In this document: positions 1 through 64,000 of the stretch, piece after piece
How positions within the stretch are numbered: the stretch's first letter is position 1
Layout: the number at the start of each line of letters is the position of its first letter
IMG/VR virus record: IMGVR_UViG_3300021426_000073
Location: 48,064-112,063 of that record
Reading direction: 5' to 3' (one strand)
DNA from: a virus
Taxonomy: Duplodnaviria; Caudoviricetes
Length of the DNA stretch: 64,000 nt
Made by a program: the position numbers and the translations under genes
The notes under the pieces: generated by a model
Seen by the model: only the letters and a program-made list of their open reading frames with translations
The model's database searches: none
Told to the model about the DNA's origin: nothing

Positions 1-2
1 TA

Positions 3-575
3 AAAGAGATAGACTTAGCAACAAATATGCGTGGTATGAGTGCCGTTCAAGGCACAGGATTAAGATGTGATGCTGGTAATGCGAAATTAAGAACAGGTAC
101 AAATTTTGATTATGCAGGTATATATGAAATAGAAATACCTTTTGGTACTTTTGATAGAACTACCGCCGTTCGTAATGGAAACAATTTTATACTAACAATA
201 GGTAGAGGTACATACGCTCTTATGCTTTGCTATCAATATAACTCAAGCACAGATACAGGAAAATGGTGGGTTCACGACCAAACAGGTGCTAACGTATATC
301 TTGATTATGGCGATAATGACCCATATTTCTTTGAAAACAAAACATTGCATCTATTCTATGGTGCAAAGATTGTTGATGGAGAAATAGTAAGGGATGCTAA
401 CAGAGGTTATTTTTATGTTGATGATGTTCAATTAAATTCAATAGGTGCTTATTTGACAGGTGATATAGATAATGGCGTACAAGTATTTATGTTAGGCGAT
501 GGCAGAGGAAGTGGTGGATTCATTGGTGTTGTTTATGAAAGTTTAAAGGTATATCAATATTTCAACAAATATTAA
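3..575 (+). CDS. C-terminal part of a phage tail/structural protein (frame open at window edge)
   Basis: No stop from base 3 to TAA 573-575; beta-rich Gly/Tyr/Asn composition; precedes tail-fibre genes. Confidence 0.55.
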   Translation, partial: KEIDLATNMRGMSAVQGTGLRCDAGNAKLRTGTNFDYAGIYEIEIPFGTFDRTTAVRNGNNFILTIGRGTYALMLCYQYNSSTDTGKWWVHDQTGANVYLDYGDNDPYFFENKTLHLFYGAKIVDGEIVRDANRGYFYVDDVQLNSIGAYLTGDIDNGVQVFMLGDGRGSGGFIGVVYESLKVYQYFNKY

Positions 576-683
576 ACACCAGTTAGCCTTATGAGTGCAA
601 GTCCATCTGAAAGCAAATCATCAAGTGAATCCGAATGAAAGACGGATGATGAAAAATCTGTCGAATATGTTGAATATTAATAA

Positions 684-712
684 TTAAGGGACTGCTTCGG
701 TAGTCCCTTAAA
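684..712 (+). terminator. Stem-loop, probable intrinsic terminator
   Basis: TTAAGGGACTGC-TTCG-GTAGTCCCTTAA hairpin. Confidence 0.55.
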
Positions 713-735
713 TAATTTTTTAAGGAGGTTTTCCT

Positions 736-927
736 ATGATTACAAATGATACTATTAAAAATCAAGGCGATGATGTAAAAGGATTTATAGGCTTATCCAC
801 AGATGATAAACCGATTGATAAAATTAATGGAATCACATTAAAAAACGGAATGTATTTTTACGAAATTGACACTTGCGATGTTTATATGTTTAGTGAAAAA
901 ACACATGAATGGATTGTTCAAGACTAG
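736..927 (+). CDS. Small tail-associated hypothetical protein
   Basis: AAGGAGG RBS; GLSTDDKP...NG..FYEIDT..VYMF motif resembling small proteins next to tail genes. Confidence 0.7.
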   Translation: MITNDTIKNQGDDVKGFIGLSTDDKPIDKINGITLKNGMYFYEIDTCDVYMFSEKTHEWIVQD

Positions 928-941
928 AAAGGAGTTAATCT

Positions 942-1973
942 ATGGATATTATCACATTATCTTTGGCTAAAAAATATACTGCTAATACTGCTGATGCTTT
1001 AGGTGCGGTAAAAGGTGCTCCTTGTAAAATAAAAAACATAGAATCTACATCTGAAGGAAACACTGTTACTTTTGAATGGAAAGGTGATAGCGGACAAATT
1101 CAGACACGTACAATGATTGTTAAAAATGGTACTGATGGTGAACAAGGTGCTTCTATTGCTTCCGCTGTTGTTACACAAGATGGTAATTTGATATTAACAT
1201 TAACTGATGGTACAGTGGTCGACTGTGGCGTAGTTACAGGTCAAGCACAATTGCAACAACCATTAACTGCTACAGTTGAAATCGGTACAGTAACAAACGG
1301 AAAAACATATGCCAAAGGAACAAATCTGGAACAAATTATAAGAGATATGCTTATTAAATATTTACCGCCTGCTATTTCTTTAACTACTACTCCTGCTACT
1401 AAACTATACGACATTGTAACAGATAGTGTTGCTACTATTCTTTTAAAGGCAGCAGTAACGAAAAAGACAAACAATGTAACAAAAGTTTCGTTTTACGTAG
1501 GAGATACGTTGGTTAATGAAGTAACTTCTGGTGTTGCTTCAGGCGGAAATTTTCAATTCCAATACACACCAGATACTGCCATTAGAACAGATGTAACGTT
1601 TAAGGCTACTGCTACTGATGGCAAACAAACAAGCACTTCTTCTTATGCGATTAAATTTGTAGGAAGAAGTTATTATGGTATTTGTGATGCTTCAGTATCT
1701 GACCCAGATGAAACTACTATTAAGAGTGGCTCTAATGTATTAAAGGATACTAGAAACTTGACATATTCTGGTATTACTACAAGTTGGGGTAAAGTATTTT
1801 ATGCATATCCAAAGAGTTTTGGTGCATTAACATATATTAAAGATGAAGTAAACAATATTAACTATTGGGACAGTTTTCAACGCAGCGATGTAACGATAGA
1901 TGGTGTTCCATGTTATTGTTATACATTAATAGAACCAACTGGTGCAACAGATAATCAGATAGTATTTAAATAA
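942..1973 (+). CDS. Tail fibre/structural protein with Ig-like domain
   Basis: RBS; Thr-rich beta composition; short GxxGxxG stretch; C-terminal YYG domain similar to next gene. Confidence 0.65.
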   Translation: MDIITLSLAKKYTANTADALGAVKGAPCKIKNIESTSEGNTVTFEWKGDSGQIQTRTMIVKNGTDGEQGASIASAVVTQDGNLILTLTDGTVVDCGVVTGQAQLQQPLTATVEIGTVTNGKTYAKGTNLEQIIRDMLIKYLPPAISLTTTPATKLYDIVTDSVATILLKAAVTKKTNNVTKVSFYVGDTLVNEVTSGVASGGNFQFQYTPDTAIRTDVTFKATATDGKQTSTSSYAIKFVGRSYYGICDASVSDPDETTIKSGSNVLKDTRNLTYSGITTSWGKVFYAYPKSFGALTYIKDEVNNINYWDSFQRSDVTIDGVPCYCYTLIEPTGATDNQIVFK

Positions 1974-1987
1974 GGAGGAAGATAAAA

Positions 1988-3556
1988 ATGGCTATTAGTT
2001 TAATGGACAATCTTGATATTAGAAAATCTACTCCTAATGTTAAGAGAGATATGTTTGAAACTATTGCTGATATGAAAGACTATAATGAAAATTATCTTCC
2101 TCAAGTATTTATTTCAACTTGTGTTGAAGATGGTTGCATTTATATTTTTAATAAGGGCAATATAGTGGATGACACAACTGGCAAATGGAGAAAGTTCGAG
2201 GGTGGAACTGCCGATTTGCTAAACTATTACAACAAAACAGAAGTCGATACACTTCTTGATGATAAAGTAGATAAAGAAACTGGAAAAGGTCTATCTACTA
2301 ATGATTATGACGATGATGAAAAAGGACAAGTACAACAGAACAAAGAAGATATTGCAACTCTAAACGGAGATGCAACTGTTACTGGTTCTGTTGATAGCAA
2401 AGTAGCACAAGGCGTACAAGATGCTAAAAACTACACAGATGAGCAAATCGCACTTATAAATATTGACGAAGCTATTAAGTGTGATACTATGCCTACATAT
2501 GATAGTGCTACAGATAAAATAACTTATATTAAAGACGGCACTTCTACTACAATAGATGCTGATGCAATATGGTTCTACTATGAAGATAATGATAAACTCA
2601 TGCAGTCAATTCTTATTGATGGTGAATGGACTACTATTGTTTCAGCTGGTAGTGTTAATTTTGCTGATTATGTATCAAAAACAAATGATGTTGTAAGTAC
2701 ATATACAGGCGATGAAGTTATTACTTCTAAAGTTCCTGACATTGCTGCAATGAAGGCTTTGCAGGCTATTGTAGAAACAGAACTTGATGATAAGGTTAGT
2801 ATTTCACAAGGTTCTACAAATGCAGATAAGGCTGTTATTACTGATGAAAACGGTGATATTACTCTTGCTCCACTATCTACTCTTGGTGGAGATGCAGAAA
2901 ACATAACTTACACTAACACAGACTTTCCTACATACACAGATGTAGATAAGGCACTTGATGCTATATTGGCAAAACTTTACTATGTAGAACCAGCAATTAC
3001 AAGTTTCACTTCTACTCCATCGACTCTCACATATGAGAACGGTGCAGTTATTACTGGTGGCGTTGTATTTAACTGGACATACAATAAAGATATGACAACT
3101 CAGACTCTTACTGACTGTACGCTTGCTGATGAAACAGTAAGAACGGCTACATATGAAAATGATATTTCAGCAAGCAAAACATTTACTCTTAATTGTGGTG
3201 ATGGTGAAAAGACTGCTAGTAAGTCAATAGCATTCCAGTTTATGAACAAAGTATACTGGGGTGTTTCAGCAGATCAAGATACTTATACTGATGCATGGAT
3301 ATTAGGTTTGAGCGGAAGTAAGTTAGCAACTAATGCAAAAGGCAGTTACAACTTTACTGCTGGTACTGGTCAGTATTGCTACTTCGCTCTTCCAACATCA
3401 ATGAGTATTACGGTTAAAGTAAATGGATTTGATACAGACCTTGATACAGTTGTTGCAAGTAAATCATTCCAGAATGCGAGTGGCTACACAACAACATATA
3501 AAATAGTTAGATTACATCAGCCAAGTCTTGGTACTTTGACTGCTGTAGTTAGTTAG
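1988..3556 (+). CDS. Tail fibre protein
   Basis: RBS; NYYNKTEVD and KVDKETGKGLSTNDY motifs typical of phage fibre/head-fibre proteins. Confidence 0.7.
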   Translation: MAISLMDNLDIRKSTPNVKRDMFETIADMKDYNENYLPQVFISTCVEDGCIYIFNKGNIVDDTTGKWRKFEGGTADLLNYYNKTEVDTLLDDKVDKETGKGLSTNDYDDDEKGQVQQNKEDIATLNGDATVTGSVDSKVAQGVQDAKNYTDEQIALINIDEAIKCDTMPTYDSATDKITYIKDGTSTTIDADAIWFYYEDNDKLMQSILIDGEWTTIVSAGSVNFADYVSKTNDVVSTYTGDEVITSKVPDIAAMKALQAIVETELDDKVSISQGSTNADKAVITDENGDITLAPLSTLGGDAENITYTNTDFPTYTDVDKALDAILAKLYYVEPAITSFTSTPSTLTYENGAVITGGVVFNWTYNKDMTTQTLTDCTLADETVRTATYENDISASKTFTLNCGDGEKTASKSIAFQFMNKVYWGVSADQDTYTDAWILGLSGSKLATNAKGSYNFTAGTGQYCYFALPTSMSITVKVNGFDTDLDTVVASKSFQNASGYTTTYKIVRLHQPSLGTLTAVVS

Positions 3557-3566
3557 GAGGTTATAA

Positions 3567-5144
3567 ATGGCAATTAGATTAGCCGATACTGCTCGTCCTA
3601 ATAACTATGTTGATCCTGAGCATCTGGGAACTTTCCCAGTTGCTTATGCAGAGGACGTGTGGTTTGCGGATGGTACAAGATTAAGTGAAAAAACTTTCGA
3701 GGGTCAGAGTATTCAGAAAGAGGAATTACCTCTTGCGACTGCTATTGAAGAAGGAAATATATATCAGTATATTGGTGCTGATGGTACATATAAAAATGGT
3801 CGCTTTTATATTTGTAAGTATGTGGGTAGTTCTAATTATTCGTGGTCAGAAATACCAATGGTTACTAATCCTGTTGTATATAGTGAAACTATTCCGTTGG
3901 TAGCCGGATATAACAGTGGTGCAATAGTATGTTACACTGGCGAGAATAGTGGTGATTTCACAAAAGGACATTTATATCAAAAGAATGAAACATCTTATAC
4001 TTATTATTATTGGACATTTTATAGAGATTTAGAAAAAACACAGCCATACATATTCTATACAAGAGAAGAAACATTAGCTAATGGTGTAAATGTATATCAA
4101 GCTGATCCTACAACTGGAGAAGGCAATATATCACTTGTTGGTTCTATTACTAATTATCAAGAGTGGAGCTTTTTTGTAAATAGTTCAAGTACTGTTCAGT
4201 ATTTCTATCCCGAAGCTAATACTTCAAAAAATAGAAATGTTGCAGAGGGTAATTGGATTGATATAGGTGGCGGTAATGCGGTTGGTGGAATTATAGATGT
4301 AGAAACTCTGCCAACATCTGATATTAAAAATACATTTTATAGAACTAAAGAAGATGTTGGTGGAAAAACTAGAACAATAGAAGTGAGTCTTACGTCTGCA
4401 ATGTCTTTTGATGAAAAGGTTGCATATCTTTCACAATACTTTATAGTACATCCAGACCAAGCTAATAATCGTATAGATATAGAAACATATCCTGATTTAT
4501 ATATGACCAGAGCATCTTGGACGAAGCATTATTCTGTTCCTGAAGAAACTTTAGCTTTAATGTATTTAAATACAGAAAGAATTGAACTTAATTGGGATGC
4601 AGATAATACTGGTACTCCACAGACAGAAACCAGTATGGTAATGCCTTTACTGTTTTCTTCTTCTCATTTTCCTAGTGCAGTGTATTATGCTGGAGATGAA
4701 ATAAATCAGACTACTGAACGTATGGCAACATACGAAGATATACCAAAAGAATTTATAGGCACACAAGCTGAATGGGATTCTCTTACCGCTGATGAGAAAG
4801 CACAATATATCATTGTTAATATCACTGATGATACTAACACCAACGGAAAATTTATTGATATTACTTCACAATGTACCGTAGTTCTTGGTACAGCAAAGGT
4901 TATGAAGTGTGGACAGATTGTTGTGGTAAATGGCTATGCACCTAAAGTGAGTGGTTCTAATGGCTTTAGAGAGGTTATAACGAGAGTCCCTGTACCAATA
5001 AGTAATGGTACTTCTAATACAGCAATTGGCAATGCATTGCATACGTCTACTCAGAGTGTGAGGGTAACAGATTCTATACTGAGGGTGTACTGTTCAACAT
5101 CCACTGAAACAAATTATAGTATTATGTACTTGACAGATGAATAA
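3567..5144 (+). CDS. Tail fibre/receptor-binding protein
   Basis: GGAGG RBS; mosaic sequence; FIGTQAEWDSLT..EK motif of phage fibre proteins. Confidence 0.65.
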   Translation: MAIRLADTARPNNYVDPEHLGTFPVAYAEDVWFADGTRLSEKTFEGQSIQKEELPLATAIEEGNIYQYIGADGTYKNGRFYICKYVGSSNYSWSEIPMVTNPVVYSETIPLVAGYNSGAIVCYTGENSGDFTKGHLYQKNETSYTYYYWTFYRDLEKTQPYIFYTREETLANGVNVYQADPTTGEGNISLVGSITNYQEWSFFVNSSSTVQYFYPEANTSKNRNVAEGNWIDIGGGNAVGGIIDVETLPTSDIKNTFYRTKEDVGGKTRTIEVSLTSAMSFDEKVAYLSQYFIVHPDQANNRIDIETYPDLYMTRASWTKHYSVPEETLALMYLNTERIELNWDADNTGTPQTETSMVMPLLFSSSHFPSAVYYAGDEINQTTERMATYEDIPKEFIGTQAEWDSLTADEKAQYIIVNITDDTNTNGKFIDITSQCTVVLGTAKVMKCGQIVVVNGYAPKVSGSNGFREVITRVPVPISNGTSNTAIGNALHTSTQSVRVTDSILRVYCSTSTETNYSIMYLTDE

Positions 5145-5158
5145 TCGGAGGTGAAATT

Positions 5159-6040
5159 ATGAGTGTAAATAGATATAACTCCGCAACAGGAGAACTTGAA
5201 AAAATTGCAGGTGGTACCTTATATGCGGATGCACCGATTGGTACTATTAGTCCTTTCGGTGGTTCAGCGATCCCTAGTGGATATTTACTTTGTGATGGTA
5301 CGGAGGTTCTTAAAACCGCCTACGCAGAGTTGTATGCAGTAATAGGTGATGCTTTCGGAACAGCGAGTGATAATACAAAATTTGTGTTGCCCGATTTAAG
5401 AGAGGCTACAACAAAAGGTGTTGGATTAAGCGGCAAAAGTGAAAATCATTATAGTGAAACTGGTGTTGTCCTCGGTGAGTTTATAGAGGATAGATTACAG
5501 TCACATACTCATGGTATTAGAAATGGTTTTGATGGTGCTGACCCCGATAGTGCAGAACGTGGTGATGGTAGGCATGGCTACTCTGCCAAATCAAATGATG
5601 CGTCGGGACGTACTGGTAACACTACCGAAGTTAAAGCAGTAGGTGTCAACTACATCATCAAAGCTAAACAGATTGCAATACCTGCTGACATTCAGTCAGC
5701 CATTGAAGAACAGAACTCCTACTCTACTGAGGAAACTTATACTGGCAAGAGATGGATAGATGGTAAACCGATTTATAGAAAAGTGCTTGTAAGAACAGGA
5801 AGTGCCTCTGGTACGGGTGAATTAACAATAGGAACAATTGACAATTTTGCACAACTTGTCAATATTACAACTATAACAAATTCAAATGCTGGTAGCAACC
5901 AAGAGGTAGAATTTTATAGATATCGTGATAGTAGATTATTGATATCAAATGGAACTGCGGCAGTCAAGATGGACAGGGTTAGTAATTACAATATTGACAA
6001 AGTAACTATGATTGTAGAATACACCAAAACTACAGATTAA
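5159..6040 (+). CDS. Tail-collar domain fibre protein
   Basis: PIGTISPFGGSAIPSGYLLCDG...YAELYAVIG..F..PDLR collar motif; YSTEE..TGKRWIDGKPIYRK C-terminal module. Confidence 0.85.
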   Translation: MSVNRYNSATGELEKIAGGTLYADAPIGTISPFGGSAIPSGYLLCDGTEVLKTAYAELYAVIGDAFGTASDNTKFVLPDLREATTKGVGLSGKSENHYSETGVVLGEFIEDRLQSHTHGIRNGFDGADPDSAERGDGRHGYSAKSNDASGRTGNTTEVKAVGVNYIIKAKQIAIPADIQSAIEEQNSYSTEETYTGKRWIDGKPIYRKVLVRTGSASGTGELTIGTIDNFAQLVNITTITNSNAGSNQEVEFYRYRDSRLLISNGTAAVKMDRVSNYNIDKVTMIVEYTKTTD

Positions 6041-6107
6041 AATAAATAAGGGTTTCTTTATAAAATATTAAGGATTTATAATTAATATTTATAAAGGAGA
6101 TATATAA

Positions 6108-6344
6108 ATGTGCAAAAATATAAAACTTTGTTCTTTAATTAAACCAGAAATAGATAGGTGTTATGAGCTATGCAACTTCACATATGATGAATCTGAATAT
6201 TTTAAACTTAAAACTAAAGATAAATCTAATGTAGCTATAGCACAAGAAATGAATGTTAGTGAAGCACAAGTTTCTAAACTTGCACGCAGAGTAAAGGATA
6301 AAATATTAAAACTAATTGAATTAGGATTATTAGATATGGAGTGA
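6108..6344 (+). CDS. Small HTH regulator (LuxR/GerE/sigma region 4-like)
   Basis: SNVAIAQEMNVSEAQVSKLARRVKDKI helix-turn-helix. Confidence 0.7.
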   Translation: MCKNIKLCSLIKPEIDRCYELCNFTYDESEYFKLKTKDKSNVAIAQEMNVSEAQVSKLARRVKDKILKLIELGLLDME

Positions 6345-6365
6345 TGAAAGTCACTCCATTTTTTT
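6336..6365 (+). terminator. Intrinsic terminator after HTH gene
   Basis: ATGGAGTGA-TGAAAG-TCACTCCAT followed by T run. Confidence 0.6.
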
Positions 6366-6460
6366 ACAATTTTTGTATAATTTTCATAAATGAGGTGTAT
6401 AAGTACACCTCATTTTTTTACTCTATACTATTACTATAAAACAACGAAAGGTTATATGTT

Positions 6461-6841
6461 ATGGGATACGTTTATTACAATCCTAATCCTAAAGCATTGC
6501 GAGTTGGGGATTGCACAGTTCGTGCAATCTCTAAACTCTTAAGCCAAGATTGGGAAACAACATATATTCAACTTTGCTTGCAAGGGCTTGAAATGAATGA
6601 TATGCCATCATCTAATAATGTTTGGGGTTCATTCCTTATGAGCAAAGGATATCAAAGATATATTATACTAGACTCTTGCCCTAACTGTTATACGGTTAAA
6701 GATTTCTGTATTGATCATTCGACAGGAGATTATTTACTTTGTACTGGAACGCACGTTGTTGCAGTTATGGATGGAGGAAATTACTTTGACACTTGGGATA
6801 GTGGCGATGAAGTTCCTGTGTTTTATTTTAGAAAGGAGTAA
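6461..6841 (+). CDS. Hypothetical protein with putative papain/transglutaminase-like Cys-His-Asp triad
   Basis: GDCTVRAI ... GTHVVAV ... YFDTWDSG motifs. Confidence 0.55.
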   Translation: MGYVYYNPNPKALRVGDCTVRAISKLLSQDWETTYIQLCLQGLEMNDMPSSNNVWGSFLMSKGYQRYIILDSCPNCYTVKDFCIDHSTGDYLLCTGTHVVAVMDGGNYFDTWDSGDEVPVFYFRKE

Positions 6842-6844
6842 AAA

Positions 6845-7243
6845 ATGGCATTTAATATTCCTACAAATTACCAACAAATATATTACCCACAACCAGCACC
6901 ACAAATGCCTCAGCAACAACAGAGTTGCAACATAACATGGGTATCTGGAGAAGCTGGTGCTAAATCATATTTGGTAGCCCCTAATACTACTGTTCAACTT
7001 TGGGATAGCGAATCACAGACTATCTATTTAAAATCAGCAGATGCATCGGGTATGCCTACAATAAAGACGTTAGATTACACGATAAGAGATACTCAAGTTC
7101 CAAATCCTAGCGTGAATGTTATGGAGCGTGAAGAAACTTCTTATGTAACAAAAGATGAATTTGATGATTTAAAAGACGAGCTAGAACAGATAAAAGATAA
7201 ACTCTATTCAGAAAAAGAAAACAATAAAAGATTTAGGGGGTAA
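6845..7243 (+). CDS. Gln/Pro-rich hypothetical protein
   Basis: RBS; WVSGEAGAKSYLVAPN..LWDSE...IYLKSADASG core; coiled-coil tail. Confidence 0.75.
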   Translation: MAFNIPTNYQQIYYPQPAPQMPQQQQSCNITWVSGEAGAKSYLVAPNTTVQLWDSESQTIYLKSADASGMPTIKTLDYTIRDTQVPNPSVNVMEREETSYVTKDEFDDLKDELEQIKDKLYSEKENNKRFRG

Positions 7244-7248
7244 ATATT

Positions 7249-7452
7249 ATGGGTAATCCTTTATTTAATACTTATGGAAATAATAATATTATACAAAAAT
7301 TTATGCAATTTAAAAATTCATATAACGGAGACCCTAAACAACAAATACAACAAATGTTGAATAGCGGTCAACTAACACAAGAACAATACAATCAAGCAGT
7401 TGAAAAAGCAAATCAATTGCAGATGTTATTAAACGGATTTAAAAATATATAG
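7249..7452 (+). CDS. Small Gln-rich hypothetical protein
   Basis: DPKQQIQQMLNSGQLTQEQYNQ; co-oriented in module. Confidence 0.75.
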   Translation: MGNPLFNTYGNNNIIQKFMQFKNSYNGDPKQQIQQMLNSGQLTQEQYNQAVEKANQLQMLLNGFKNI

Positions 7453-7517
7453 CATACACTAGACAAAATTCACACGATATATATTGCAATATATAAATAA
7501 ATTTAAGGAGGTTCATT

Positions 7518-8312
7518 ATGGCTTTAGATGGAAATGAAGGAATGGTAATGCCAGTATCACCTATGTATGGTGGTAATGGTGGCGGATTCGGAAATGGTTT
7601 CGGAGACGGCTCTGGCTGGTGGATTTTACTTCTCTTTATCTTATTAGGCGGTTGGAACAACGGCTTTGGCGGTAATGGAAATGGCACTCCATATGTAGTT
7701 GGTAACACTGTACAAGATGGTTTTAATCAAGCTGCTTTGACAAGTGGTATTGGCGATATTCAGAGTGCTCTTTGTAATGGTTTCGCAGGTGTAAATTCAA
7801 ATGTGGCTAATGGATTTGCCCAAGCAGAAATCGCAGATAACTCAAGACAAATTGCTAATATGCAGCAATCATTCGCAAATCAGACAGCTATGAATAGTGG
7901 CTTTAACGCTCTCCAGTCACAGCTAGCAAGTTGTTGTTGCGAATCAAGACTTGCATCAGCCAACTTACAGAATGTAATCCAGTCTGAAAATTGTGCTGAC
8001 AGAAGTACTATTAGCGATGGCATAAGAGATATTCTTGTTGCTAACAACAATAATACTCAGCGTATTTTAGATCAATTATGTAATGATAAGATTGATGCTA
8101 AAAACGAGAAAATTGCTGATCTTGAGAGACAACTTACAATGGCTAACTTATCAGCTAGTCAGAATACTCAAACACAAACACTACTTGCAGATAACTTTGC
8201 TCAAACAAGTGCTTTAGAGCAATATCTTGCACCAGTACCTAGACCTGCATACATCGTGCAGAATCCTAATTGCTGTGCTCAGAATGTAGGCTGTGGTTGC
8301 GGTTCATACTAG
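7518..8312 (+). CDS. Gly-rich, hydrophobic-segment, coiled-coil Cys-rich protein (spore-coat-like)
   Basis: AAGGAGG RBS; GFG repeats, WWILLLFILLGGW, CCC, terminal CC..CGCG. Confidence 0.75.
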   Translation: MALDGNEGMVMPVSPMYGGNGGGFGNGFGDGSGWWILLLFILLGGWNNGFGGNGNGTPYVVGNTVQDGFNQAALTSGIGDIQSALCNGFAGVNSNVANGFAQAEIADNSRQIANMQQSFANQTAMNSGFNALQSQLASCCCESRLASANLQNVIQSENCADRSTISDGIRDILVANNNNTQRILDQLCNDKIDAKNEKIADLERQLTMANLSASQNTQTQTLLADNFAQTSALEQYLAPVPRPAYIVQNPNCCAQNVGCGCGSY

Positions 8313-8329
8313 AAATGAGGTGATTACTT

Positions 8330-8812
8330 ATGGCTGAATATACAAACGCTGCTATTCAATCTGTATCACCTAGTCAGCCTGTATTATTGAATACAACTAT
8401 TGGCTGCCCAAAAGGATATGTTATCCATCGTGAGGGAAGTGGTATCTTAACATTAAGGGGCATTGTAAATTGTCCTAATTCATGCTTTGCAAGATACCAA
8501 GTAACATTTAATGGCAATATAGCCATACCTGAAGGTGGTACTGCTCCAGCTCCTGTTAGCGTTTCTATCGCAATTGACGGAGAACCGTTAACAACTAGTA
8601 AGGCTATTGTTACGCCAGCTGCTGCTGCAGAAGCTCCACCATCAACAAACAACTACTTTAATGTAACGAGTACGGCTATAGTAACTGTACCTAGAGGCTG
8701 TTGCTTTAATATTTCTGTAGAGAATACAAGCGAAAGCTTAACTCCAGCTACTACTCCAGCTCCTACAATTAATGTAGCAAACGCTAACCTTGTTGTTAGC
8801 CGAATAGCGTAG
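8330..8812 (+). CDS. Beta-sandwich protein (possibly BclA C-terminal/C1q-like)
   Basis: RBS; alternating beta pattern YQVTFNGNI...VSIAIDGE...NANLVVSR. Confidence 0.6.
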   Translation: MAEYTNAAIQSVSPSQPVLLNTTIGCPKGYVIHREGSGILTLRGIVNCPNSCFARYQVTFNGNIAIPEGGTAPAPVSVSIAIDGEPLTTSKAIVTPAAAAEAPPSTNNYFNVTSTAIVTVPRGCCFNISVENTSESLTPATTPAPTINVANANLVVSRIA

Positions 8813-8828
8813 AGAGGAGGATTTTGAT

Positions 8829-9203
8829 ATGATAGATGCTATGGATAAATTATGCGACACTCTATACAAAGCATTAGATGAAGTATCTGAAAAACCATTA
8901 ACAACTTCTTCTTTAGATAATATTTTTAAAATTGTTGGTTCAATTTATAAATTAGAGAAGATGGAGAAGAAAGATGATGGTTATTCATCAAACTCTTCTT
9001 ATGCTAGAGGAAGTTCCATGAGATATGGTCAGAATAGTTACGGACGTGATTATATGCGTGGTAATTCGAACGACTATATCATGGGTACAAGCAGACATAA
9101 CAAAGAAGATGTCAAAATGGAACTTTACAAATTAATGCAAGATACTGATGATGAAAATGTCAAAGATATGTTGCAGAACTTTATAAGAGAAATGGAAAGA
9201 TAA
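8829..9203 (+). CDS. Hypothetical protein, last gene of + strand module
   Basis: GGAGG RBS; helical ends with Ser/Tyr/Arg/Gly-rich linker. Confidence 0.75.
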   Translation: MIDAMDKLCDTLYKALDEVSEKPLTTSSLDNIFKIVGSIYKLEKMEKKDDGYSSNSSYARGSSMRYGQNSYGRDYMRGNSNDYIMGTSRHNKEDVKMELYKLMQDTDDENVKDMLQNFIREMER

Positions 9204-9224
9204 ATCCTATCTGAATACTATGTC

Positions 9225-9262
9225 AAAAAGGGAGGCGTACCGAAAATGGTACGCCTCTTTAT
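9225..9262. terminator. Bidirectional intrinsic terminator between convergent genome arms
   Basis: AAAAGGGAGGCGTACC-GAAAAT-GGTACGCCTCTTTT with A run before and T run after. Confidence 0.8.
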
Positions 9263-9303
9263 TTAGGAATAATTAATGATTCTATTAAAGAATCCTTAAT
9301 AGC

Positions 9304-10365
9304 TTATTTAGTTTTTATTTTTTTCACTGACCACTTGCCCAATGTATCATATCCTACCGCTCTAACTCTAATATAATAAGTCTTTTTACGCTTTAGTTTT
9401 TTGATTGTCTTGATTGAATCAATTACATTATACGCTTTAGCCTTTTTGAAATTTTTCTTTAAAGAAATTTGAATCTGATATTTCATTGCGAAATCAACTT
9501 CGTTAAATGATACTGTTACCTTATTCCTTTTTACTTTAGCCTTGAGGTTTTTGATACCAAGATTAACTCTTGATTTTGAATTAGTTACATTAGACTGGTT
9601 TACAATATTTGTTATTGTAGATGTATTACCTACTATTGTTGTTGTAATTTTAGGCGTTTCAATTTTAGGGTAACCAACGTGTTCTACAAACCATTGATTT
9701 TCATTTATAACATAACTTGCTGCATTGAAGTTAGAAAAATTTAAAGAATTATAGTATGAATATTTTTTAATTTCTTCAGGCAGTAATGCAAATGTCCATG
9801 CAGCATTTCTTCTCCACATAAGAGAATTGTATTTGCCAGTTTCTGAATTTAATACATTACATTCTTTTACCAACTGTTCGTATTGTTTTACTTCTGTGTT
9901 ATTAATAATTTGTTTTAAAAATACTAAATGTGTTAGATAATAATTATAATAGTTTCTGTAGTCTATTGTTTTTGTAACTTTTTCGTATTGTTGATACCAC
10001 TCGTTGTTTTCGTCTCTATGACCTATATAATCATAATATTCATATGTTTTTGAAAATGTTTCATAATTAAAATTAGTAGCTGATAAATTGTAAACACTAT
10101 CGCTTGCTTTTCTTCCGTTTAATCTGATGCAATCCAATACATCATTATACTTGCCCATCCAATTAGAAGCTTTTGTTCTAAAATCATCAGTATCATATGA
10201 ATTAAAATTATCGTGTCCAATAGCTTTTAATTCATTAATAAGTCCGTCTATTAGTCCTATTGCTACTTCCTTGTCTGTCTTTTCTTTAGCATCTACAGTA
10301 TTGATTCCACTAAAACATAATATTAATACTAATAATAAACTAATTATCTTTTTCATTGTAATCAC
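9304..10365 (-). CDS. Secreted protein with C-terminal fibronectin type III-like domain
   Basis: Signal peptide MKKIISLLLVLILCFSG..VDA; C-terminal YQIQIS..KNFKK...KKLKRKKTYYIRVRA..GKWS. Confidence 0.7.
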   Translation of the reverse strand: MITMKKIISLLLVLILCFSGINTVDAKEKTDKEVAIGLIDGLINELKAIGHDNFNSYDTDDFRTKASNWMGKYNDVLDCIRLNGRKASDSVYNLSATNFNYETFSKTYEYYDYIGHRDENNEWYQQYEKVTKTIDYRNYYNYYLTHLVFLKQIINNTEVKQYEQLVKECNVLNSETGKYNSLMWRRNAAWTFALLPEEIKKYSYYNSLNFSNFNAASYVINENQWFVEHVGYPKIETPKITTTIVGNTSTITNIVNQSNVTNSKSRVNLGIKNLKAKVKRNKVTVSFNEVDFAMKYQIQISLKKNFKKAKAYNVIDSIKTIKKLKRKKTYYIRVRAVGYDTLGKWSVKKIKTK

Positions 10366-10496
10366 CTTCCTTTGTTTTATAATAACACTTTAAAACTACT
10401 TTGAAAAGTATTTTAAGGTATATAACAAACTATTTATAAAAAAATAAATTCTTATATAACTTAAAATGTCTAATACATCTGCTCTCCTTTCTTATA

Positions 10497-10685
10497 TGGT
10501 TACCTTTTGGTTACTTTTTAATAATCAATTAAGTATAATACTTGAATTTAAGCCATTTTTTTATTAGTTCTGATTTCGAATCCCACCGTCTCCGCTACTT
10601 TTCGGCTTTAAACCGTCATTTTGGGATAGTCGAAATTGGTTACTTTTGATTTTTGGGTGGTTACTTTTTCGGGTTGAGTAACCAT
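10497..10685. other. attP region: tRNA-Ser 3'-end core plus arm-type repeats
   Basis: TTCGAATCCCACCGTCTCCGC at 10575-10595; TGGTTAC(C/T)TTT repeats at about 10497, 10508, 10637, 10658 and inverted GTAACCA at 10678. Confidence 0.75.
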
Positions 10686-11876
10686 GGATTCAAGTTGTGT
10701 TACTAAGCTAGCTTTATAATCCATATTTCCAATATCATAAGTATAGTAATTGTTATTTACTTCAATAGAATTGCCAAGTAAGCTTGATGCAATAAAAGTG
10801 TTTGCTCCTAAAGATTTTATATAAGAGTTAAATGTTCTTCTTAATGCGTGAATACTTTTGTTTTTCATTCCAGCTTGCTTGGTTTTTTTACGTCCGCAGC
10901 TTGAAATAGCACTACAATGTATTTTGCCGTTTTTGTTTGAAAACACATACTCTGTTAAAAATCCATATTCTTCTTCTACTGCATGAAGTCTTTCTAGCAA
11001 TGTTTTGATATTATCTGTCAAAGGAAGAAATCTTATCTTATTTGTTTTGGTAGTTGATATGTAATAACAATTATTTATTCTATCTTGTTTTTCAGAACGC
11101 ATAATTACTATTCTGTTTTTCTTATAATCAATATCTTCCCATTTTAATCCAGCCAATTCACCGACTCTTAATCCAGTAAGCATAGCTAACTGTACTGCAT
11201 ATGGTGTTATCAACTCAGGCTTGTATATATGGTCTTCTTCCAACTTATTCCATAAAGTAACAAGTTCGTTTTCTGACAATATCCTTTCTTCTGGCATCTT
11301 ATAATTTTCTTTGCAAAACTTTTGAAACATCTTTATCTCTACATAATCACAAGGATTATTTTCAAGCTTATGTTTTCTTATTGCATAATTAAAAATACCA
11401 TTTAACATTTGGTAGAATTGTTTGATACATTTATATGTATACTCTCCATTGGTTAGTATACTTCTTATGTGATTACCAATGTCTACCTCGGTTATAGAAC
11501 GGATATCTATTTGAGATATTTCTTTGTCATTTAGAAACCTTTTGTAATTACTTTTATATTTGATTATAGTTGCACTTGATACACCCATAGCGGTTTTGTA
11601 CTCGATCCACTCTGGAAAAATTTCTTCTATATTAATAAGAAATAATTTTTCATAATGTTCGTTCAACTGCTCAATTAGTTTATCTTTAGATTTTTTCTTT
11701 ATAAGTTTTCTTTTACCATCAACCATTAAATGCGTTCGCCAGAAGCCATCAGCTCCTTGCCAAATACTGTATTGATGATTCTTTACTTCCATTTTCTCCT
11801 TTACAGATGTATTAGACAATGCTATATTACACTGCTCAAGGAGTTTTTTCAAGACATCTTCTTCTATTTCAATCAT
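10608..11876 (-). CDS. int: Phage tyrosine integrase
   Basis: TGLRVGEL, TKTNK, HALRRT, LGNS..VNNNYY catalytic motifs; probable start ATG 11876 overlapping upstream TGA (ORF track extends to 11909). Confidence 0.9.
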   Translation of the reverse strand: MIEIEEDVLKKLLEQCNIALSNTSVKEKMEVKNHQYSIWQGADGFWRTHLMVDGKRKLIKKKSKDKLIEQLNEHYEKLFLINIEEIFPEWIEYKTAMGVSSATIIKYKSNYKRFLNDKEISQIDIRSITEVDIGNHIRSILTNGEYTYKCIKQFYQMLNGIFNYAIRKHKLENNPCDYVEIKMFQKFCKENYKMPEERILSENELVTLWNKLEEDHIYKPELITPYAVQLAMLTGLRVGELAGLKWEDIDYKKNRIVIMRSEKQDRINNCYYISTTKTNKIRFLPLTDNIKTLLERLHAVEEEYGFLTEYVFSNKNGKIHCSAISSCGRKKTKQAGMKNKSIHALRRTFNSYIKSLGANTFIASSLLGNSIEVNNNYYTYDIGNMDYKASLVTQLESMVTQPEKVTTQKSKVTNFDYPKMTV

Positions 11877-12190
11877 GCGTATCCCCCAAAAGTCCCTAAA
11901 TACATCCAAGTGTCTTTGTAATTACCATACTGATATACCTCGGTAGTAAAAGGATCTTGAACAAAAACAGTTATCATCTTATCTTTTCCTAACTGCTCTA
12001 CTATTTCATTAAATGTAAGGAACTCTAAATCCATACATAAACCTTCGCAATATTCTTTATTCCAGTTTAATTGAGTAGGCTTTAGGTTTGATACTCCGCC
12101 AGTATATACACAAGTCTTAGAAACGGTATCAAACTCAATCAATTGCTGGTTTTGTTCTTCCTCAGTAAGCATTCGCATACAGTTACTCAT
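11873..12190 (-). CDS. Hypothetical protein translationally coupled to integrase
   Basis: GAGGTG RBS; ATGA overlap with int. Confidence 0.65.
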   Translation of the reverse strand: MSNCMRMLTEEEQNQQLIEFDTVSKTCVYTGGVSNLKPTQLNWNKEYCEGLCMDLEFLTFNEIVEQLGKDKMITVFVQDPFTTEVYQYGNYKDTWMYLGTFGGYA

Positions 12191-12563
12191 TATCGTTCAC
12201 CTCTTCCGATTCTGTAACTATTACAGTACCTAATCTTTTACATTCTTTTTTAAAAGAGTAATAGTCTATAATATTACTCCAACGTTTCATCCAAAACAGA
12301 AATAGCTCGGCTTCTGTACACCGAGCTATTCTGCCATTTTTAATCTCCACACTTATCACCTACTGGTTCACAGAAGACTACGTCTCCTAATTTATCTTTT
12401 ATGATTTTGTATGTAATTTTTCCATCATCGAAATATTGAACTTCGTATGTATTTTTTGCTTTATCTTGTTTTCTTAAACTATGTCCTAACAAACATAAAC
12501 AAATAAACATTAAAATTAATAAAAACATCATGCGTAAACAAAATTTAGCTTCTTCAATCATAA

Positions 12564-12911
12564 TTACCACCTCATAGCATCCTCATAATAAAACGGACAC
12601 TTTTTTTCATATCCTAATGTATTAGACAAAAGCATACACTTACCATCATATTCGTTGTAGCATCCTTTATGTTTACACGTTGGTAAAAACATAGGTTGAT
12701 ATTCTAAATCAATTTTTCTTCCAAAAAATCTATCAATATCTTTTCTTAAATATTTATGTGGCTTATCTCCATGTTTGTACCATTTCGTCAATGTAGATGC
12801 ATCAACATTAATAGCCTCTGCAAGCGTTGCTAATTCTGTATTTGTACTATCAATTAATTCCCTAAAAGTCATTATTTCTCCCCTTGCGTTGCATATAATT
12901 TTGCCATTCAA
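12564..12911 (-). CDS. XRE-like HTH protein with Cys-rich tail
   Basis: LATLAEAINVDASTLTKW; C..C...C...CPFY. Confidence 0.55.
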   Translation of the reverse strand: MNGKIICNARGEIMTFRELIDSTNTELATLAEAINVDASTLTKWYKHGDKPHKYLRKDIDRFFGRKIDLEYQPMFLPTCKHKGCYNEYDGKCMLLSNTLGYEKKCPFYYEDAMRW

Positions 12912-13021
12912 TATCTATAATGAATAGTGATATATACATAATAAATGTTGAAACTACCGATGCTATTGCAGCATCTTTAGTTGTGGCATATGTACTACCT
13001 ATTAAAGTTCCGAATAAAATA

Positions 13022-13702
13022 CTAATCACTCCGTCTTTCCAATTCATCGTTACGCTCTCCAATCTTTTTGGTTAAATCTTTTACTATTGATTTATCTTCG
13101 AAATACAAAGATTCTGCTCTCTTACCAACTTTCTTTCTGGCTGATGTAGAACCGTTAATTAAATAATCGATATGATCTACTATGTTAGGATTAAGATTTA
13201 TAAACTTTGTATTAGGTTTGTGTTTTCTTATATACCTTTTAAAAACAGAATCATCACCACGTTTCTTTTCTTTCCAGTCATCATACTCATTGGAATTGTA
13301 ATAATGTAACGCACAATGATTAGCTAAATAATTAGGTATCTTTATACAAGGAAAAGAAAACCATAACATTGATAAATCATTACTTTCTTCGTTATAAAAG
13401 TCTTTACGTTTTTTATCATAAAAAGTACAAAGACCACAAACTAATCCATCGAAATCGTTATACTTTTGTGTTTTTTCATAAAAATCTCTGCTAATGCAAA
13501 CATCATCTTGTAAATGCCATGTGTGTCCATCTTCAGGAACATATTTAAATGATTGCATACAAGACTCTAAATTGCCCACACCATGCCTGTCTATCCAAAT
13601 AATAATGTCATCAACGTCTATTCCTTGCTCAAGCATTGACGGTACTAAAAATTCATCTACATACCATTCACGTTGAGGACAAGCGTGTATTATATAATTC
13701 AT
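13022..13702 (-). CDS. Glycosyltransferase-like protein (GT-A fold)
   Basis: WHLQDDV acidic motif, SFPCI, DD, PNIVDHI. Confidence 0.6.
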   Translation of the reverse strand: MNYIIHACPQREWYVDEFLVPSMLEQGIDVDDIIIWIDRHGVGNLESCMQSFKYVPEDGHTWHLQDDVCISRDFYEKTQKYNDFDGLVCGLCTFYDKKRKDFYNEESNDLSMLWFSFPCIKIPNYLANHCALHYYNSNEYDDWKEKKRGDDSVFKRYIRKHKPNTKFINLNPNIVDHIDYLINGSTSARKKVGKRAESLYFEDKSIVKDLTKKIGERNDELERRSD

Positions 13703-13821
13703 ATTTTTAAAATCCTTTTATTTTGCAATGAATTTTGTCTAGTTTATATTATCTCTAAGGGCACGTTTATTAACGTGCCCAGCAGAAAATAATATGAAAT
13801 CAATCAGCTAATATAGCTTAA

Positions 13822-13898
13822 CAGGAACTCGGGGAATCGAACCCAAAAAACGACTTCTGATTTTGGAGATCAGCGTGCTACCATTACACCAAGAACCT
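13822..13898 (-). tRNA. tRNA-Trp(CCA), atypical or possibly pseudo
   Basis: CTGAT-CTCCAAA-ATCAG anticodon arm; two U-U mismatches in acceptor stem; long U-rich variable loop. Confidence 0.7.
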
Positions 13899-14009
13899 AT
13901 GTACGGTTTATAGTTAACCGCAAACTGCACATCACCGATATTAGCCTGAAGCATTAATTAACTTAACACCTCACTGAGTTTCGGTATCATTTGCTCTCTA
14001 ACTCTCGCA

Positions 14010-14083
14010 TAAGGATGACAAGATTTGAACTTGCAATTTCAGAGTACCAAACTCTGCGTTCTGCCAGATTGAACTACATCCCT
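14010..14083 (-). tRNA. tRNA-Pro(TGG)
   Basis: Full cloverleaf AGGGATG...CAGAG-TTTGGTA-CTCTG...GTTCAAATC...CATCCTT-A. Confidence 0.9.
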
Positions 14084-14105
14084 AATAGGTATATATACCT
14101 TAGAA

Positions 14106-14186
14106 TAGGAAAGAAAGGATTTGCACCTTTGAACCCGAAGGAACGGTTTTACAGACCGCCTGCTTTGTCTACTTGCATACTTTCCT
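14106..14186 (-). tRNA. tRNA-Tyr(GTA)
   Basis: GCGGT-CTGTAAA-ACCGT arm, long variable arm, acceptor AGGAAAG/CTTTCCT. Confidence 0.85.
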
Positions 14187-14195
14187 AAGAGGTTT

Positions 14196-14345
14196 CCGCA
14201 CGGCAAAAGTCTTTCGATGAAAATCCGTATGGCAATTTTCACTCTATTCATCAAGAGGTATAAAAAATGAATAGTATGTTAACCAACAAAAAAGTTGATT
14301 GCTAACGACTATATGCGGCAAAAGACTTTCGTGGAAAATCCGCAT
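14196..14345 (-). ncRNA. Two copies of a covarying hairpin motif (unknown ncRNA)
   Basis: 14196-14232 and 14313-14345 share CGGCAAAAG-NN-TTTC-NN-NGAAAATCCG with compensatory changes. Confidence 0.5.
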
Positions 14346-14604
14346 CAAGAAATTTTCCTATGATTGGATTGAATCAAAATATATGAAAAAAATATTGGAG
14401 TATATTGTTATACACTTTCTTAATGATAACTACAACAACGGTTTGCCTATCCTAAAAACAAATATAAGAGAGTATAATACTCAGTTACAAACAGTTGCTA
14501 AGAAAAGTTTGTTTTATCCCCATTATAGCTATGCTACAAAAAGCAAACCGTTGTTAGCTATCAATTTTAAAAATCCTTTACAGTGGGTTTAAGAGTAACT
14601 TATA

Positions 14605-14712
14605 ATTACTCCACGCACTCTGAGTCTCCCACGGCTAAAGTCGAAGGATTCTTGGGACTAGTAGATTAATATCCACTTTATTACCAAGCTAACCGGACAA
14701 CTCCTGCCCTTA
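14605..14712 (-). ncRNA. Orphan TnpB-type omegaRNA / IS200-IS605 right-end remnant
   Basis: AGGGCAGGAGTTGTCC-GGTTAGCTTGG...CCCAAGAATCCTTCGACTTTAGCCGTGGGAGACTCA; same architecture as the tnpB right end at 26242-26335; no adjacent tnpB. Confidence 0.7.
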
Positions 14713-14913
14713 TATTTATATTATAAAAATAATATCATCAATAATTCACATAGCACTTGGTGCTAAACAATGTCAATGTAAATATATGTGTATAGGAATT
14801 AATACAATAAAAACAAAAAAGGTTTGGTTTTCACCACTAAATTAATGGAAGATTTTTCTACCAAATGCTATGTGAAATGCTGCATCAATTCTCTATGATT
14901 TTTGTCTAGTTAA

Positions 14914-14986
14914 CGGCGGTAATAGGATTTGAACCTATATCATTGGAGTCAAAGTCCAATATACTAACCACTTGTACTATACCGCT
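14914..14986 (-). tRNA. tRNA-Gln(TTG)
   Basis: TTGGA-CTTTGAC-TCCAA arm; complete cloverleaf. Confidence 0.9.
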
Positions 14987-15106
14987 AAAGTAGGACGGTT
15001 TTAAAGTCAACCAACTACTTATCTTTACTGTTGTTTTGTTATCAGTATAATTGATTATTTTAAGAAAGGAGGCTAGTCTGGAACTAGCATGCCTACGATA
15101 AAAAAA

Positions 15107-15180
15107 TTGCGGAGATTGGATTTGAACCAATGACCTTGAGTTTATGAGACTCACGAGCTACCGAACTGCTCTACTCCGCT
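15107..15180 (-). tRNA. tRNA-Met(CAT) with initiator-like body
   Basis: AGCGGAG-TA-GAGCAGTTCGGTAGCTC-G-TGAGT-CTCATAA-ACTCA; 1-72 mismatch. Confidence 0.9.
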
Positions 15181-15255
15181 ATGTTACCAAACGAAAAATA
15201 AACATTTTCGAAGGGAGTTCAATAAATATTCACTTGTTTCATTTGGTATGCCTTA

Positions 15256-15286
15256 AGTATAAATGATGGTGTGAATTTTGTCAAGT
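15256..15286 (-). promoter_or_regulatory. Sigma-A promoter of tRNA cluster; -35 lies inside the repeated 15-bp motif
   Basis: TTGACA (15284-15279), 17 bp, TATACT (15261-15256). Confidence 0.8.
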
Positions 15287-15301
15287 TTAAAGTTAAATTT
15301 T

Positions 15302-16717
15302 TTATATTTTTTTTAATTCATCATCATAAGACATTTTATAAAAGCCTATATCTTTAATAGTATTCTGCGATTGATTAAACTCTAATATAATCTGATTATC
15401 AGCATCGCCAAAACGATTTTTTAAAAAGAATACTATAATATACTTACTACTATCATTTAATGTAATAAGTTTCTTTTGTCCGTTTTCTACTATAAAAGGT
15501 TTTATATACTTCTTCTCATTATCGGTTAAATGTCTAAAGGCTATACCTACAGCTGCACATTCACATATAGCCTTTGATTTTCCTACGCTAGTCTGATCCA
15601 AAAACTTGTTATGTAAAGAGTCCGTAGCTAATTGTGCTGATGCAATTATAGCAACGTTTTCTTTTTTTGCTATACAATATAATTCTTTGGCATTATCAGC
15701 TAATTCTGCCCACGCTTTGTCGCTAGAATCTTTAACTGGTTTTAATACATCATAAAAGAAATATTTGCAACCTTGCTTTGACATTTTTCTGATTACCTTT
15801 TTAACATTAACTATATCATAGTTATCCATAGCCTTAAATCTGATACGCCCTTTTTGAGCACCTATCCATGCAATAGCTTCTTCTACTTTTTGCATTTGTT
15901 CATCATTATAAGAACCTTTCATTATTTTAGCACGAGTCAAGCCTGTATCATCTATAATCTTGCTAAACAATACAGTTGATATAATCATATTTCTCCATTG
16001 CTTTGAGTTTTGCTCATTACATATAATAGTTATTGTCTCTCCATCTTCTATTGCTGGAAGAATAAACAATGGTACAGATGATGAACTCTTGCCCTTTCCA
16101 CCGCCAGCAATCACCAACATAAGTTCTCCTCTGTGAACGCCTGATGTAGTATAGTCAATAAATTGGCTACCCATTCTAAAACCAATATTCTTTTTATTGA
16201 TAACTTCTTTAAGCCACTCATTATAACCTTCAGAGTCTGACAAGTCTTCTATTTCTGATTTTTGAATACTAGTTAGGTTTATGTCTGATAACTTATACTC
16301 ATAGTAATCGTACACTTCTTCGCAAGACATATTAGCAAACTCTTTTAAGTTTTCTAAAACATTGAATCCTTCCGAATGCAATTTGATTAAGAAGTTAGAT
16401 TTAATTAATTCATCGTAATACGCTTCTATATTATCTATATTAACAGACTGTTTCAACTCACCAAACTGTTTGTATTGCTTCTTTATTGATGGTTTAGAAT
16501 CTAGGTAGTTCTTTACGGATACTTCATCTGCTGATTCATACCCTAATTTATACATATTAGAAATAATGCCGTAATAAATTTTTCCAGAATCTGTTATTAT
16601 ATCTGTACCATTTATTATGTTTTTATAATCATCACATAAACTTATATCCTTGTATAACGATGCTATAAAGTTTAATTCTATTGTTTCTCTGTTTTCTAAT
16701 AATTCATTTGGAATCAT
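15302..16717 (-). CDS. DnaB-like replicative helicase
   Basis: Walker A GGGKGKSS, IICNEQ, FFYDVLK, ASAQL, KNRFG motifs of SF4 helicases. Confidence 0.85.
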   Translation of the reverse strand: MIPNELLENRETIELNFIASLYKDISLCDDYKNIINGTDIITDSGKIYYGIISNMYKLGYESADEVSVKNYLDSKPSIKKQYKQFGELKQSVNIDNIEAYYDELIKSNFLIKLHSEGFNVLENLKEFANMSCEEVYDYYEYKLSDINLTSIQKSEIEDLSDSEGYNEWLKEVINKKNIGFRMGSQFIDYTTSGVHRGELMLVIAGGGKGKSSSSVPLFILPAIEDGETITIICNEQNSKQWRNMIISTVLFSKIIDDTGLTRAKIMKGSYNDEQMQKVEEAIAWIGAQKGRIRFKAMDNYDIVNVKKVIRKMSKQGCKYFFYDVLKPVKDSSDKAWAELADNAKELYCIAKKENVAIIASAQLATDSLHNKFLDQTSVGKSKAICECAAVGIAFRHLTDNEKKYIKPFIVENGQKKLITLNDSSKYIIVFFLKNRFGDADNQIILEFNQSQNTIKDIGFYKMSYDDELKKI

Positions 16718-16908
16718 AATTATTCCTCTAGTTCATAATATAATAAAAATTTTCTATTGAAAGCCATCTTTTTGCTACCGTCTTCTTTACTAAAAAGAAC
16801 ATGAGTATCAGTATTAACTGCATACCATTCATCGGCATTAAGCTTAATAATTTTACTTGCTTTAAAATCTTTTCCACACACAATTTTGTAATACATTATT
16901 GCTCCTAT

Positions 16909-17430
16909 CTAACCAAGAATCTTAACAATGCTTTGCTCTAATGCTGCCATATCACCACTGTTGTCAATAACATCAACATTGTACTTGCCATTGTTAATTT
17001 CTTCTTCAAATTTTGTAAATTGCCAAGCTTCACTTTGTTCTCTTGCTTGGTATATTTCCTCGTCATTTAAACGCTTCAATATGCGTTCTTTGCGAGTTTC
17101 GTTGTCAGCCTTAACATATATAACCTTAAATCTCATATCGGGCATATTGCTTAATAATTCACGCATACCGTTAGGGTCTATAACGTATACATCATTAGTC
17201 AACATTTGTATCTTTGTTGCAAAGTACAAATAACCATTTATTTCTGTCTGACACACTCTTCCGTGAATTTGGTCTAGTTCTTCCTTGTCTAAAAAAACAT
17301 GAGTATTCTCACTAGGGTGTCTTTTAGGTCTATTTGTATAAGACTTAAGTATTCTCTTTCTGTAATGTTTTTCAATAAATTTTGCAACGGTATCTTTTCC
17401 AGAACCACTTCTACCTAATATCAATATCAT
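16909..17430 (-). CDS. Guanylate kinase-like nucleotide kinase
   Basis: GRSGSGKDT P-loop; SYTNRPKR; YVIDPNG. Confidence 0.85.
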   Translation of the reverse strand: MILILGRSGSGKDTVAKFIEKHYRKRILKSYTNRPKRHPSENTHVFLDKEELDQIHGRVCQTEINGYLYFATKIQMLTNDVYVIDPNGMRELLSNMPDMRFKVIYVKADNETRKERILKRLNDEEIYQAREQSEAWQFTKFEEEINNGKYNVDVIDNSGDMAALEQSIVKILG

Positions 17431-17638
17431 TAAGTTTGTCCCCTTTCAAATTTAGTAACCAATCTGCTGAAATATTTAATGCTTCACATAAAGTTTTTAA
17501 ATTATTTGTTTGAATAATTCTCTGATCATTTACCCATCTGCTAATAGATGACTGCGGTAAGTTCATTATGTCAGCCAATTCGGTCTGTGTCATTCCATTG
17601 TATTCAAGTGCTAATTTAATCTTTTCTCCTACAGTCAT
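17411..17638 (-). CDS. XRE-family HTH regulator
   Basis: MTQTELADIMNLPQSSISRW...LCEALNISADWLL. Confidence 0.85.
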   Translation of the reverse strand: MTVGEKIKLALEYNGMTQTELADIMNLPQSSISRWVNDQRIIQTNNLKTLCEALNISADWLLNLKGDKLNDIDIR

Positions 17639-17643
17639 AATAA

Positions 17644-20600
17644 TTACCTCTCTGCTGATGTTACTTTAGGTGGCACAAGATTGATGCCTACTGCTTTTTC
17701 TAAGCATTCCACACAATATGGTGTATTCTTAAAACCAGCCTTTACAATCACATCTTCTTCCTTGAATATCTTTCCACACTTTGAACACTTGATTGTTTTA
17801 AAATTATTTGCTACATAAGCTGCAAACTCTGAAATATTTTTCCACTCTTCTGGAGAATAATCCTTTGGTGGATTTTCAACTCCCCATTGTAATGCTTCTC
17901 TAATTATTTTATTTTCATTCATTTGTATTTCCTCCTTTAACAATAATATTTAATGCATTTTCCAACGCTTCTTTTGATTCTTCCCACATCTTAATGTCGC
18001 TATCCCATTTAGATGATTTGATTTTAGAATCACAAAACTTCTTTAATTGATTTAAATTAATAATTATATCTGATGTTTTCACTGATCTATCCTTTCGTTA
18101 AGTTCACAATTTTTGCATACGTAATATTTTGTACCACTAAGTTTACTAATATGCTTGTATGCTTTGGTGAAATAGAAATTTCCTCTGCACGTAGCACATT
18201 TATAATGAACCATAAATACTTTATTTTTCTTCATTTATTCACCGTCCTTTAAATACTCTACAATACTTTCAAATAAATAAATTATCTTTAGCTTTTCTTC
18301 CCAAGTTAATTCTTCATCGATAGCATCATTAATGCAAGATAATTGCATTAATACATCGGATGTTTTGCTATCGTAAATTTGTGATAAAGCCAACATTAAG
18401 TCTGCTTGTCCACCACTACTCATATTCCATATTGCATCTGCGATTTCTCTCGATGTTGGTACTATATTTACTTCTACATTTCTTGTTATCATTTATTTAT
18501 CCTCTTTAATCCACTTACTAAATATGTTATAGTAGTTGCCTTTGTTACCATATGCTTTCTTTGATATAGCCATTGCTAATCCTTTTTCTGGATCAAATTT
18601 TTCTCCATCAGCTTTTACTACTGTCTTTGTTCCGTCTTTCCAGAATACAATAGTAGCTGGCTTGTTAAATATAACTTTATCTATTTTCATTTTTCTTTCA
18701 TGAATAAAATCATCAAACCCATCAAAACCATTGTAAGTACCTACAATACTAATTCCTTCTATTCTTTCAAAATCTTTAGTTGGCATTTTTTCATTCTCCT
18801 TATTCTCTATTACTGTCAAAATCTATGAACGATGGATAATCCTCGCCCATGTCTACTACAACAATAACAGCTCCATTATTCTTGTATTTTTCGCACCATT
18901 CTTTACGAATATCAATGAATTTGTCAGACGTTGTCCATCCGTTTTTAGAACAATCACCCTGAATCATAAATGTATACTCTGCATTACAAGGGCTAGTCAT
19001 TATAGGACCTACTATGTCTATATCGAATGGCTCGATTACTTTATTAAATGTCTTAATGGCATCGTCTCTTAATTTTGTTATCTCATCGAGATTCCAATGA
19101 TGCACTAATGTTACTCTGTTTCTAATTGTTCCCATTATTACTTTCCTCCTTATCATTTTTTATAGGACACCATTTAGGTTCACTATTAAGATGATTTCTT
19201 AACTTTGGTTTAAATGAACATATGACAAATTTGCTATTTTCAATATTGCCATATTTTGGATGAACTATATATCTATATTTGCATTCACTACAATTCATTT
19301 AATTACTTTCCTCACTTTCTGATTGTCTTTGCAAGGCATCATAATAGCCCTTATCATAAGCCTTTTCTAATGCATACGCCTGTTGGGTAGCTGTTACCCA
19401 TTTCTTTGTAACATCTTCGCCATATCTGGTATAGTAAATAGCGTGAAGATACGCTGTTGCTATTACCATAGGTGGCATTTTAGATAATTCATCTATTAAC
19501 AGTTTGCTTTTATTATTCATTTAATCAATTCCTCCATACAGTAATAACATCTATTCACAGTACAAGTATTCTGTAAAATATACCATTGATTACATTTTTT
19601 ACAAAAGTAATAATACATTTACTCACTCTCCCTTAAATTAAGTATTCCAAAGTGTTAGGTATAGTATTTCATGCCTATTAATTTCTTTGCTTTTAAAAGG
19701 AAACTTTTTACATATAGGGCACAATATAGTGTCATAGCAATCCTCGTCATCTAGTCCATCACCTGTCCAATGACTGTCTGTGCTTATTCCGTATACTTCA
19801 TCACCTAAATCTTCAATTTCTGCCAACCTATCTCCATCAGACCCATCATATTGAAACTCGTTAATAAGCACATTGGTTATTTCTTGTCCGCAATTATTAC
19901 ACTTCATCTCTTATTCTCCTTTTCATTTCCACTCCACAATTAGGACAAAAGTTTTCTGTTCCTTTTAAATTCCAATCACCAACTTTACAACAAGAACACA
20001 TATAAGCTCCTTCGTCATCTGCTTGTAATGGATGTACTTTTATCCAATGTCCTGTCTTTGACTTTTGCTCTAATGCTTGAACTGCAATGTCAAGTGCTTC
20101 TTTCGCCTGTGGGAGTAGGTTTGCAAAATAACAATGCTCTTTTATATTCTTGATTGCTTCTTTATTATCCATTTAATCACTCTCCATTTCCGCACCACAT
20201 TTAGGACAATATTTGTAGCCAAAGAAATCAGTATGCATTGTAAATCCACAATTTGAGCATTTCCAATCTATATTGTATCCATTGTCTACTGTATGCATTT
20301 TCCATTTCGCCTTTTTATGATTTTTATCGCATCCTATCTTTGACTCTGTTGAATACTTTTTCATGAATCCAACAATCCACTTTGTAAATGGTATCTCCAC
20401 TGGCTCTGACGGATATGTGTGCTCTTTCCATAACGTGTTTTCATTTACGATATGTTCTCCCCAAGGAAGATACCTTGAATGTGACCATACAAACCCTATA
20501 TCTTTATCCCAATTCGCATAATAGAAGTTGTCGAGCCTTTGACCAATCCAATAATCGTCTATTGATTCAACATAATAAAATTTCAATTCGTTTTCATCGT

Positions 20601-22925
20601 CTTTTCTTGGCTCTTGCTCTAATGCTTTAATAATAATTTCAGTAACATCATCTTGTATGGTATGGTCACAATTAGGATATTTTATACATTCCTCACAAAC
20701 TTCCGAATGATAATCGCTACTTGCTTTTAAACAATACAATGCTAATTTTCTTTCTTCATCTGTCATTTAATCACTCTCCTTTACTTACATTGTATAAGGT
20801 TTTAATATTCATACAATGAAATTACTTTTTCTACTACATTATCATTTTCATCAAGCACATCTTCTTCAAAACAGCCTATTATTTCATCTTGCTCCTTTAC
20901 ACTACACCTTCCGTGTGAATACAACATCACTCGTTGATTTTCATCATACTTTTTCAACTCTTTAATTAATTCTCCTACTGTCATTCCTTATTCCTCACTT
21001 TCTACCTTATCAGCAATGATTGCAAGGCTTTTGGATATATCTGCAAGCATTGTAGCAATTGCACCAAGCGAAAATGCTACTTTTTCCTCATAAGTTCCAG
21101 ATGGCTCGCATTGCACTCTTCTATCCATTTCATTAACAACCATTCTATTTTCTTCAAGTCTTGTCATGCCTACACCTCACTTTCCTTATCTGCTTCAATT
21201 ATTGTTGGAGCATCATCAATGTCAGCCATTTCATCATCATATTGACAAGCTCTGCATCTGACTCCATTAATACTGTTGCAATCTATACATCTTGATTTTT
21301 TTATCTGTTCAATTAAAGCATCAGCATCAATCAATCTTCCGTGACTCTTTGGAAGTGGTGTGCCATTTGCAATTGTATATACAGCGATATTTCTAATACT
21401 GCAAAGTCTAGTATTACCAATCTTTATATCATTATAATCTTCTTCATTTATATCAATTACTATCTGCATCGGTTTCCTCACTTTCTGCCTTCATCCTTTC
21501 GTATAAGATTTCCTTGGAACAATTACCGTCCTCATATAACCAACAAGCGTCACAACCAGATGGTTGGTCAGATATATTATCACAAAGGACTTCAACTAAA
21601 TTCTTTAATTCGCTAATTTTTTCTTTATCTGTCATATTATTCCTCACTTTCTGCCTTGTGGCTCGTATTCTTATATTACAGTACATTTAACAAAATCTGC
21701 ATCAATCTCAAATATATCGCTATATATGTCTGCATCTTCATCATCACAAATTATCAGTTTTTGTTTGGCATCTCCTTTGTGCATTACTTCTATTTTCCAA
21801 ATGCCCTTGCCGTCTTTACCATATTCAACATGGATAATCGTGTCATCTGTAAACAAGATGCGAACCACCGAATCGAAGCATCCTATTTCATCGTAGGGAT
21901 ATATATTTTGCTCTGTTTCAATTTCCACTAAATCATCTGACATTCCATATACTTTAGTTTTCATTTAATCACCTACTTTCTAAATATTGGATACAATGCC
22001 CCAACAGACATTCCTATAATCATTAATGCTATTAATATCTTCATACTATCTCCTTCGAAAAACATCATCGTTTATTTGCTTATCACTCCTACTTGCAGCT
22101 CTTGCGTATAATGTTTTTACACAATTATGTGGATTGCCATTACACTTCTTAGCATCGTTACAAGCACCACCATGACAATAATAAATCACACCTTTATCTG
22201 TTGGTATTTCCTCATAACGTGGGCAATGTTTACCCATTAAATTTACTGGCTTGTTTGGATTATGCCTAGGTTTTCCTTTTCCCATTTGCTTTATCTCCTA
22301 ATAGTTTTTTCTAAAAAATGAATTAAATCTTCTTGCGTTGTATATCCTGTAACTGTTAATTCAACTGGATCATTTAACTTTCTTGTAGTTGTTATATTAT
22401 TTATCATTGAAAGTGATGGGCAATCTTTTTCGTTATCTTGAAATAATTTATGTACTGTTGTTAAAGTTTCACCATCAACACTTATTGTTAAATCATAAAA
22501 TATATCTTTCATTATTCGTCACCTCTTTCTGGATAGAATACTTTACAATGCATTCCACTATTAAGAATAATTCTATTAGTTCTGTCTAACCCTTCCGATG
22601 TGACATCAACCATCGTCGTAGAATTATCAAACGGCATATATTCAGGACTTGATACTAAAGATACTAAATCATAAGTTGACATTTTCTTTCTTTTTGATTT
22701 GTTGATTTTTAAGAAGTTATCAAACTCGTACTTACAACTAGGACATAAGTCCATTTCTTCGCACTTTTCTCCCTCGTAATACATATTAGTTTTTTTGGCT
22801 TTTGTAGGAGTTATCAAGCGAAAAGATTCTTCACACTCTGAACCACATCTATCACAAATACATACTTTTTTAATCATTTGTTTCACCTCTTTGAATTTTG
22901 TCTTGCAACTCCGCACAAGAATCAA
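17644..22925 (-). other. Array of about 20 small hypothetical genes, several with Zn ribbons
   Basis: Tightly packed ORFs with RBS, e.g. 17644-17943, 18235-18492, 18493-18819, 18800-19156, 19299-19520, 19638-19907, 19897-20172, 20173-20766, 21170-21481, 21671-21964, 22046-22285, 22291-22512, 22512-22925. Confidence 0.7.
20802..20984 (-). CDS. Hypothetical protein, paralog of 44321-44503
   Basis: MTVGELIKELKKYDE.QRVMLYSHGRC...VISLYEY in both copies. Confidence 0.75.
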   Translation of the reverse strand: MTVGELIKELKKYDENQRVMLYSHGRCSVKEQDEIIGCFEEDVLDENDNVVEKVISLYEY

Positions 22926-23634
22926 TTAACTCTTTAGCTTCAGTATTATCATCAGTTACAATGGCGTTGTTTTCAAGTACCTTTATTAACTTATCAATAT
23001 CTTGTTGCTTATCAATATCGCAAGTGTAATCATTGATAGCATGATATGAATAATAATCAATATGATTTAATGGATAATTTGTAATTACTTGCCATAATTC
23101 CCACGCTATCGGATGTCTTTTGAACTTGCCCTGTTCCTTATATAACTTGGTTTGCTCTATAGCCTTTTTAAATTTTTCTGTATCATTAACTTTAAAAGCA
23201 AAAGGTTCTGCCCAAGGTTTAATATAATCTTCTGAAAATGGTGGGGCAGATGCAAAAAACTGTATATCATATACTTCAGTTTCAACAATAGTTTTGATTG
23301 CGTTTTCTGAAAAGTATACATCTCCAAAGAGATAGCACACTGGTTCTTCTGTTAGCATAAACGCATCTACATAATACCCAGTTATTTTATTTTCTGGCGT
23401 AACAGTAAATTCATTTTTACGATGAATAACTTCACAAGGAAGATAATCAAAGTAATCATATGTGGCTGGATCTAAACTAGTAGTTACTGCTATGTCAGTA
23501 GCTCCATATTTTTTTAATAATCTAATAGTTCTTTCAACTAAAACTTCATCATTTATTTTTGATAATTGTCTAGGCTTATCCCATCTAGTATAATTACCGC
23601 CACACATAATTAAATATTTACAATTCAATTTCAT
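22870..23634 (-). CDS. Nucleotidyltransferase (NTP-transferase, LicC-like)
   Basis: IMCGG..TRW..PRQL..I..EVLVERTIRLL; LFGDVYFS; CDID. Confidence 0.7.
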   Translation of the reverse strand: MKLNCKYLIMCGGNYTRWDKPRQLSKINDEVLVERTIRLLKKYGATDIAVTTSLDPATYDYFDYLPCEVIHRKNEFTVTPENKITGYYVDAFMLTEEPVCYLFGDVYFSENAIKTIVETEVYDIQFFASAPPFSEDYIKPWAEPFAFKVNDTEKFKKAIEQTKLYKEQGKFKRHPIAWELWQVITNYPLNHIDYYSYHAINDYTCDIDKQQDIDKLIKVLENNAIVTDDNTEAKELIDSCAELQDKIQRGETND

Positions 23635-24307
23635 TCACCTCTCTTAATATATTTGATAAAGTGCAATTCTGTTTTAACACTTCTTCTCTGCTTAAAGATT
23701 TGTAATTAACAGGTGTCCAAGAATTATGAAGAACAAACATATCCACATCGTTAACATCTTCTAAAATGTAATTACGATTGAAATAAAAATCGATATAATT
23801 GCTTCGACTTGTTCCACCTTCAATCATTGTTAATTCTGGTCTGCATTTTTCGATAGGATATATCTTAACCTCTTTGTGGCTAGGTACATATGTATCAGTA
23901 AACATATTAACTAACACGGACCAGTGTTTTGAATGATTAGGATTAGCAATAGTTTTGTCCTGATATTTAGCCCATTCGATAAAGAAGTCTTTAGCTTCTT
24001 CTGTATAATGAGATACACCAGTCGAATGAGTTCTCTTTGTAACGTCACCAATTACGTTTTCTTCAATTAATTTACCAGTTGCTATAATAGTATCAGCATC
24101 CAACCAATAACCGCCGTGATCACGTAATACGTGTGCTCTAACAGCATCCGACACTTGTGGTAAAGTGAATGTCTTCACTCCTTTAATATCTATGTCTGTA
24201 TACTGTAATAAGTTACTATAATTTAAAATAGTGAAATCAAACTTCCAAGTATCTAGGCATAGTTTAATATAGTCAGGCATCTTGCCTTCCCAAAAAGTAA
24301 AAATCAT
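23618..24307 (-). CDS. DxD glycosyltransferase (capsular polysaccharide synthesis/GT32-like)
   Basis: FTFWEG..PDYIKLC..TW; SDAVR..VL..HGGYWLDAD. Confidence 0.8.
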   Translation of the reverse strand: MIFTFWEGKMPDYIKLCLDTWKFDFTILNYSNLLQYTDIDIKGVKTFTLPQVSDAVRAHVLRDHGGYWLDADTIIATGKLIEENVIGDVTKRTHSTGVSHYTEEAKDFFIEWAKYQDKTIANPNHSKHWSVLVNMFTDTYVPSHKEVKIYPIEKCRPELTMIEGGTSRSNYIDFYFNRNYILEDVNDVDMFVLHNSWTPVNYKSLSREEVLKQNCTLSNILREVNEIEL

Positions 24308-24360
24308 ACTATTCTCCTTTTTTTATATAGTCTATCGTGTTTAAATGTACTTAAATGTAG

Positions 24361-25602
24361 TTAAACTACATTATTAAGCCAATATATTTTATTATATTTC
24401 CAAAGTAACTTACATTTTTTAGCATTAACCTTTTTACAATGCTTTGTAGGACTTTGGAAATTCAAAGCATTTAGTTCGGGATATAGGGCTGTAACATAGC
24501 CTCTATGCGTTTCTCCATTTTTGAATGTGTATTCCACTAAATCTCTATGCTTGATACCTAAAACATTATCTGTATTTGCTTTGCTTTGCCTACGCATAGG
24601 TTTAATAATCCACTCTTTAATATCCGTAGTATCAGGTTTTAAGTTTGTAATACAGACAGCGTCGTTTGAATGTGATTTATCTATATCCCAATCAATACGC
24701 TTATTTGCGGTATCGCCACCATTAGTTAAATACAAAGTACCAAGTTCAGATAATTGTTTTCTTAACCAAGTTTTACCTATCATTACGTGTTGTGCATAAT
24801 TAAGTTTTTTTGTATCATAAGTAAAAAGCATATCGAAATAATGTTGCATATACTGTTCTTCTTTACCTTCTGTCTTTTGATGGCATTTGCTACATAAAGT
24901 AATCATATTATCAAAAGTGTTAGAACCATTTAATCTTCGTGGTTTAATATGATGTACTTCAAGTTTAGTATTAGTTTTACCACATTCCATACACTTATAA
25001 TTATCTCTAAAGATTACCGCTTTACGTATGTTTTCATCTAATCTATTAGATTTTTGATACTTCCACCTATAAGGTTTGTATCCATCAGTTAATGCTCTTA
25101 TATCTATCGCAACATCTTCAAGCCAATAAGAATTAATATTGATCCATTTATTAAGTTGGTTGACAACTCTTAATGTTGCTTGACGTTTTTGTAATATACT
25201 AGGAGCGATACGTTCTTTTCTTTTTAAAGATTTACGATTATTAAATCTAGCTTCACGATACCTTTTATGGTATCTATGGTATCTTCTATAACCTCTACGT
25301 AATTCCATTAAATGCTTTACATCATTTCTTTGTTCTATTGTTCCTTTGAACAATGTTTTGTTTTTAGTCTTGCATTTCTGCACTATTGCAATACCTACGT
25401 GTAAACCACCATCATCTATACCACATCGTATTTCATCTTTGCATATTTCATCATCAGGTATAGTGCGTTTAAGTTGTATCACCATAGGATACTTACTAAC
25501 TAATTTAGCCTTACCTTTTCGAATCATATACCATGCCTTTGTTTCTTTTGTTGGTGATAATGGTTTTCCATCAGCATCCAATACAAATGCATAATTTGTC
25601 AT
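24361..25602 (-). CDS. iscB: RNA-guided endonuclease IscB
   Basis: PLMP-like N-terminus ([12 protein letters not shown]), RuvC-I GIDDG, Arg-rich bridge helix, RuvC-II LEDV, HNH CMECG..EVHH..GSN..N..LCSKCH, RuvC-III SHSNDA. Confidence 0.93.
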
Positions 25603-25607
25603 TTCTG

Positions 25608-25860
25608 ACCACCTTCCTTTCGGAGTATTTTTCTTCTTGCCAATGTCGGATAGAGGATATGTGTTTCTCTGTTATCATCGCAGGGCATTAGCGATGTTTC
25701 TTGATTGGCACTCACAGAGCTTCAGACTGAAGATTACATCTAAAGGTGTGTATTTACCTTACTATCTAACGTAGTTCATATCTGCAACATACCTTTCGGC
25801 AGTAGCAGTCACTTAGGCTTGAAACCTACTGTTAAGTCCATATCTCAAAAGACTTATTGT
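25608..25860 (-). ncRNA. IscB omegaRNA (HEARO-like); 5' end uncertain
   Basis: Non-coding structured region upstream of iscB with AGCCTAAGTG..ACTACGTT..CAGTCTGAAGCTCTG..ACATTGGCAAGAAG..CCGAAAGG elements. Confidence 0.8.
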
Positions 25861-25904
25861 GCCCACTTTCGAGTATGCTTAATCACATATTTCTATGTTT
25901 TTGG

Positions 25905-26096
25905 TCACTTAACAGTTAGTCCCATCATATAAACTTTTATAATATCTTCAATGGGCTTAATTGTCCCATCGTATAAACTTTTATAATATCTGTATTTAGG
26001 TAATTGCAGCAATTTACTTCTAATAGAGCAATCTTGAATAACAGTTCTGTCCACAAAGTATTCTTGCAACAACTTTCTACAAGGACATTCAATCAT
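25905..26096 (-). CDS. Hypothetical protein
   Basis: GGAG RBS preceded by an exact 15-bp motif copy. Confidence 0.5.
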   Translation of the reverse strand: MIECPCRKLLQEYFVDRTVIQDCSIRSKLLQLPKYRYYKSLYDGTIKPIEDIIKVYMMGLTVK

Positions 26097-26169
26097 ATTT
26101 TTTCTCCAAATGAATTTTGTCTAGTTTGTTTGTAAAAAAGAATCACTCTGTATAGAGCAATTTAGATTA

Positions 26170-26223
26170 TGAATTTCGTCTAGTTAACTATAATAATTAT
26201 ACCATATCTGGTAAGAATGTAAA
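26170..26223 (-). promoter_or_regulatory. Extended -10 sigma-A promoter with a downstream motif copy
   Basis: TTTACA, 16 bp, TATAAT preceded by TG; motif at 26170-26184. Confidence 0.65.
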
Positions 26224-26225
26224 TA

Positions 26226-26335
26226 GCAAATAAGCAAGTTCGTGAATTGCTCATGATTAAAATCATAAGCTTCCTAGTCAATATTCCTAACGGAACAAGT
26301 TTACCTAGGCTATCTCTGTGATTCCCACAGTTGTC
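26226..26335 (-). ncRNA. TnpB omegaRNA (scaffold plus guide from flank)
   Basis: Overlaps tnpB 3' end and RE hairpin; predicted guide GAACTTGCTTATTTGC. Confidence 0.7.
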
Positions 26336-27470
26336 ATCCTCAAACCTTCGTTGAGAATATTTATTGCAGCATTTATATCTCTTTCATGATGTATACCACA
26401 AATAGGGCAAGTCCATTCTCTAATAGATAAAGTTTTCTTACCGTCTTTATATCCACAACTAGAACATATTTGACTCGAAGGATACCATGTATCAATTTTT
26501 ATAATTTCACGACCATACCATTCAGCCTTATATTCTAATTGTCTTACAAATTCACTCCAAGATACATCTGCTATTGCTTTTGCTAAATTATGATTTCGCA
26601 TCATATTTTTAACCTTAAGACTTTCTAGTACTATAACTTGATTTTCGTTAATTAGTTTTTTAGAAAGTTTGTGTAAAAAATCTTTTCTTTGGTTAGTTAT
26701 CTTTTCATACTGCCTTGCAACTTTTATTCTACATTTTTCTCTGTTTTTACTATCTTTCTTACATCGAGATAAATCCTTTTGCAGTTTCCTCAATTTTTTC
26801 TCTGCTTTTAGAAAATACTTTGGATTATTTATTAACTCTCCGTTAGAAGTAATAGCAAATTCTTTTATACCAAGATCTATTCCTATTTTGTTTTTATTTG
26901 CAGATAATTTATGTTGTTCCATAGTATCTACTAAAACAGAAACAAAATACTTTCCAGATGGATTTTGAGAAATTGTAACCGATTTTATTACTCCGTTAAA
27001 ATCTCTATGCTTCTTTACTTTAACTAATCCAATTTTAGGTAACTTGATATACTTGTTGGTTATTCTTATATTATCTTTTTGGTTATTTGTAGTATAAGAA
27101 TTATAATGATTCTTCTTACTTTTAAATTTAGGATGACCAACTTCAGGTCTTTTAAAGAAGTTATTGTAAGCAGTTTGCAAATTTAGTTGAGCATTTGCTA
27201 ACGCTAGCGAATCAACTTCCTTAAGCCAAGTAAATTCTTTTTTATATTGAGCAGGAGTATTGTTAAGCTTTTGTTTTGTTTGTTTATAATATTCAATTTT
27301 GTCTGCAAGCATTTTATTGTATATAAAACGAACGCACCCAAAGCATTTGGAAAAATATATCTGCTGTTCCTTGTTTGGATACAATCTATATTTATAAGCT
27401 TTAAGCATAAACAACTCCTTTCTGTAAACGTTCATTAACTCATGACTAAAGTCACAAGTATGCTTTCACA
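26242..27470 (-). mobile_element. IS200/IS605-family (IS1341-type, tnpB-only) element
   Basis: TTGAT immediately 5' of left end (27475-27471); LE hairpin CTTGTGACTTTAGTCATGAG; RE hairpin CTTATGATTTTAATCATGAG ending TTCAC; no tnpA in window. Confidence 0.85.
26305..27408 (-). CDS. tnpB: RNA-guided endonuclease TnpB
   Basis: [34 protein letters not shown] Zn finger, RDINAAINI; probable start 27408 after AAAGGAG. Confidence 0.95.
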
Positions 27471-28701
27471 ATCAATTAATTCTTTTATCGTCATATACAA
27501 ACTCCCAACTTCTTATTGCATCACCACATATATCAGCAAGTGTATCTAAACATTCAATAGCGTAATCAAATGGTTCTGCATTAAATCCATCAATATTATA
27601 TTGATGTGCTATTTTCTCAAGTAATCTTCTTTGCTTTATCAGTTTTTGTTTATTGCTAACTAATTCATCATATACTACTCTCATATTTTATGCTCCTCTT
27701 CTAACAACCACTCACGCATATCCTTTTGACAAGTAGTTGAATTAAATCTACACTTGCTGCAAGGATATGTCTGCATGGCTTTTGCTCTTAATATTTCATA
27801 ATCGTCAGTAATACAATAGCTTTGCACTATCATATCGACAAAGTGTTCTTGATTAATTTGTACTATCTTCTCTAAGTTCGTCATGTTCTAACTCCGAAAT
27901 ACGATTGTAAATATCTTGATATGCAATTATTGCACCTTTATTCATATCTTCGTTCGCTAATCCGATATCTGATACTTCTCTTGCAAATAAAACTTTGCTT
28001 AAACTTTCTTTGATATCTTCTACAATTGCAATATACTTAACTTGTTCATTAAGAGTATCTTTAAGATTCTTATGGCTATAAGTATCTACAACAGTTTCAA
28101 GTTGTTCTTTCGTTAAGCCTACTTCTTTAATAATCTGTTCCAACGTCATCGATATCACACTCCTTAATTTTCCTTTATTTAATGTGAATGATAGCTTTCG
28201 CATTCTTTTTGATATTCTTCGTATTCTTCTAGTTTCTTTAATTTTTTTAGCACTTGAGCATCAGGTTCTATGCTATTAACTACATTTATAAGCATTTGTT
28301 TTATTATTGGAGCATTTTCAATCCATTCAATGTTGTCAAGACAATCAAGGCTTTTAATAACCTCTTGTCTGCTGATATAATCCGTAAATATTTTCATATT
28401 AATTCTCCTTATTCATTGCTTTGCTCATACTATTGTAATACCATTTTAATTCTTTAAATTCCTTATCTGACAATCCAACAACCTCTATACATTGAAGTTC
28501 TGTATTGTAAACAATTCTTAAATAATCATCGGCAGCAACGGCTTCAATATTTCCTACCTTTTCTTTGTGTGTATCAATATCAATAGCACATAATAATTCA
28601 CTTTCACTAGGACTACAAGTTGAATGGTTATAAATACCATAAGGTGCTCTGTATATATTTTCTTTTACTATACGTTTTGCTATTTCTAATTTATCTTTCA
28701 T

Positions 28702-29076
28702 TTAATTATCTCCTTTATATGGTTCTGGTAATGGAAACCAAGCAAGTGGCTCATATTCACAATCGTCTAAAACAAATTCATCCGTTTGCCAATGAGTGCC
28801 ATTCCACCAAGCAATATGCGGTTGATTGTTAGAAAATAAATATACGAGTACTTCTTTATTAACTTCAGGTAATCTGTCTTTTACAGAAACCCAAGAGTAT
28901 TTTTCTTTATATTTTTTCTTTATATTTTTTCTTTTTCTTAGGCATTGGTGGTACGTTTTTTGTAATGGTATATTTGTTTCAACAATTGGAGGGATTCCTT
29001 TTCCACTCTTTATATCTTCCCACAATCTTTTTTCTTCTAGCGTCGAGTAAATTGGTCTATAGGCTCCTTTTATCAT
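28702..29076 (-). CDS. DUF551-like phage protein
   Basis: WVSVKDRLPE...VLVY...AWFPLPEPY. Confidence 0.75.
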   Translation of the reverse strand: MIKGAYRPIYSTLEEKRLWEDIKSGKGIPPIVETNIPLQKTYHQCLRKRKNIKKKYKEKYSWVSVKDRLPEVNKEVLVYLFSNNQPHIAWWNGTHWQTDEFVLDDCEYEPLAWFPLPEPYKGDN

Positions 29077-30770
29077 AATAATTCTCCTTTTCTTTTGTAT
29101 TATCCACCTGATACACTTATCTTTTTGCCATCTTTTAACTTATATGTATTGAAAACCCATTTCGGATCAGTACAACGTGTTTCTTCAATGATGTCCTCTA
29201 CGGCTAAATAAACTTGATAAGGCAAAAAGCAATAAGCATTGCTAACCATTCTCTCGTTAAACATTAATATAGACTGTTCATCATCAAGCCACATCGAATT
29301 AGATAAATCCGTTAACTCTGTATATGGATTTCCCATAAAGTCTTTTTCTTTATTTACAACCTGTTGATGCCGTTCATTTATTAATCTTCTTGTAATCTTA
29401 TCAATAACTTCAAACATCCCCATTACATCATCAATTTCGCCCTCGTAACATCCGTCTTCATCTATTTCAATACCTTTAGATGTTATAAATTCTTCCCACT
29501 CTTGGTAGTATTCATTATTCCCGAATACTTGTTTGTTGTTTACGTATGTTCTATACGACATCTTGTTCTCCTTTGTTTAAAAATATATTTTGTCACACTC
29601 TTTTACGTAGAAAGACTTGCTAGCATTGCTTAAGTATCTATCTGCAAACCACTCTACGTCAGACATTGGGCACAATGAGAATTTTGAAAATTCTTCAGCC
29701 ACTTTTTTCTCCGCCTCTTCTTTAGTCAAAAATCTTTCACGGTCTGTATAAGTATATGGTTCTTGGTCACTACTATAACAATGGTCATTAAAGTATCTCC
29801 AATAAGCAATATAATGTTTTAATGCTATCATAACTATTTTTCTCCCATCTCCGCTCCACAGTTAGGGCAGAACTTAAAACCGCTCAATCCCATGTGTGCA
29901 TTGCAGACACTACATACTTTAGCCCCACCTATATTACTTTTCATCCAATGTCCTTTTTTAAGTGGTTTTAACTGAATAGCTCTAGTAAAGCCTAATTTAT
30001 CGGTTACGACCATTACTTTGTCATTTACAGACATACCATTACAAAGAATCGGTTCATCTATTCTAAAATCAGATAACATTTCATCATCAATAATTGCTAT
30101 ATATTTCATCTATATCACCTCTTATTATTAATTTTTTAACTTTAATATATTTACTATAACTACTTGATCTAAATCAGTTTGTTGTATGATTGAATCAATT
30201 AGTATATTGTAATTTTCTGATTTTAAAAAATCCAAACCAGTCTCTATTATGATACTTCCCCATCCTTGTTTACCTGTATTTTCTGTGAAATGATAACTAA
30301 TCATGTACTTATTAACTCTTTTCTTAAACATTATTAATTCTCCTCATAATTGTCTCGGATACCTTTAACGCATTCGTAACAGTTGCTTCCATCGGTTTCG
30401 GATTTATAAACACAAGTATCACACTTATTACTATTAGATTGAGCCTTTAAACTTGCAATTGCCATGTCTAAAGCTATTTGATAATCGAGTGGATACTCCC
30501 ATTCAATTTCGGCTTTTGCGACTTCTAATATTTCAATAGCTCTTTCATTTGTCATTTTAGTTATTCTCCTCATATTTAGGTGGTTTTAATTCAATTGTTT
30601 CAAATATTTCGCCACACGATTTACACCTATTCGGATAAAACCAAGGCTCTGTATGTATCATAAAATCTGGCATATCTAATATATTATAGCCATAAGCTAC
30701 TTCATCTTCTATTATTGCACCACAGTTTGAACAACGTGGTTTATATATTATTCTGCACATTCATATCTCC

Positions 30771-31595
30771 TTAATAACAATAATTTTCAGCCTTTTCTTT
30801 TTCAGTAAAAAAATGAATACCGCTAGCACATTGAATATTATATTCACAATTGAAATCGTATATTGTGATTTCATCTCCTACATAATATGATATTTCGTTA
30901 TCAAAGAGTGAATATGCTCTATCTTTTCCGTCTATATTAATTACTTTAGCCTTGTTAGTTCTACATTTAACTCCGTTGATAGAAAAGACTATCGCACCTC
31001 TAGGTATTTCAAGAGTTACCATTACATCATTTTTACACTTCTTATATCCGATTATAGGCTCTGTTAGTATCTTTCCTTTTCTATATTCAATTAAGCTTCC
31101 ATTAGCACCATCTAAAGCAGCACCTGCCAAGTTAGCACTAATCAAGTTGACATTACTTAAATCAGTATCAATCAAACTAGCACAGCTCAAGTTAGCACCA
31201 TCTAAGTCTGCATCATTTAAGTTGGCACGATACAATTCAGCATTACGCAAACTAGCACAACCCAAGTTTGTACTACACAAATTAGTACCAATTAAATAAG
31301 CAAGATTCAAGCTTGCAAAAGCTAAACACGAATTACTTAAATCTGCACCACTTAAGTCAGCAAAATCTAAATTAGCACATCTCAAGTCAACACCTCTTAA
31401 ATCAACAAAGCTCAAGTCAGCATGGCTTAAATCGGCACATATTGCTTCCTGTTTATCGTCATCATTAGTTAACCAATTTTCATGACTTATAAGTATTTGT
31501 TCTAAAGTTTTCCCATTAATAATAACATCTTCTGTATTTCTCATATCACACCTCTCAACTAATAACTTTTCATAAAGCTTACTCTTTTTAAGCAT
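30771..31595 (-). CDS. Pentapeptide-repeat protein
   Basis: A(D/N)Lxx repeats; C-terminal KCRT.KAKV...CASGIHFF domain. Confidence 0.9.
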   Translation of the reverse strand: MLKKSKLYEKLLVERCDMRNTEDVIINGKTLEQILISHENWLTNDDDKQEAICADLSHADLSFVDLRGVDLRCANLDFADLSGADLSNSCLAFASLNLAYLIGTNLCSTNLGCASLRNAELYRANLNDADLDGANLSCASLIDTDLSNVNLISANLAGAALDGANGSLIEYRKGKILTEPIIGYKKCKNDVMVTLEIPRGAIVFSINGVKCRTNKAKVINIDGKDRAYSLFDNEISYYVGDEITIYDFNCEYNIQCASGIHFFTEKEKAENYCY

Positions 31596-33586
31596 TCAGG
31601 ACTTCCACATCCGATGTAGTATCAAACCATTTTATTTTATTAGTTTCTAAATTTACACATCTAACATTATTTATTTCTTTATTGCCTAATCCTAATATTC
31701 TATATCTTTGACCATCGCAATAAAAAATATCGTTAACCATTAACCACCCAACTTCTGTTGGTCTAAATTTATTATCCATTTAATTACTCTCCTTTTTCTA
31801 TTGATTGACCTATGACCTTTTGCTCCCAATCAATCTGTTGCTCGACTTCCACATATATCAACACGAACAATTCCCCTTGTATATTTAGTTGCAATTATAC
31901 CTTTCTAATAACCCATTTTTGGGTTGTCTGAAAATCTTAATATTTCCCTAATTTCCACCAATGTACGTTCATCTGTCAAATGTGATTTACTGTTATCTAC
32001 TAATGTTTCACCTATTCTTAATATTGCACTATGCTGTCTTATACATAATCTTCTTAATGTTTCTATGTCGTCACATTCTTCTATCTCTATTCTATTCATA
32101 TTTTATTCTCCTAAATGCTTATTCATAAAATCTGCCAATGGTTATTGTTCTTTTAAAAAGATTTATATATAAATATGTTTCGTCTCCCCAATGAGATAAA
32201 CAAATTCCAAAACTCCATTGTTCTTCCCAAAGTTTCTCTATCTTTACACCAAACTTAACTAATTTTCCTTCACTCATAACTCGCTCCTATCAATTATTGT
32301 TCCTGTTATTGATGACAATGCTAAAGAATTATTTATTCTTATCGGATTATCAAACCATATCGATGGTATTCCATATTCTTTAGGAATGTCCAAATTAAAA
32401 TTCATGTTGCATTTGTATGTATAAAACACATCGCAGCATTGCCCATCTTTGGTAATCTTATACCACTCACCACTATTCCACTCTTGGGCAAGTATTAAAA
32501 TATTGTTGTAATCATTCTTTCCCCAAAAGCCATTATAAACACCGTTAGATAAAAACATTATTCTATTAAAGTATTTACTGCTATCATATGGCTTTGCATT
32601 TTCTATCAATTCTTTAAGTGCTTTCTTCATATCTTATATCCTCTGATAAATGTTTGTTAATAATATCCTCTGCTCTTTCCATTCCTTCGCCAAAATAGTT
32701 TTTTGGCAACGGATAATCTCCATCGATATAGTAATGATCGAATTTTAAAACATCATTTTTATATTCGTTATAATCAGCGTGAGCATAACTTTTTTCTTCT
32801 TCAATTTGTTCTTTGATTTTATTCCAAGCCTCAAGATATCTTATAACTTTTTCGTGACATTCAATTTGTTTTCCAAATGATACTGGCTTATATTTACAAT
32901 GATTGCAATCTTCATCAAGGCATTGTGTCACTCCTGTTATCTGAAATTCTAAACATTGTAATTCTATTTTTAATATTTTAATAGCTTCATTTATATCCAT
33001 ATTAATTCCCTTAATTATTCATCTTCCTTTACGAAATCTATAGTGCTCTCTAAAGTTTCTTCGATAATCTTATACAAAGGAATAAATTCAGAAGCATCAA
33101 ATGTTTTCCTATAGCGAAGAATAAATCCGTCCTCGTTTTTCACTTCATCAATAACCTCTAATTCATCGCCCCATTTAGAAAATGAAAAATCGATATCGTA
33201 TTCAATACATGATTCTAAAAACTCTTTTAATGTCATATTATTCTCCTTTAAAGTGTTCTTCTATGTTAAACCACTTGTCATCCATAATGTTGCCTATTAT
33301 TTTTATAGAGCTACCCCATCCGTCTGATTTAACTCTACAATATTTACCTTCTAAATCTTCCCATTTTTCTACGCCGACAACATCCATAATCTTCATCATG
33401 GCAGTTAAACCTTTGTCAGTAGCATCAAATTCTTTAGCATCTAGATATCCATGCCCTATAACATAACCACCAAAGCAACAAAAACTTGCTCCTAGATCTA
33501 ATCCTAAATTAAATGTTAATACTCCATGATCAGCCATACTGATTGAAACATATCTAATTTTTGCATTTATTATTTCAGACATATTC

Positions 33587-34096
33587 TCACCTCACTATCA
33601 TTCTTCCACACCACGGACAAAACTTGTTACTTGCAAATAATATGTGTTCGCAATTAGAACAATGAGGTGTATCAAAATCATCATAACAAATATTAGTCGT
33701 TTCATTTGTATGTGGTGCGTCCCACCATTCTTTATCAAATGTACCGAACGGTGTTACAACTTTCGTGTTGTTATAATTATTAAAATGTTCAGTTGTATTA
33801 AATGTATTTAACACTACTTCGCCGTTGGTTAATGGTCTGCTTACACTTGCTGTATCGTTAATACTTATTTCAGAATCAGTAGTAAGAGTATACTCTCCGT
33901 CTTCATCACCAAACAGCCAATCAGTTGTTATATTTAATGCTTTTGTAATATTTCTTATTGTTCTAATACTAGGATTTACCTCGCCAGTTAATGCTCTGCT
34001 TAATGTACTTTCATTAACACCAGATAACTCAGCCAAGTCTTTTTGAGTGATATTTTTTTCTTTAAGTATGCTGATTAATTTTTCTCTCCAGTTCAT
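33587..34096 (-). CDS. XRE HTH fused to C-terminal Zn ribbon
   Basis: ITQKDLAELSGVNESTLSR; CSNC...FCPWCG. Confidence 0.75.
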   Translation of the reverse strand: MNWREKLISILKEKNITQKDLAELSGVNESTLSRALTGEVNPSIRTIRNITKALNITTDWLFGDEDGEYTLTTDSEISINDTASVSRPLTNGEVVLNTFNTTEHFNNYNNTKVVTPFGTFDKEWWDAPHTNETTNICYDDFDTPHCSNCEHILFASNKFCPWCGRMIVR

Positions 34097-34693
34097 AGCT
34101 TACTCCTTGATTCTTTTAACATAAGGACAATAGTCCTCTTCCTCCAGCGTATATCCATATCTACGCCAGATTTCTTTTTTATCTTCATACTCTAGCGGAC
34201 ACATATTCAAATCTGTGTTCATGTACATAACCTCAAAAGCTATGCAAAAGAACCTCTTACGTCCATCTTTGTCTATGTATGCTTGTTTATTACCGCAACC
34301 TTTGCAGCGATCACGTTTAGATATTTTATTCTTTTTGCCCATCTTCAAACCCTATATATACTGTAGCCTCATATTCATCTGGAAAATAAAAGTCGTTATC
34401 GTTATACTGTGTTACCGTCATATTTTTTTCTATGTATTCTGCAAATTTTTTAGCCAATTCTCTTTTTACTTCTTTTAATAATATGACTTTGTTTGTTTCA
34501 TTCTTTTTTAAAACTTGATGTGGATAAATGTTACCAAAGGTATATTTGAAAGTTTTTCTTTCACATCTAATTTCTGTTATAGGAAATTTCTGTATAGGAT
34601 TATTTAATTCTTTTAATCTTTGATATTCTTTTTTATACTTCTTTGCCTTCTGCCTTGCGTTCATAAAAAACACTCCTCTTATTCCTTTTTTAA

Positions 34694-35488
34694 TTACCAG
34701 TTACAATAAACATCTATCGTACCATAAGCACAACCACAATCGTATACTTTAGCTGGACCGAGACTAATCATAAGTGTAGCTCCTCTTGGATAAAAACTTG
34801 GATTAGCAGCCACGCATATGTAACCGTCTTTATCTCTAACAGTTCCATCTTTCGCAACGTGTCTTCCAGATATTTTTAATCCACCGCCAGCTAATACTTT
34901 TTGACTGTAATATGTTTCTCTGTGTCCGTTGTAATATACAACTCCTTTACTCTTTGTTAATTTGTTAGAAGAAACATTATAGTGTTCGTTGTAACTAAGT
35001 AATACACCATTGAAACTCTTTTTCTTAATGTTGTTTATTTTCTTTTTAAGAGTCCTAATTGATTTTCTTAGTTTCTTCTTTTTACTTGTACATTTATTAA
35101 GTTTTTTCTTATAACCTTGAATTTCTTTTAAGGCTTCTTTTTTGTGGCTGATTAGAAAAGACTTGTAACTATTCAAGCTTGTTGAATATGCTACATCTAA
35201 AACATATCCAGATTCTATTTGCTTTTTTATACTTTCAAAAAATGTGATATCGTCTTCAATGTTTTTTATATAAATCCTATCTTTCTTAATTAGACCACTA
35301 ATACTTTTAATATCCGAATTAATCTTCGAAAGAGATTTTTCTTTACCAGATAATTCTTTTTGAAGTTTATCTAATTGAGTTTCAGCATTAACTGAAGTTG
35401 TAAAACAAAATCCAAAAACAAGGGATAGTAAAAGTATTATTTTTTTAATACTCATATAACACCATGCTGAAATAAATAAGTTCCACAA
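34694..35488 (-). CDS. Secreted coiled-coil protein with possible 3D-like cell-wall-acting domain
   Basis: Signal peptide, coiled coil, ETYY...YICVAA...VYDCG..GTIDVY C-terminus. Confidence 0.55.
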   Translation of the reverse strand: MWNLFISAWCYMSIKKIILLLSLVFGFCFTTSVNAETQLDKLQKELSGKEKSLSKINSDIKSISGLIKKDRIYIKNIEDDITFFESIKKQIESGYVLDVAYSTSLNSYKSFLISHKKEALKEIQGYKKKLNKCTSKKKKLRKSIRTLKKKINNIKKKSFNGVLLSYNEHYNVSSNKLTKSKGVVYYNGHRETYYSQKVLAGGGLKISGRHVAKDGTVRDKDGYICVAANPSFYPRGATLMISLGPAKVYDCGCAYGTIDVYCNW

Positions 35489-35698
35489 AATTTATGGACA
35501 TTTAGAAAAATATACAACTAGCCAACTCTAAACCATCATCTTTAAACGAATACTAATCGTCTGTAAAAGTATTTTTAAAGATGCTTAAGTATTTACTCCA
35601 GTCCTTTCTTTTTGTTTTTTGTAAACTCTTGCAAGTTGGTTGTATATATAAGTGGTAACTTGCAAGGTTGTTTACAATATAAGGAATAAGAGAAGCAT

Positions 35699-36313
35699 CT
35701 ATTCACCTCTGATTTTTTTTACATATGGTAAATCTAGAAGAATGCCACAAAACTCTCTCCATTCAAAAAGTTTATGATTACTTCTTTGGTTTATAATGTT
35801 CATTACGTTTTCGTAATTCATACTAACTGTAGCTTTAAGGTTATAACCTTGAGGAAGCAACTCTAACATAGCTCTCCAATATTTCTTTTCTTTGGTTTCA
35901 TTAAATAAAACTCTTAATCTTTCTAACTCTTCTAACACTATGTTGAACACTTCTTCAGTACGTCCACCACATTCATCTATGCCCTCGTGTGAAAAGTCAT
36001 CCTTTTCAAAAGACTTAACGTGTATTCTATGCATCTTAGAACATGAGTTTCTAGTAACTCCAATCTTGTATGTGTCGAACTCGCCCCAAAATATATGATG
36101 TGATGTTATATCCATACTTACAAATATCTGCCTTAAATACTTTCGATGTTCATTTCCAGCTTTGTATAATCTTTTTGCTAAATCTAAATCGGCTTCACCT
36201 AATATATCATTGTCCAAATCGCTATCTGATTTATTCCAACTATTCATAGCATTTCTAGCCGAATACACCGCTCTTGTTATGTTGTATACATTTATATTCT
36301 CGACTTTAATCAT
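35699..36313 (-). CDS. ThyX-like (FAD-dependent thymidylate synthase-related) protein
   Basis: G.EHRKYLRQI, EFDTY, S.S.MH, LLPQ.Y, NYE....QR..HKL.EW pattern. Confidence 0.55.
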   Translation of the reverse strand: MIKVENINVYNITRAVYSARNAMNSWNKSDSDLDNDILGEADLDLAKRLYKAGNEHRKYLRQIFVSMDITSHHIFWGEFDTYKIGVTRNSCSKMHRIHVKSFEKDDFSHEGIDECGGRTEEVFNIVLEELERLRVLFNETKEKKYWRAMLELLPQGYNLKATVSMNYENVMNIINQRSNHKLFEWREFCGILLDLPYVKKIRGE

Positions 36314-37925
36314 TATTCATATCCTCTAATTCTTTTATTTGTTTTGATACCTGAATAATTTCATTCCAGATATGTTGTTTCTTTTCCATAAAATTTGAAT
36401 ATGATGGTTCTATTCTTACTAACACTCCGTGTTCATCAAGAAACCAATATCTATCTATTTGGAAATTATTATTTTTAAAATCACTTACTAAGGTTTGCAA
36501 CTGTGATTTTAAAGCTTGCAATTTTATAGTATGATTTTTGTCTAGTCTCATATTCATCGAATAACCTCTATATCTTCTAGCCATTTGTCAAACACTTGTT
36601 TGATAAAATATTTATCATCGTTATCGCACATTGCTTCAGTATCAGCAACCCATTTATCGTTTTCATCTTTAATTATCTGTAATTCTCCCCAGCCTATATT
36701 ACTATTCCAAGTAAAGCACATATTGTCTTCATCTACATAACTTAATGTTACATCAAATATATCAACCATTGATTATTTCTCCTTAAACTGCTTTTTTATA
36801 ATATAGCACAATGTATGAATTATGTCTAGCAGGCAAGTGAAACTTTTTTATTTTTTTAACGCTGCAATACCCATAAAATCAAATTCTGCTTCATGTATCA
36901 TACTTCCAACCAAATCAGGAAAACGTTTTTCAAAAATAATCATAGCTTCCTCTTTGGAACGTGCATATGTAATTGCTACATTCTCTTCGTCTATTAGTAC
37001 AAATAACTTTTTATTAAATCTCATTACTTATTCTCCTTTTCTACTTTGGAAAGTATTTTTTCGCGATCTGGTAACTCAGCCCATAGTACTACATTTATAA
37101 CTTCGTAATGTCCATACTCACTATCGTACTTGTACCAACCACTCCTTTTTGAATTATAAAAATCATAATTGTCGACTTTATATAAGTTTTTTGCGAAATT
37201 TAAAATATCATAATATGTTCCAAACCTACTCTTTGTTATAACAAAATATGTTCCGTTTTTTCTTGGCTTATCTTTATGCCATATAATTTTACTTTCAATC
37301 ATAATCTAATCCTTTTTCAATACATATCTTCGCTTTTGAATTGCACTAACTGAACGTTCTAATTTACTTGCTAGTTCTCTGTCGGGAATACTATGAGCTA
37401 AAATCAGCTCGTCTTCTTTTGATGTGTATGGCTTAGGCGGATATTCACCGCTTCCAGTTCTTTTGGCATATCTCCTTTTTGCCGCATTCCTTACTTCTCT
37501 CCACTTATTTACGTCTTTATAGTTGTTTGTTCTAAAACTCAATATATAGTCACCTCTTTCATTTCTGCTCCACAAACTTCACAATAATTACTTTTAGTAT
37601 CGTGATATGATTTGCAATGAATGCATTGATATTTCAATTCACCATCAACATCATCAATCATCCACTTGCTATAAATAATTGGTGCTACTCTAGGCTTTTT
37701 TATTTTAGTTTCAATTTCATTTGCTATAAATTGTTTGCCTTTAATACCAACATCTATGTTTTTTCTTTTGAGTAAGTTGACTATGTACTCAACTGCATCT
37801 GCTTCGTTAATCAAAATCTTCATCTCCTTCATAACCACTACACTCAGACTTGTGAGGACAAAACTCACAAAACTGATCTTCATAATCTCCTGTACGATAG
37901 CAGTAATCATACATATCTTCGCCAT
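36306..37925 (-). other. Small hypothetical genes
   Basis: 36306-36584, 36554-36769, 37024-37302, 37306-37575, 37539-37925. Confidence 0.6.
36800..36830 (-). promoter_or_regulatory. Sigma-A promoter with -35 inside 15-bp motif
   Basis: TAGACA (36828-36823), 17 bp, TATATT (36805-36800) preceded by TG. Confidence 0.65.
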
Positions 37926-37968
37926 CGTTTAATAAAGGTTCTCTATAATCATTCATAATAATTCTCCT

Positions 37969-38601
37969 TTATAACCAACGTATTATTGGTTCACCTTCAA
38001 ATCCTTTTTCCCAGACAAACCAACAATAACAAACTGCTGAACTTTCAGTGCCAAAAATACCATTCTTCCCACACATAACTCTTTCAGAAAATACATATAC
38101 AACTTTAGGTGGATATTCTTCGAATAGAGGTCTTCTAGATTTACTTTCTAAGAATTGAATTTTTAATAACATAGCCACTTTAGTTCCTTTGTTTGATATA
38201 TCCAAAGCGTGTTTAACAAAATCCTTTGCCATTGAATATGGTGAATTTGTAATGATGTCTCTATCATTATCTTTAGTAACTAAAAAATCTAATTCTTCAG
38301 TGTCAATATATCCTCTATCTACAATATCAGAACATCTAACATCGTATCCATATTCTTTTAATACCTCAGCCATGTCACCCCCACCGACTGAACATTCCCA
38401 AACATTGTGATTAAACTTCTCAACATCTAGCAATGCTCTAGTTGCTTTAGGTGGTGTGCAATAGTAGTCATTACTAGCTCTTTCACCTTTCGAATGACTA
38501 CTTGCACCTAGTATGGCATAGCTTGAAATCTTATTACCGTTCCAATCTTTATTTTCCGCTACTGCCAAAACCTTTATCTCCTCTCTCTGTGTTGCTATCA
38601 A
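37969..38601 (-). CDS. Amino (N6-A/N4-C) DNA methyltransferase
   Basis: DYYCTP, VWECSVGGG SAM motif, DIVDRG, DFL, IITNSPY, YCWFVW. Confidence 0.8.
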   Translation of the reverse strand: MIATQREEIKVLAVAENKDWNGNKISSYAILGASSHSKGERASNDYYCTPPKATRALLDVEKFNHNVWECSVGGGDMAEVLKEYGYDVRCSDIVDRGYIDTEELDFLVTKDNDRDIITNSPYSMAKDFVKHALDISNKGTKVAMLLKIQFLESKSRRPLFEEYPPKVVYVFSERVMCGKNGIFGTESSAVCYCWFVWEKGFEGEPIIRWL

Positions 38602-38962
38602 TCTTATCTACAACCTCAACCATTTCATAAAGTACTGGCATAACAACTAATTGTGTAATTTTATCTCCAGCACTAACGTAATATTCATCACTTGAGTGGT
38701 TGTATAACTTAACCTTGATTGAACCTGTATAACCCTCGTCAATAAGTCCTGTAGATGTAATGCCATAATTGACATTTAATCCACTCTTGCTCATTAACAC
38801 ACCACAAGTTCCTTTAGGTAGTTCAACATGAACTCCAGTATCAAATACTGCTGAACCTTTAGGTGGTATCATTCCACCTTTAGCTGCTTTTAAATCAATT
38901 CCTGCATCTGTTCTATGTGCTCTTTCAATTTTGTGTGCTCCGTTATCGTATTTTACTTTCAT
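38549..38962 (-). CDS. dut: dUTPase
   Basis: AGIDL, SKSG, GLIDEGYTG, GDKITQL, RGDKGFGSSG. Confidence 0.95.
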   Translation of the reverse strand: MKVKYDNGAHKIERAHRTDAGIDLKAAKGGMIPPKGSAVFDTGVHVELPKGTCGVLMSKSGLNVNYGITSTGLIDEGYTGSIKVKLYNHSSDEYYVSAGDKITQLVVMPVLYEMVEVVDKIDSNTERGDKGFGSSGK

Positions 38963-39076
38963 TTGTTATATCCTTTCTCGCAACGTGAATTGTGTCTAGT
39001 TGCTATTTTATATTTAAAGGTGATAAAATATTCACCTTTGTATCTAAACCATGTTTAAAGTGCTAAAGAATGTGTC

Positions 39077-39409
39077 CTAGCCCCATCTGCCTGTAGATTC
39101 TCTTAAGCCAGTTGTTTCTGAAGCTTCACTCATTGCAACAATAATTGTTTCTAATGCCTCGTTAAATAATCTTTTAAGCTTGTATGTCACCTCATCTTCA
39201 AGTCCATATTCTCTGCTAGTATCTTCTAACGCCATTTGGTATGCCATTTCTGATGTTGTGAAAATATCCATCAGTTTAGTTAACCCAATATTAACCTTTG
39301 CGTTTTTAATATGCTTTTGCAATTCACTATCAAGCTTAATTAATTCTTCACTAGATAATTGATTTAAATCAGTTTCGTTGATTGCATTTACTAATTGTGT
39401 TAATTTCAT
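39077..39409 (-). CDS. Hypothetical protein
   Basis: RBS; helical ORF. Confidence 0.6.
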   Translation of the reverse strand: MKLTQLVNAINETDLNQLSSEELIKLDSELQKHIKNAKVNIGLTKLMDIFTTSEMAYQMALEDTSREYGLEDEVTYKLKRLFNEALETIIVAMSEASETTGLRESTGRWG

Positions 39410-39421
39410 TTTTAATCTCCT

Positions 39422-40252
39422 TTACATTCCTAATAAATCTTTGTATTTATTAAACTTATCATTAAGTTTTACATATCTTCTGTCTTTGCACTTAACCTCG
39501 TATGGTATGCACATCTCCATAAGTCTTGAATAAATTCTTTGCTTGTCTATTGATTTAGGATGCTTTAAATCATCTCCAGTTAAATTTGTTGTAATTATCA
39601 AAGGCTTTCTGTTTCTGTATCTAGCATCGATAATTGAAAATACTAGCTCGTTCATGTACTCAGTATTTCTTTCAGTTGCCAAATCATCAATAACCACCAA
39701 GTCAAAGTTATTTAAGTTATCTAATACTTCTTGTTTGTTGTGAAAGTTATCAGATAGTGTATTGGTTAATCTAGCAAAGTTAGTAATTGTAGCACTAATG
39801 CCTTTATCAATTAAAGCATTAACTATGCAAGCAGATATATAACTTTTACCACCACCAACAGATCCAAACAGTAATAAACCCTGACCATCTTTTTTTGCTT
39901 CATCAAAATGCTCAACATAATTTTTAGCTATATTTGTTAATTTTTCATTAGACTTATCATCGTTTTCAAATGTCCAGTCTTTCATTTCAGATTCAGCAAA
40001 GCCTACACTTCTCATATCTCTAATTCTTTTTTGCTCGTCTTTAATTCTAACTTCTTCATCGTATTTATCTCTTTCGATAGTTTTACATTTGCATAACATC
40101 ATGACTTTTGTTGTCATACCACCAACAGTTATAACTCTCTGTTTAGGAGTATTGCATTTACCACAATACCAAATATCATCTTTGAGATAATCGCATTCTT
40201 CAACTTTTATGTTAGAATTATTAGCAATGTTATTCATTAATCCTTCAACCAT
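39422..40252 (-). CDS. DnaC/IstB-like helicase loader ATPase
   Basis: CGKC/CKC Zn site, GSVGGGKS, VIDDL, IITTNL, RIYSRL. Confidence 0.9.
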   Translation of the reverse strand: MVEGLMNNIANNSNIKVEECDYLKDDIWYCGKCNTPKQRVITVGGMTTKVMMLCKCKTIERDKYDEEVRIKDEQKRIRDMRSVGFAESEMKDWTFENDDKSNEKLTNIAKNYVEHFDEAKKDGQGLLLFGSVGGGKSYISACIVNALIDKGISATITNFARLTNTLSDNFHNKQEVLDNLNNFDLVVIDDLATERNTEYMNELVFSIIDARYRNRKPLIITTNLTGDDLKHPKSIDKQRIYSRLMEMCIPYEVKCKDRRYVKLNDKFNKYKDLLGM

Positions 40253-40263
40253 ATTTGAACTCC

Positions 40264-41064
40264 TTAAAAAATATTATCTAAAATTTTTGTATTAGCTTCA
40301 TTGTATCCACTCCAATTACATTGAGTATTTGTTCTGTTTTTATCATTACGTTCCCAAGTTCTTACCGCTGCTTTCCAATCTTTCATTTTATTTTTTCCAA
40401 TCATCCAATCTTTTGATTCATAGAAATCAATAAAGTATTGTGCATCTATTCCATTATTTCTTTCATTGCAATAATTAATAACATCTTCAAGTTTAGGTGG
40501 AATAATATTTCTGATTTTCTTTTTAGATATATCTTTAGATATATCTTTTTCTTTTATATCTATATCTTTATCTATATCTATATTCTTATCTCTATACTCT
40601 ATACTCTTATCTCTATACTCTGTCGGACAATTTGTCCCCTTTTTGTCCACTAGCATGTCTGCTTGATTGTCTTTCAACTTTTTTCTTAAGCGGTATTCTC
40701 TTTTTTTGATAGCATCTTTAGATGCTGATTCGCTACCTATCATCTCGTGATAATTAGACATTTTTAATAATCCGTCTTCTTGTTCATAAATTAAACCTAA
40801 TTTTTTAAAAAGTTCTAATGCTACTATCACTGTATCAATGTCAAAGTATTTTGAATCTCTTGCTATTTTTTTTGCATCATAGGGAATTATCATTTCTCCT
40901 ATTTGAGTTGACATTAACCCACCATTGTTTGCTGTTTTTAAACAAAGCATTTGATATAAAACAATATATTCACAACCATTTTCTTGTGACATTAAAAAAT
41001 CAATTGCTTCTTGATTAAAAAAATCAGTTTTTAATTTAATCCAGTAAAATTTTTTATTATCCAT
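40264..41064 (-). CDS. Phage replisome organiser (replication initiator)
   Basis: KFYWIKLKTDFF N-terminus; PPKLEDV..YC...FIDFYESKDW..GKNKMKDWKAAVRTWE C-terminus. Confidence 0.9.
   Translation of the reverse strand: MDNKKFYWIKLKTDFFNQEAIDFLMSQENGCEYIVLYQMLCLKTANNGGLMSTQIGEMIIPYDAKKIARDSKYFDIDTVIVALELFKKLGLIYEQEDGLLKMSNYHEMIGSESASKDAIKKREYRLRKKLKDNQADMLVDKKGTNCPTEYRDKSIEYRDKNIDIDKDIDIKEKDISKDISKKKIRNIIPPKLEDVINYCNERNNGIDAQYFIDFYESKDWMIGKNKMKDWKAAVRTWERNDKNRTNTQCNWSGYNEANTKILDNIF
40522..40621. repeat. Iteron-like repeats, probable replication origin inside initiator gene
   Basis: TTTAGATATATC x2 (40522, 40534); CTTATCTCTATACTCT x2 (40585, 40606). Confidence 0.6.
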
Positions 41065-41084
41065 TAACCCCTATTTCCTTTCTG

Positions 41085-41384
41085 CTATTCTGTAATTCTT
41101 TTATAGACTGCTACTGTCTTACCTGTATACTGACATCTCTTTTTGCCAATAGGTTCAACAATTCTTTTGTTCATCAACTCGTGCAATCTAGGAGCTGATA
41201 GGTTCCTTTCAGCAGTAGGTGCATAACCTCTTCTGTTCATTTCTACTGCAATTTCTTTAGCTGTCATTTCTTTATCACCTAGGATAGATAAAATCTGTTG
41301 ATATCTTTTTGTTTTATCAACACTTTTTTCAGCATCTGCTCTTGTTTCTAAAGTTACAACTTGTCCAGCTCTTGCGTATTCCAT
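41085..41384 (-). CDS. Winged-helix DNA-binding protein
   Basis: MTAKEIA...APRLHEL...TGKTVAVY. Confidence 0.6.
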   Translation of the reverse strand: MEYARAGQVVTLETRADAEKSVDKTKRYQQILSILGDKEMTAKEIAVEMNRRGYAPTAERNLSAPRLHELMNKRIVEPIGKKRCQYTGKTVAVYKRITE

Positions 41385-41510
41385 TTAATATTACTCCTTT
41401 CGTCTTGCGTGAATTATGTCTAGTTCACATTCTTTGCCATCTAGAATTGATTTTTATTATCTAGATGAATATTTTATTGCTTGAATATTAAAAACGTCTT
41501 AAAACGAAAA

Positions 41511-41804
41511 TTATGAGGTCAAATACGAACGACCATATCTTTGTCTAAAGTCATCTTCTGTTTTACTATAATATTCCATCCATCGTCTTTGAGCTAACTG
41601 TTTTAATTCTAAATCTAACTCATGTCCATTCTTACTATGCACACCCATATTACCTTCATGATGTTCGTAACAAAGATAAACCGTTAATCCATCTTGGTCT
41701 GCAAGTTTTCTATTTGCAGTACCATGCATACAATGGTGAGAGTGTAGGTTGTATGTAGTTTCACACACATAACATTTCTTTTCTGTTTGGATTATACTTT
41801 TCAT
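41511..41804 (-). CDS. HNH-like (Ref/NinG-type) nuclease
   Basis: CYVC...HSHH...NR...GLTVYLCYEHH. Confidence 0.65.
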   Translation of the reverse strand: MKSIIQTEKKCYVCETTYNLHSHHCMHGTANRKLADQDGLTVYLCYEHHEGNMGVHSKNGHELDLELKQLAQRRWMEYYSKTEDDFRQRYGRSYLTS

Positions 41805-42031
41805 ACTTATTCTCCGAACATATCGGCAGTATAAATATAAGTACTATTATCTACATTCAAATGATAGCCTAAAAGTCCACTATCTTTAGGTGGCTTGCCA
41901 TTAGCACTTGATCCGATAGAAAAGATTTCTATTACTTCTGCTTCTTCTCCAGAATGAGAAGCCATTGTTTCATTTACATATACACCATAATCATCGCCTA
42001 CATTTAAGTTTTTTAATTTAATCTTCATAAG

Positions 42032-42532
42032 TTACTCCTTCCATGCTTGCTTGAGTCTCTCTATCTCAATCGGAGTTAGAGTTTCTATGTCTAATTGTTC
42101 TGCTTCTTGTACTATTCCGCTAATAAATATATTCATTTCAGAGGTTGTGTATTCTGAACTTCCTTTGAAAATTTTGTAGTGAGAAAACTCTTTACCATTA
42201 AGTACAGTTTCACCTACTTTTTCGTAGTATTTAAAATAACCTTTTACATCTATTTCGGAAAGTACTGAAACCATTTCAGACTGTCCATAATGCTTAAGCA
42301 TATCTAAATACACTTCTTCTTTGTCTAGTCTTAACACATCTGCAATTTTAGTTATTAAATTCCAAGCATAATTATTAGCATTTCTGCTACGCTTAGGCTT
42401 ATATTCTTTAATTTCAAATTCTTTATCTTTATTGATTTCTAATTGACCAACAAGATATGTTATAAGTTTATTTGCTTTACCTACCATTAAGTTCCTTTCT
42501 TTCTTCATGACCATACCCACCGAAGTGGGCAT
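42032..42532 (-). CDS. NinB-like recombination protein
   Basis: KRSRNANNYAW..I..IA; GSS.Y...EM..FI. Confidence 0.7.
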   Translation of the reverse strand: MPTSVGMVMKKERNLMVGKANKLITYLVGQLEINKDKEFEIKEYKPKRSRNANNYAWNLITKIADVLRLDKEEVYLDMLKHYGQSEMVSVLSEIDVKGYFKYYEKVGETVLNGKEFSHYKIFKGSSEYTTSEMNIFISGIVQEAEQLDIETLTPIEIERLKQAWKE

Positions 42533-42567
42533 AGCCTAGAAGAACATTAAAAATGAATTACGTTACA

Positions 42568-42972
42568 TTAGAAAGGGAGTCCATCATCATTAACGACATC
42601 AGGAATGTCTAAGAAATTATTATCCTGAGTGTTCTGTGATGGAGCTGATGCTTCAGCATTACTATCCTTTGTACCACAGAAATTGATTTCGTTTACAATT
42701 ACATCAGTTGTATACTGTGTAGTGCCATCGTCTTTTTTGTAAGAACCAGTCTGGATTCTACCGCTTACAAGTATTTCAGAACCTTTCTTAAAATACTTTT
42801 CGATAAGTTCAGCTGATTTGCCAAAAGAAACACAATTGATAAAGTCCGCCTCGTCTCTCTTAAAACGATTTACTGCAATTCTAAATCTTGCTACTACTTT
42901 CTGATCCTGAGTATATCTAACATCAGGGTCTGAACATAATCTTCCTTGTAAAACTACTGAATTTAAACTCAT
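42568..42972 (-). CDS. ssb: Single-stranded DNA-binding protein
   Basis: LNSVVLQGRL..DP, ADFINCV.FG, GRIQT, acidic DDGLPF tail. Confidence 0.95.
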   Translation of the reverse strand: MSLNSVVLQGRLCSDPDVRYTQDQKVVARFRIAVNRFKRDEADFINCVSFGKSAELIEKYFKKGSEILVSGRIQTGSYKKDDGTTQYTTDVIVNEINFCGTKDSNAEASAPSQNTQDNNFLDIPDVVNDDGLPF

Positions 42973-42993
42973 TTTTTAAATCTCCTTATTTAT

Positions 42994-43587
42994 TTATTTA
43001 TTTTCAAAACACTCTTTTACGAAATCCCATACTAGAGGTTCGTTAATAGGAATGTCTACGAATCTACGTTTGTCATCTTTAAGATGAACTCCTTTTAAAA
43101 ATTTCCATTCTACATCGTAGCATTGTCTGTATGCTATTCTGTATAGGTTTAATTGGTATCCTAGATATTCTTTATCTAGTGTTGAAACACATTTAATATC
43201 TCCACCACCAATTTCATTATTCATTTGTAATACTAAATCTAATCTTCCAGCTGCGATTGGCTTATCTTCCATGAATAGTATTACAGGAACTTCATTTTCT
43301 AATACTTCAAATCCGTATTGCTTTTGTAGAAACTTGAAGTTTTGAAGTTCTTTTAAATTGCTTTCTTTACCTTGAGTACAATACTCTTCAATAGCAAGAT
43401 GGGTAGCAGTACCTCTTTCGCTTGCTTTCTTTAAAACATCTTTATTAACAAAATCATACTTATTACCAAACTTCTTTTTTAGTAATGTAGTTATGCTAGG
43501 AAGTATCTCTCCATCTACAAGATAGAGATGTTCATCATCATAGTATTCAACAGTATGATTTTTTATTTTCCATACTTCAATTTCCAT
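42994..43587 (-). CDS. PD-(D/E)xK exonuclease
   Basis: PSITTLL, RGTATH, E, AGRLD, DIK, QLNLY. Confidence 0.8.
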   Translation of the reverse strand: MEIEVWKIKNHTVEYYDDEHLYLVDGEILPSITTLLKKKFGNKYDFVNKDVLKKASERGTATHLAIEEYCTQGKESNLKELQNFKFLQKQYGFEVLENEVPVILFMEDKPIAAGRLDLVLQMNNEIGGGDIKCVSTLDKEYLGYQLNLYRIAYRQCYDVEWKFLKGVHLKDDKRRFVDIPINEPLVWDFVKECFENK

Positions 43588-44320
43588 ATTTCTCCTTTAA
43601 CTTTCTTGATAAAATTTTACCGTTTAAAATTTCGTCAGCTATTCTATCACTATAATCAAGTATAAATTTATAAGGATTTAATTTGATTTCTCTATAAATA
43701 TATTCTGGTATATCAATTACTATTTGCATTGCATATCCTCACTTTCTAACAGTTTAATACGTGCATAAATATCACAATATGTTTCATCGTAGTAATCATC
43801 TACTTTTTCAATGAACCAAGGCTTTCCCACTACTTCGTTGAAATAGTAACTCCAATTACCACCACCTATTCTGGAGTGGATATATAGTATATCTTCACGA
43901 CCTACATACTTATTCCACATATCATATTGTGTTTTAATACGTTTCTTATAGTTGTGAATAGCAAGTTTTAGTCTCTTTCTTTTCCATCCGTGTATTCTTT
44001 CCCATCTTACTCTTACAGGTTCATTATCTTTATATTCTATGAAAAATTGCTTAAGATACTCTGTGTAATTATTGTACGTCCAGTAATATGGTTTATTTGA
44101 CCAAAATGGTACTGCTGTACATAACGCCTCAACGCACTCTATATCAGCACCATCAAATAGGTCGGTATAATCAACCTCTTTTTCATCTTTCATAAGTCTG
44201 TACCCACGCAAACGTGGAACTTCTATGTCGTTAGCTTTTGCTATTCTTTCAATATCTTCTATCTGTGCATAGGCTCCTAAATCCATTTCTTTATTCCTCA
44301 CTTTCTATCTTTATAACGAT

Positions 44321-44503
44321 TTAATATTCATACAATGAGATTACTTCTTCTACTACATAATCGTTTTCATCATATATCTCTTGTTCATAACAGCCTAATA
44401 TTTCATCTTGTTCTGCTACTCCACATCTACCGTGCGAATACAACATCACTCGTTGCTTTTCATCATACTTTTTCAATTCTTTAATAAGTTCTCCTACTGT
44501 CAT
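44321..44503 (-). CDS. Hypothetical protein, paralog of 20802-20984
   Basis: Near-identical protein and DNA sequence. Confidence 0.75.
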   Translation of the reverse strand: MTVGELIKELKKYDEKQRVMLYSHGRCGVAEQDEILGCYEQEIYDENDYVVEEVISLYEY

Positions 44504-44880
44504 TTAACCACTCCTTTTTCCAATATTTACACCTATATCCGTGTAACTTTGGTTTATTCATATAATTTTCACTGTTGAATAACAACCGTTTACCCATTTT
44601 ACATTTGTAGATATATTTTGTATTAAATGCAATTCTGCACCAAAAACAGTTGCTACAATTTTTCATTTAATCACTCTCCTTCTTCTACTGCCTCTATGTT
44701 TATTGTTATATTCAAATGATGATATTGTTTTTTTATCAACTCCTCAAATATAGCGTGTTCCACTAGCCTATGTATTTTAACAAAAAATTCGTCTTTTTCT
44801 GCCTCATTAGTAATCTTAAAATTTTCAAACTCTTTTGCCGTCATCTTAATCACTCTCCTTATTTGCTTCTATGATTCGTT

Positions 44881-45090
44881 TCATACTCTTGTATTCCAAT
44901 ATTCAATTGTTCTCTCCATCGCTTCATCAATATCAACATCTTTACATACATTCTTAAATCCTTTAAGTCCACAGTCAGCACACTGAATTTGTACACTATA
45001 CAAAACATCTATTTTAGGAAATGGCATATAAATTCTTTTAGAACCGCACATAGGACACGGTTTTGCTATGTTCGTTAAATCTCTTGTCAT
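44881..45090 (-). CDS. Lar-like (restriction alleviation) Zn-finger protein
   Basis: KPCPMCGS...CADCG...IEYWNTR. Confidence 0.65.
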   Translation of the reverse strand: MTRDLTNIAKPCPMCGSKRIYMPFPKIDVLYSVQIQCADCGLKGFKNVCKDVDIDEAMERTIEYWNTRV

Positions 45091-45362
45091 TCTTCAACCT
45101 CCTTGATTTCAAATCCTTGGTACATTGCATTTGATAATGCGTTGACAAATTGTTCATCTTCTGCCTGTTCATAACCTAGATGTGCCAATATTCCGTGGAG
45201 CATTTCGTGTATTATAGTTTCTTTTTTGATTTCATCATTCATATTTTTATTTATTTTGATTTCTGCTTTTGTATAATCAATTTGACCGCAATGCGTATCC
45301 ATATCAAATCTATCTTCACACTCAATTACCTTATGTGAAATACCACAAATATTTACTATCAT
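45087..45362 (-). CDS. Small HExxH metallopeptidase-like protein
   Basis: G.IDY....I.IN...ETIIHEMLHG...E. Confidence 0.7.
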   Translation of the reverse strand: MIVNICGISHKVIECEDRFDMDTHCGQIDYTKAEIKINKNMNDEIKKETIIHEMLHGILAHLGYEQAEDEQFVNALSNAMYQGFEIKEVEE

Positions 45363-46395
45363 TCTTCTATCTCCTTTAAATGTTCTTCTATAATATCCAA
45401 AGCACTTTCTAAACCATCCTTAAAACCGCTTAAATAAATATCACAAGCACTTTTATCATAACTTTCAGTATAGTTTTTTATAATACGTCTACTTGATATT
45501 TCTTTTTTTACTTCATTCCAAGCCTCAAGGCTTTTAATTGCCATGTTGTAAGCTTCAACGTACTTTCCACAAGGTATAGAATATTTTTTTAATTCTTTTA
45601 TCGCTTGTTCTACTGTCATTTATTTTTTTCTCCTTTTTTTAGTTAATTCACATTCAATATAGAAACATAACCACTCTAATGATGTAGTGATAATCCGATG
45701 ATTATTATCCCATCTCTGTTCGTCATCTAGCCATGCTACTTGATCTGGCACAACGCAGATTGTAGGGATTAAATACCAAGAACTTTTTTCTGCTCCGATA
45801 GCTATTTTAAACGCACCTATTTTTAAATATTTTCTCATTCATTTTTCTCCTCAATATAATATGCAATCTCCATTATTTCTTGTCATCTTTGATTTTTTTG
45901 ATATGTCATAATCCCAACATCTCCGCTTTAATTTTTGCGTATTTGTCTTGTGCTATTTTTTCTGCATGTTTATTATCTCTTGCAACAACGTAAAATACCC
46001 AAAATTTATATTTTTCTTTATTTTTATAATCAGAATATTCTTCGCATTTATACTCACTATTTATGCAACTACGTTGCGTTTCTTTATTGTTAACTCTAAC
46101 CTCATGCACTACGAATTGATTGCAATAATAATCGTTTTCATTTTCAGAATAATCTACTACATAGAATTTTTTACCAGCCGCAATTATATTTTTAATCTGT
46201 TCATCTAAATTATCGCAATTCAACTCTGTATCAAATACTTCTATATAATCCGCATTGAAATGTTTTTTTAAAGTATTAGCATCTTTTAAACTCTCAGCAA
46301 CTCCAACGATGTAATAATCGCTATATTCACCTTTTGTTACTACGTACACTTTCATTTTATTCCTCCTATTTAATATAAAATACAAAATATAAAAT

Positions 46396-46520
46396 AACTG
46401 TGGGTGGGGATTCGAACCCCACAATCCTTTTACCAGAAGGTAAGCCGTCTCAAACCATATAGGGATGGTGGTTAACCAATTACATTAAACGTCCACGTTT
46501 ACCAGTTCCGTCACCACAGT
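46396..46520 (-). ncRNA. Expanded tRNA-like RNA (Leu/Ser-type body, about 40-nt anticodon-loop insert)
   Basis: Acceptor ACTGTGG/CCACAGT, D arm TGACGGAACTGGTAAACGT, T arm GTGGGG-TTCGAAT-CCCCAC. Confidence 0.7.
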
Positions 46521-46526
46521 AATTGT

Positions 46527-46832
46527 TTATTTTACCTTTATTCTGATACTTGGTTTTACTGTCGACATTGATACATACTGATCATAAAGATTAGGATAAT
46601 CTTCTTTTAATTTTTTGTTATCAAATTTCTCTTTATCAAATGAGTCAACATAACTAATTGCTAACTCTTCAGTTTCAATCTTTACTAGTCCTTTTGATTT
46701 CATTTCTTCAAGGATTGCAGCTTTAAGTTCATCTTCTTGTTTCTTTAATTCTTTTATTTGTGATTCAAAATCTGCAATCTGACATGATGTAACTTTGTTT
46801 AACTGACCATCTTGTGTAATTAAATTTTCCAT
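46527..46832 (-). CDS. Hypothetical coiled-coil protein of recombination module
   Basis: RBS; FD.KKLK..YP.LY..Y motif. Confidence 0.65.
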   Translation of the reverse strand: MENLITQDGQLNKVTSCQIADFESQIKELKKQEDELKAAILEEMKSKGLVKIETEELAISYVDSFDKEKFDNKKLKEDYPNLYDQYVSMSTVKPSIRIKVK

Positions 46833-46843
46833 ATTATTCTCCT

Positions 46844-47107
46844 TTAATTATCTAAATATCTTACACCAAAACCACCTTTAACTTTTACGATACTATTAAT
46901 ATCTACAAGGTGATAAGCTCTATCTTCTTCATTGAACATCTGTAATTCTACAATTCGTTTTCCACTATCCATATCAAATGGGGTTAATTGTTTAGAAAAT
47001 AGTTTCATCTTAACTAACAAAACTTTCCCGAACGCAAAATCCTGATTCTTATCTGTTTTAATTTTTTGTAATCTATCTACGAATATTCCGCTTCTTAATT
47101 TATTCAT
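46844..47107 (-). CDS. Hypothetical protein
   Basis: AAGGAG RBS. Confidence 0.55.
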   Translation of the reverse strand: MNKLRSGIFVDRLQKIKTDKNQDFAFGKVLLVKMKLFSKQLTPFDMDSGKRIVELQMFNEEDRAYHLVDINSIVKVKGGFGVRYLDN

Positions 47108-47162
47108 TATTTCTCCTTTTAAAGTAGGTGGACTAACAATGAGTCAGCCCACCTTGATAGTA

Positions 47163-47741
47163 TTATTTCTTTAATTTACCGATTAACTCTGATGCTTTAG
47201 TCATAGGTAAATCCTGAATTTTTTCAATGTTGTTTGCCTTAAGTAACTTTGTTAGATTATCATCTTTGTATACTCCAAGAAGAATTTCAATCTGCTTTGG
47301 AGTTGCTTTTTTATCTGAGTCAATATTTTTTGAAACTTTATTTTCTACATTTTGATTAGCGATAGCGTTTACAACTTCTTCTGCTGAAGCTATAGAAGTA
47401 TCAATTCCGAATCCAGCCATTCCTAATGCACGACCAACTGCTGATGTTTCACAGTTTTCAATATAAGATGTTTTATTTATGAATGTTGAATTTTCTTTTT
47501 CATAAGCAGTTCCTGTGCCTAATACAATCTGATTGCCATCATCATAATATCCTACTAATGACTTAAATATACACACTCCGTTATCATTGCTTGTCATTTC
47601 ATTAAGGATAAACCCATTAGGATAAACCATTCTAAATGCTTTAATTCTCTGATTAACTTCGGCGTAATCTTTTCCTTTAATGTCTGTAGTTTTAATTGTT
47701 TCATTTGCTTTTAAAATTTGCTCATAAGTAATTTCTTTCAT
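47163..47741 (-). CDS. Single-strand annealing protein (Rad52/Sak-like)
   Basis: IKGKDYAEVNQRI..FR; ENCETSAVGRAL; context with SSB and exonuclease. Confidence 0.65.
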   Translation of the reverse strand: MKEITYEQILKANETIKTTDIKGKDYAEVNQRIKAFRMVYPNGFILNEMTSNDNGVCIFKSLVGYYDDGNQIVLGTGTAYEKENSTFINKTSYIENCETSAVGRALGMAGFGIDTSIASAEEVVNAIANQNVENKVSKNIDSDKKATPKQIEILLGVYKDDNLTKLLKANNIEKIQDLPMTKASELIGKLKK

Positions 47742-47809
47742 TGTTTAATCTCCTTTTTATTATATTATGAATTATGTCTAGTCAAATTTAAAATAAATAG
47801 GGATTATAA

Positions 47810-48217
47810 TTAATCCCCATTTATAATAAATTCGTATAAACTTAATAAGTCTTCGTTAGGAATTTTATTTACTATTTCCGAAAATGTAATCTTAGGATAA
47901 TCAAAAATTTCTATTTCTGTATTAAGAAGATTTGCAGTTTCTTCTAAATAATTTTTAAAATTTTCATCAGATTCTTTCAAAACATAAGAACCATCTTCTT
48001 GTTCATTTCCATACTTTTTAACGAGTTCATCTCTTAATTTGTTTATATTATCTTTATGTGGTTCCAAGTTATGAAGAAGTGTTAAAAGTTTATATTTAAG
48101 ACTAACATTTGTTATACTTTTGTTATCAATAAGTTTAGAAATAGTATCAAACTTCCTGATTATATCTTTCGCTTTTAATATCATAACTTCCCCTTTCGTA
48201 TGTTTTAATTTTAACAT
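47810..48217 (-). CDS. Hypothetical protein (DUF1617-like)
   Basis: R.ELVKKYG...; LLNTEIEI pattern. Confidence 0.5.
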   Translation of the reverse strand: MLKLKHTKGEVMILKAKDIIRKFDTISKLIDNKSITNVSLKYKLLTLLHNLEPHKDNINKLRDELVKKYGNEQEDGSYVLKESDENFKNYLEETANLLNTEIEIFDYPKITFSEIVNKIPNEDLLSLYEFIINGD

Positions 48218-48253
48218 CGCAAAGGCTTATTGTCAATATGAATTTTGTAAAGT
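48208..48253 (-). promoter_or_regulatory. Sigma-A promoter with motif variant 2 bp upstream of -35
   Basis: TTGACA (48236-48231), 17 bp, TAAAAT preceded by TG; ACTTTACAAAATTCA at 48253-48239. Confidence 0.7.
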
Positions 48254-48259
48254 TTAAGA

Positions 48260-48496
48260 TTAAAGAATTAACTCTATATGCAAGTAGTCATTAAATAATA
48301 AATATCCAAATTCGCTTTTAACCACCTCGCAATTTGCTGGGATATATACAGTATTATAATCATCACTAATCTCAATTTCATCATAACCTGAAACATCAAA
48401 ATCCCTTAACGATAAATCGCATACTGTAAAATCGCTTGCAGTAATATTCACCCCTATTTCCCTGACTTCGTTTAATGCTTTAATTAAACTTTCCAT
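48260..48496 (-). CDS. Hypothetical acidic protein
   Basis: AGGAGG RBS. Confidence 0.6.
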   Translation of the reverse strand: MESLIKALNEVREIGVNITASDFTVCDLSLRDFDVSGYDEIEISDDYNTVYIPANCEVVKSEFGYLLFNDYLHIELIL

Positions 48497-48559
48497 GTAA
48501 AAAACCTCCTGAATTTAATTTAAAAACACACCCTTACACATTGCAAGAGTGTGTTTAAC

Positions 48560-49471
48560 TTATTCGTCAAATTGATTTTCGTAACGCAATATAAATTTTT
48601 CAGCCGAATACATTATTCCATATATATCCTCTATTTCTTTTTTATGAGTTAATATTGTGTTTTTAATAGTGGCAGTATCTTTATATTTCTTTTTGTCTTG
48701 TTTATATAAACGCTTAATCATATCTATCATACCACTATCTCTTAACGCTTTAGGCATATATGCTTCTGACTGATTCATAGTGCTTCTTATTCTCATTGAT
48801 ATGTATTTGTATTTTGAAAGCAATGTTGTGTCTGGAAGATTTAATTCTCCATCTGATATTTTTGAATTGTATTGTGCTTTAAATATATATCCACTAGTAG
48901 GATTTTTGTATTGATAATCCCTTGCATCAGTAAAGCTATAATACTGAGTTGCTTCACAAGATTCAATTCCGTATTCAATCAACTCTTTACTTACTTTCCT
49001 TACTTCCCCAGATTGTAATGTAATGGTACAATCCTTCTCGTTAATATCTTCTCTTTTTATATAATGCATATCTCTATAATGGTTTCCCCTAATACCCTCA
49101 AATAATGCTAAACAAAAGAATTTGTCTGATGCATTAGGAAGACTTTGTATTTGAATAAGCAAATCTTTTCTAGAAATAATTCTAGTATCTAAATGAATTA
49201 TACATTGTTTTAAATCTTCAAATGTTATTGTTTTATATACATTTCTTATTTTATCATTCTTTTCATTTATCAGCCAATCAACGTATAGTCTTAACTGATT
49301 ATTAGTTGATCTCAAGAAATCAAGAGAAGGACTGTTCATTTCTTTATAATAAGATTTAACTTCTCTTTTATTCATTTTACTTGCTGATAATTTTCTCTTC
49401 TTTAAATCCTTAAATCTTTTTTCTAATAATGGTGAGTACTTTGTTTCTAAATATTCTTTGTATCTCTCCAT
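48560..49471 (-). CDS. MrpR/YopR-like repressor (degenerate tyrosine-recombinase fold)
   Basis: S...L...N..L..YVDW, L.N..DK....ALFEGIRG and L..SG motifs recalled as resembling SPbeta YopR; lacks HxxR/GH catalytic set. Confidence 0.6.
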   Translation of the reverse strand: MERYKEYLETKYSPLLEKRFKDLKKRKLSASKMNKREVKSYYKEMNSPSLDFLRSTNNQLRLYVDWLINEKNDKIRNVYKTITFEDLKQCIIHLDTRIISRKDLLIQIQSLPNASDKFFCLALFEGIRGNHYRDMHYIKREDINEKDCTITLQSGEVRKVSKELIEYGIESCEATQYYSFTDARDYQYKNPTSGYIFKAQYNSKISDGELNLPDTTLLSKYKYISMRIRSTMNQSEAYMPKALRDSGMIDMIKRLYKQDKKKYKDTATIKNTILTHKKEIEDIYGIMYSAEKFILRYENQFDE

Positions 49472-49499
49472 TGTTTCACCCCCTTTTCGAGATACAAGA

Positions 49500-49528
49500 A
49501 TTATACCATTATAAAGTCAAAATTACAA
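49500..49528 (-). promoter_or_regulatory. Dedicated promoter of MrpR-like gene (no 15-bp motif)
   Basis: TTGTAA, 17 bp, TATAAT preceded by TG. Confidence 0.65.
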
Positions 49529-50536
49529 TCTTAATTTTGCAGCCATAAGTTGAGCTGACTCAATTCTTTCTTTGTTTTCCGTTACAATATATCTTTGAGT
49601 AGTTGATACATCTGAGTGACCAACCATACGTCTAACTTTTTCAATATCACCAGTAGCCTCGTACATTTGAGAGCAAAAACCTGCTCTTATTTTATGAGGA
49701 CTTACTTTATATCCTAAAGCATCTTCACAATACTTTTCAACCAAATAAAATATTGTGTGTCCTGAACATCTATTTCCTTGTCTTGATATAAATAAAGCGT
49801 TTTCGTCTTTTATAGTTGGAAGAGTACTTCGCTTATCTAGCCATTTCTGAATTATATATATAACTTCATCAGACAAATAATATTCTTGAAATTTATTTCC
49901 TTTATCTATAACTTTCAATGTTTGGTTATCGAAATCAATATCATCAATATTGATTGTGGTTAATGCAGTTCTTCTCATTCCAGTAGTCATAAGCAACACC
50001 ATGATAGCCATATCTCTTTCTTTGATTTGTCTACTTTTTGCAATATAATCTCCAACTCCTGACTCTACAGAATTAAGTATCTTAACGAAATCTCTTTCAG
50101 TTAGTAATAATCTTTTACTATTGATTCTTGCAAGATCACGATTCTTTGGCTTATCAATATTTAACATATAATTTTCTTTGATGTATTCGTTTCTTTTTAA
50201 GTAGTCAAAGAAACTTCTTAATGCATACCATACAGATAACTGATAACTGTCAGACGTTTCTTTTATATTTCCTTTATTATCTGTTTTAGTTTGTATTCCT
50301 ATCATATATTTGTTTACATTTTGTCTAGTTATATTTTCTGGATTAATATTATTTACATCAGAATCTATACTCTCTAAAAAGTTAATTGCTTTATTTAAGT
50401 ATTCTCTGCAAGAAGTTATCTGCTTATTAGATGCTCTTAATCCATAATAGAAATCACATAAAAAGTCAGGATAGTTGTTTAATTTATCTTCTATTTCCTT
50501 AGCAATTTTATTGTTAAGACTAACTCTTCCGTTCAT
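49523..50536 (-). CDS. XerC-like tyrosine recombinase
   Basis: TGMRRTAL, DKGNK, PHKIR, VGHSD, TQRY: full R-K-H-R-H-Y set. Confidence 0.9.
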   Translation of the reverse strand: MNGRVSLNNKIAKEIEDKLNNYPDFLCDFYYGLRASNKQITSCREYLNKAINFLESIDSDVNNINPENITRQNVNKYMIGIQTKTDNKGNIKETSDSYQLSVWYALRSFFDYLKRNEYIKENYMLNIDKPKNRDLARINSKRLLLTERDFVKILNSVESGVGDYIAKSRQIKERDMAIMVLLMTTGMRRTALTTINIDDIDFDNQTLKVIDKGNKFQEYYLSDEVIYIIQKWLDKRSTLPTIKDENALFISRQGNRCSGHTIFYLVEKYCEDALGYKVSPHKIRAGFCSQMYEATGDIEKVRRMVGHSDVSTTQRYIVTENKERIESAQLMAAKLRL

Positions 50537-50548
50537 ATAATCACTCCT

Positions 50549-51682
50549 TTACATAGCATTAATTGTATCAATGTTTTGATATACAACTTTCTTTCCGTCA
50601 TTTACTTCTCTTGTAGTTCTTTCAATAAACTGTCTATAAATATCTATGTTAGATTCTAATCCTTTAGTATATGTTTCCTTTGTTTCGAGGAAGAAATAAT
50701 GAATTACAACTCCGTCATCGTAAACATTTACTCCATCTTTATTTGCTTCTTCAATATCAACGAGTGCTTTATCAATGGCTTTATATGCCTGAATAACACT
50801 CCTGTGAGCAAGGTATGTTTCGTTTACCTTACGATAATATTTTTTAGCAATTTCATTTATACTTTCGAAATCAAAATGAAAATAAGCTAAAGTAAAATCT
50901 AACCAAGCCTGATTTAATTCATCTCTATTTCCGATTGAACTCCAATCTTTTACAAAAGGTTTAATAAAATCTTGATATCTTCTTACATATAAATTAATTA
51001 AAGAAGTATCAAAATCAGCAACAAAACTATAATCATTTTCATACCAATATTCTTTATGCATATTTACTTTGGACATTCTAGGTTTGCATTCTCCTGTATA
51101 AATATCTACCCAAAATTCCATATCAATAAAATGTTTATGATTTACTTTAGGATGTTTAACTCCGTAGTTATAATAAGTAGCACCCTCTTCACAATGAATA
51201 CGATGACTAACCAATATACAAGTTCTGTCTTCCCATTCGAAGACTTGATATATTTCCTTGAGAGTTGTAATAGAATTGTGAGGATTATACGGATCGTAAT
51301 GACAAGCAGCAATTTTGCCATCTAACATATAACGTATATCGTCATTTATTTTCGCTATCATATAACTGTCTGCTCCGTTAAGTTTTGCTCTTTCAATATC
51401 ACTTAACTTTAACTCTTGCAATTTGAGTTCGTTTTCTAAAGTATAATTAACAACTGGCTTTTGTGTTTTCATATCTTTCAGAACAAGGCTTCCGTTTTTA
51501 TCATAAGAACGAATAACCTCATGGTCATTTGAATTAAGATAAACATTTCCTTTTAAATCTCTGTATACGAAATCACCATCTCGAATAGACTTTGCTTTGT
51601 CTTTAGCCATATCTACATTGTTGTATGCAAGACACATCAGATATATTACATACACAACTATGATACCAAAGATAATTTCCAT
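50549..51682 (-). CDS. Membrane-anchored hypothetical protein
   Basis: N-terminal hydrophobic helix IIFGIIVVYVIYLMCLAY; AAAGGAGTG RBS. Confidence 0.7.
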   Translation of the reverse strand: MEIIFGIIVVYVIYLMCLAYNNVDMAKDKAKSIRDGDFVYRDLKGNVYLNSNDHEVIRSYDKNGSLVLKDMKTQKPVVNYTLENELKLQELKLSDIERAKLNGADSYMIAKINDDIRYMLDGKIAACHYDPYNPHNSITTLKEIYQVFEWEDRTCILVSHRIHCEEGATYYNYGVKHPKVNHKHFIDMEFWVDIYTGECKPRMSKVNMHKEYWYENDYSFVADFDTSLINLYVRRYQDFIKPFVKDWSSIGNRDELNQAWLDFTLAYFHFDFESINEIAKKYYRKVNETYLAHRSVIQAYKAIDKALVDIEEANKDGVNVYDDGVVIHYFFLETKETYTKGLESNIDIYRQFIERTTREVNDGKKVVYQNIDTINAM

Positions 51683-51732
51683 ATCATCACTCCTTTCATT
51701 TTTTACTCTGTAACGTCTTTTTTACTACTTTC

Positions 51733-51763
51733 AATATAACTCTTTGTGTGAATTATGTCAAGC
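51733..51763 (-). promoter_or_regulatory. Sigma-A promoter with -35 inside 15-bp motif
   Basis: TTGACA (51761-51756), 17 bp, TATATT (51738-51733). Confidence 0.75.
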
Positions 51764-54700
51764 GTTATTCTAAAGTAATTAACTCTGGATTAATCAAACA
51801 TATTGCAACTCGCTTTACCAGTTCATTATCTGTACTTACTATATAATCAAACGTATCTTTAAATCCTTCAGCAAATGTCATATCTACTATATGGCAAGTA
51901 TACATATCTAATAATAAGTGATTTACTAAATCTTTTATATTAGAATATGTTGGATAATATTCATGCTTAGTTTGAGTGTCAATTAGAGCAAAGTATCCTA
52001 ATGGTGTAATTCTATAATCCAATTCCATAAATTCTAAAAATTCTTTAAGCGTCATAGCCATTCTCCTTTCTATTTCAAAACACCAAACATTTTCTGATGC
52101 TTACGAATTACTTTCATATATAATCTAAAGTATTCATCTCGATCCAAATTATCATCGTAAGCCATTTTCTCTATAAAATTTTCAAAGTCATCATCTGACC
52201 ATCTTTCTGTTATACTGTCTATCGCTTTATCATAATCCATGCTGCTCTCCTTTCTAAACTATTTTAAGATTACTGCTATCATCAATACTGATTATCTCGG
52301 CTTTTATATCAAATGGCAATTTCTCAAATCCTTTTTCGATATCATTCAAATAATCATTTACTTTACCTTTTTTATTTATATTAACTTCAAATACTGTATC
52401 CAAAATATTATCTTGAATAATATCATCAATTACACCTTTTAAATTCTCATTATAATGAACTATAACACAAGCTCCGATTTGATTTTGGTTTGGATAAAAA
52501 CCAACAAAAATTATTTTTTTACTCATATGTAAACTCCTTTCTACACATACTGATAATCAGTAATCTCATTAAATGCTTTCACAATATTATCTGTATCTAC
52601 CCAAGAAAATCTTCCGAGGTCTTCAATGTAATCAATCATGTTTCGATATACTTCCTCTCCGTATTCAGTAAAGCCACACGGTATATCATCATCGTATATA
52701 AATAATTCCTTTCCTTTAGTATCAAATGGTTTCATAAATTTTTGTAAGCTCATAACATTTTCTCCTTTATAATAAATTATTCTCTGCAATGTAATTTTCA
52801 AACTGTTTAATTGTTTTGCATTTATTAAACTCTTCGTTAGTTTGTCTTGATGGATATGTAACATTGTTTATTCTAATTTGCCAACAGTTGTAGTCTGGAG
52901 TAAAAGACTTATAAATAAAATCTCCACTCGGAGAATAACCATCTGTTGATATTTCTTTATGTGCCCACATTCCGTTTGCACAACCAGTCGCTCCTACCTT
53001 GAAACATACATAACCATCAAATCCTAACTTGATAGATTCCTTTAAGAACTTTCTCATATCCATTAATTTGTTAAGTGCGATTGTATTCTGAAACCAATCA
53101 AATATATTTAACTCATCGCATACAGTTGTCATATAAAAACATTTTTTGAATGGTGCATTTTTTAATTCTTCAATTCTTTCTTCTAGGTCCTTTAATACAA
53201 ATTTTGCGTTTAATCTTTCATATTTACTCATTTGCTTATCTCCTTTACTTTTGACTATGTGATACAATTGCATCTATAATATTACTAATAGGTGTACACT
53301 TTCTTGCTGCAAAAGATGTTCCTGAATTATCTACAATTTTCATTGTAGCGTTGTAATCATCTTCTGTAAGATAACTATATGTTTCTAAAAATTTCTCTTT
53401 GCTTAACACGAAGAAGTCATACATCTTTTCCCAATCGTTAGTAAATTCATTTCCAGTTTCGATAAGGTCACAAGTAAGTCTGTGACCAAACATATTAAAT
53501 GATTCAACATCTGACATATTTTCCAAGTCTGACGCTAAACCATCACATCTATCATTTACGTAATCTGAAAATGTATCTTCAAGTTCATTAAGAGTTACGA
53601 GTTCTTTATAAATTGTAGACGCTAAAAATGATTTTCCGTATATGTCTATATGTCCATATTTGCTATTCATATCTTCTTCAAATTGTTCCTGAAATTCTTC
53701 GGCACAATTTAACTTAAACCATTCAGCACATTCAGCTGCATTATTAAATTTCTTATCTCCATCAATGTAATAAATCTTTTCCATATCTTAATCCTCCCAA
53801 GATTCTATCTTTGCATAAATAACTTTTTCATCTGCTTTTGCTTTTTCATATTCTGCATATGCATCTTCATAATTTGTATGTTCTATTTCGCTATAAGGTG
53901 TATATAACGTATCGTCTATACCAAAAGGAATAGTTACAAATACTTTATACTTCGTTATAGGCAAACATTTCTCTATCGTTTCATAATCTCCTACGTATAT
54001 AGCCTTAAGCATATCTACATTCGTAATAAGATAGTCTGCAATTTCTGTTTCCGTCATACCTTGTTCATACATAAATCCAATAGCGTTGTTTAACAATACC
54101 AACATTTTGTTTAATACTTTATCCATATTAATTTTCTCCTTTCAAATTACTTATAATTTTTAACGCTCCTTCAATTCCAATAATATCGTTTACCCATACG
54201 TTGTCTGCATTTTTCTCGTCAGCATACTCTTCGTCCCACCAACTTGCATTCTCTTTACAAAACTCAAGAGTGTTTTTTAATTTCTGTTCTACATCATCAA
54301 GTTCGTTATGATAATCAGTTTCATTTTCTACATCTCTTTCCTTTACAACCACATCGCTGATATGATTTAACAAGTTAATCACATCTCCTAATCTGTATTG
54401 TAGGTAAGGTTCATAGTCATCGTACTCTTCATAATGACTGTATAGTTTAGATAAGTCTTCAGCGAATCCTTCAATTAATTCAGACAACTTTCCATTAAAA
54501 TTTAAGTTAAAATTTAAGTCTTCTCCATAAATCTCTTCTATAAATTTCCCTACGTTTTTAATTACTAATTTTGACATATCAATTTTCCCTTTCTAAAACC
54601 AAATTTCTTCAACCATTTCATCGTCTATTAAAGTGAACTCATAATCAAGCTCATAAAGAGAATCCCACAAATCATCGTAGACCCACTCATCAGGATGTTC

Positions 54701-57247
54701 TACATCTAATTGTGCAATACATTTCTCTACTACTTCTTTAAACTCGTCATATGAGATATTATTTTTTTCAAGGTCAATTAAGATAAGTGAGTTACATTCC
54801 CTATTAAAATACTCCATCAATTTGTATACAGCCAACATATCATTTTTCTTTGCCATATTATAAACTCCCTTCCATTTCATCAAATAATTCTTCACCAAAT
54901 TCTTCATCAAGAATTTCCCAATCATCTTCCCACAAATCACATTCCATCATTCTATTTAGAACTCCTTGAATTGTGTAATCAAGGTCACTTATAAGTTCCG
55001 TTTCCACCCACTGACCACCATCACAATAACCATCACCAGTTATAAAATCTGTCATCCAATAATCTTTATATCCTTCTGCTATATCTTCTGCTAATAAGTT
55101 TTCTCCATCACCTTCAAATATTCTGAAAATTGTCTTTTCATTCGCACTCCATAAATACAATATATCGCTTGGATAATCATTCCATTTCATGTTTAAATCT
55201 ATGTTACATACTTTATAAAACATATCTATTCTCCTTTTGTTTTGATTTTATCGGGAGAGCGATAAACACTCTCCCATGTGTTTATTTAGAAACTAAAGTC
55301 ATAATATCTTTCTGCATATCCAATTACGAAAGTATTACATCCAAGTTTCCTTCCGGTCTGTTCTCTCCATCTGTTTTGCTTTGTTAAGAATAACTTAATG
55401 ATTGAATTATTCTCATTGCTAGTGTATTCGTACTCTTGACTTTCCGACATACCATTATTGTCTATCCTCTTATAATCTAACCGCCTTACTAATATGTGTC
55501 TATCATCAAGCACTTCTACAACTTCATAAGGGTATCTGTCTGACCACAACATTTCTGTTACGCCCATACCAACTTCTGGCTTAGGTTGTTTACAACTCTC
55601 TGCTACTCTGTTATTTAAACTTCCATACCATTTACTACTCATATCTTATTCTCCTTTCACTTCATCTAACTGTTTATCAAGTTCATCTAACTGTGATTTA
55701 AGTTTGTCGTGTAATCTCTGCCATTTATTTGCGTGTTTCGGGTCATCCGTAGCCTTTAATCCACATAGCAAAATCAAATCGCAAATCTCAATTCGCTTCA
55801 CTTTAATTGTTGTTTCAAAATGGTTTCTCATAATTCATATCTCCTTTCAATGAATAAAGGTAAAGCATTACGCTCTACCTTTACTAAATTCTTTTATACA
55901 ATTAATTGTTACTTTCTTAATAACCTAAACCTTGATTTGGATCGCTTAAACTATATACGCAATCTTCATAAGTTGCTTTTTCATCGTGTGTAATTTTTAT
56001 TGGATATTTAATTTTCGCTTGGTCTTCATCATAACAAGCAATGCTTATACCAATATCTCTCTTCTCCATATTTTCAAAAGCACTTTCCACACTAGGTTGT
56101 TCCTGTAGCCAAGTGCACTTGAATGTTTTATCTTTGCGATACTCTTCAAGGTAATCTTTATTCCAGTCAACAACTAATTCATATATGTCGTGACCACCAA
56201 AAATTCCATATCCATCATAAAAGCTTTCCTTTATGTGACCACCGCCAAACTTCTTTGGTATTAATACATATACGTCCTTCGGTTTTGTACAAGATATCTG
56301 TTCATCTGTTACACAATCTAACCAACTAAAAAATCCCATAATCTACACTTCCTTTCTTTAATATTCAACAGTTGACATATCGCTTATTTCATATATTTCA
56401 CAGTCGAACTTTGATGTAAGTGCATTATAAATATAATCGTAAGTATAATCATCAAGGTATTTTTCTTTTATATCATCTATAGTATTTTGAATTTCACAAA
56501 CAAGTTCGCTATACTTTATTGCTTTTGAGTCGTAATTAACAATCATTATTGCACATATTGACCAATCCCAATTATCTACTAATTTAATTATTACTTTTTC
56601 CATATTCATTTCTCCTTTACTCATAACGTATACTAAATTCATCTACTACTGACCAATTGGTAAATCCATATCTTTTAAATTCGTCATAAAGAGAATCTAT
56701 TTCTTCTATCTCTTCAGGAATTACACAACCACGCCACTCGATTTGCTTTAACATTAATCTTAATGGTTGCATATGATTTGCAATTCGTGTTGCATTTCTG
56801 TTACATCTAACTGATGTGTATGCGACAGTCCATAACATATATATCAATTTATCTTCTGCCTTTTTAGTAACATAATCCGTAAGTTCAATTGCATCACTTA
56901 CACTATATAAAATACTCATATCTATATCTCCTTTACTCAATTGTTTCAAACCATCTGTACTCATTAATAACTTCTCCGTCTTCTATGTACGAACAGTCAA
57001 CAAGTACTACAGGCTCTCCACATTCTATTACTTCATCAATTTCGCTTAATGGTCTATCCCATACATTGTTATATCCCATATTATCAAGTATGTTTCTTAA
57101 TTCATCTCGCTTGCTAAAGGTCATAAGGTTCACACCTAAAAACTCTTTGCAATAACTTTGTGTTGTGTAAATCTTTTCACTTCTAACTAAATTCATATTC
57201 ATTTCTCCTTTCATAATTAGGATAGGGGAAAGCCCCTATCCCATATA

Positions 57248-58012
57248 TTAATGTGCTTTAAAGATAACGTGTTCACCTTTTTTTAATGTCCAACAACCTT
57301 TGCCTTCAAAAGCACATTCACTACAATTGCCACCACAATATTTAGCACCATATTCAGGAGCTGTAGTAGTTCCATCTTCGTAAAGCACATGGCTGCAAGG
57401 TAGGTTATGTGGGTTATCCATTTCCATTCCTAACCAAGCACTCATTATAGGGTGAACATTACTTGGGAATCTGTGGCTATCAAGGAACTTGTTAATTCCC
57501 TTATAGTTCTTTGTAAAGAACATAATCTGTGTTTTAGGATTCGCTCTGCCTAACTTTGATACATATTCAAAATCTGTATCTGTCAAATCACCACCAACAT
57601 TAAGTCTTAATTCTGTTACAAAGTTCGCTTTAACTTGAGCATCGATTTCTTTCCAGTATCTTTTCTCGTCTGCTAAATGTATTGCAGAGTTTTTAGTTCT
57701 GTCATTCTTTAATGCCTTATAAATCATATTCTTTATGTCGTAACAGTCCTTGCTACATTCGTTGCAATTGCAACAGTCAAGGATAGGTGCAAGTGAAACT
57801 GTCCAACAATTTGATCCAGTTTTCGTATTTCCTTTCTGCAACTTAACGTGTAAGTCATCAACATTCTGTAACTGTCTTTCTCTTAATGTTCGTAACTCAT
57901 TAACTCTTTTCGCTATAGCGTTTGCACCAATTTTCTTTCTCATATTATTTTCTCCTTTATGTTTATTTAATTTAAAAGGGAATAGCAAATTGCCATTCCC
58001 TTGACTACGCAT
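57248..58012 (-). CDS. Cys-rich GP88-like protein (radical-SAM-related)
   Basis: GN.KTG, CC.C..C...CY, LRLNVGGD, FFTK, C.G.C..C...CW, H; real start probably about 57943. Confidence 0.55.
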   Translation of the reverse strand: MRSQGNGNLLFPFKLNKHKGENNMRKKIGANAIAKRVNELRTLRERQLQNVDDLHVKLQKGNTKTGSNCWTVSLAPILDCCNCNECSKDCYDIKNMIYKALKNDRTKNSAIHLADEKRYWKEIDAQVKANFVTELRLNVGGDLTDTDFEYVSKLGRANPKTQIMFFTKNYKGINKFLDSHRFPSNVHPIMSAWLGMEMDNPHNLPCSHVLYEDGTTTAPEYGAKYCGGNCSECAFEGKGCWTLKKGEHVIFKAH

Positions 58013-60813
58013 ATCTTTCTGGATATGGGTGATAATCTGTATCTTTTATATCGATTTCAATGTTTTCAACAATGTCATCAACCATATCTTTTATGTCATC
58101 AGCCTTTCTTCTCATATCATCAATGCTTTCAAATGCCTTATCCCATAAAATATCTTTAATCTGTTCCTCTAAATAACTCATAATCAAAACTCCTTTCGTA
58201 TGAATTTTGTCTAGTCCATCTCGCTTAATTCGTATATTACTTTCCACAACAACATATTTTCTTGTTCAATAGTTAGTGGTATACTGTACCACTTTAAATC
58301 ATCTTCCATTGAGTTGTTAATATTAAACCTAAGCGAAATGCTTTCTTTTTCGGTATTTACAATAACATAAATATTGTAATAAAGTATGTTGCTTTCTTCA
58401 GGAAAATCAGTCATTCCCATTAATCTTCTTACTTGGTCACATTTATCGTAAAGGTCTTTGGTGCCTTTACATTGAAAACTAAATTCAACATCTGTATCGT
58501 GTGTGAAATCTTCAAACACAATTCCCTTAACGTCCATATCTGTATCTCCTTTCAATTTCAACATAGTCTTCTAAAAGCATTTTAAGATGGCTAATTTTCC
58601 ATCTATGTAAGTAACCATCGCCAGTATAATTTTTTGTTTGGCTTGTTAGCATTTTGCCTTTTCTTGCTTTTGTTTCCCACATTAAATACTGTCTTACTGT
58701 ATTGTGGTAATGTCCGTCATTCCTTACTTCAAGGTATTTGTTTCGGTTTCTTTTGTTTCTATAAATTGTTATTGTAGTCATATCTATATCTCCTTTCGTT
58801 TAGGATAGAGCATTACACTCTATCCTTTATGTTGATTTGTATTTCTTTACAAATCGTATTAAGTTTTCTCCACACTTCATCGTAGTTTGTGTTTGCAATT
58901 ATTGTTTCTATATCATCAAGTTCCTTTGGAATACCACGTCCCATCGCAAGTCCTAACAAAGCAAACACGCCTGCAAATTCTTCGTCAGTAGCACCCATGC
59001 CATCTGCGTTATTTAACCATAACGCAATTTCAATTAATTCATTCATACACTAACCTCCTATTGATAATTTAAAACCTTTTGGAATTTTGCTTCCAGCATT
59101 TACAGGACACACCAAACAGATTTTGTTTTTAGTTCTGAACACCAATGGTGCTTTTGGATTTAACATATAACATATTGCATCGTCACCAATAAACTCAACG
59201 ATTTCTCTTAGGTATAATGCGTTGACTACTGGCAAACCTTTTCCGAAACTATACAGTACAGGAACTGTACGTTTTCTTCCTACAAGTTTAGTTATCTCTT
59301 CTTTAATTTCCTTAAGTGTTGGATACTCAATTTCTTTTCCATCACGCACTATATCATCAACAATTTTGTTGATAGATTTCAATTCCCTAGTATCTTCATC
59401 TAAAGGAACTATAGGTTCTTTAGACATCATAAACATCACACCATTGCACACACCATACATACCGAGATTTGAGTTGTGTATGTAATACGCCTTGTTGCTA
59501 TGTGGTGCTTGCACCTTAATCATTCGTTCTAATTGTTTCTCCATAATTTCTCCTTTCACTTAAAAGGGAACTAGCATTGCTAATCCCCTAAAACTAATGT
59601 GTATACATTTGCCTTTATGCCTTTGTTCTTAAGGGCTTTATACACATAATCTTCAGCTGTATCTTCGCACTCTTCTAACTCAAGCCATTCATCATATGAC
59701 TCTTGTGCGATTTCCATTGCGTTATCATAATCAATATAGTCTTCAACAGACACAGCAAATTTAATATCACTTACTGTGCCTTCAACTTTAAATGTTGGTA
59801 TATCAAATACATTTGCGTGTTTCATATTATTCTCCTTCCGTTGCATAAATCCTACATTCAATTTCGTTTTCGAGTAGTCTATCATAGATATACTCACACA
59901 TTGTAGCATCGCTTGAATCATCTTCAAACCATTCTTCAAATGCTTTCTGTACTATCTCTTCTGCCTTTTCTGTTTGTGAATATCTGACTTCGACTAAAAT
60001 GTCAAAGCCAGATAAATCACCATATACAGTAAAACAATTCATTGGTTTTACATTATTTAGTTTCATCTGTATCTCCTTTCTCGTCTGCAAATACTTTACG
60101 CATATCTTTAGTAAACTCTGCAATCATATCATCAATAGTTCCCTTCACGTAAAGTTCTCTGTTTTGCCATTTTTCATAAGGAAATCCAGCACAACATAAA
60201 AACCTTTTGCCTATATAACTATCGTCTAAAATCCTATCACTTGTTGCTGTGAATTGTACAAAGTGATTATATACTAATAAATCATTTTCGCTTTTAATAT
60301 CAATTAAATAATACTGATATTCTTCAGAACCATATCCTTGATTTGCAAACACTTTACATTCATCATAAGTTTTTACAATTAACTTTTTAAATCTAGCAAA
60401 CACAACTCCGAATGCTGATTTCTCGTATTTCTCACACTCTTCTTTTGTCTTAAATTCTGTGCCGTCATCTGCTTCGTAACCAATAATCTTTTCAATTGTT
60501 TCTGTTCTTTTTAATTCTTTCATATTCATTTCTCCTTTACTGTGCAATTACATATTCTGTGAACAAGTTATCATCTTGTACAAACTGTATATGATTAAAT
60601 AAAATCATATCGTCTTCAATTGTGTAACCTATCATTTCCGTTAGGTAACGGAGAAAATAAGTTTTAATATCATCGTCAACAGGCACTATTTTGCACCTGT
60701 CAACTCCTTTTGCTCTAGCCTTATCTATCTTGCTACATTGTTTATCGATTGCTTTTGCTAATCGCTTTCTCTTATCTGTTTTCATTTTTCTAAAATTCAT
60801 ATCTGTTCTCCTT

Positions 60814-61263
60814 TCAAATCTTTCGGCATTTTGTTTTGCCTAGTATAACGTGTGCAGCAAGGCTTAATCCCATTGCTTGACACGCAGTATCAATTTTCTT
60901 TGTTACCGCTATATCCTTTTGTGATGGATTAAGATTTCCACTTGGGTGGTTGTGTATCAATATTAGTTCAGGTGAACCAAACAACAATGCACGTTGTATG
61001 ATTTCCCTAATGCCAAACATTGACGTGTTAATCGTTCCGTGGCTAATCTCACTTAAGGCGATCAAGTTTAAGTTAGAGTTGCAATACATTCCGAAGACGT
61101 GTTCTTCAGCTAAATCACACAACCCATTTGCCTTACAAAACTTAAAAATCTTTTCTGTGTTATCAAAGCACGTTCGCTTGTCTACCGAGTAAGTATCCAT
61201 CTGCTTTTCGAGATAAGGCATTCCTACTTCGTTTTGCTTTAGTCGGTAATAATTCATTTTCAT
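60814..61263 (-). CDS. RadC-like JAB/MPN domain protein
   Basis: EE, S.GT, IHNHPSG...PS..D, HVI. Confidence 0.85.
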   Translation of the reverse strand: MKMNYYRLKQNEVGMPYLEKQMDTYSVDKRTCFDNTEKIFKFCKANGLCDLAEEHVFGMYCNSNLNLIALSEISHGTINTSMFGIREIIQRALLFGSPELILIHNHPSGNLNPSQKDIAVTKKIDTACQAMGLSLAAHVILGKTKCRKI

Positions 61264-61264
61264 A

Positions 61265-61462
61265 CTAACACTCCTTTAAATTGTTTTCCTTGATAAGTCT
61301 GCGAATGATAACTCCATTCATACTTCGTGGAATCGAGATAGTTCTCTTTCCATTGGTATAAATCTTATGTCCGTTATTTCTCACATAGACATATCCATTG
61401 TGCTTTAGCATTTTGCTTAATGCTCTTTCGTTTACTTTGTTCATATTCTCACTTCCTTTCAT
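61265..61462 (-). CDS. HicA-like protein
   Basis: L..NGY..VR.NGHKIY...TISIP. Confidence 0.6.
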   Translation of the reverse strand: MKGSENMNKVNERALSKMLKHNGYVYVRNNGHKIYTNGKRTISIPRSMNGVIIRRLIKENNLKEC

Positions 61463-61492
61463 TTAAAGGGGAGAGCAATTGCTCTCCCTTAA

Positions 61493-62260
61493 TTAGATTA
61501 CATATGCATTATCAACTAACTTGTCTTCTGCACTAACTTCATTAGCGTTTACTTCGAGTACCATTTCCTTGATATCATCAATGTCAATACCGTCTAACTT
61601 TTTCATAACGATAACTTCATGAATACTTGAAGGTATAACTATAAGTTCCTTTGCACCCATAATCGCTTTAAGTTTATCTACGGCTTTCTTTATCGTGATG
61701 ATACTTGCACCTCTAAAACCATTTTTCGTTGTTACGAATGTGAAATTAGGGTCTGTATCCGTTGCGGTATCAAGAGATACTTTGCCTTTTCCAGATAAGA
61801 TACTCTCAATAGTTCCGATTTCAGCAGATTTATAAGTGTTCTCTTCTGCCTTTTCCCATAACTTCGCTCTATTTAATGAGCCGAAGGCGGACTCTTCTTT
61901 TAACTTGAATGAGTTTTCATCGGATACCTTAACGTATAAATACTTTTCAATTCCGTCAAATTCTGTTTCACGCTTAATTAAGTTTTCAGTTCCTTTTGCC
62001 TGTACACCTACCATTACGTTTTCATACACAAATTTAGGCGTAATATCATCTGGGTTAAAGTCAGGTTGCTTTTTGCACAACTCTATGATTTCGTCAATTG
62101 TTTTATCCTTTACTGTACTTGCATAAAGGTTCACATAAAGGTTTTCAGTTTGCTTTACTGTGATACAAGGAATCACATTTCCATTTTTAATTGCTGTGTT
62201 GATTCGTGCATCGAATCCTTTTTTTGTAAGTTCCATTTTGATTTCTTCAAAGTTCATCAT
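61493..62260 (-). CDS. DUF5688-like protein
   Basis: KNG, GAS.I, IPSSIHEVI, MV.EVN..V..ED.L. Confidence 0.65.
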   Translation of the reverse strand: MMNFEEIKMELTKKGFDARINTAIKNGNVIPCITVKQTENLYVNLYASTVKDKTIDEIIELCKKQPDFNPDDITPKFVYENVMVGVQAKGTENLIKRETEFDGIEKYLYVKVSDENSFKLKEESAFGSLNRAKLWEKAEENTYKSAEIGTIESILSGKGKVSLDTATDTDPNFTFVTTKNGFRGASIITIKKAVDKLKAIMGAKELIVIPSSIHEVIVMKKLDGIDIDDIKEMVLEVNANEVSAEDKLVDNAYVI

Positions 62261-63501
62261 AATTTACCTCTTTCTCCCCGTCTTGCCGATAGGTCAGCAC
62301 TATTATTAATTTTCGCTTTCAACAAGTTCTTCAAATAACTCGTCAAGTTCCACATCATCGATATCAATAATGCCGTAGTAGTTTTCAACCACTTCATCGA
62401 TAAGTTCGCCTAAAGTTACAGGATATTCTTTGTAGTCTGTTGAAACTAGATTTCCGTATTCGTCATACTTAAACCAGTCACGGTTAGGATTAAAAGAACC
62501 ATAGTTCTTATTTCCGTTGTTGTCGTAAGTAAAACTATCTTCATCTTGACCGTAATAAATCAGGTTCATCAATCTATCGAAACTCTCTTGGTCACTTGGT
62601 TGATTATGTTGATAAAGCTCTTCCATTGGGTAATATCGGTTATTACCTAAGTAACCATTCCACCAATCAAGTGCTTCGCAAAGTTCATTAAATTGCTCTT
62701 CATTGTCTGCAAGTTTCTCTTTGATTTTTTCAATAATCTGTTCTCTCATAATTTCACCTTTACCTTTCTAAAAACTTAACTGTTCTTTCAAGTGCTTTCA
62801 CTTGATTACTAAGTTCCATCTGTTCATCACAAAGCCTACACATTTCATCATATGTAGGCTTGCTTTCAATTTGCTTTGCAAGTGAATTTTGTCTAGTCTT
62901 TAATGTTTTGATTTGTTCCTGTACCGTCATTATCTTTCCTTTCCGATGTACATATCATAAAGCACATCTCTATAACTCTTTGAGTGTTGCAATGGGTGTA
63001 GGTGGAAATCTGCATCATCAGGTACATTGTCAAAATAACACCCGATATTTGAGTAAAAGCGTTTCTCTTCTTGCTTTTCTCTTTTTGCAAGTTCCCTTAA
63101 CAAGTTCATTGCAAACTCGTTTTCGATGATTTCATCTTTCTTTCTCAGCACTCTAATAATTACTTCGTTGACATATGGTCTTAACCATACACCAAACAAC
63201 TCTTCAATTTCTAATTTCTCTTCATACCTCATTTCATCGTATGTCATATCTACCACTCCTTTACATAATTGATAAATTTACTATTAGGTGTTTTGTGTTT
63301 GAATTGTATTCTCACACTTTTGCCTTCGCTTAATTTCGATAACAACTTTGTTTTGCTTGATGTTATCCATACAAGTTCAGGGAGTATAATATCATTTGTT
63401 CCAAACACCACAACTTTTTTTCTTTCACACTCTATGATGTGTTTTACCTTTGCCACTCTAGTGCCAGCTACAATTTCATATCGTGCCATAATTAGATCAC
63501 C

Positions 63502-63666
63502 TTACCTTTCTATTACTTCAAAACTTGTTTCACCGGAAAAGTCATCAGCCGTTAGGACAACTTCACCGTCCCAATATAAGTCCTTTGCCTTTTCAATCCC
63601 TTCTGTTTCTGAAATCGCATCAACTTCGATTTCCTTTGTTAGTGTTTCTGTGATTCTTATTATCAT
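63502..63666 (-). CDS. DpnD/PcfM-like small protein (absent from ORF track)
   Basis: MIIRITETLTKEIEVDA.SE.E.IEKAKDLY..GEVVL.ADDF; AAAGGAG RBS. Confidence 0.65.
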   Translation of the reverse strand: MIIRITETLTKEIEVDAISETEGIEKAKDLYWDGEVVLTADDFSGETSFEVIER

Positions 63667-64000
63667 TTATTTCTCCTTTCTTGGAATCATTATTCCGCCC
63701 TGTAATATTTCCCTGTTTTCCCAAACGTATGTAGGCAAATCCTTTTCGCTACAATTAAGCAATTTGCATAACACGTTTCGGTGTTTCTCTTCGATGACGA
63801 TGTCATCTTCACTATTGATTTTGATTTCTATCAATTCATAAATCATACTCTTCCGTGCCTTTCCCAACGTCCATCTAGGATTCCGTTGTATATTAAACTT
63901 GCACAACCACACACCAACATAAACATCATTCGTGCTACACCGTGTGGGTTTTCCGTTATTGGTTGTGTGAGTATCCCTACATAGATACCCACACCCATAA

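Follow-up and report, generated by a model that had tools for sequence, protein, structure and literature searches.

The six genes g2–g7 of the phage DNA studied here (positions 6461–9203) form a real and widespread syntenic core of gut and rumen phages, and this cassette is not tied to spore-forming hosts. The DNA, hereafter the window, is a stretch of 64,000 nucleotides from the circular 112-kb genome of a siphophage. An earlier note made from the sequence alone had described in it a seven-gene module resembling a spore-coat assembly kit, and all seven ORFs were indeed found on the + strand. Six of them constitute the conserved core, but the first, g1, does not belong to it, as g1 or another small helix-turn-helix (HTH) gene, c6, lies within three genes upstream of the cassette in only 27 of 72 loci. 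The carriers are siphophages of gut and rumen Bacillota, and the cassette is self-contained.

Conservation and placement of the cassette

The g2–g7 synteny is shared with the Butyrivibrio phage Ceridwen and with about 80 fetched loci, which bears out the earlier view of these genes as a functional unit. ORF clustering of the fetched loci, where reverse-strand ORFs over g6/g7 were sometimes miscalled, gave 77 gene copies for g5, 61 for g2, 54 each for g3 and g6, 52 for g7 and 45 for g4, with the gene order kept. This is far beyond chance grouping. Even in one locus reshuffled to c14-g5-g6-c15-g7-g2, the same families still stand together. The site of the cassette differs among phages, being 3′ of the endolysin gene, 5′ of the terminase gene or 3′ of the tail-fibre genes, and one phage sharing the syntenic tail genes lacks the cassette altogether, thus indicating that it is accessory. 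Taxon labels of metagenome-assembled genomes (Prevotella, Methanobrevibacter and others) were discarded as evidence on hosts, since phage contigs readily end up in the wrong bin.

The proteins g2–g6 match the PHROG families 3754, 21718, 22984, 16490 and 20016, respectively, with E-values from 4e-22 to 2e-37, and are therefore already catalogued as phage families; all five are labelled there as "unknown function" and are not described as one cassette. Beyond PHROG, no useful match was obtained for g3–g7 in Pfam, NCBIfam and PADLOC, nor for g2, g3, g5, g6 and g7 in sequence-profile searches of the PDB. The PADLOC defence models gave no match to g2–g7 at E ≤ 1 and only a chance-level match to g1. 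As we found no explanation of the cassette in curated families, defence catalogues or the literature, no known system fits it, which does not in itself demonstrate a new mechanism.

Predicted proteins of the cassette

The g2 gene (6461–6841, + strand) encodes a 126-aa protein predicted to be a minimal papain-fold enzyme with a Cys-His-Asp triad. In 32 homologues the residues N7, N9, D17, C18, R21, H98 and D110 are invariant, so that the spaced Cys, His and Asp motifs pointed out earlier correspond to Cys18, His98 and Asp110. In the AF2 model (pLDDT 95.7), C18 opens the helix 18–26, while H98 and D110 flank the strands 99–103 and 107–110. All of the 50 best VIA matches of this model are papain-like enzymes, Josephin, C39 and staphopain among them (Z from 6.6 down to 3.7), and the best align over 101–107 residues with an rmsd of 3.7–4.0; Foldseek also places Josephin and ComA on top, but with E-values of 0.1–0.4. 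The papain-like fold expected from the letters alone is thus supported, and its absence, which the earlier note had named as counting against its proposal, was not what we found.

Among clan CA enzymes, the best structural matches of g2 are the C39 double-glycine peptidase domains (ComA, PCAT1) and the Josephin type, with Z of 6.0–6.6. They are similar in size to g2, and share with it a Cys nucleophile at the start of a helix and a His and an Asp located on strands further along the chain. Unlike them, g2 has no family membership, no fusion to an ABC transporter and no encoded ubiquitin-like partner, and the Z values are middling. As to curated sequence families, phrog_3754 was the only one reached, with no Pfam, NCBIfam or PDB sequence match at E ≤ 1–10. 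The earlier note had suggested a protease or transglutaminase acting on Gln-rich partners; in the VIA comparison the fold does not discriminate between a peptidase and a transglutaminase, a deamidase being a further candidate, and the Pfam search gave no Transglut_core match. Homologues of g2 occur without g3–g7 in Bacillus, Geobacillus and Prevotella Lak phages, hence g2 need not act on partners from the cassette.

The two proteins that follow are Gln-rich, as had been noticed before, with 9.1% Gln in g3 and 17.9% in g4 vs. 3.1% genome-wide; their homologues contain no invariant Gln or Lys. The g3 protein (6845–7243, + strand; 132 aa) is P/Q/Y-rich at its N-terminus and helical at its C-terminus, with a small, conserved core of beta-like character; we found no PDB or Pfam relative, and its Atlas neighbours are viral and unnamed. 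The g4 gene (7249–7452, + strand) encodes a 67-aa Q/N-rich helical protein with an invariant P29 and a near-invariant G40.

The g5 protein (7518–8312, + strand; 264 aa) carries an invariant MxMPVxP, Gly-rich sequence and the hydrophobic segment WWILLLFILL. Its long Q/N-rich helical part includes the invariant CCC, and its C-terminus NPNCC..GCGCG. The conserved cysteines are clustered at C139–141, C252/253 and C259/261. The protein contains 11.7% Gly and in general agrees with the Gly-rich hydrophobic protein with CCC/CGCG motifs described at first, but the coiled coil ascribed to it did not hold up, since the region 95–238 lacks a 3.5-residue periodicity (z < 0) and only a stretch at about 186–235 is heptad-like. 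The hydrophobic segment covers about 13 residues and has no flanking K/R, which makes membrane anchoring unsure. The g5 family is large, with 1,052 representatives at 50% identity (E ≤ 1e-10) and more than 7,900 clusters at 90% identity in a search limited to 8,000 candidates; its Atlas neighbours are exclusively viral clusters, none of them named. The N-terminus gave no match at E ≤ 1 to the YjcZ/SscA models of NCBIfam/Pfam, in a search whose HMM filters serve low-complexity sequences poorly; YjcZ/SscA-type proteins are small peptides, in contrast to the 264 aa of g5. The idea that g2 cleaves a double-glycine leader off g5 was also considered and rejected: the sequence does not fit the leader consensus, and g2 is found elsewhere without g5.

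The g6 gene (8330–8812, + strand) encodes a 160-aa protein predicted to be a stand-alone TNF/C1q-like jelly roll. Its AF2 model is all-beta (pLDDT 92), and the best solved structures found by Foldseek are the F-BclA C-terminal domain (9h38), ExsFA (7r1m) and BxpB (8d02), with E-values of 9e-7 to 5e-6, TM-scores of 0.64–0.70 and a sequence identity of 14–16%. This confirms, at the level of the predicted fold, the beta-sandwich protein of the earlier note. No Pfam/NCBIfam match at E ≤ 1 and no PDB profile match at E ≤ 10 supported membership in a sequence family. Apart from one odd 394-aa chimera, no fused or longer forms of g6 were seen, nor was a collagen-like stalk or an N-terminal exosporium-targeting region. 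BxpB is a trimeric adaptor that grips the N-terminal peptide of its partner among Cys-rich proteins (PMC10470788; PMC12357932). The jelly roll of BxpB/ExsFA and of the BclA/F-BclA C-terminal domains (8d02, 7r1m, 9h3d, 9h38, 1wck) is the same as that predicted for g6, with a sequence identity of only 12–16%. Moreover, BxpB (167 aa) and g6 (160 aa) both stand alone and carry cysteines (conserved in g6 at C26 and C124/125), and the gene of each lies beside one for a Cys-rich protein. In contrast to BxpB and BclA, g6 is phage-encoded, occurs in non-sporulating hosts and has neither a collagen-like partner nor an exosporium. A prediction of the complex of three g6 with one g5 gave a score of 0.02, which is evidence neither way.

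The last protein, g7 (8829–9203, + strand; 124 aa), has helical ends and a central low-complexity stretch rich in R/G/S/Y (of the RDSMGRY type in relatives). It clusters with the 52 genes placed 3′ of g6 and has 3,835 relatives, none of them named. Low-complexity sequence is thus present in g3, g4, g7 and the N-terminus of g5.

Transcription units and control elements

The cassette is organized as two units, g2–g4 and g5–g7. Within each unit the genes are closely coupled, with median gaps of ≤15 nt at the other junctions vs. 61 nt between g4 and g5. The gap 5′ of g5 is conserved (49–132 nt) and carries a nearly g5-specific palindrome and the TATAAATA element. In the window this is the perfect 18-bp palindrome TATATATTGCAATATATA, overlapping TATAAATA (7478–7499, + strand); in other loci the element reads GTGC(G/A)CA(C), then N5–12 and TATAAAT. 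Within the 1.85 Mb searched, 16 of the 25 occurrences lie within 140 nt 5′ of g5. Judging from this sequence pattern, g5–g7 have a conserved putative promoter element of their own, the TGC(GC)A palindrome beside TATAAATA. A near-copy of the palindrome at about 28025 in the window was rejected, being incomplete and located within a coding region.

Just upstream, at 7458–7472 on the + strand, lies one instance of the 15-nt motif ACTAGACAAAATTCA that recurs throughout the phage genome; this copy had been presented as the only + strand operator copy. It is the sole clean + strand copy in the window, but the genome as a whole contains four more among about 25 copies. Every copy is co-oriented with the local genes and located just 5′ of the ribosome-binding site or the −10 element, and several copies provide a TTGACA/TAGACA −35 element 17 nt from the −10. 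The motif thus looks like a promoter element rather than a module-specific operator.

The borders described earlier were confirmed in part. At the 3′ end, a bidirectional terminator hairpin (9232–9257; a 10-bp stem, seven of its pairs being GC, with T-runs on either strand) closes the cassette, but at the 5′ end both terminators sit 3′ of g1 and hence inside the module as first drawn. According to the terminator scan and the sequence, these are two tandem terminator-like hairpins on the + strand (6336–6359 and 6388–6415, together 6336–6415), which separate g1 from g2. The g1 gene (6108–6344, + strand) encodes a 78-aa HTH protein, an optional neighbour of the cassette. It had been called GerE/LuxR-like; it does give weak HTH matches, but the GerE score (19.0 bits) falls under the cut-off of 23.5, and region 4 of the sigma-70 ECF model TIGR02937 matches as well (E = 5e-5, 22.9 bits vs. 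a cut-off of 42.9), as do PHROG sigma-factor and regulator families at E of about 1e-3. Its sequence therefore suggests that g1 is likely an HTH of the general GerE/LuxR or sigma-70 region 4 type. BLAST showed no similarity between g1 and the c6 HTH protein, and loci of both types have the same type of palindrome, so the box is not attributable to either regulator.

Contigs from RNA libraries of two studies (gut or rumen metatranscriptomes) lie on g5–g7: on the g5 side (7638–8441), on g6 and on g7 (8794–9232), and one of them stops at 9232, at the closing hairpin. The RNA runs were chosen by words from the cassette, and several contigs represent relatives diverged by 3–5%. The window regions 1–7600 and 10000–20000 were free of RNA-library contigs above 35 nt in length, although DNA sequencing of the same sample covers everything about 90-fold; missing cover does not mean silence, and a higher expression of g5–g7 than of the flanks does not follow from it.

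Possible roles and the question of spores

Taken together, these features lead us to propose, tentatively, that the cassette is an accessory kit which might build, in infected vegetative cells, a Cys-rich assembly of several proteins associated with the membrane. As signal peptides are absent from all of the proteins, we infer that they would meet within a vegetative infected or lysogenic cell, in its cytoplasm or on the inner side of its membrane, where the products may assemble into a multi-protein structure, possibly a cross-linked one. The g5 protein could serve as a scaffold anchored via its Gly-flanked hydrophobic segment, and g6, which is probably trimeric, would be a BxpB-like adaptor or cap. 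In turn, g3, g4 and g7 would be self-associating filler or adaptor proteins, g7 through the RG/Y-rich linker between its helices, and g2 may process or modify a component of the cassette or a host protein. Where present, the sigma-4-like g1 may drive or gate the g5–g7 promoter.

Somewhat unlikely, though the strongest of the alternatives, is a role in lysogenic conversion or exclusion, where g5–g7, expressed from the prophage via their own promoter, would act at the membrane against superinfection or alter the host, with g2–g4 as helpers. The cassette is insulated like a moron, being flanked by terminators and equipped with a promoter element of its own; it lies between tail or lysis genes and an integrase gene, and its presence varies among relatives. 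A tyrosine integrase gene lies nearby here (10608–11909), and numerous prophage loci (clusters c18 and c22) show the same arrangement. The hydrophobic segment of g5 and the metatranscriptome contigs on g5–g7 fit as well. In contrast to morons, the cassette comprises six co-evolving genes in two units, many for such a role, and is present in Ceridwen, an integrase-free phage that behaves as lytic in vitro. Furthermore, PADLOC recognized none of the genes, and the families are nearly all viral, with g5 found in only 4 of 401 Lachnospirales genomes.

We consider it unlikely, too, that the products form an accessory virion structure such as a decoration, whisker or auxiliary fibre, with g6 as a trimeric head, g5 as a shaft or membrane-active part and g2 in maturation. 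Here the cassette ends the late region directly 3′ of the tail-fibre genes, it is present in a lytic phage, and the TNF/C1q fold is known in phage fibres (the fibre domain of cyanophage A-1(L)) and in many viral collagen-like proteins. However, the cassette is insulated from the structural operon, it may instead follow the lysis genes or precede the terminase gene, and it is missing in the relative with syntenic tail genes. Besides, g6 is never joined to a shaft, the conservation of g5 is far above that usual for receptor-binding proteins, and the partners are low-complexity proteins.

More doubtful still is a lysis accessory function, in which the products would assist holin and endolysin at the envelope, g5 being membrane-active and g2 hydrolysing the wall or envelope. 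An endolysin gene (ELLD, CHAP or GH25, with wall-binding domains) and one for a small transmembrane protein come directly before the cassette in many loci, and CHAP/NlpC-type amidases are papain-like too, endolysins appearing lower in the g2 VIA list at Z of 4.1–4.6. Against this, terminators part the cassette from the lysis genes in Ceridwen, and also here, where no lysis gene is adjacent (the ELLD homologue of this phage is found in the tail block, 12 kb upstream); there are also loci where the cassette adjoins the terminase gene; and g2 has no wall-binding domain and sits among early genes in other phages.

The proposal of the earlier note, that the cassette serves to alter host spores or to make an exosporium-like layer as the host sporulates, is very improbable: the best solved matches of g6 are exosporium proteins, its partner proteins are Cys-rich, g1 weakly matches GerE, and SpoIVA is found in 79% of the sampled Lachnospirales genomes, so that many hosts may sporulate, but the g6 fold is commonplace in viruses of all kinds, no Pfam/NCBIfam spore family was reached at cut-off, and the restriction to phages of spore-formers that the note had put up as a test is contradicted by the hosts. 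Ceridwen, which carries the cassette, is lytic on the non-sporulating B. fibrisolvens DSM 3071; Butyrivibrio sp. INlla21 contains two copies of the cassette and gave no SpoIVA/SASP match under conditions where the B. subtilis control was positive; and SpoIVA is not enriched, being present in three of four carriers vs. 318 of 401 Lachnospirales genomes. In the literature on BxpB and BclA, a 2011 paper on isopeptide attachment has since been retracted.

Within the proposed assembly in vegetative cells, a more specific and rather doubtful version is a phage-made, exosporium-like protein layer or matrix, composed of a BxpB-like trimer, a Cys-rich anchored rod and prion-like fillers, with a maturation enzyme. 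If true, such a layer might encase the progeny or the lysing cell for persistence; it would be a previously undescribed kind of phage-made structure, with a possible evolutionary link to spore-surface proteins. Irrespective of its role, the cassette keeps six genes together in distant phages, with a conserved control element of its own, and is present in RNA libraries. Given the size of the g5 family, it ranks among the more common gene sets of gut and rumen phages that lack an explanation, and since a cultured model is at hand, Ceridwen on B. fibrisolvens DSM 3071, the question of what it does is directly testable.

A conserved accessory cassette

All seven + strand ORFs described in the earlier note are present: g1 (6108-6344), g2 (6461-6841), g3 (6845-7243), g4 (7249-7452), g5 (7518-8312), g6 (8330-8812) and g7 (8829-9203). 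The results clearly show that g2-g7 (6461-9203), hereafter the cassette, is a unit; the matches of g2-g6 are to five PHROG families without an assigned function. Scanning species-representative genomes with a g5 profile gave 80 loci, in which tblastn and all-against-all clustering found 77 copies of g5, 61 of g2, 54 each of g3 and g6, 52 of g7 and 45 of g4. The usual order, kept nearly without exception, is g2-g3-g4-g5-g6-g7; an alternative layout, c14-g5-g6-c15-g7-g2, occurs in about 12 loci. Its carriers include L030, L031, L036, L044, L049, L050, L054, L058 and L065, and the ORF clusters c14 (about 170 aa) and c15 (about 68 aa) stand in for g3 and g4. In locus L055, g5 is split and g6 bears a stop. 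Of 72 loci, 27 have an HTH gene upstream at a distance of at most three genes, either g1 (13 loci) or c6 (21 copies), a small HTH unrelated to g1. In the Butyrivibrio phage Ceridwen, g2, g3, g4, g5 and g6 follow in the same order 3′ of the endolysin gene, with g7 one gene further on. The cassette is missing from a phage whose tail genes are syntenic (40-55% identity), thus indicating that it is accessory.

The contig ends overlap, and hence the phage genome (112,063 bp, the window being bases 48064-112063) is circularly assembled. Its structural arm on the + strand, with a tape-measure gene of 3,427 aa, is followed by a long arm whose genes are small and lie on the − strand. Between the cassette and the integrase gene, and convergent to the cassette, a − strand gene (9304-10365) encodes a 353-aa protein with a signal-like hydrophobic N-terminal segment and a weakly FN3-like C-terminus; this gene is not kept in other cassette loci, and its part 9644-9984 is touched by RNA-library contigs from another study. 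The sole endolysin-like gene detected in the phage, of the ELLD type, lies upstream of the window inside the tail-gene block (genome 41930-42703) and adjoins neither the cassette nor a recognisable holin gene.

Two units and their flanking signals

Junctions within the cassette are mostly tight (medians of 3 nt for g2-g3, −8 nt for g3-g4, 13 nt for g5-g6 and about 15 nt for g6-g7), whereas g4 and g5 lie a median of 61 nt apart (IQR 49-132), in a gap that keeps an element consisting of a palindrome with a TGCGCA/TGCA core, followed 5-12 nt downstream by (G)TATAAAT(A). The palindrome takes the forms GTGCGCAC, GTTGCAAC, CTGCAG and others across the loci; in the window it is a perfect palindrome of 18 bp (7478-7495), overlapped by TATAAATA (7492-7499). 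When 1.85 Mb was searched on both strands, 16 of 25 matches to the strict pattern fell within 140 nt upstream of g5, and the element was found upstream of g5 at a rate of 24% vs. 1.9% in control windows. The wide gap with its kept element, set against the tight junctions elsewhere, allows us to conclude that the cassette comprises two units, g2-g4 and g5-g7. Of the terminators said to bound the block, the 3′ one holds, a bidirectional hairpin (9232-9257) ending the block; the two terminator-like hairpins at the 5′ side directly follow g1 and so fall inside the module as it had been drawn.

The g5-g7 stretch is present in RNA libraries: it is overlain by contigs of two metatranscriptome runs from the source sample, and also by contigs from one run of another study which, being about 95% identical, represent a relative. 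The span covered is about 7638-9232, with one contig stopping at the terminator. Two RNA-library contigs from different studies start at 7638 and 7639, 120 nt inside g5, where DNA contigs continue past. This shared start hints weakly at an RNA end; a site of RNA processing, or an assembly interrupted by the Gly-rich repeat, could also account for it.

The 15-nt motif ACTAGACAAAATTCA at 7458-7472 (+), which had been taken for an operator, occurs about 25 times in the genome, each copy being co-oriented with the local genes and transcription. Examples on the − strand are at 13743, 15286, 26125, 36830, 51763, 58215 and 62897, and four further + strand copies all lie upstream of the window. Several copies provide a −35 (TAGACA/TTGACA) 17 nt from a TATATT/TATACT −10; others stand about 5-20 nt from an RBS and have no −10. 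This copy number, orientation and spacing indicate that the motif is a promoter-type element used phage-wide, not a cassette-specific operator, and such promoter or regulator sites of the phage may fall into two classes.

The cassette proteins

The papain-like fold proposed for g2 was borne out by its AF2 model (pLDDT 95.7): the best 50 VIA matches are all papain-like enzymes, Josephin, C39 domains, staphopains and AvrPphB among them, with a middling best Z of 6.6 and weak Foldseek agreement. Residues N7, N9, D17, C18, R21, H98 and D110 are invariant among 32 homologues, and none of the curated sequence families searched matches. Elsewhere, homologues of g2 are found without the rest of the cassette, surrounded by early genes or genes of no known function: this is so in Bacillus phages of the Tsamsa and Kirov types, in Geobacillus GBK2 and in Prevotella Lak megaphages (records MK250015-29, KC481682, MW084976 and KJ159566). 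Therefore g2 need not act on its cassette partners.

The Gln-rich character of g3 (9.1%) and g4 (17.9%, vs. 3.1% genome-wide) was likewise confirmed; g3, g4 and g7 are each of low complexity and conserved in short cores, and they have no known relatives. The g5 protein, of a large viral family, is indeed rich in Gly (11.7%) and Cys (10 residues), while the coiled coil ascribed to it found no support, heptad periodicity being not significant. An invariant MxMPVxP at its N-terminus leads into a Gly-rich stretch, after which comes a hydrophobic segment of 13 residues; neither K nor R occurs in the roughly 30 residues to each side of this segment. Then come a helical Q/N-rich part that includes an invariant CCC, and a tail NPNCC..GCGCG.

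The g6 model (AF2, pLDDT 92) is all-beta, in keeping with the proposed BclA-like beta-sandwich, and its best solved matches are the F-BclA CTD, ExsFA and BxpB; phage fibre domains, TNF ligands and C1q rank next. The fold is common in BFVD, including stand-alone proteins of 130-145 aa from uncultured sipho-, podo- and myoviruses, and a search for longer versions found no fused forms except one odd chimera.

Possible role and hosts

We tentatively regard the cassette as an accessory kit whose non-secreted products assemble together, the most probable reading though a doubtful one. By analogy, BxpB may be the nearest working counterpart of g6: it is a stand-alone trimer that clamps the N-terminal peptide of a partner and is located among Cys-rich proteins (PMC10470788). 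The isopeptide attachment of BclA to BxpB was set aside as a template for g6, since the 2011 mBio paper proposing it has been retracted.

A role in exclusion or lysogenic conversion is somewhat unlikely; in its favour, a tyrosine integrase gene lies downstream of the cassette (10608-11909). In other loci the downstream flank varies between integrases, replication genes and the large terminase. An accessory virion structure is an unlikely product; in its favour, the cassette region lies directly 3′ of the tail-fibre genes, the last of which (5159-6040) bears a Phage Tail Collar domain. That the cassette assists lysis appears quite improbable; in favour of it, the upstream flank is often an endolysin gene (ELLD, CHAP or GH25 with wall-binding domains) and a gene for a small TM protein.

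The earlier note had seen here a spore-coat or exosporium-like assembly kit, by which the phage modifies host spores or builds a cross-linked protein structure; of these, the spore reading is now very improbable. The host used to isolate Ceridwen was B. fibrisolvens DSM 3071, and the lytic cycle alone was observed (PMC7372960). Butyrivibrio sp. INlla21 bears two copies of g5, and its locus L028 reads as a full g2-g7 cassette; its genome gave no match to SpoIVA or SASP, the B. subtilis control being positive. Among 401 Lachnospirales genomes sampled, 318 have SpoIVA and four carry g5, three of these four having SpoIVA, so that there is no enrichment. These findings speak against the spore reading on the earlier note's own terms. 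Taken together, these data allow us to conclude that the cassette is present in vegetative, non-sporulating hosts.

Follow-up and report, generated by a model that had tools for sequence, protein, structure and literature searches.

A co-oriented array of 15-bp elements in a large gut phage, probably the operators of an MrpR-like repressor

The 15-bp element ACTAGACAAAATTCA, dispersed in strictly oriented copies over the genome of a large phage, probably marks the operators of a phage master repressor encoded at positions 48560–49471 (minus strand), by analogy with the SPBRE elements and the MrpR repressor of phage SPbeta, of which the two would be the counterpart. SPBREs of SPbeta occur in the same two contexts as the elements described here, embedded in promoters or placed between a terminator and a ribosome binding site (RBS), so the array belongs to a known kind, and it is a further instance of the system described in 1999, 2023, and 2025. 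This analogue had been named correctly in a sequence-only reading that preceded the present analysis. The phage itself is uncultured, and its 112-kb genome comes from a ruminant or other animal gut metagenome.

The window, as the term is used here, is the 64,000-nt stretch of the phage contig whose numbering is followed throughout, while positions with the prefix g (g5395 and g24427) are genome coordinates. It contains five exact copies of the word (7458 on the plus strand; 13729, 26111, 58201, and 62883 on the minus strand), compared with 0.00 expected from 100 shuffles, and each lies at the position and on the strand that the sequence-only reading had given. The near-copies listed in that reading were also recovered (12/12), with one mismatch at 14896, 15272, 17264, 26170, 36532, 38986, 41410, and 47768, with two at 22892, 36816, and 48239, and with three at 51749, and an additional copy absent from its list was found at 50315. 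Over the whole 112,063-bp contig there are seven exact copies, 17 with at most one mismatch and 21 with at most two, where Markov simulation predicts 0.02 and 0.87 for the latter two classes. At each length from 11 to 14, the most frequent exact word of the genome derives from the motif, and information content falls sharply beyond its 15 bases. Three-mismatch matches at 5870 and 35361 look like chance.

As had been proposed, the motif is asymmetric, has no dyad and follows the coding strand: all 21 of the 21 copies are co-oriented with genes, compared with 58% for words of equal composition (P ~1e-5). With 90% of the genome coding, approximately 15 of the 21 copies fall entirely or in part outside the called genes (binomial P ~2e-11). 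The early/replication arm contains 16 of the copies and the late arm five.

Five copies (g5395, g24427, 15272, 36816, and 51749) supply the −35 hexamer of a sigma-A promoter with a 17-bp spacer, and two further copies (48239 and 26170) adjoin a promoter; the roles earlier assigned to those within the window are borne out by this geometry. A −10 hexamer matching in at least five of six positions is located at exactly 17 bp in four copies (P = 1.4e-4). The copy at g5395, which precedes the gene for a YonO-like RNA polymerase, has a TG-extended TAATAT −10. Within the window, all of the promoter copies are on the minus strand. That at 15272–15286 (one mismatch) forms the −35 of TTGACA-17-TATACT (15284–15256), which heads a five-tRNA operon, that at 36816–36830 (two mismatches) the −35 of an extended −10 promoter, TAGACA-17-TATATT (36828–36800), and that at 51749–51763 (three mismatches) the −35 of TTGACA-17-TATATT (51761–51733), which heads the block of a 377-aa protein gene, an integrase-family gene and the repressor gene, and whose syntenic counterpart in the relative L128 carries a one-mismatch copy. 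The copy at 26170–26184 (one mismatch) extends from ~+5 to +19 of the promoter TTTACA-16-TGgTATAAT (26223–26196), while that at 48239–48253 (two mismatches), kept in the relatives L127 and L128, reads TTTACA and ends 2 nt upstream of the −35 of a separate downstream promoter, TTGACA-17-TAAAAT (48236–48208). TTGACA replaces TAGACA at the −35 in g24427, 15272, and 51749, and because every such copy has the −10, this suggests that the consensus for binding is TAGACA, with TTGACA as an optimization of the promoter. Among the seven best minus-strand promoter-like sites at 13–27 kb and 36–52.5 kb, five contain or adjoin the motif, and another is the candidate repressor's own promoter.

Seven other copies, all on the minus strand, are situated 14–26 nt before an ATG start codon and have no −10, several of them directly after a hairpin or terminator, and here too the earlier description was accurate. 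These include 13729–13743 (exact), which lies 26 nt from the ATG of 13022–13702 and comes after a strong hairpin (GGGCACG..CGTGCCC) where the tRNA cluster ends; 22892–22906 (two mismatches), in the 3′ end of the upstream gene and 14 nt before the ATG at 22877; and 26111–26125 (exact), the second of a tandem pair with 26170, which follows a weak hairpin and T-run and is 14 nt before the ATG at 26096. Those at 38986–39000 and 41410–41424 (one mismatch each) both follow a hairpin and are kept in L127; the first is 23 nt before the ATG of the dUTPase gene (38549–38962) and the second 25 nt before the ATG at 41384, which heads a replication-organizer/loader block. The copy at 47768–47782 (one mismatch) is immediately 3′ of a strong terminator (47824–47793) and 26 nt before the ATG at 47741, and terminator and motif are kept together in L127, L128, and L131 despite diverged flanks. 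The last, 58201–58215 (exact), is 19 nt before the ATG at 58181. Remaining copies lie inside open reading frames (ORFs) or after a tRNA, and on the minus strand these are 14896–14910 (one mismatch), within the tRNA operon and 2 nt downstream of tRNA-Gln (14913–14987), 17264–17278 (one mismatch), within an ORF for an AAA_18 kinase-like protein (16909–17430), 36532–36546 (one mismatch), in the first codons of ORF 36306–36557, 50315–50329 (two mismatches), within the integrase-family gene and of doubtful function, and 62883–62897 (exact), within a small ORF (62760–62930). In the rightward (late) arm, the exact plus-strand copy at 7458–7472 starts 5 nt past the stop of 7249–7452 and ends 45 nt before the ATG at 7518, with no canonical −10 at 16–18 bp.

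The candidate reader of the motif is a 303-aa protein of the MrpR/YopR/SroF family with an integrase fold, and its proposed MrpR-like identity was confirmed by both sequence and structure comparison. A phmmer search of the PDB matched it to phi3T SroF (9rd5, E 3.9e-7) and to MrpR (8a0a, E 1.5e-5), and the top seven Foldseek matches to its structure model, which is of moderate quality (pLDDT 72, five-sequence alignment), are all SroF, YopR, or MrpR (E 3e-9 to 4e-7), true recombinases beginning in the same list only at E 1e-2. No Pfam match to the protein was obtained with hmmscan at E ≤ 0.01, nor any match to the contig with the PF22823.1 profile; its close homologs carry the precomputed Pfam assignment MrpR_C_cat, in the newer model version only. 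The gene has its own motif-free promoter, TTGTAA-17-TGgTATAAT with an extended −10 (49500–49528, minus strand), and is the deepest-covered bin of the phage in two gut metatranscriptome runs of one study. A single 940-nt RNA contig covers 48553–49492 and ends ~8 nt past the −10 of this promoter, although the RNA evidence consists of contigs from that single study and the end at 49492 is no proof of a transcript start. Directly upstream, in the position of YopP, is a gene for a 337-aa Phage_integrase-family protein (49523–50536, minus strand). A search of the phage for an intergenic LexA box or a Sar- or AimR-like partner found none.

Motif and repressor are also conserved together. The motif is kept at syntenic sites with diverged flanks in relatives whose repressors are 87%, 63%, and 56% identical, and is absent from SPbeta, phi116, and a relative with 31% repressor identity.

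The proposed link between protein and motif is drawn from this co-occurrence and from analogy. In phi3T, SroF is a monomer that encircles an asymmetric box, and the box differs from phage to phage (Chmielowska et al., 2025, bioRxiv 10.1101/2025.11.27.690993); the candidate repressor may likewise bind as a monomer wrapping one non-palindromic site. Once bound, it would keep sigma-A RNA polymerase off the promoter or stop it at ~+5 at seven sites, and promoter occlusion follows directly from the motif geometry there. The motif-free promoter would be constitutive, as is expected of a gene that stays on in the lysogen, and the copy at the repressor-operon promoter (51749) implies autoregulation. 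The non-promoter copies are most likely extra anchors for the repressor, which would stop read-through in the manner of stoperators or raise local occupancy. An elongation block at these copies is plausible, and this half of the proposal is by analogy with L5. A roadblock immediately after a terminator seems redundant, which counts against a stoperator role. The words "roadblock" and "elongation" are not mentioned in the 2025 SroF preprint, and among the matches listed for the stoperator literature none concerns an SPbeta-like phage.

Another phage regulator might read the motif, candidates being two proteins with an HTH_3 domain, the XRE protein at 33587–34096 (169 aa, with a possible C-terminal zinc ribbon) and that at 17411–17638 (75 aa). 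The larger could recognize an asymmetric site with two domains, as in L5, and cluster A mycobacteriophage repressors are indeed monomeric two-domain HTH proteins with asymmetric sites (PMC9283540). Moreover, synteny extends throughout the motif-keeping relatives, so a different conserved regulator would be found together with the motif just as well, and co-occurrence cannot separate them. Such a reader is nevertheless unlikely, as small XRE proteins are usually dimers on dyad sites, SPbeta has the HTH proteins YonR, YopB, YopO, and YopS and yet its SPBRE is bound by MrpR, and the hallmarks of a maintenance repressor (constitutive promoter, dominant RNA signal, motif at the operon promoter) reside with the MrpR-like gene. 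A distinct and somewhat less probable proposal is that the copies next to an RBS each serve as a single-block promoter for non-host machinery, for instance the YonO-like two-barrel RNA polymerase of the phage (871 aa, genome 5455–8070), with transcripts starting just past the motif and having short leaders. Strict polarity and a distance of 14–26 nt from the ATG would suit a promoter, no sequence is known for the YonO promoter (PMC5467207), and several copies have a terminator on one side and an RBS on the other without a sigma-A promoter, so that the downstream genes need some transcription route. However, SPbeta YonO serves a late operon from one start site (PMC5467207), whereas most copies here are in the early/replication arm, and the polymerase gene itself and the repressor operon each have a copy as their sigma-A −35. 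In addition, the SPbeta element is MrpR-bound (PMC10516654) and absent from the YonO start region, the contig encodes no sigma-70 region 2, no second conserved block follows the motif, and upstream of the internal CAWAAT no −35 exceeds background.

An action of the motif in RNA, as a nut-like antitermination or processing signal, would also account for the sense-strand placement of all copies, and the copy at 26170 lies at ~+5 of its transcript, followed by a hairpin and T-run. This is very improbable, because the five −35 copies are upstream of their own transcription start and hence absent from that RNA, neither a secondary structure nor a flanking sequence is conserved along with the motif, no Rfam family matches, and terminators precede several copies rather than follow them. 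The two arms diverge from an origin-like, gene-free, iteron-rich zone (genome 3.3–4.8 kb), so replication and transcription polarity would coincide, and the motif could in principle be a polar signal of DNA metabolism, like Chi or KOPS, oriented with replication and not with transcription. Chi and KOPS words are 5–8 bp long and are not known to prefer intergenic DNA, whereas the present word is 15 bp, largely intergenic and phased exactly 17 bp from −10 hexamers, which makes this the most far-fetched of the readings.

Repressor operators remain the preferred reading, and two known systems resemble it. Like the stoperators of cluster A mycobacteriophages (L5 gp71; TipsytheTRex repressor, PMC9283540), the array comprises >20 asymmetric sites (13–15 bp) that are found in both arms at promoters and in the small gaps between genes, with an orientation that strictly follows transcription. 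A monomeric repressor is predicted in both, but the folds are unrelated, an HTH plus "stoperator" domain in cluster A and a tyrosine-recombinase fold here, the cluster A hosts are Actinobacteria, and the elongation block demonstrated for cluster A is only inferred here. The L5-type early-promoter operator overlaps a TTGACA-like −35.

In SPbeta, the ChAP-seq peaks of MrpR coincide with the 15-bp SPBRE (Kohm et al., 2023, PMC10516654). The element sequences are unrelated (AAAWAATATGTATAT in SPbeta, an A-tract box in phi3T, and ACTAGACAAAATTCA here), the repressors are only ~18–24% identical, and the conserved core covers the −35 hexamer here but the spacer and −10 in SPbeta. Copy number is about twofold higher, with 21 predicted sites here versus 10 SPbeta ChAP peaks, and, unlike in the SPbeta and phi3T systems, no LexA-controlled Sar or arbitrium genes were recognized. 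Both SPbeta and the present phage, however, are large phages with a YonO-like polymerase and an integrase-family gene followed by the gene of an integrase-fold repressor, and both have a non-palindromic element of ~15 bp that recurs across the genome and invariably points in the direction of the gene downstream. The element is promoter-embedded in SPbeta at yonP and others, with the −35 TAGACA, and follows a stem-loop and precedes the RBS at yopM and yopV, contexts that recur here, just as the tandem pair before one gene (yonX in SPbeta) recurs at 26170/26111, and in both phages the promoter of the polymerase gene carries the element.

The sequence-only reading took a 15-bp, non-palindromic word scattered through the virus as the operator of a phage repressor, and a rescan of the window found all of its motif coordinates to be correct (plain coordinates are those of the window, and those with the prefix g or the contig handle L009 are those of the whole contig). 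In the whole genome the word occurs seven times exactly, 17 times with at most one mismatch and 21 times with at most two, while arm-wise Markov simulation predicts only 0.02 copies with at most one mismatch and 0.87 with at most two, an excess over background as proposed. All 21 copies are co-oriented with the local genes, as had been claimed; words of the same composition are co-oriented 58% of the time, giving P ~1e-5 for 21/21. Intergenic enrichment is present too: although 90% of the genome is coding, some 15 of the 21 copies fall wholly or in part between called genes (P ~2e-11). The motif accounts for the commonest exact words of 11 to 14 bases in the genome. Its edges are sharp, with weak preferences only at −7, −1, +15 and +16, and it does not belong to an extended repeat or a mobile cassette, since the information content is at background beyond the 15 bases. 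One copy inside a gene, at 50315, had been overlooked. Chance probably accounts for the three-mismatch matches at 5870 and 35361; the one at 51749 is considered credible, given its exact promoter geometry and a syntenic counterpart in a relative that has only one mismatch. A second frequent word, AGAAAGTGAGGAATAA, was discarded as a signal and reflects strong RBS context, and an exact-word scan of IMG/VR gave, among the matches listed, single chance matches only.

The copies occur in four contexts, and those described in the earlier reading were all recovered. In five copies T(A/T)GACA is a −35 element separated by exactly 17 bp from a well-matching −10 (g5395, g24427, 15272, 36816 and 51749), and P = 1.4e-4 for four copies with a −10 of at least 5/6 at exactly 17 bp. 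The exact copy at g5395 has a TG-extended TAATAT −10 and lies 45 nt before the gene of a YonO-like polymerase, the one-mismatch copy at 15272 heads a five-tRNA operon, and the copy at 51749 heads the block of 377-aa, integrase-family and repressor genes. A motif-free near-consensus promoter (TTGACA-17-TATTAT, 51954-51982) lies inside or at a 98-aa ORF just upstream of the 51749 promoter. Promoters are flanked by the copy at 48239, which ends 2 nt upstream of TTGACA-17-TAAAAT, and by that at 26170, at about +5 to +19 of TTTACA-16-TGgTATAAT. Seven copies precede an RBS without any −10 (13729, 22892, 26111, 38986, 41410, 47768 and 58201), with the start codon 14-26 nt further on, and these are grouped with g8066, an exact copy that overlaps the polymerase gene's stop codon. 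A hairpin precedes several of the pre-RBS copies, and 47768 follows a strong terminator. Other copies are within ORFs (17264, 36532, 50315 and 62883) or directly after tRNA-Gln (14896). The three copies that read TTGACA in the −35 all belong to the 17-bp promoter class, 48239 reads TTTACA, and the rest, including six of the seven pre-RBS copies, have TAGACA or a single-base variant of it (AAGACA at 22892, TAGACC at 17264, TAGACG at 26170). In the two regions scanned, the seven minus-strand sites that look most like promoters include five that contain or adjoin the motif and a sixth that is the repressor's own promoter. Not every copy is a sigma-A promoter, as a −10 at 17 bp is found in only five.

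The window corresponds to bases 48064-112063 of a 112,063-bp contig with 127-bp terminal repeats, which is present in sequencing runs from animal guts, bovine and sheep metagenomes included. A rightward arm (g4.9-57.3 kb) encodes the terminase, very large structural genes and the 871-aa YonO-like polymerase, while the leftward arm, the rest of the genome, contains ~125 small early, replication and lysogeny genes. The divergent arms are separated by a gene-free zone of ~1.4 kb (L009:3250-4800), a candidate origin or packaging region, with a GC-richer stretch (g3250-3950), a motif copy at g4056 followed by a hairpin, an (AATAAA)n tract (g4160-4290), iteron-like repeats of ~24 bp (g4440-4760) and no Rfam match. 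The 871-aa protein (L009:5455-8070) is a YonO-like two-barrel RNA polymerase. It matches phrog_8308, and tblastn aligns it with proteins from Thomasclavelia and Enterocloster phages whose annotation is 'RNA-dependent RNA polymerase' or two-barrel 'RdRP'; it has no PDB or Pfam sequence match. Five tRNA genes (Met, Gln, Tyr, Pro and Trp; 13821-15181) form one operon of ~1.5 kb, whose promoter (15284-15256) carries the motif and which has further copies within it and at its end. Between the adjoining genes for TnpB (26305-27435; OrfB_IS605 and Cas12f1-like TNB) and an IscB-like protein (24361-25602; RRXRR and HNH) lie a promoter (26223-26196) and the tandem copies 26170/26111, and hence an OMEGA element may also be controlled by the array. 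Together the sites yield a clean, testable map of a putative regulon, in which the repressor operon is joined by the genes for replication and recombination, the tRNA operon and the YonO-like polymerase.

The candidate for binding the motif is the 303-aa protein encoded at 48560-49471 on the minus strand, and its proposed MrpR-like identity is upheld by both sequence and fold. In phmmer searches of the PDB it matches phi3T SroF (9rd5_H, E 3.9e-7) and SPbeta MrpR/YopR (8a0a, E 1.5e-5; 8bj6, ~1e-5), and the top seven Foldseek matches of its AlphaFold model (pLDDT 72) are SroF, YopR and MrpR (E 3e-9 to 4e-7). Xer/Cre/Int recombinases appear only from E 1e-2, which places the protein with MrpR/SroF, with a tyrosine-recombinase (CB and CAT) fold, in a family of 689 clusters at E < 1e-3. 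The Pfam models for MrpR are MrpR_C_cat (PF22823) and MrpR_N_CB (PF22822); hmmscan gave no family for the repressor itself at E ≤ 0.01 and PF22823.1 has no match in the contig, and precomputed PF22823.3 (MrpR_C_cat) is listed for homologues that are 99%, 87%, 63% and 56% identical. The repressor has no Phage_integrase match, while the gene directly before it has one (E 3e-30). In a 40-sequence family alignment, inspected for loss of the catalytic residues of recombinases, a position of the FEGIxG segment is variable (R here, S in MrpR, D in phi3T SroF), and we read it as the putative Arg-I equivalent. The repressor gene has a terminator and its own motif-free promoter (TTGTAA-17-TGgTATAAT, 49528-49500). 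It is also the deepest-covered bin in the assembled contigs of two metatranscriptome runs from one study, with one complete 940-nt RNA contig (48553-49492) that ends 8 nt past the −10 of this promoter; the coverage fits a repressor expressed alone in lysogens, a weak hint because the contigs come from a single study.

Relatives were not found by a single-protein scan of viral contigs or by a profile scan of genome contigs. As to the suggested co-variation, motif and repressor are conserved together in the contigs L127, L128 and L131, whose repressors are 87%, 63% and 56% identical and where the motif is retained at syntenic positions; for distant repressors co-variation was not demonstrated on 20-kb pieces. 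When the relatives are aligned, the terminator and motif are conserved, and the spacers, the RBS distance and even the downstream gene differ. The word is found only at control level in SPbeta, in Mammaliicoccus phage phi116 (repressor ~24% identical) and in a 31% relative, so that it is neither identical to the SPbeta repeated element (SPBRE) nor present in phi116. Candidate operator words in contig L129 and in phi116 were unconvincing. In L145, a contig encoding a 24%-identical MrpR relative, a repeat considered as an operator is instead a CRISPR-like array of five ~32-nt repeats ~33 nt apart (L145:16061-16342).

The pattern in the relatives fits the published pairs of cognate repressor and box, SPBRE in SPbeta and Phi3TRE in phi3T (10.1101/2025.11.27.690993), and it would be equally compatible with another co-inherited regulator; that the XRE proteins read the motif is nevertheless considered unlikely. 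Recognition of the word as a promoter by the YonO-like polymerase is less likely again; counting against it are the distribution of the copies over the arms, the sigma-A geometry of the copy that precedes the gene for this polymerase, and the precedent set by SPbeta. A phage sigma factor as reader was sought through Sigma70_r2, which has no match in the contig. The single orientation could also belong to a signal in RNA, which is very improbable given that the −35 copies lie outside the transcripts of the promoters they form part of and that the motif has no structure and no Rfam match, or to a polar word like Chi or KOPS, an explanation given hardly any weight in view of the phasing of the motif, its length and its preference for intergenic DNA. 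A sigma-A −10 hidden within the motif is rejected by the lack of −35 enrichment upstream, where the −35 of the motif-internal CAWAAT is no better than background.

Once a protein such as the MrpR-like one binds the motif, promoter occlusion at seven sites would follow from the geometry, and at the other sites the bound protein may serve as an anchor and a roadblock to read-through transcription. That the non-promoter copies are repressor anchors with a roadblock effect is favoured, at somewhat less than even confidence, because polarity is strict without promoter constraint, because the copies are positioned at the starts of gene blocks and because of the precedent of mycobacteriophage L5, where a reversed site abolishes repression (PMC9283540). 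The anatomy behind this idea is that of the seven RBS-abutting copies, which have no −10 and no cryptic sigma-A promoter via CAWAAT. Cluster A mycobacteriophages likewise have many asymmetric sites, their stoperators, which are placed at promoters and in the narrow gaps between genes, in a single orientation to transcription. L5 gp71, however, combines an N-terminal HTH with a C-terminal stoperator domain, whereas the candidate here has an integrase fold, and the phage may work like a stoperator system but is not a member of that family. If the sites are roadblocks, two unrelated repressor folds would have converged on one genome-wide silencing design. The words 'roadblock' and 'elongation' are absent from the SroF preprint (10.1101/2025.11.27.690993), and the 'stoperator' literature includes, among the matches listed, none on an SPbeta-like phage.

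The closest known system is that of SPbeta, where, as here, a non-palindromic element is repeated at many intergenic and promoter sites. SPBRE was recovered de novo by counting as AAAWAATATGTATAT, at ten intergenic SPbeta loci, and the form CTCGATAAAATT is wrong. Those loci that could be checked, in the 63.5-84.5 kb annotation, are upstream of yonP, yonT, yonX, aimR, yopM and yopV, genes with MrpR ChAP-seq peaks (named in PMC10516654). Five SPBREs lie inside TAGACA-17-TATAAT-type promoters, including the yonP-yonO promoter, which parallels g5395, while at yopM and yopV the element directly follows an annotated stem-loop and directly precedes the RBS, with a destroyed −10 (TATAGG) and no TAGACA. 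Since SPBREs occupy the same two contexts, the type phage itself already shows the 'operator plus stoperator-like' layout. The tandem pair at yonX corresponds to 26170/26111, and the order yopP then yopR to that found here, where the repressor gene comes after a YopP-like gene of the integrase family, in a phage that also has a YonO-type polymerase. The SPBRE-bearing promoters all have the −35 context TAGACAAA (for example at NC_001884 64139, 99588, 110908, 116157 and 129212), which is the core of the operator word of this phage, a word otherwise unrelated to SPBRE; promoter-operator units of common ancestry may explain the shared core, or no more than the constraint on promoters may be behind it. 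Conservation in SPbeta also continues on the 5′ side of the 15-mer as published (ACAAATAC), in agreement with the SroF footprint of 24-26 bp. The LexA-controlled Sar antirepressor and/or AimR-AimP module of MrpR systems was not found here: the contig has no intergenic LexA box (GAAC-N4-GTTC), and the 377-aa neighbour of the repressor has no PDB (AimR) or Pfam match, although for Sar, whose proteins are small and divergent, non-detection is weak evidence.

The observation is confirmed and its interpretation partly supported. The array is most likely a further SPBRE/MrpR (SroF) system, in which the operator word is new and the copies are more numerous, and lysogeny control of this type would reach beyond Bacillus phages to an uncultured phage of the animal gut. 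Stoperator function is hypothetical and would apply equally to SPbeta. It is conceivable, although we hold it with less confidence than not, that integrase-fold MrpR/SroF repressors, besides occluding promoters, are orientation-dependent roadblocks at promoterless copies (terminator-motif-RBS here, yopM and yopV in SPbeta) and that stoperator function evolved on this unrelated fold independently of that in mycobacteriophages and is general to SPbeta-like phages. The comparison sharpens a question not found addressed in the SPbeta literature, namely why promoterless sites lie behind terminators and before an RBS in both phages.
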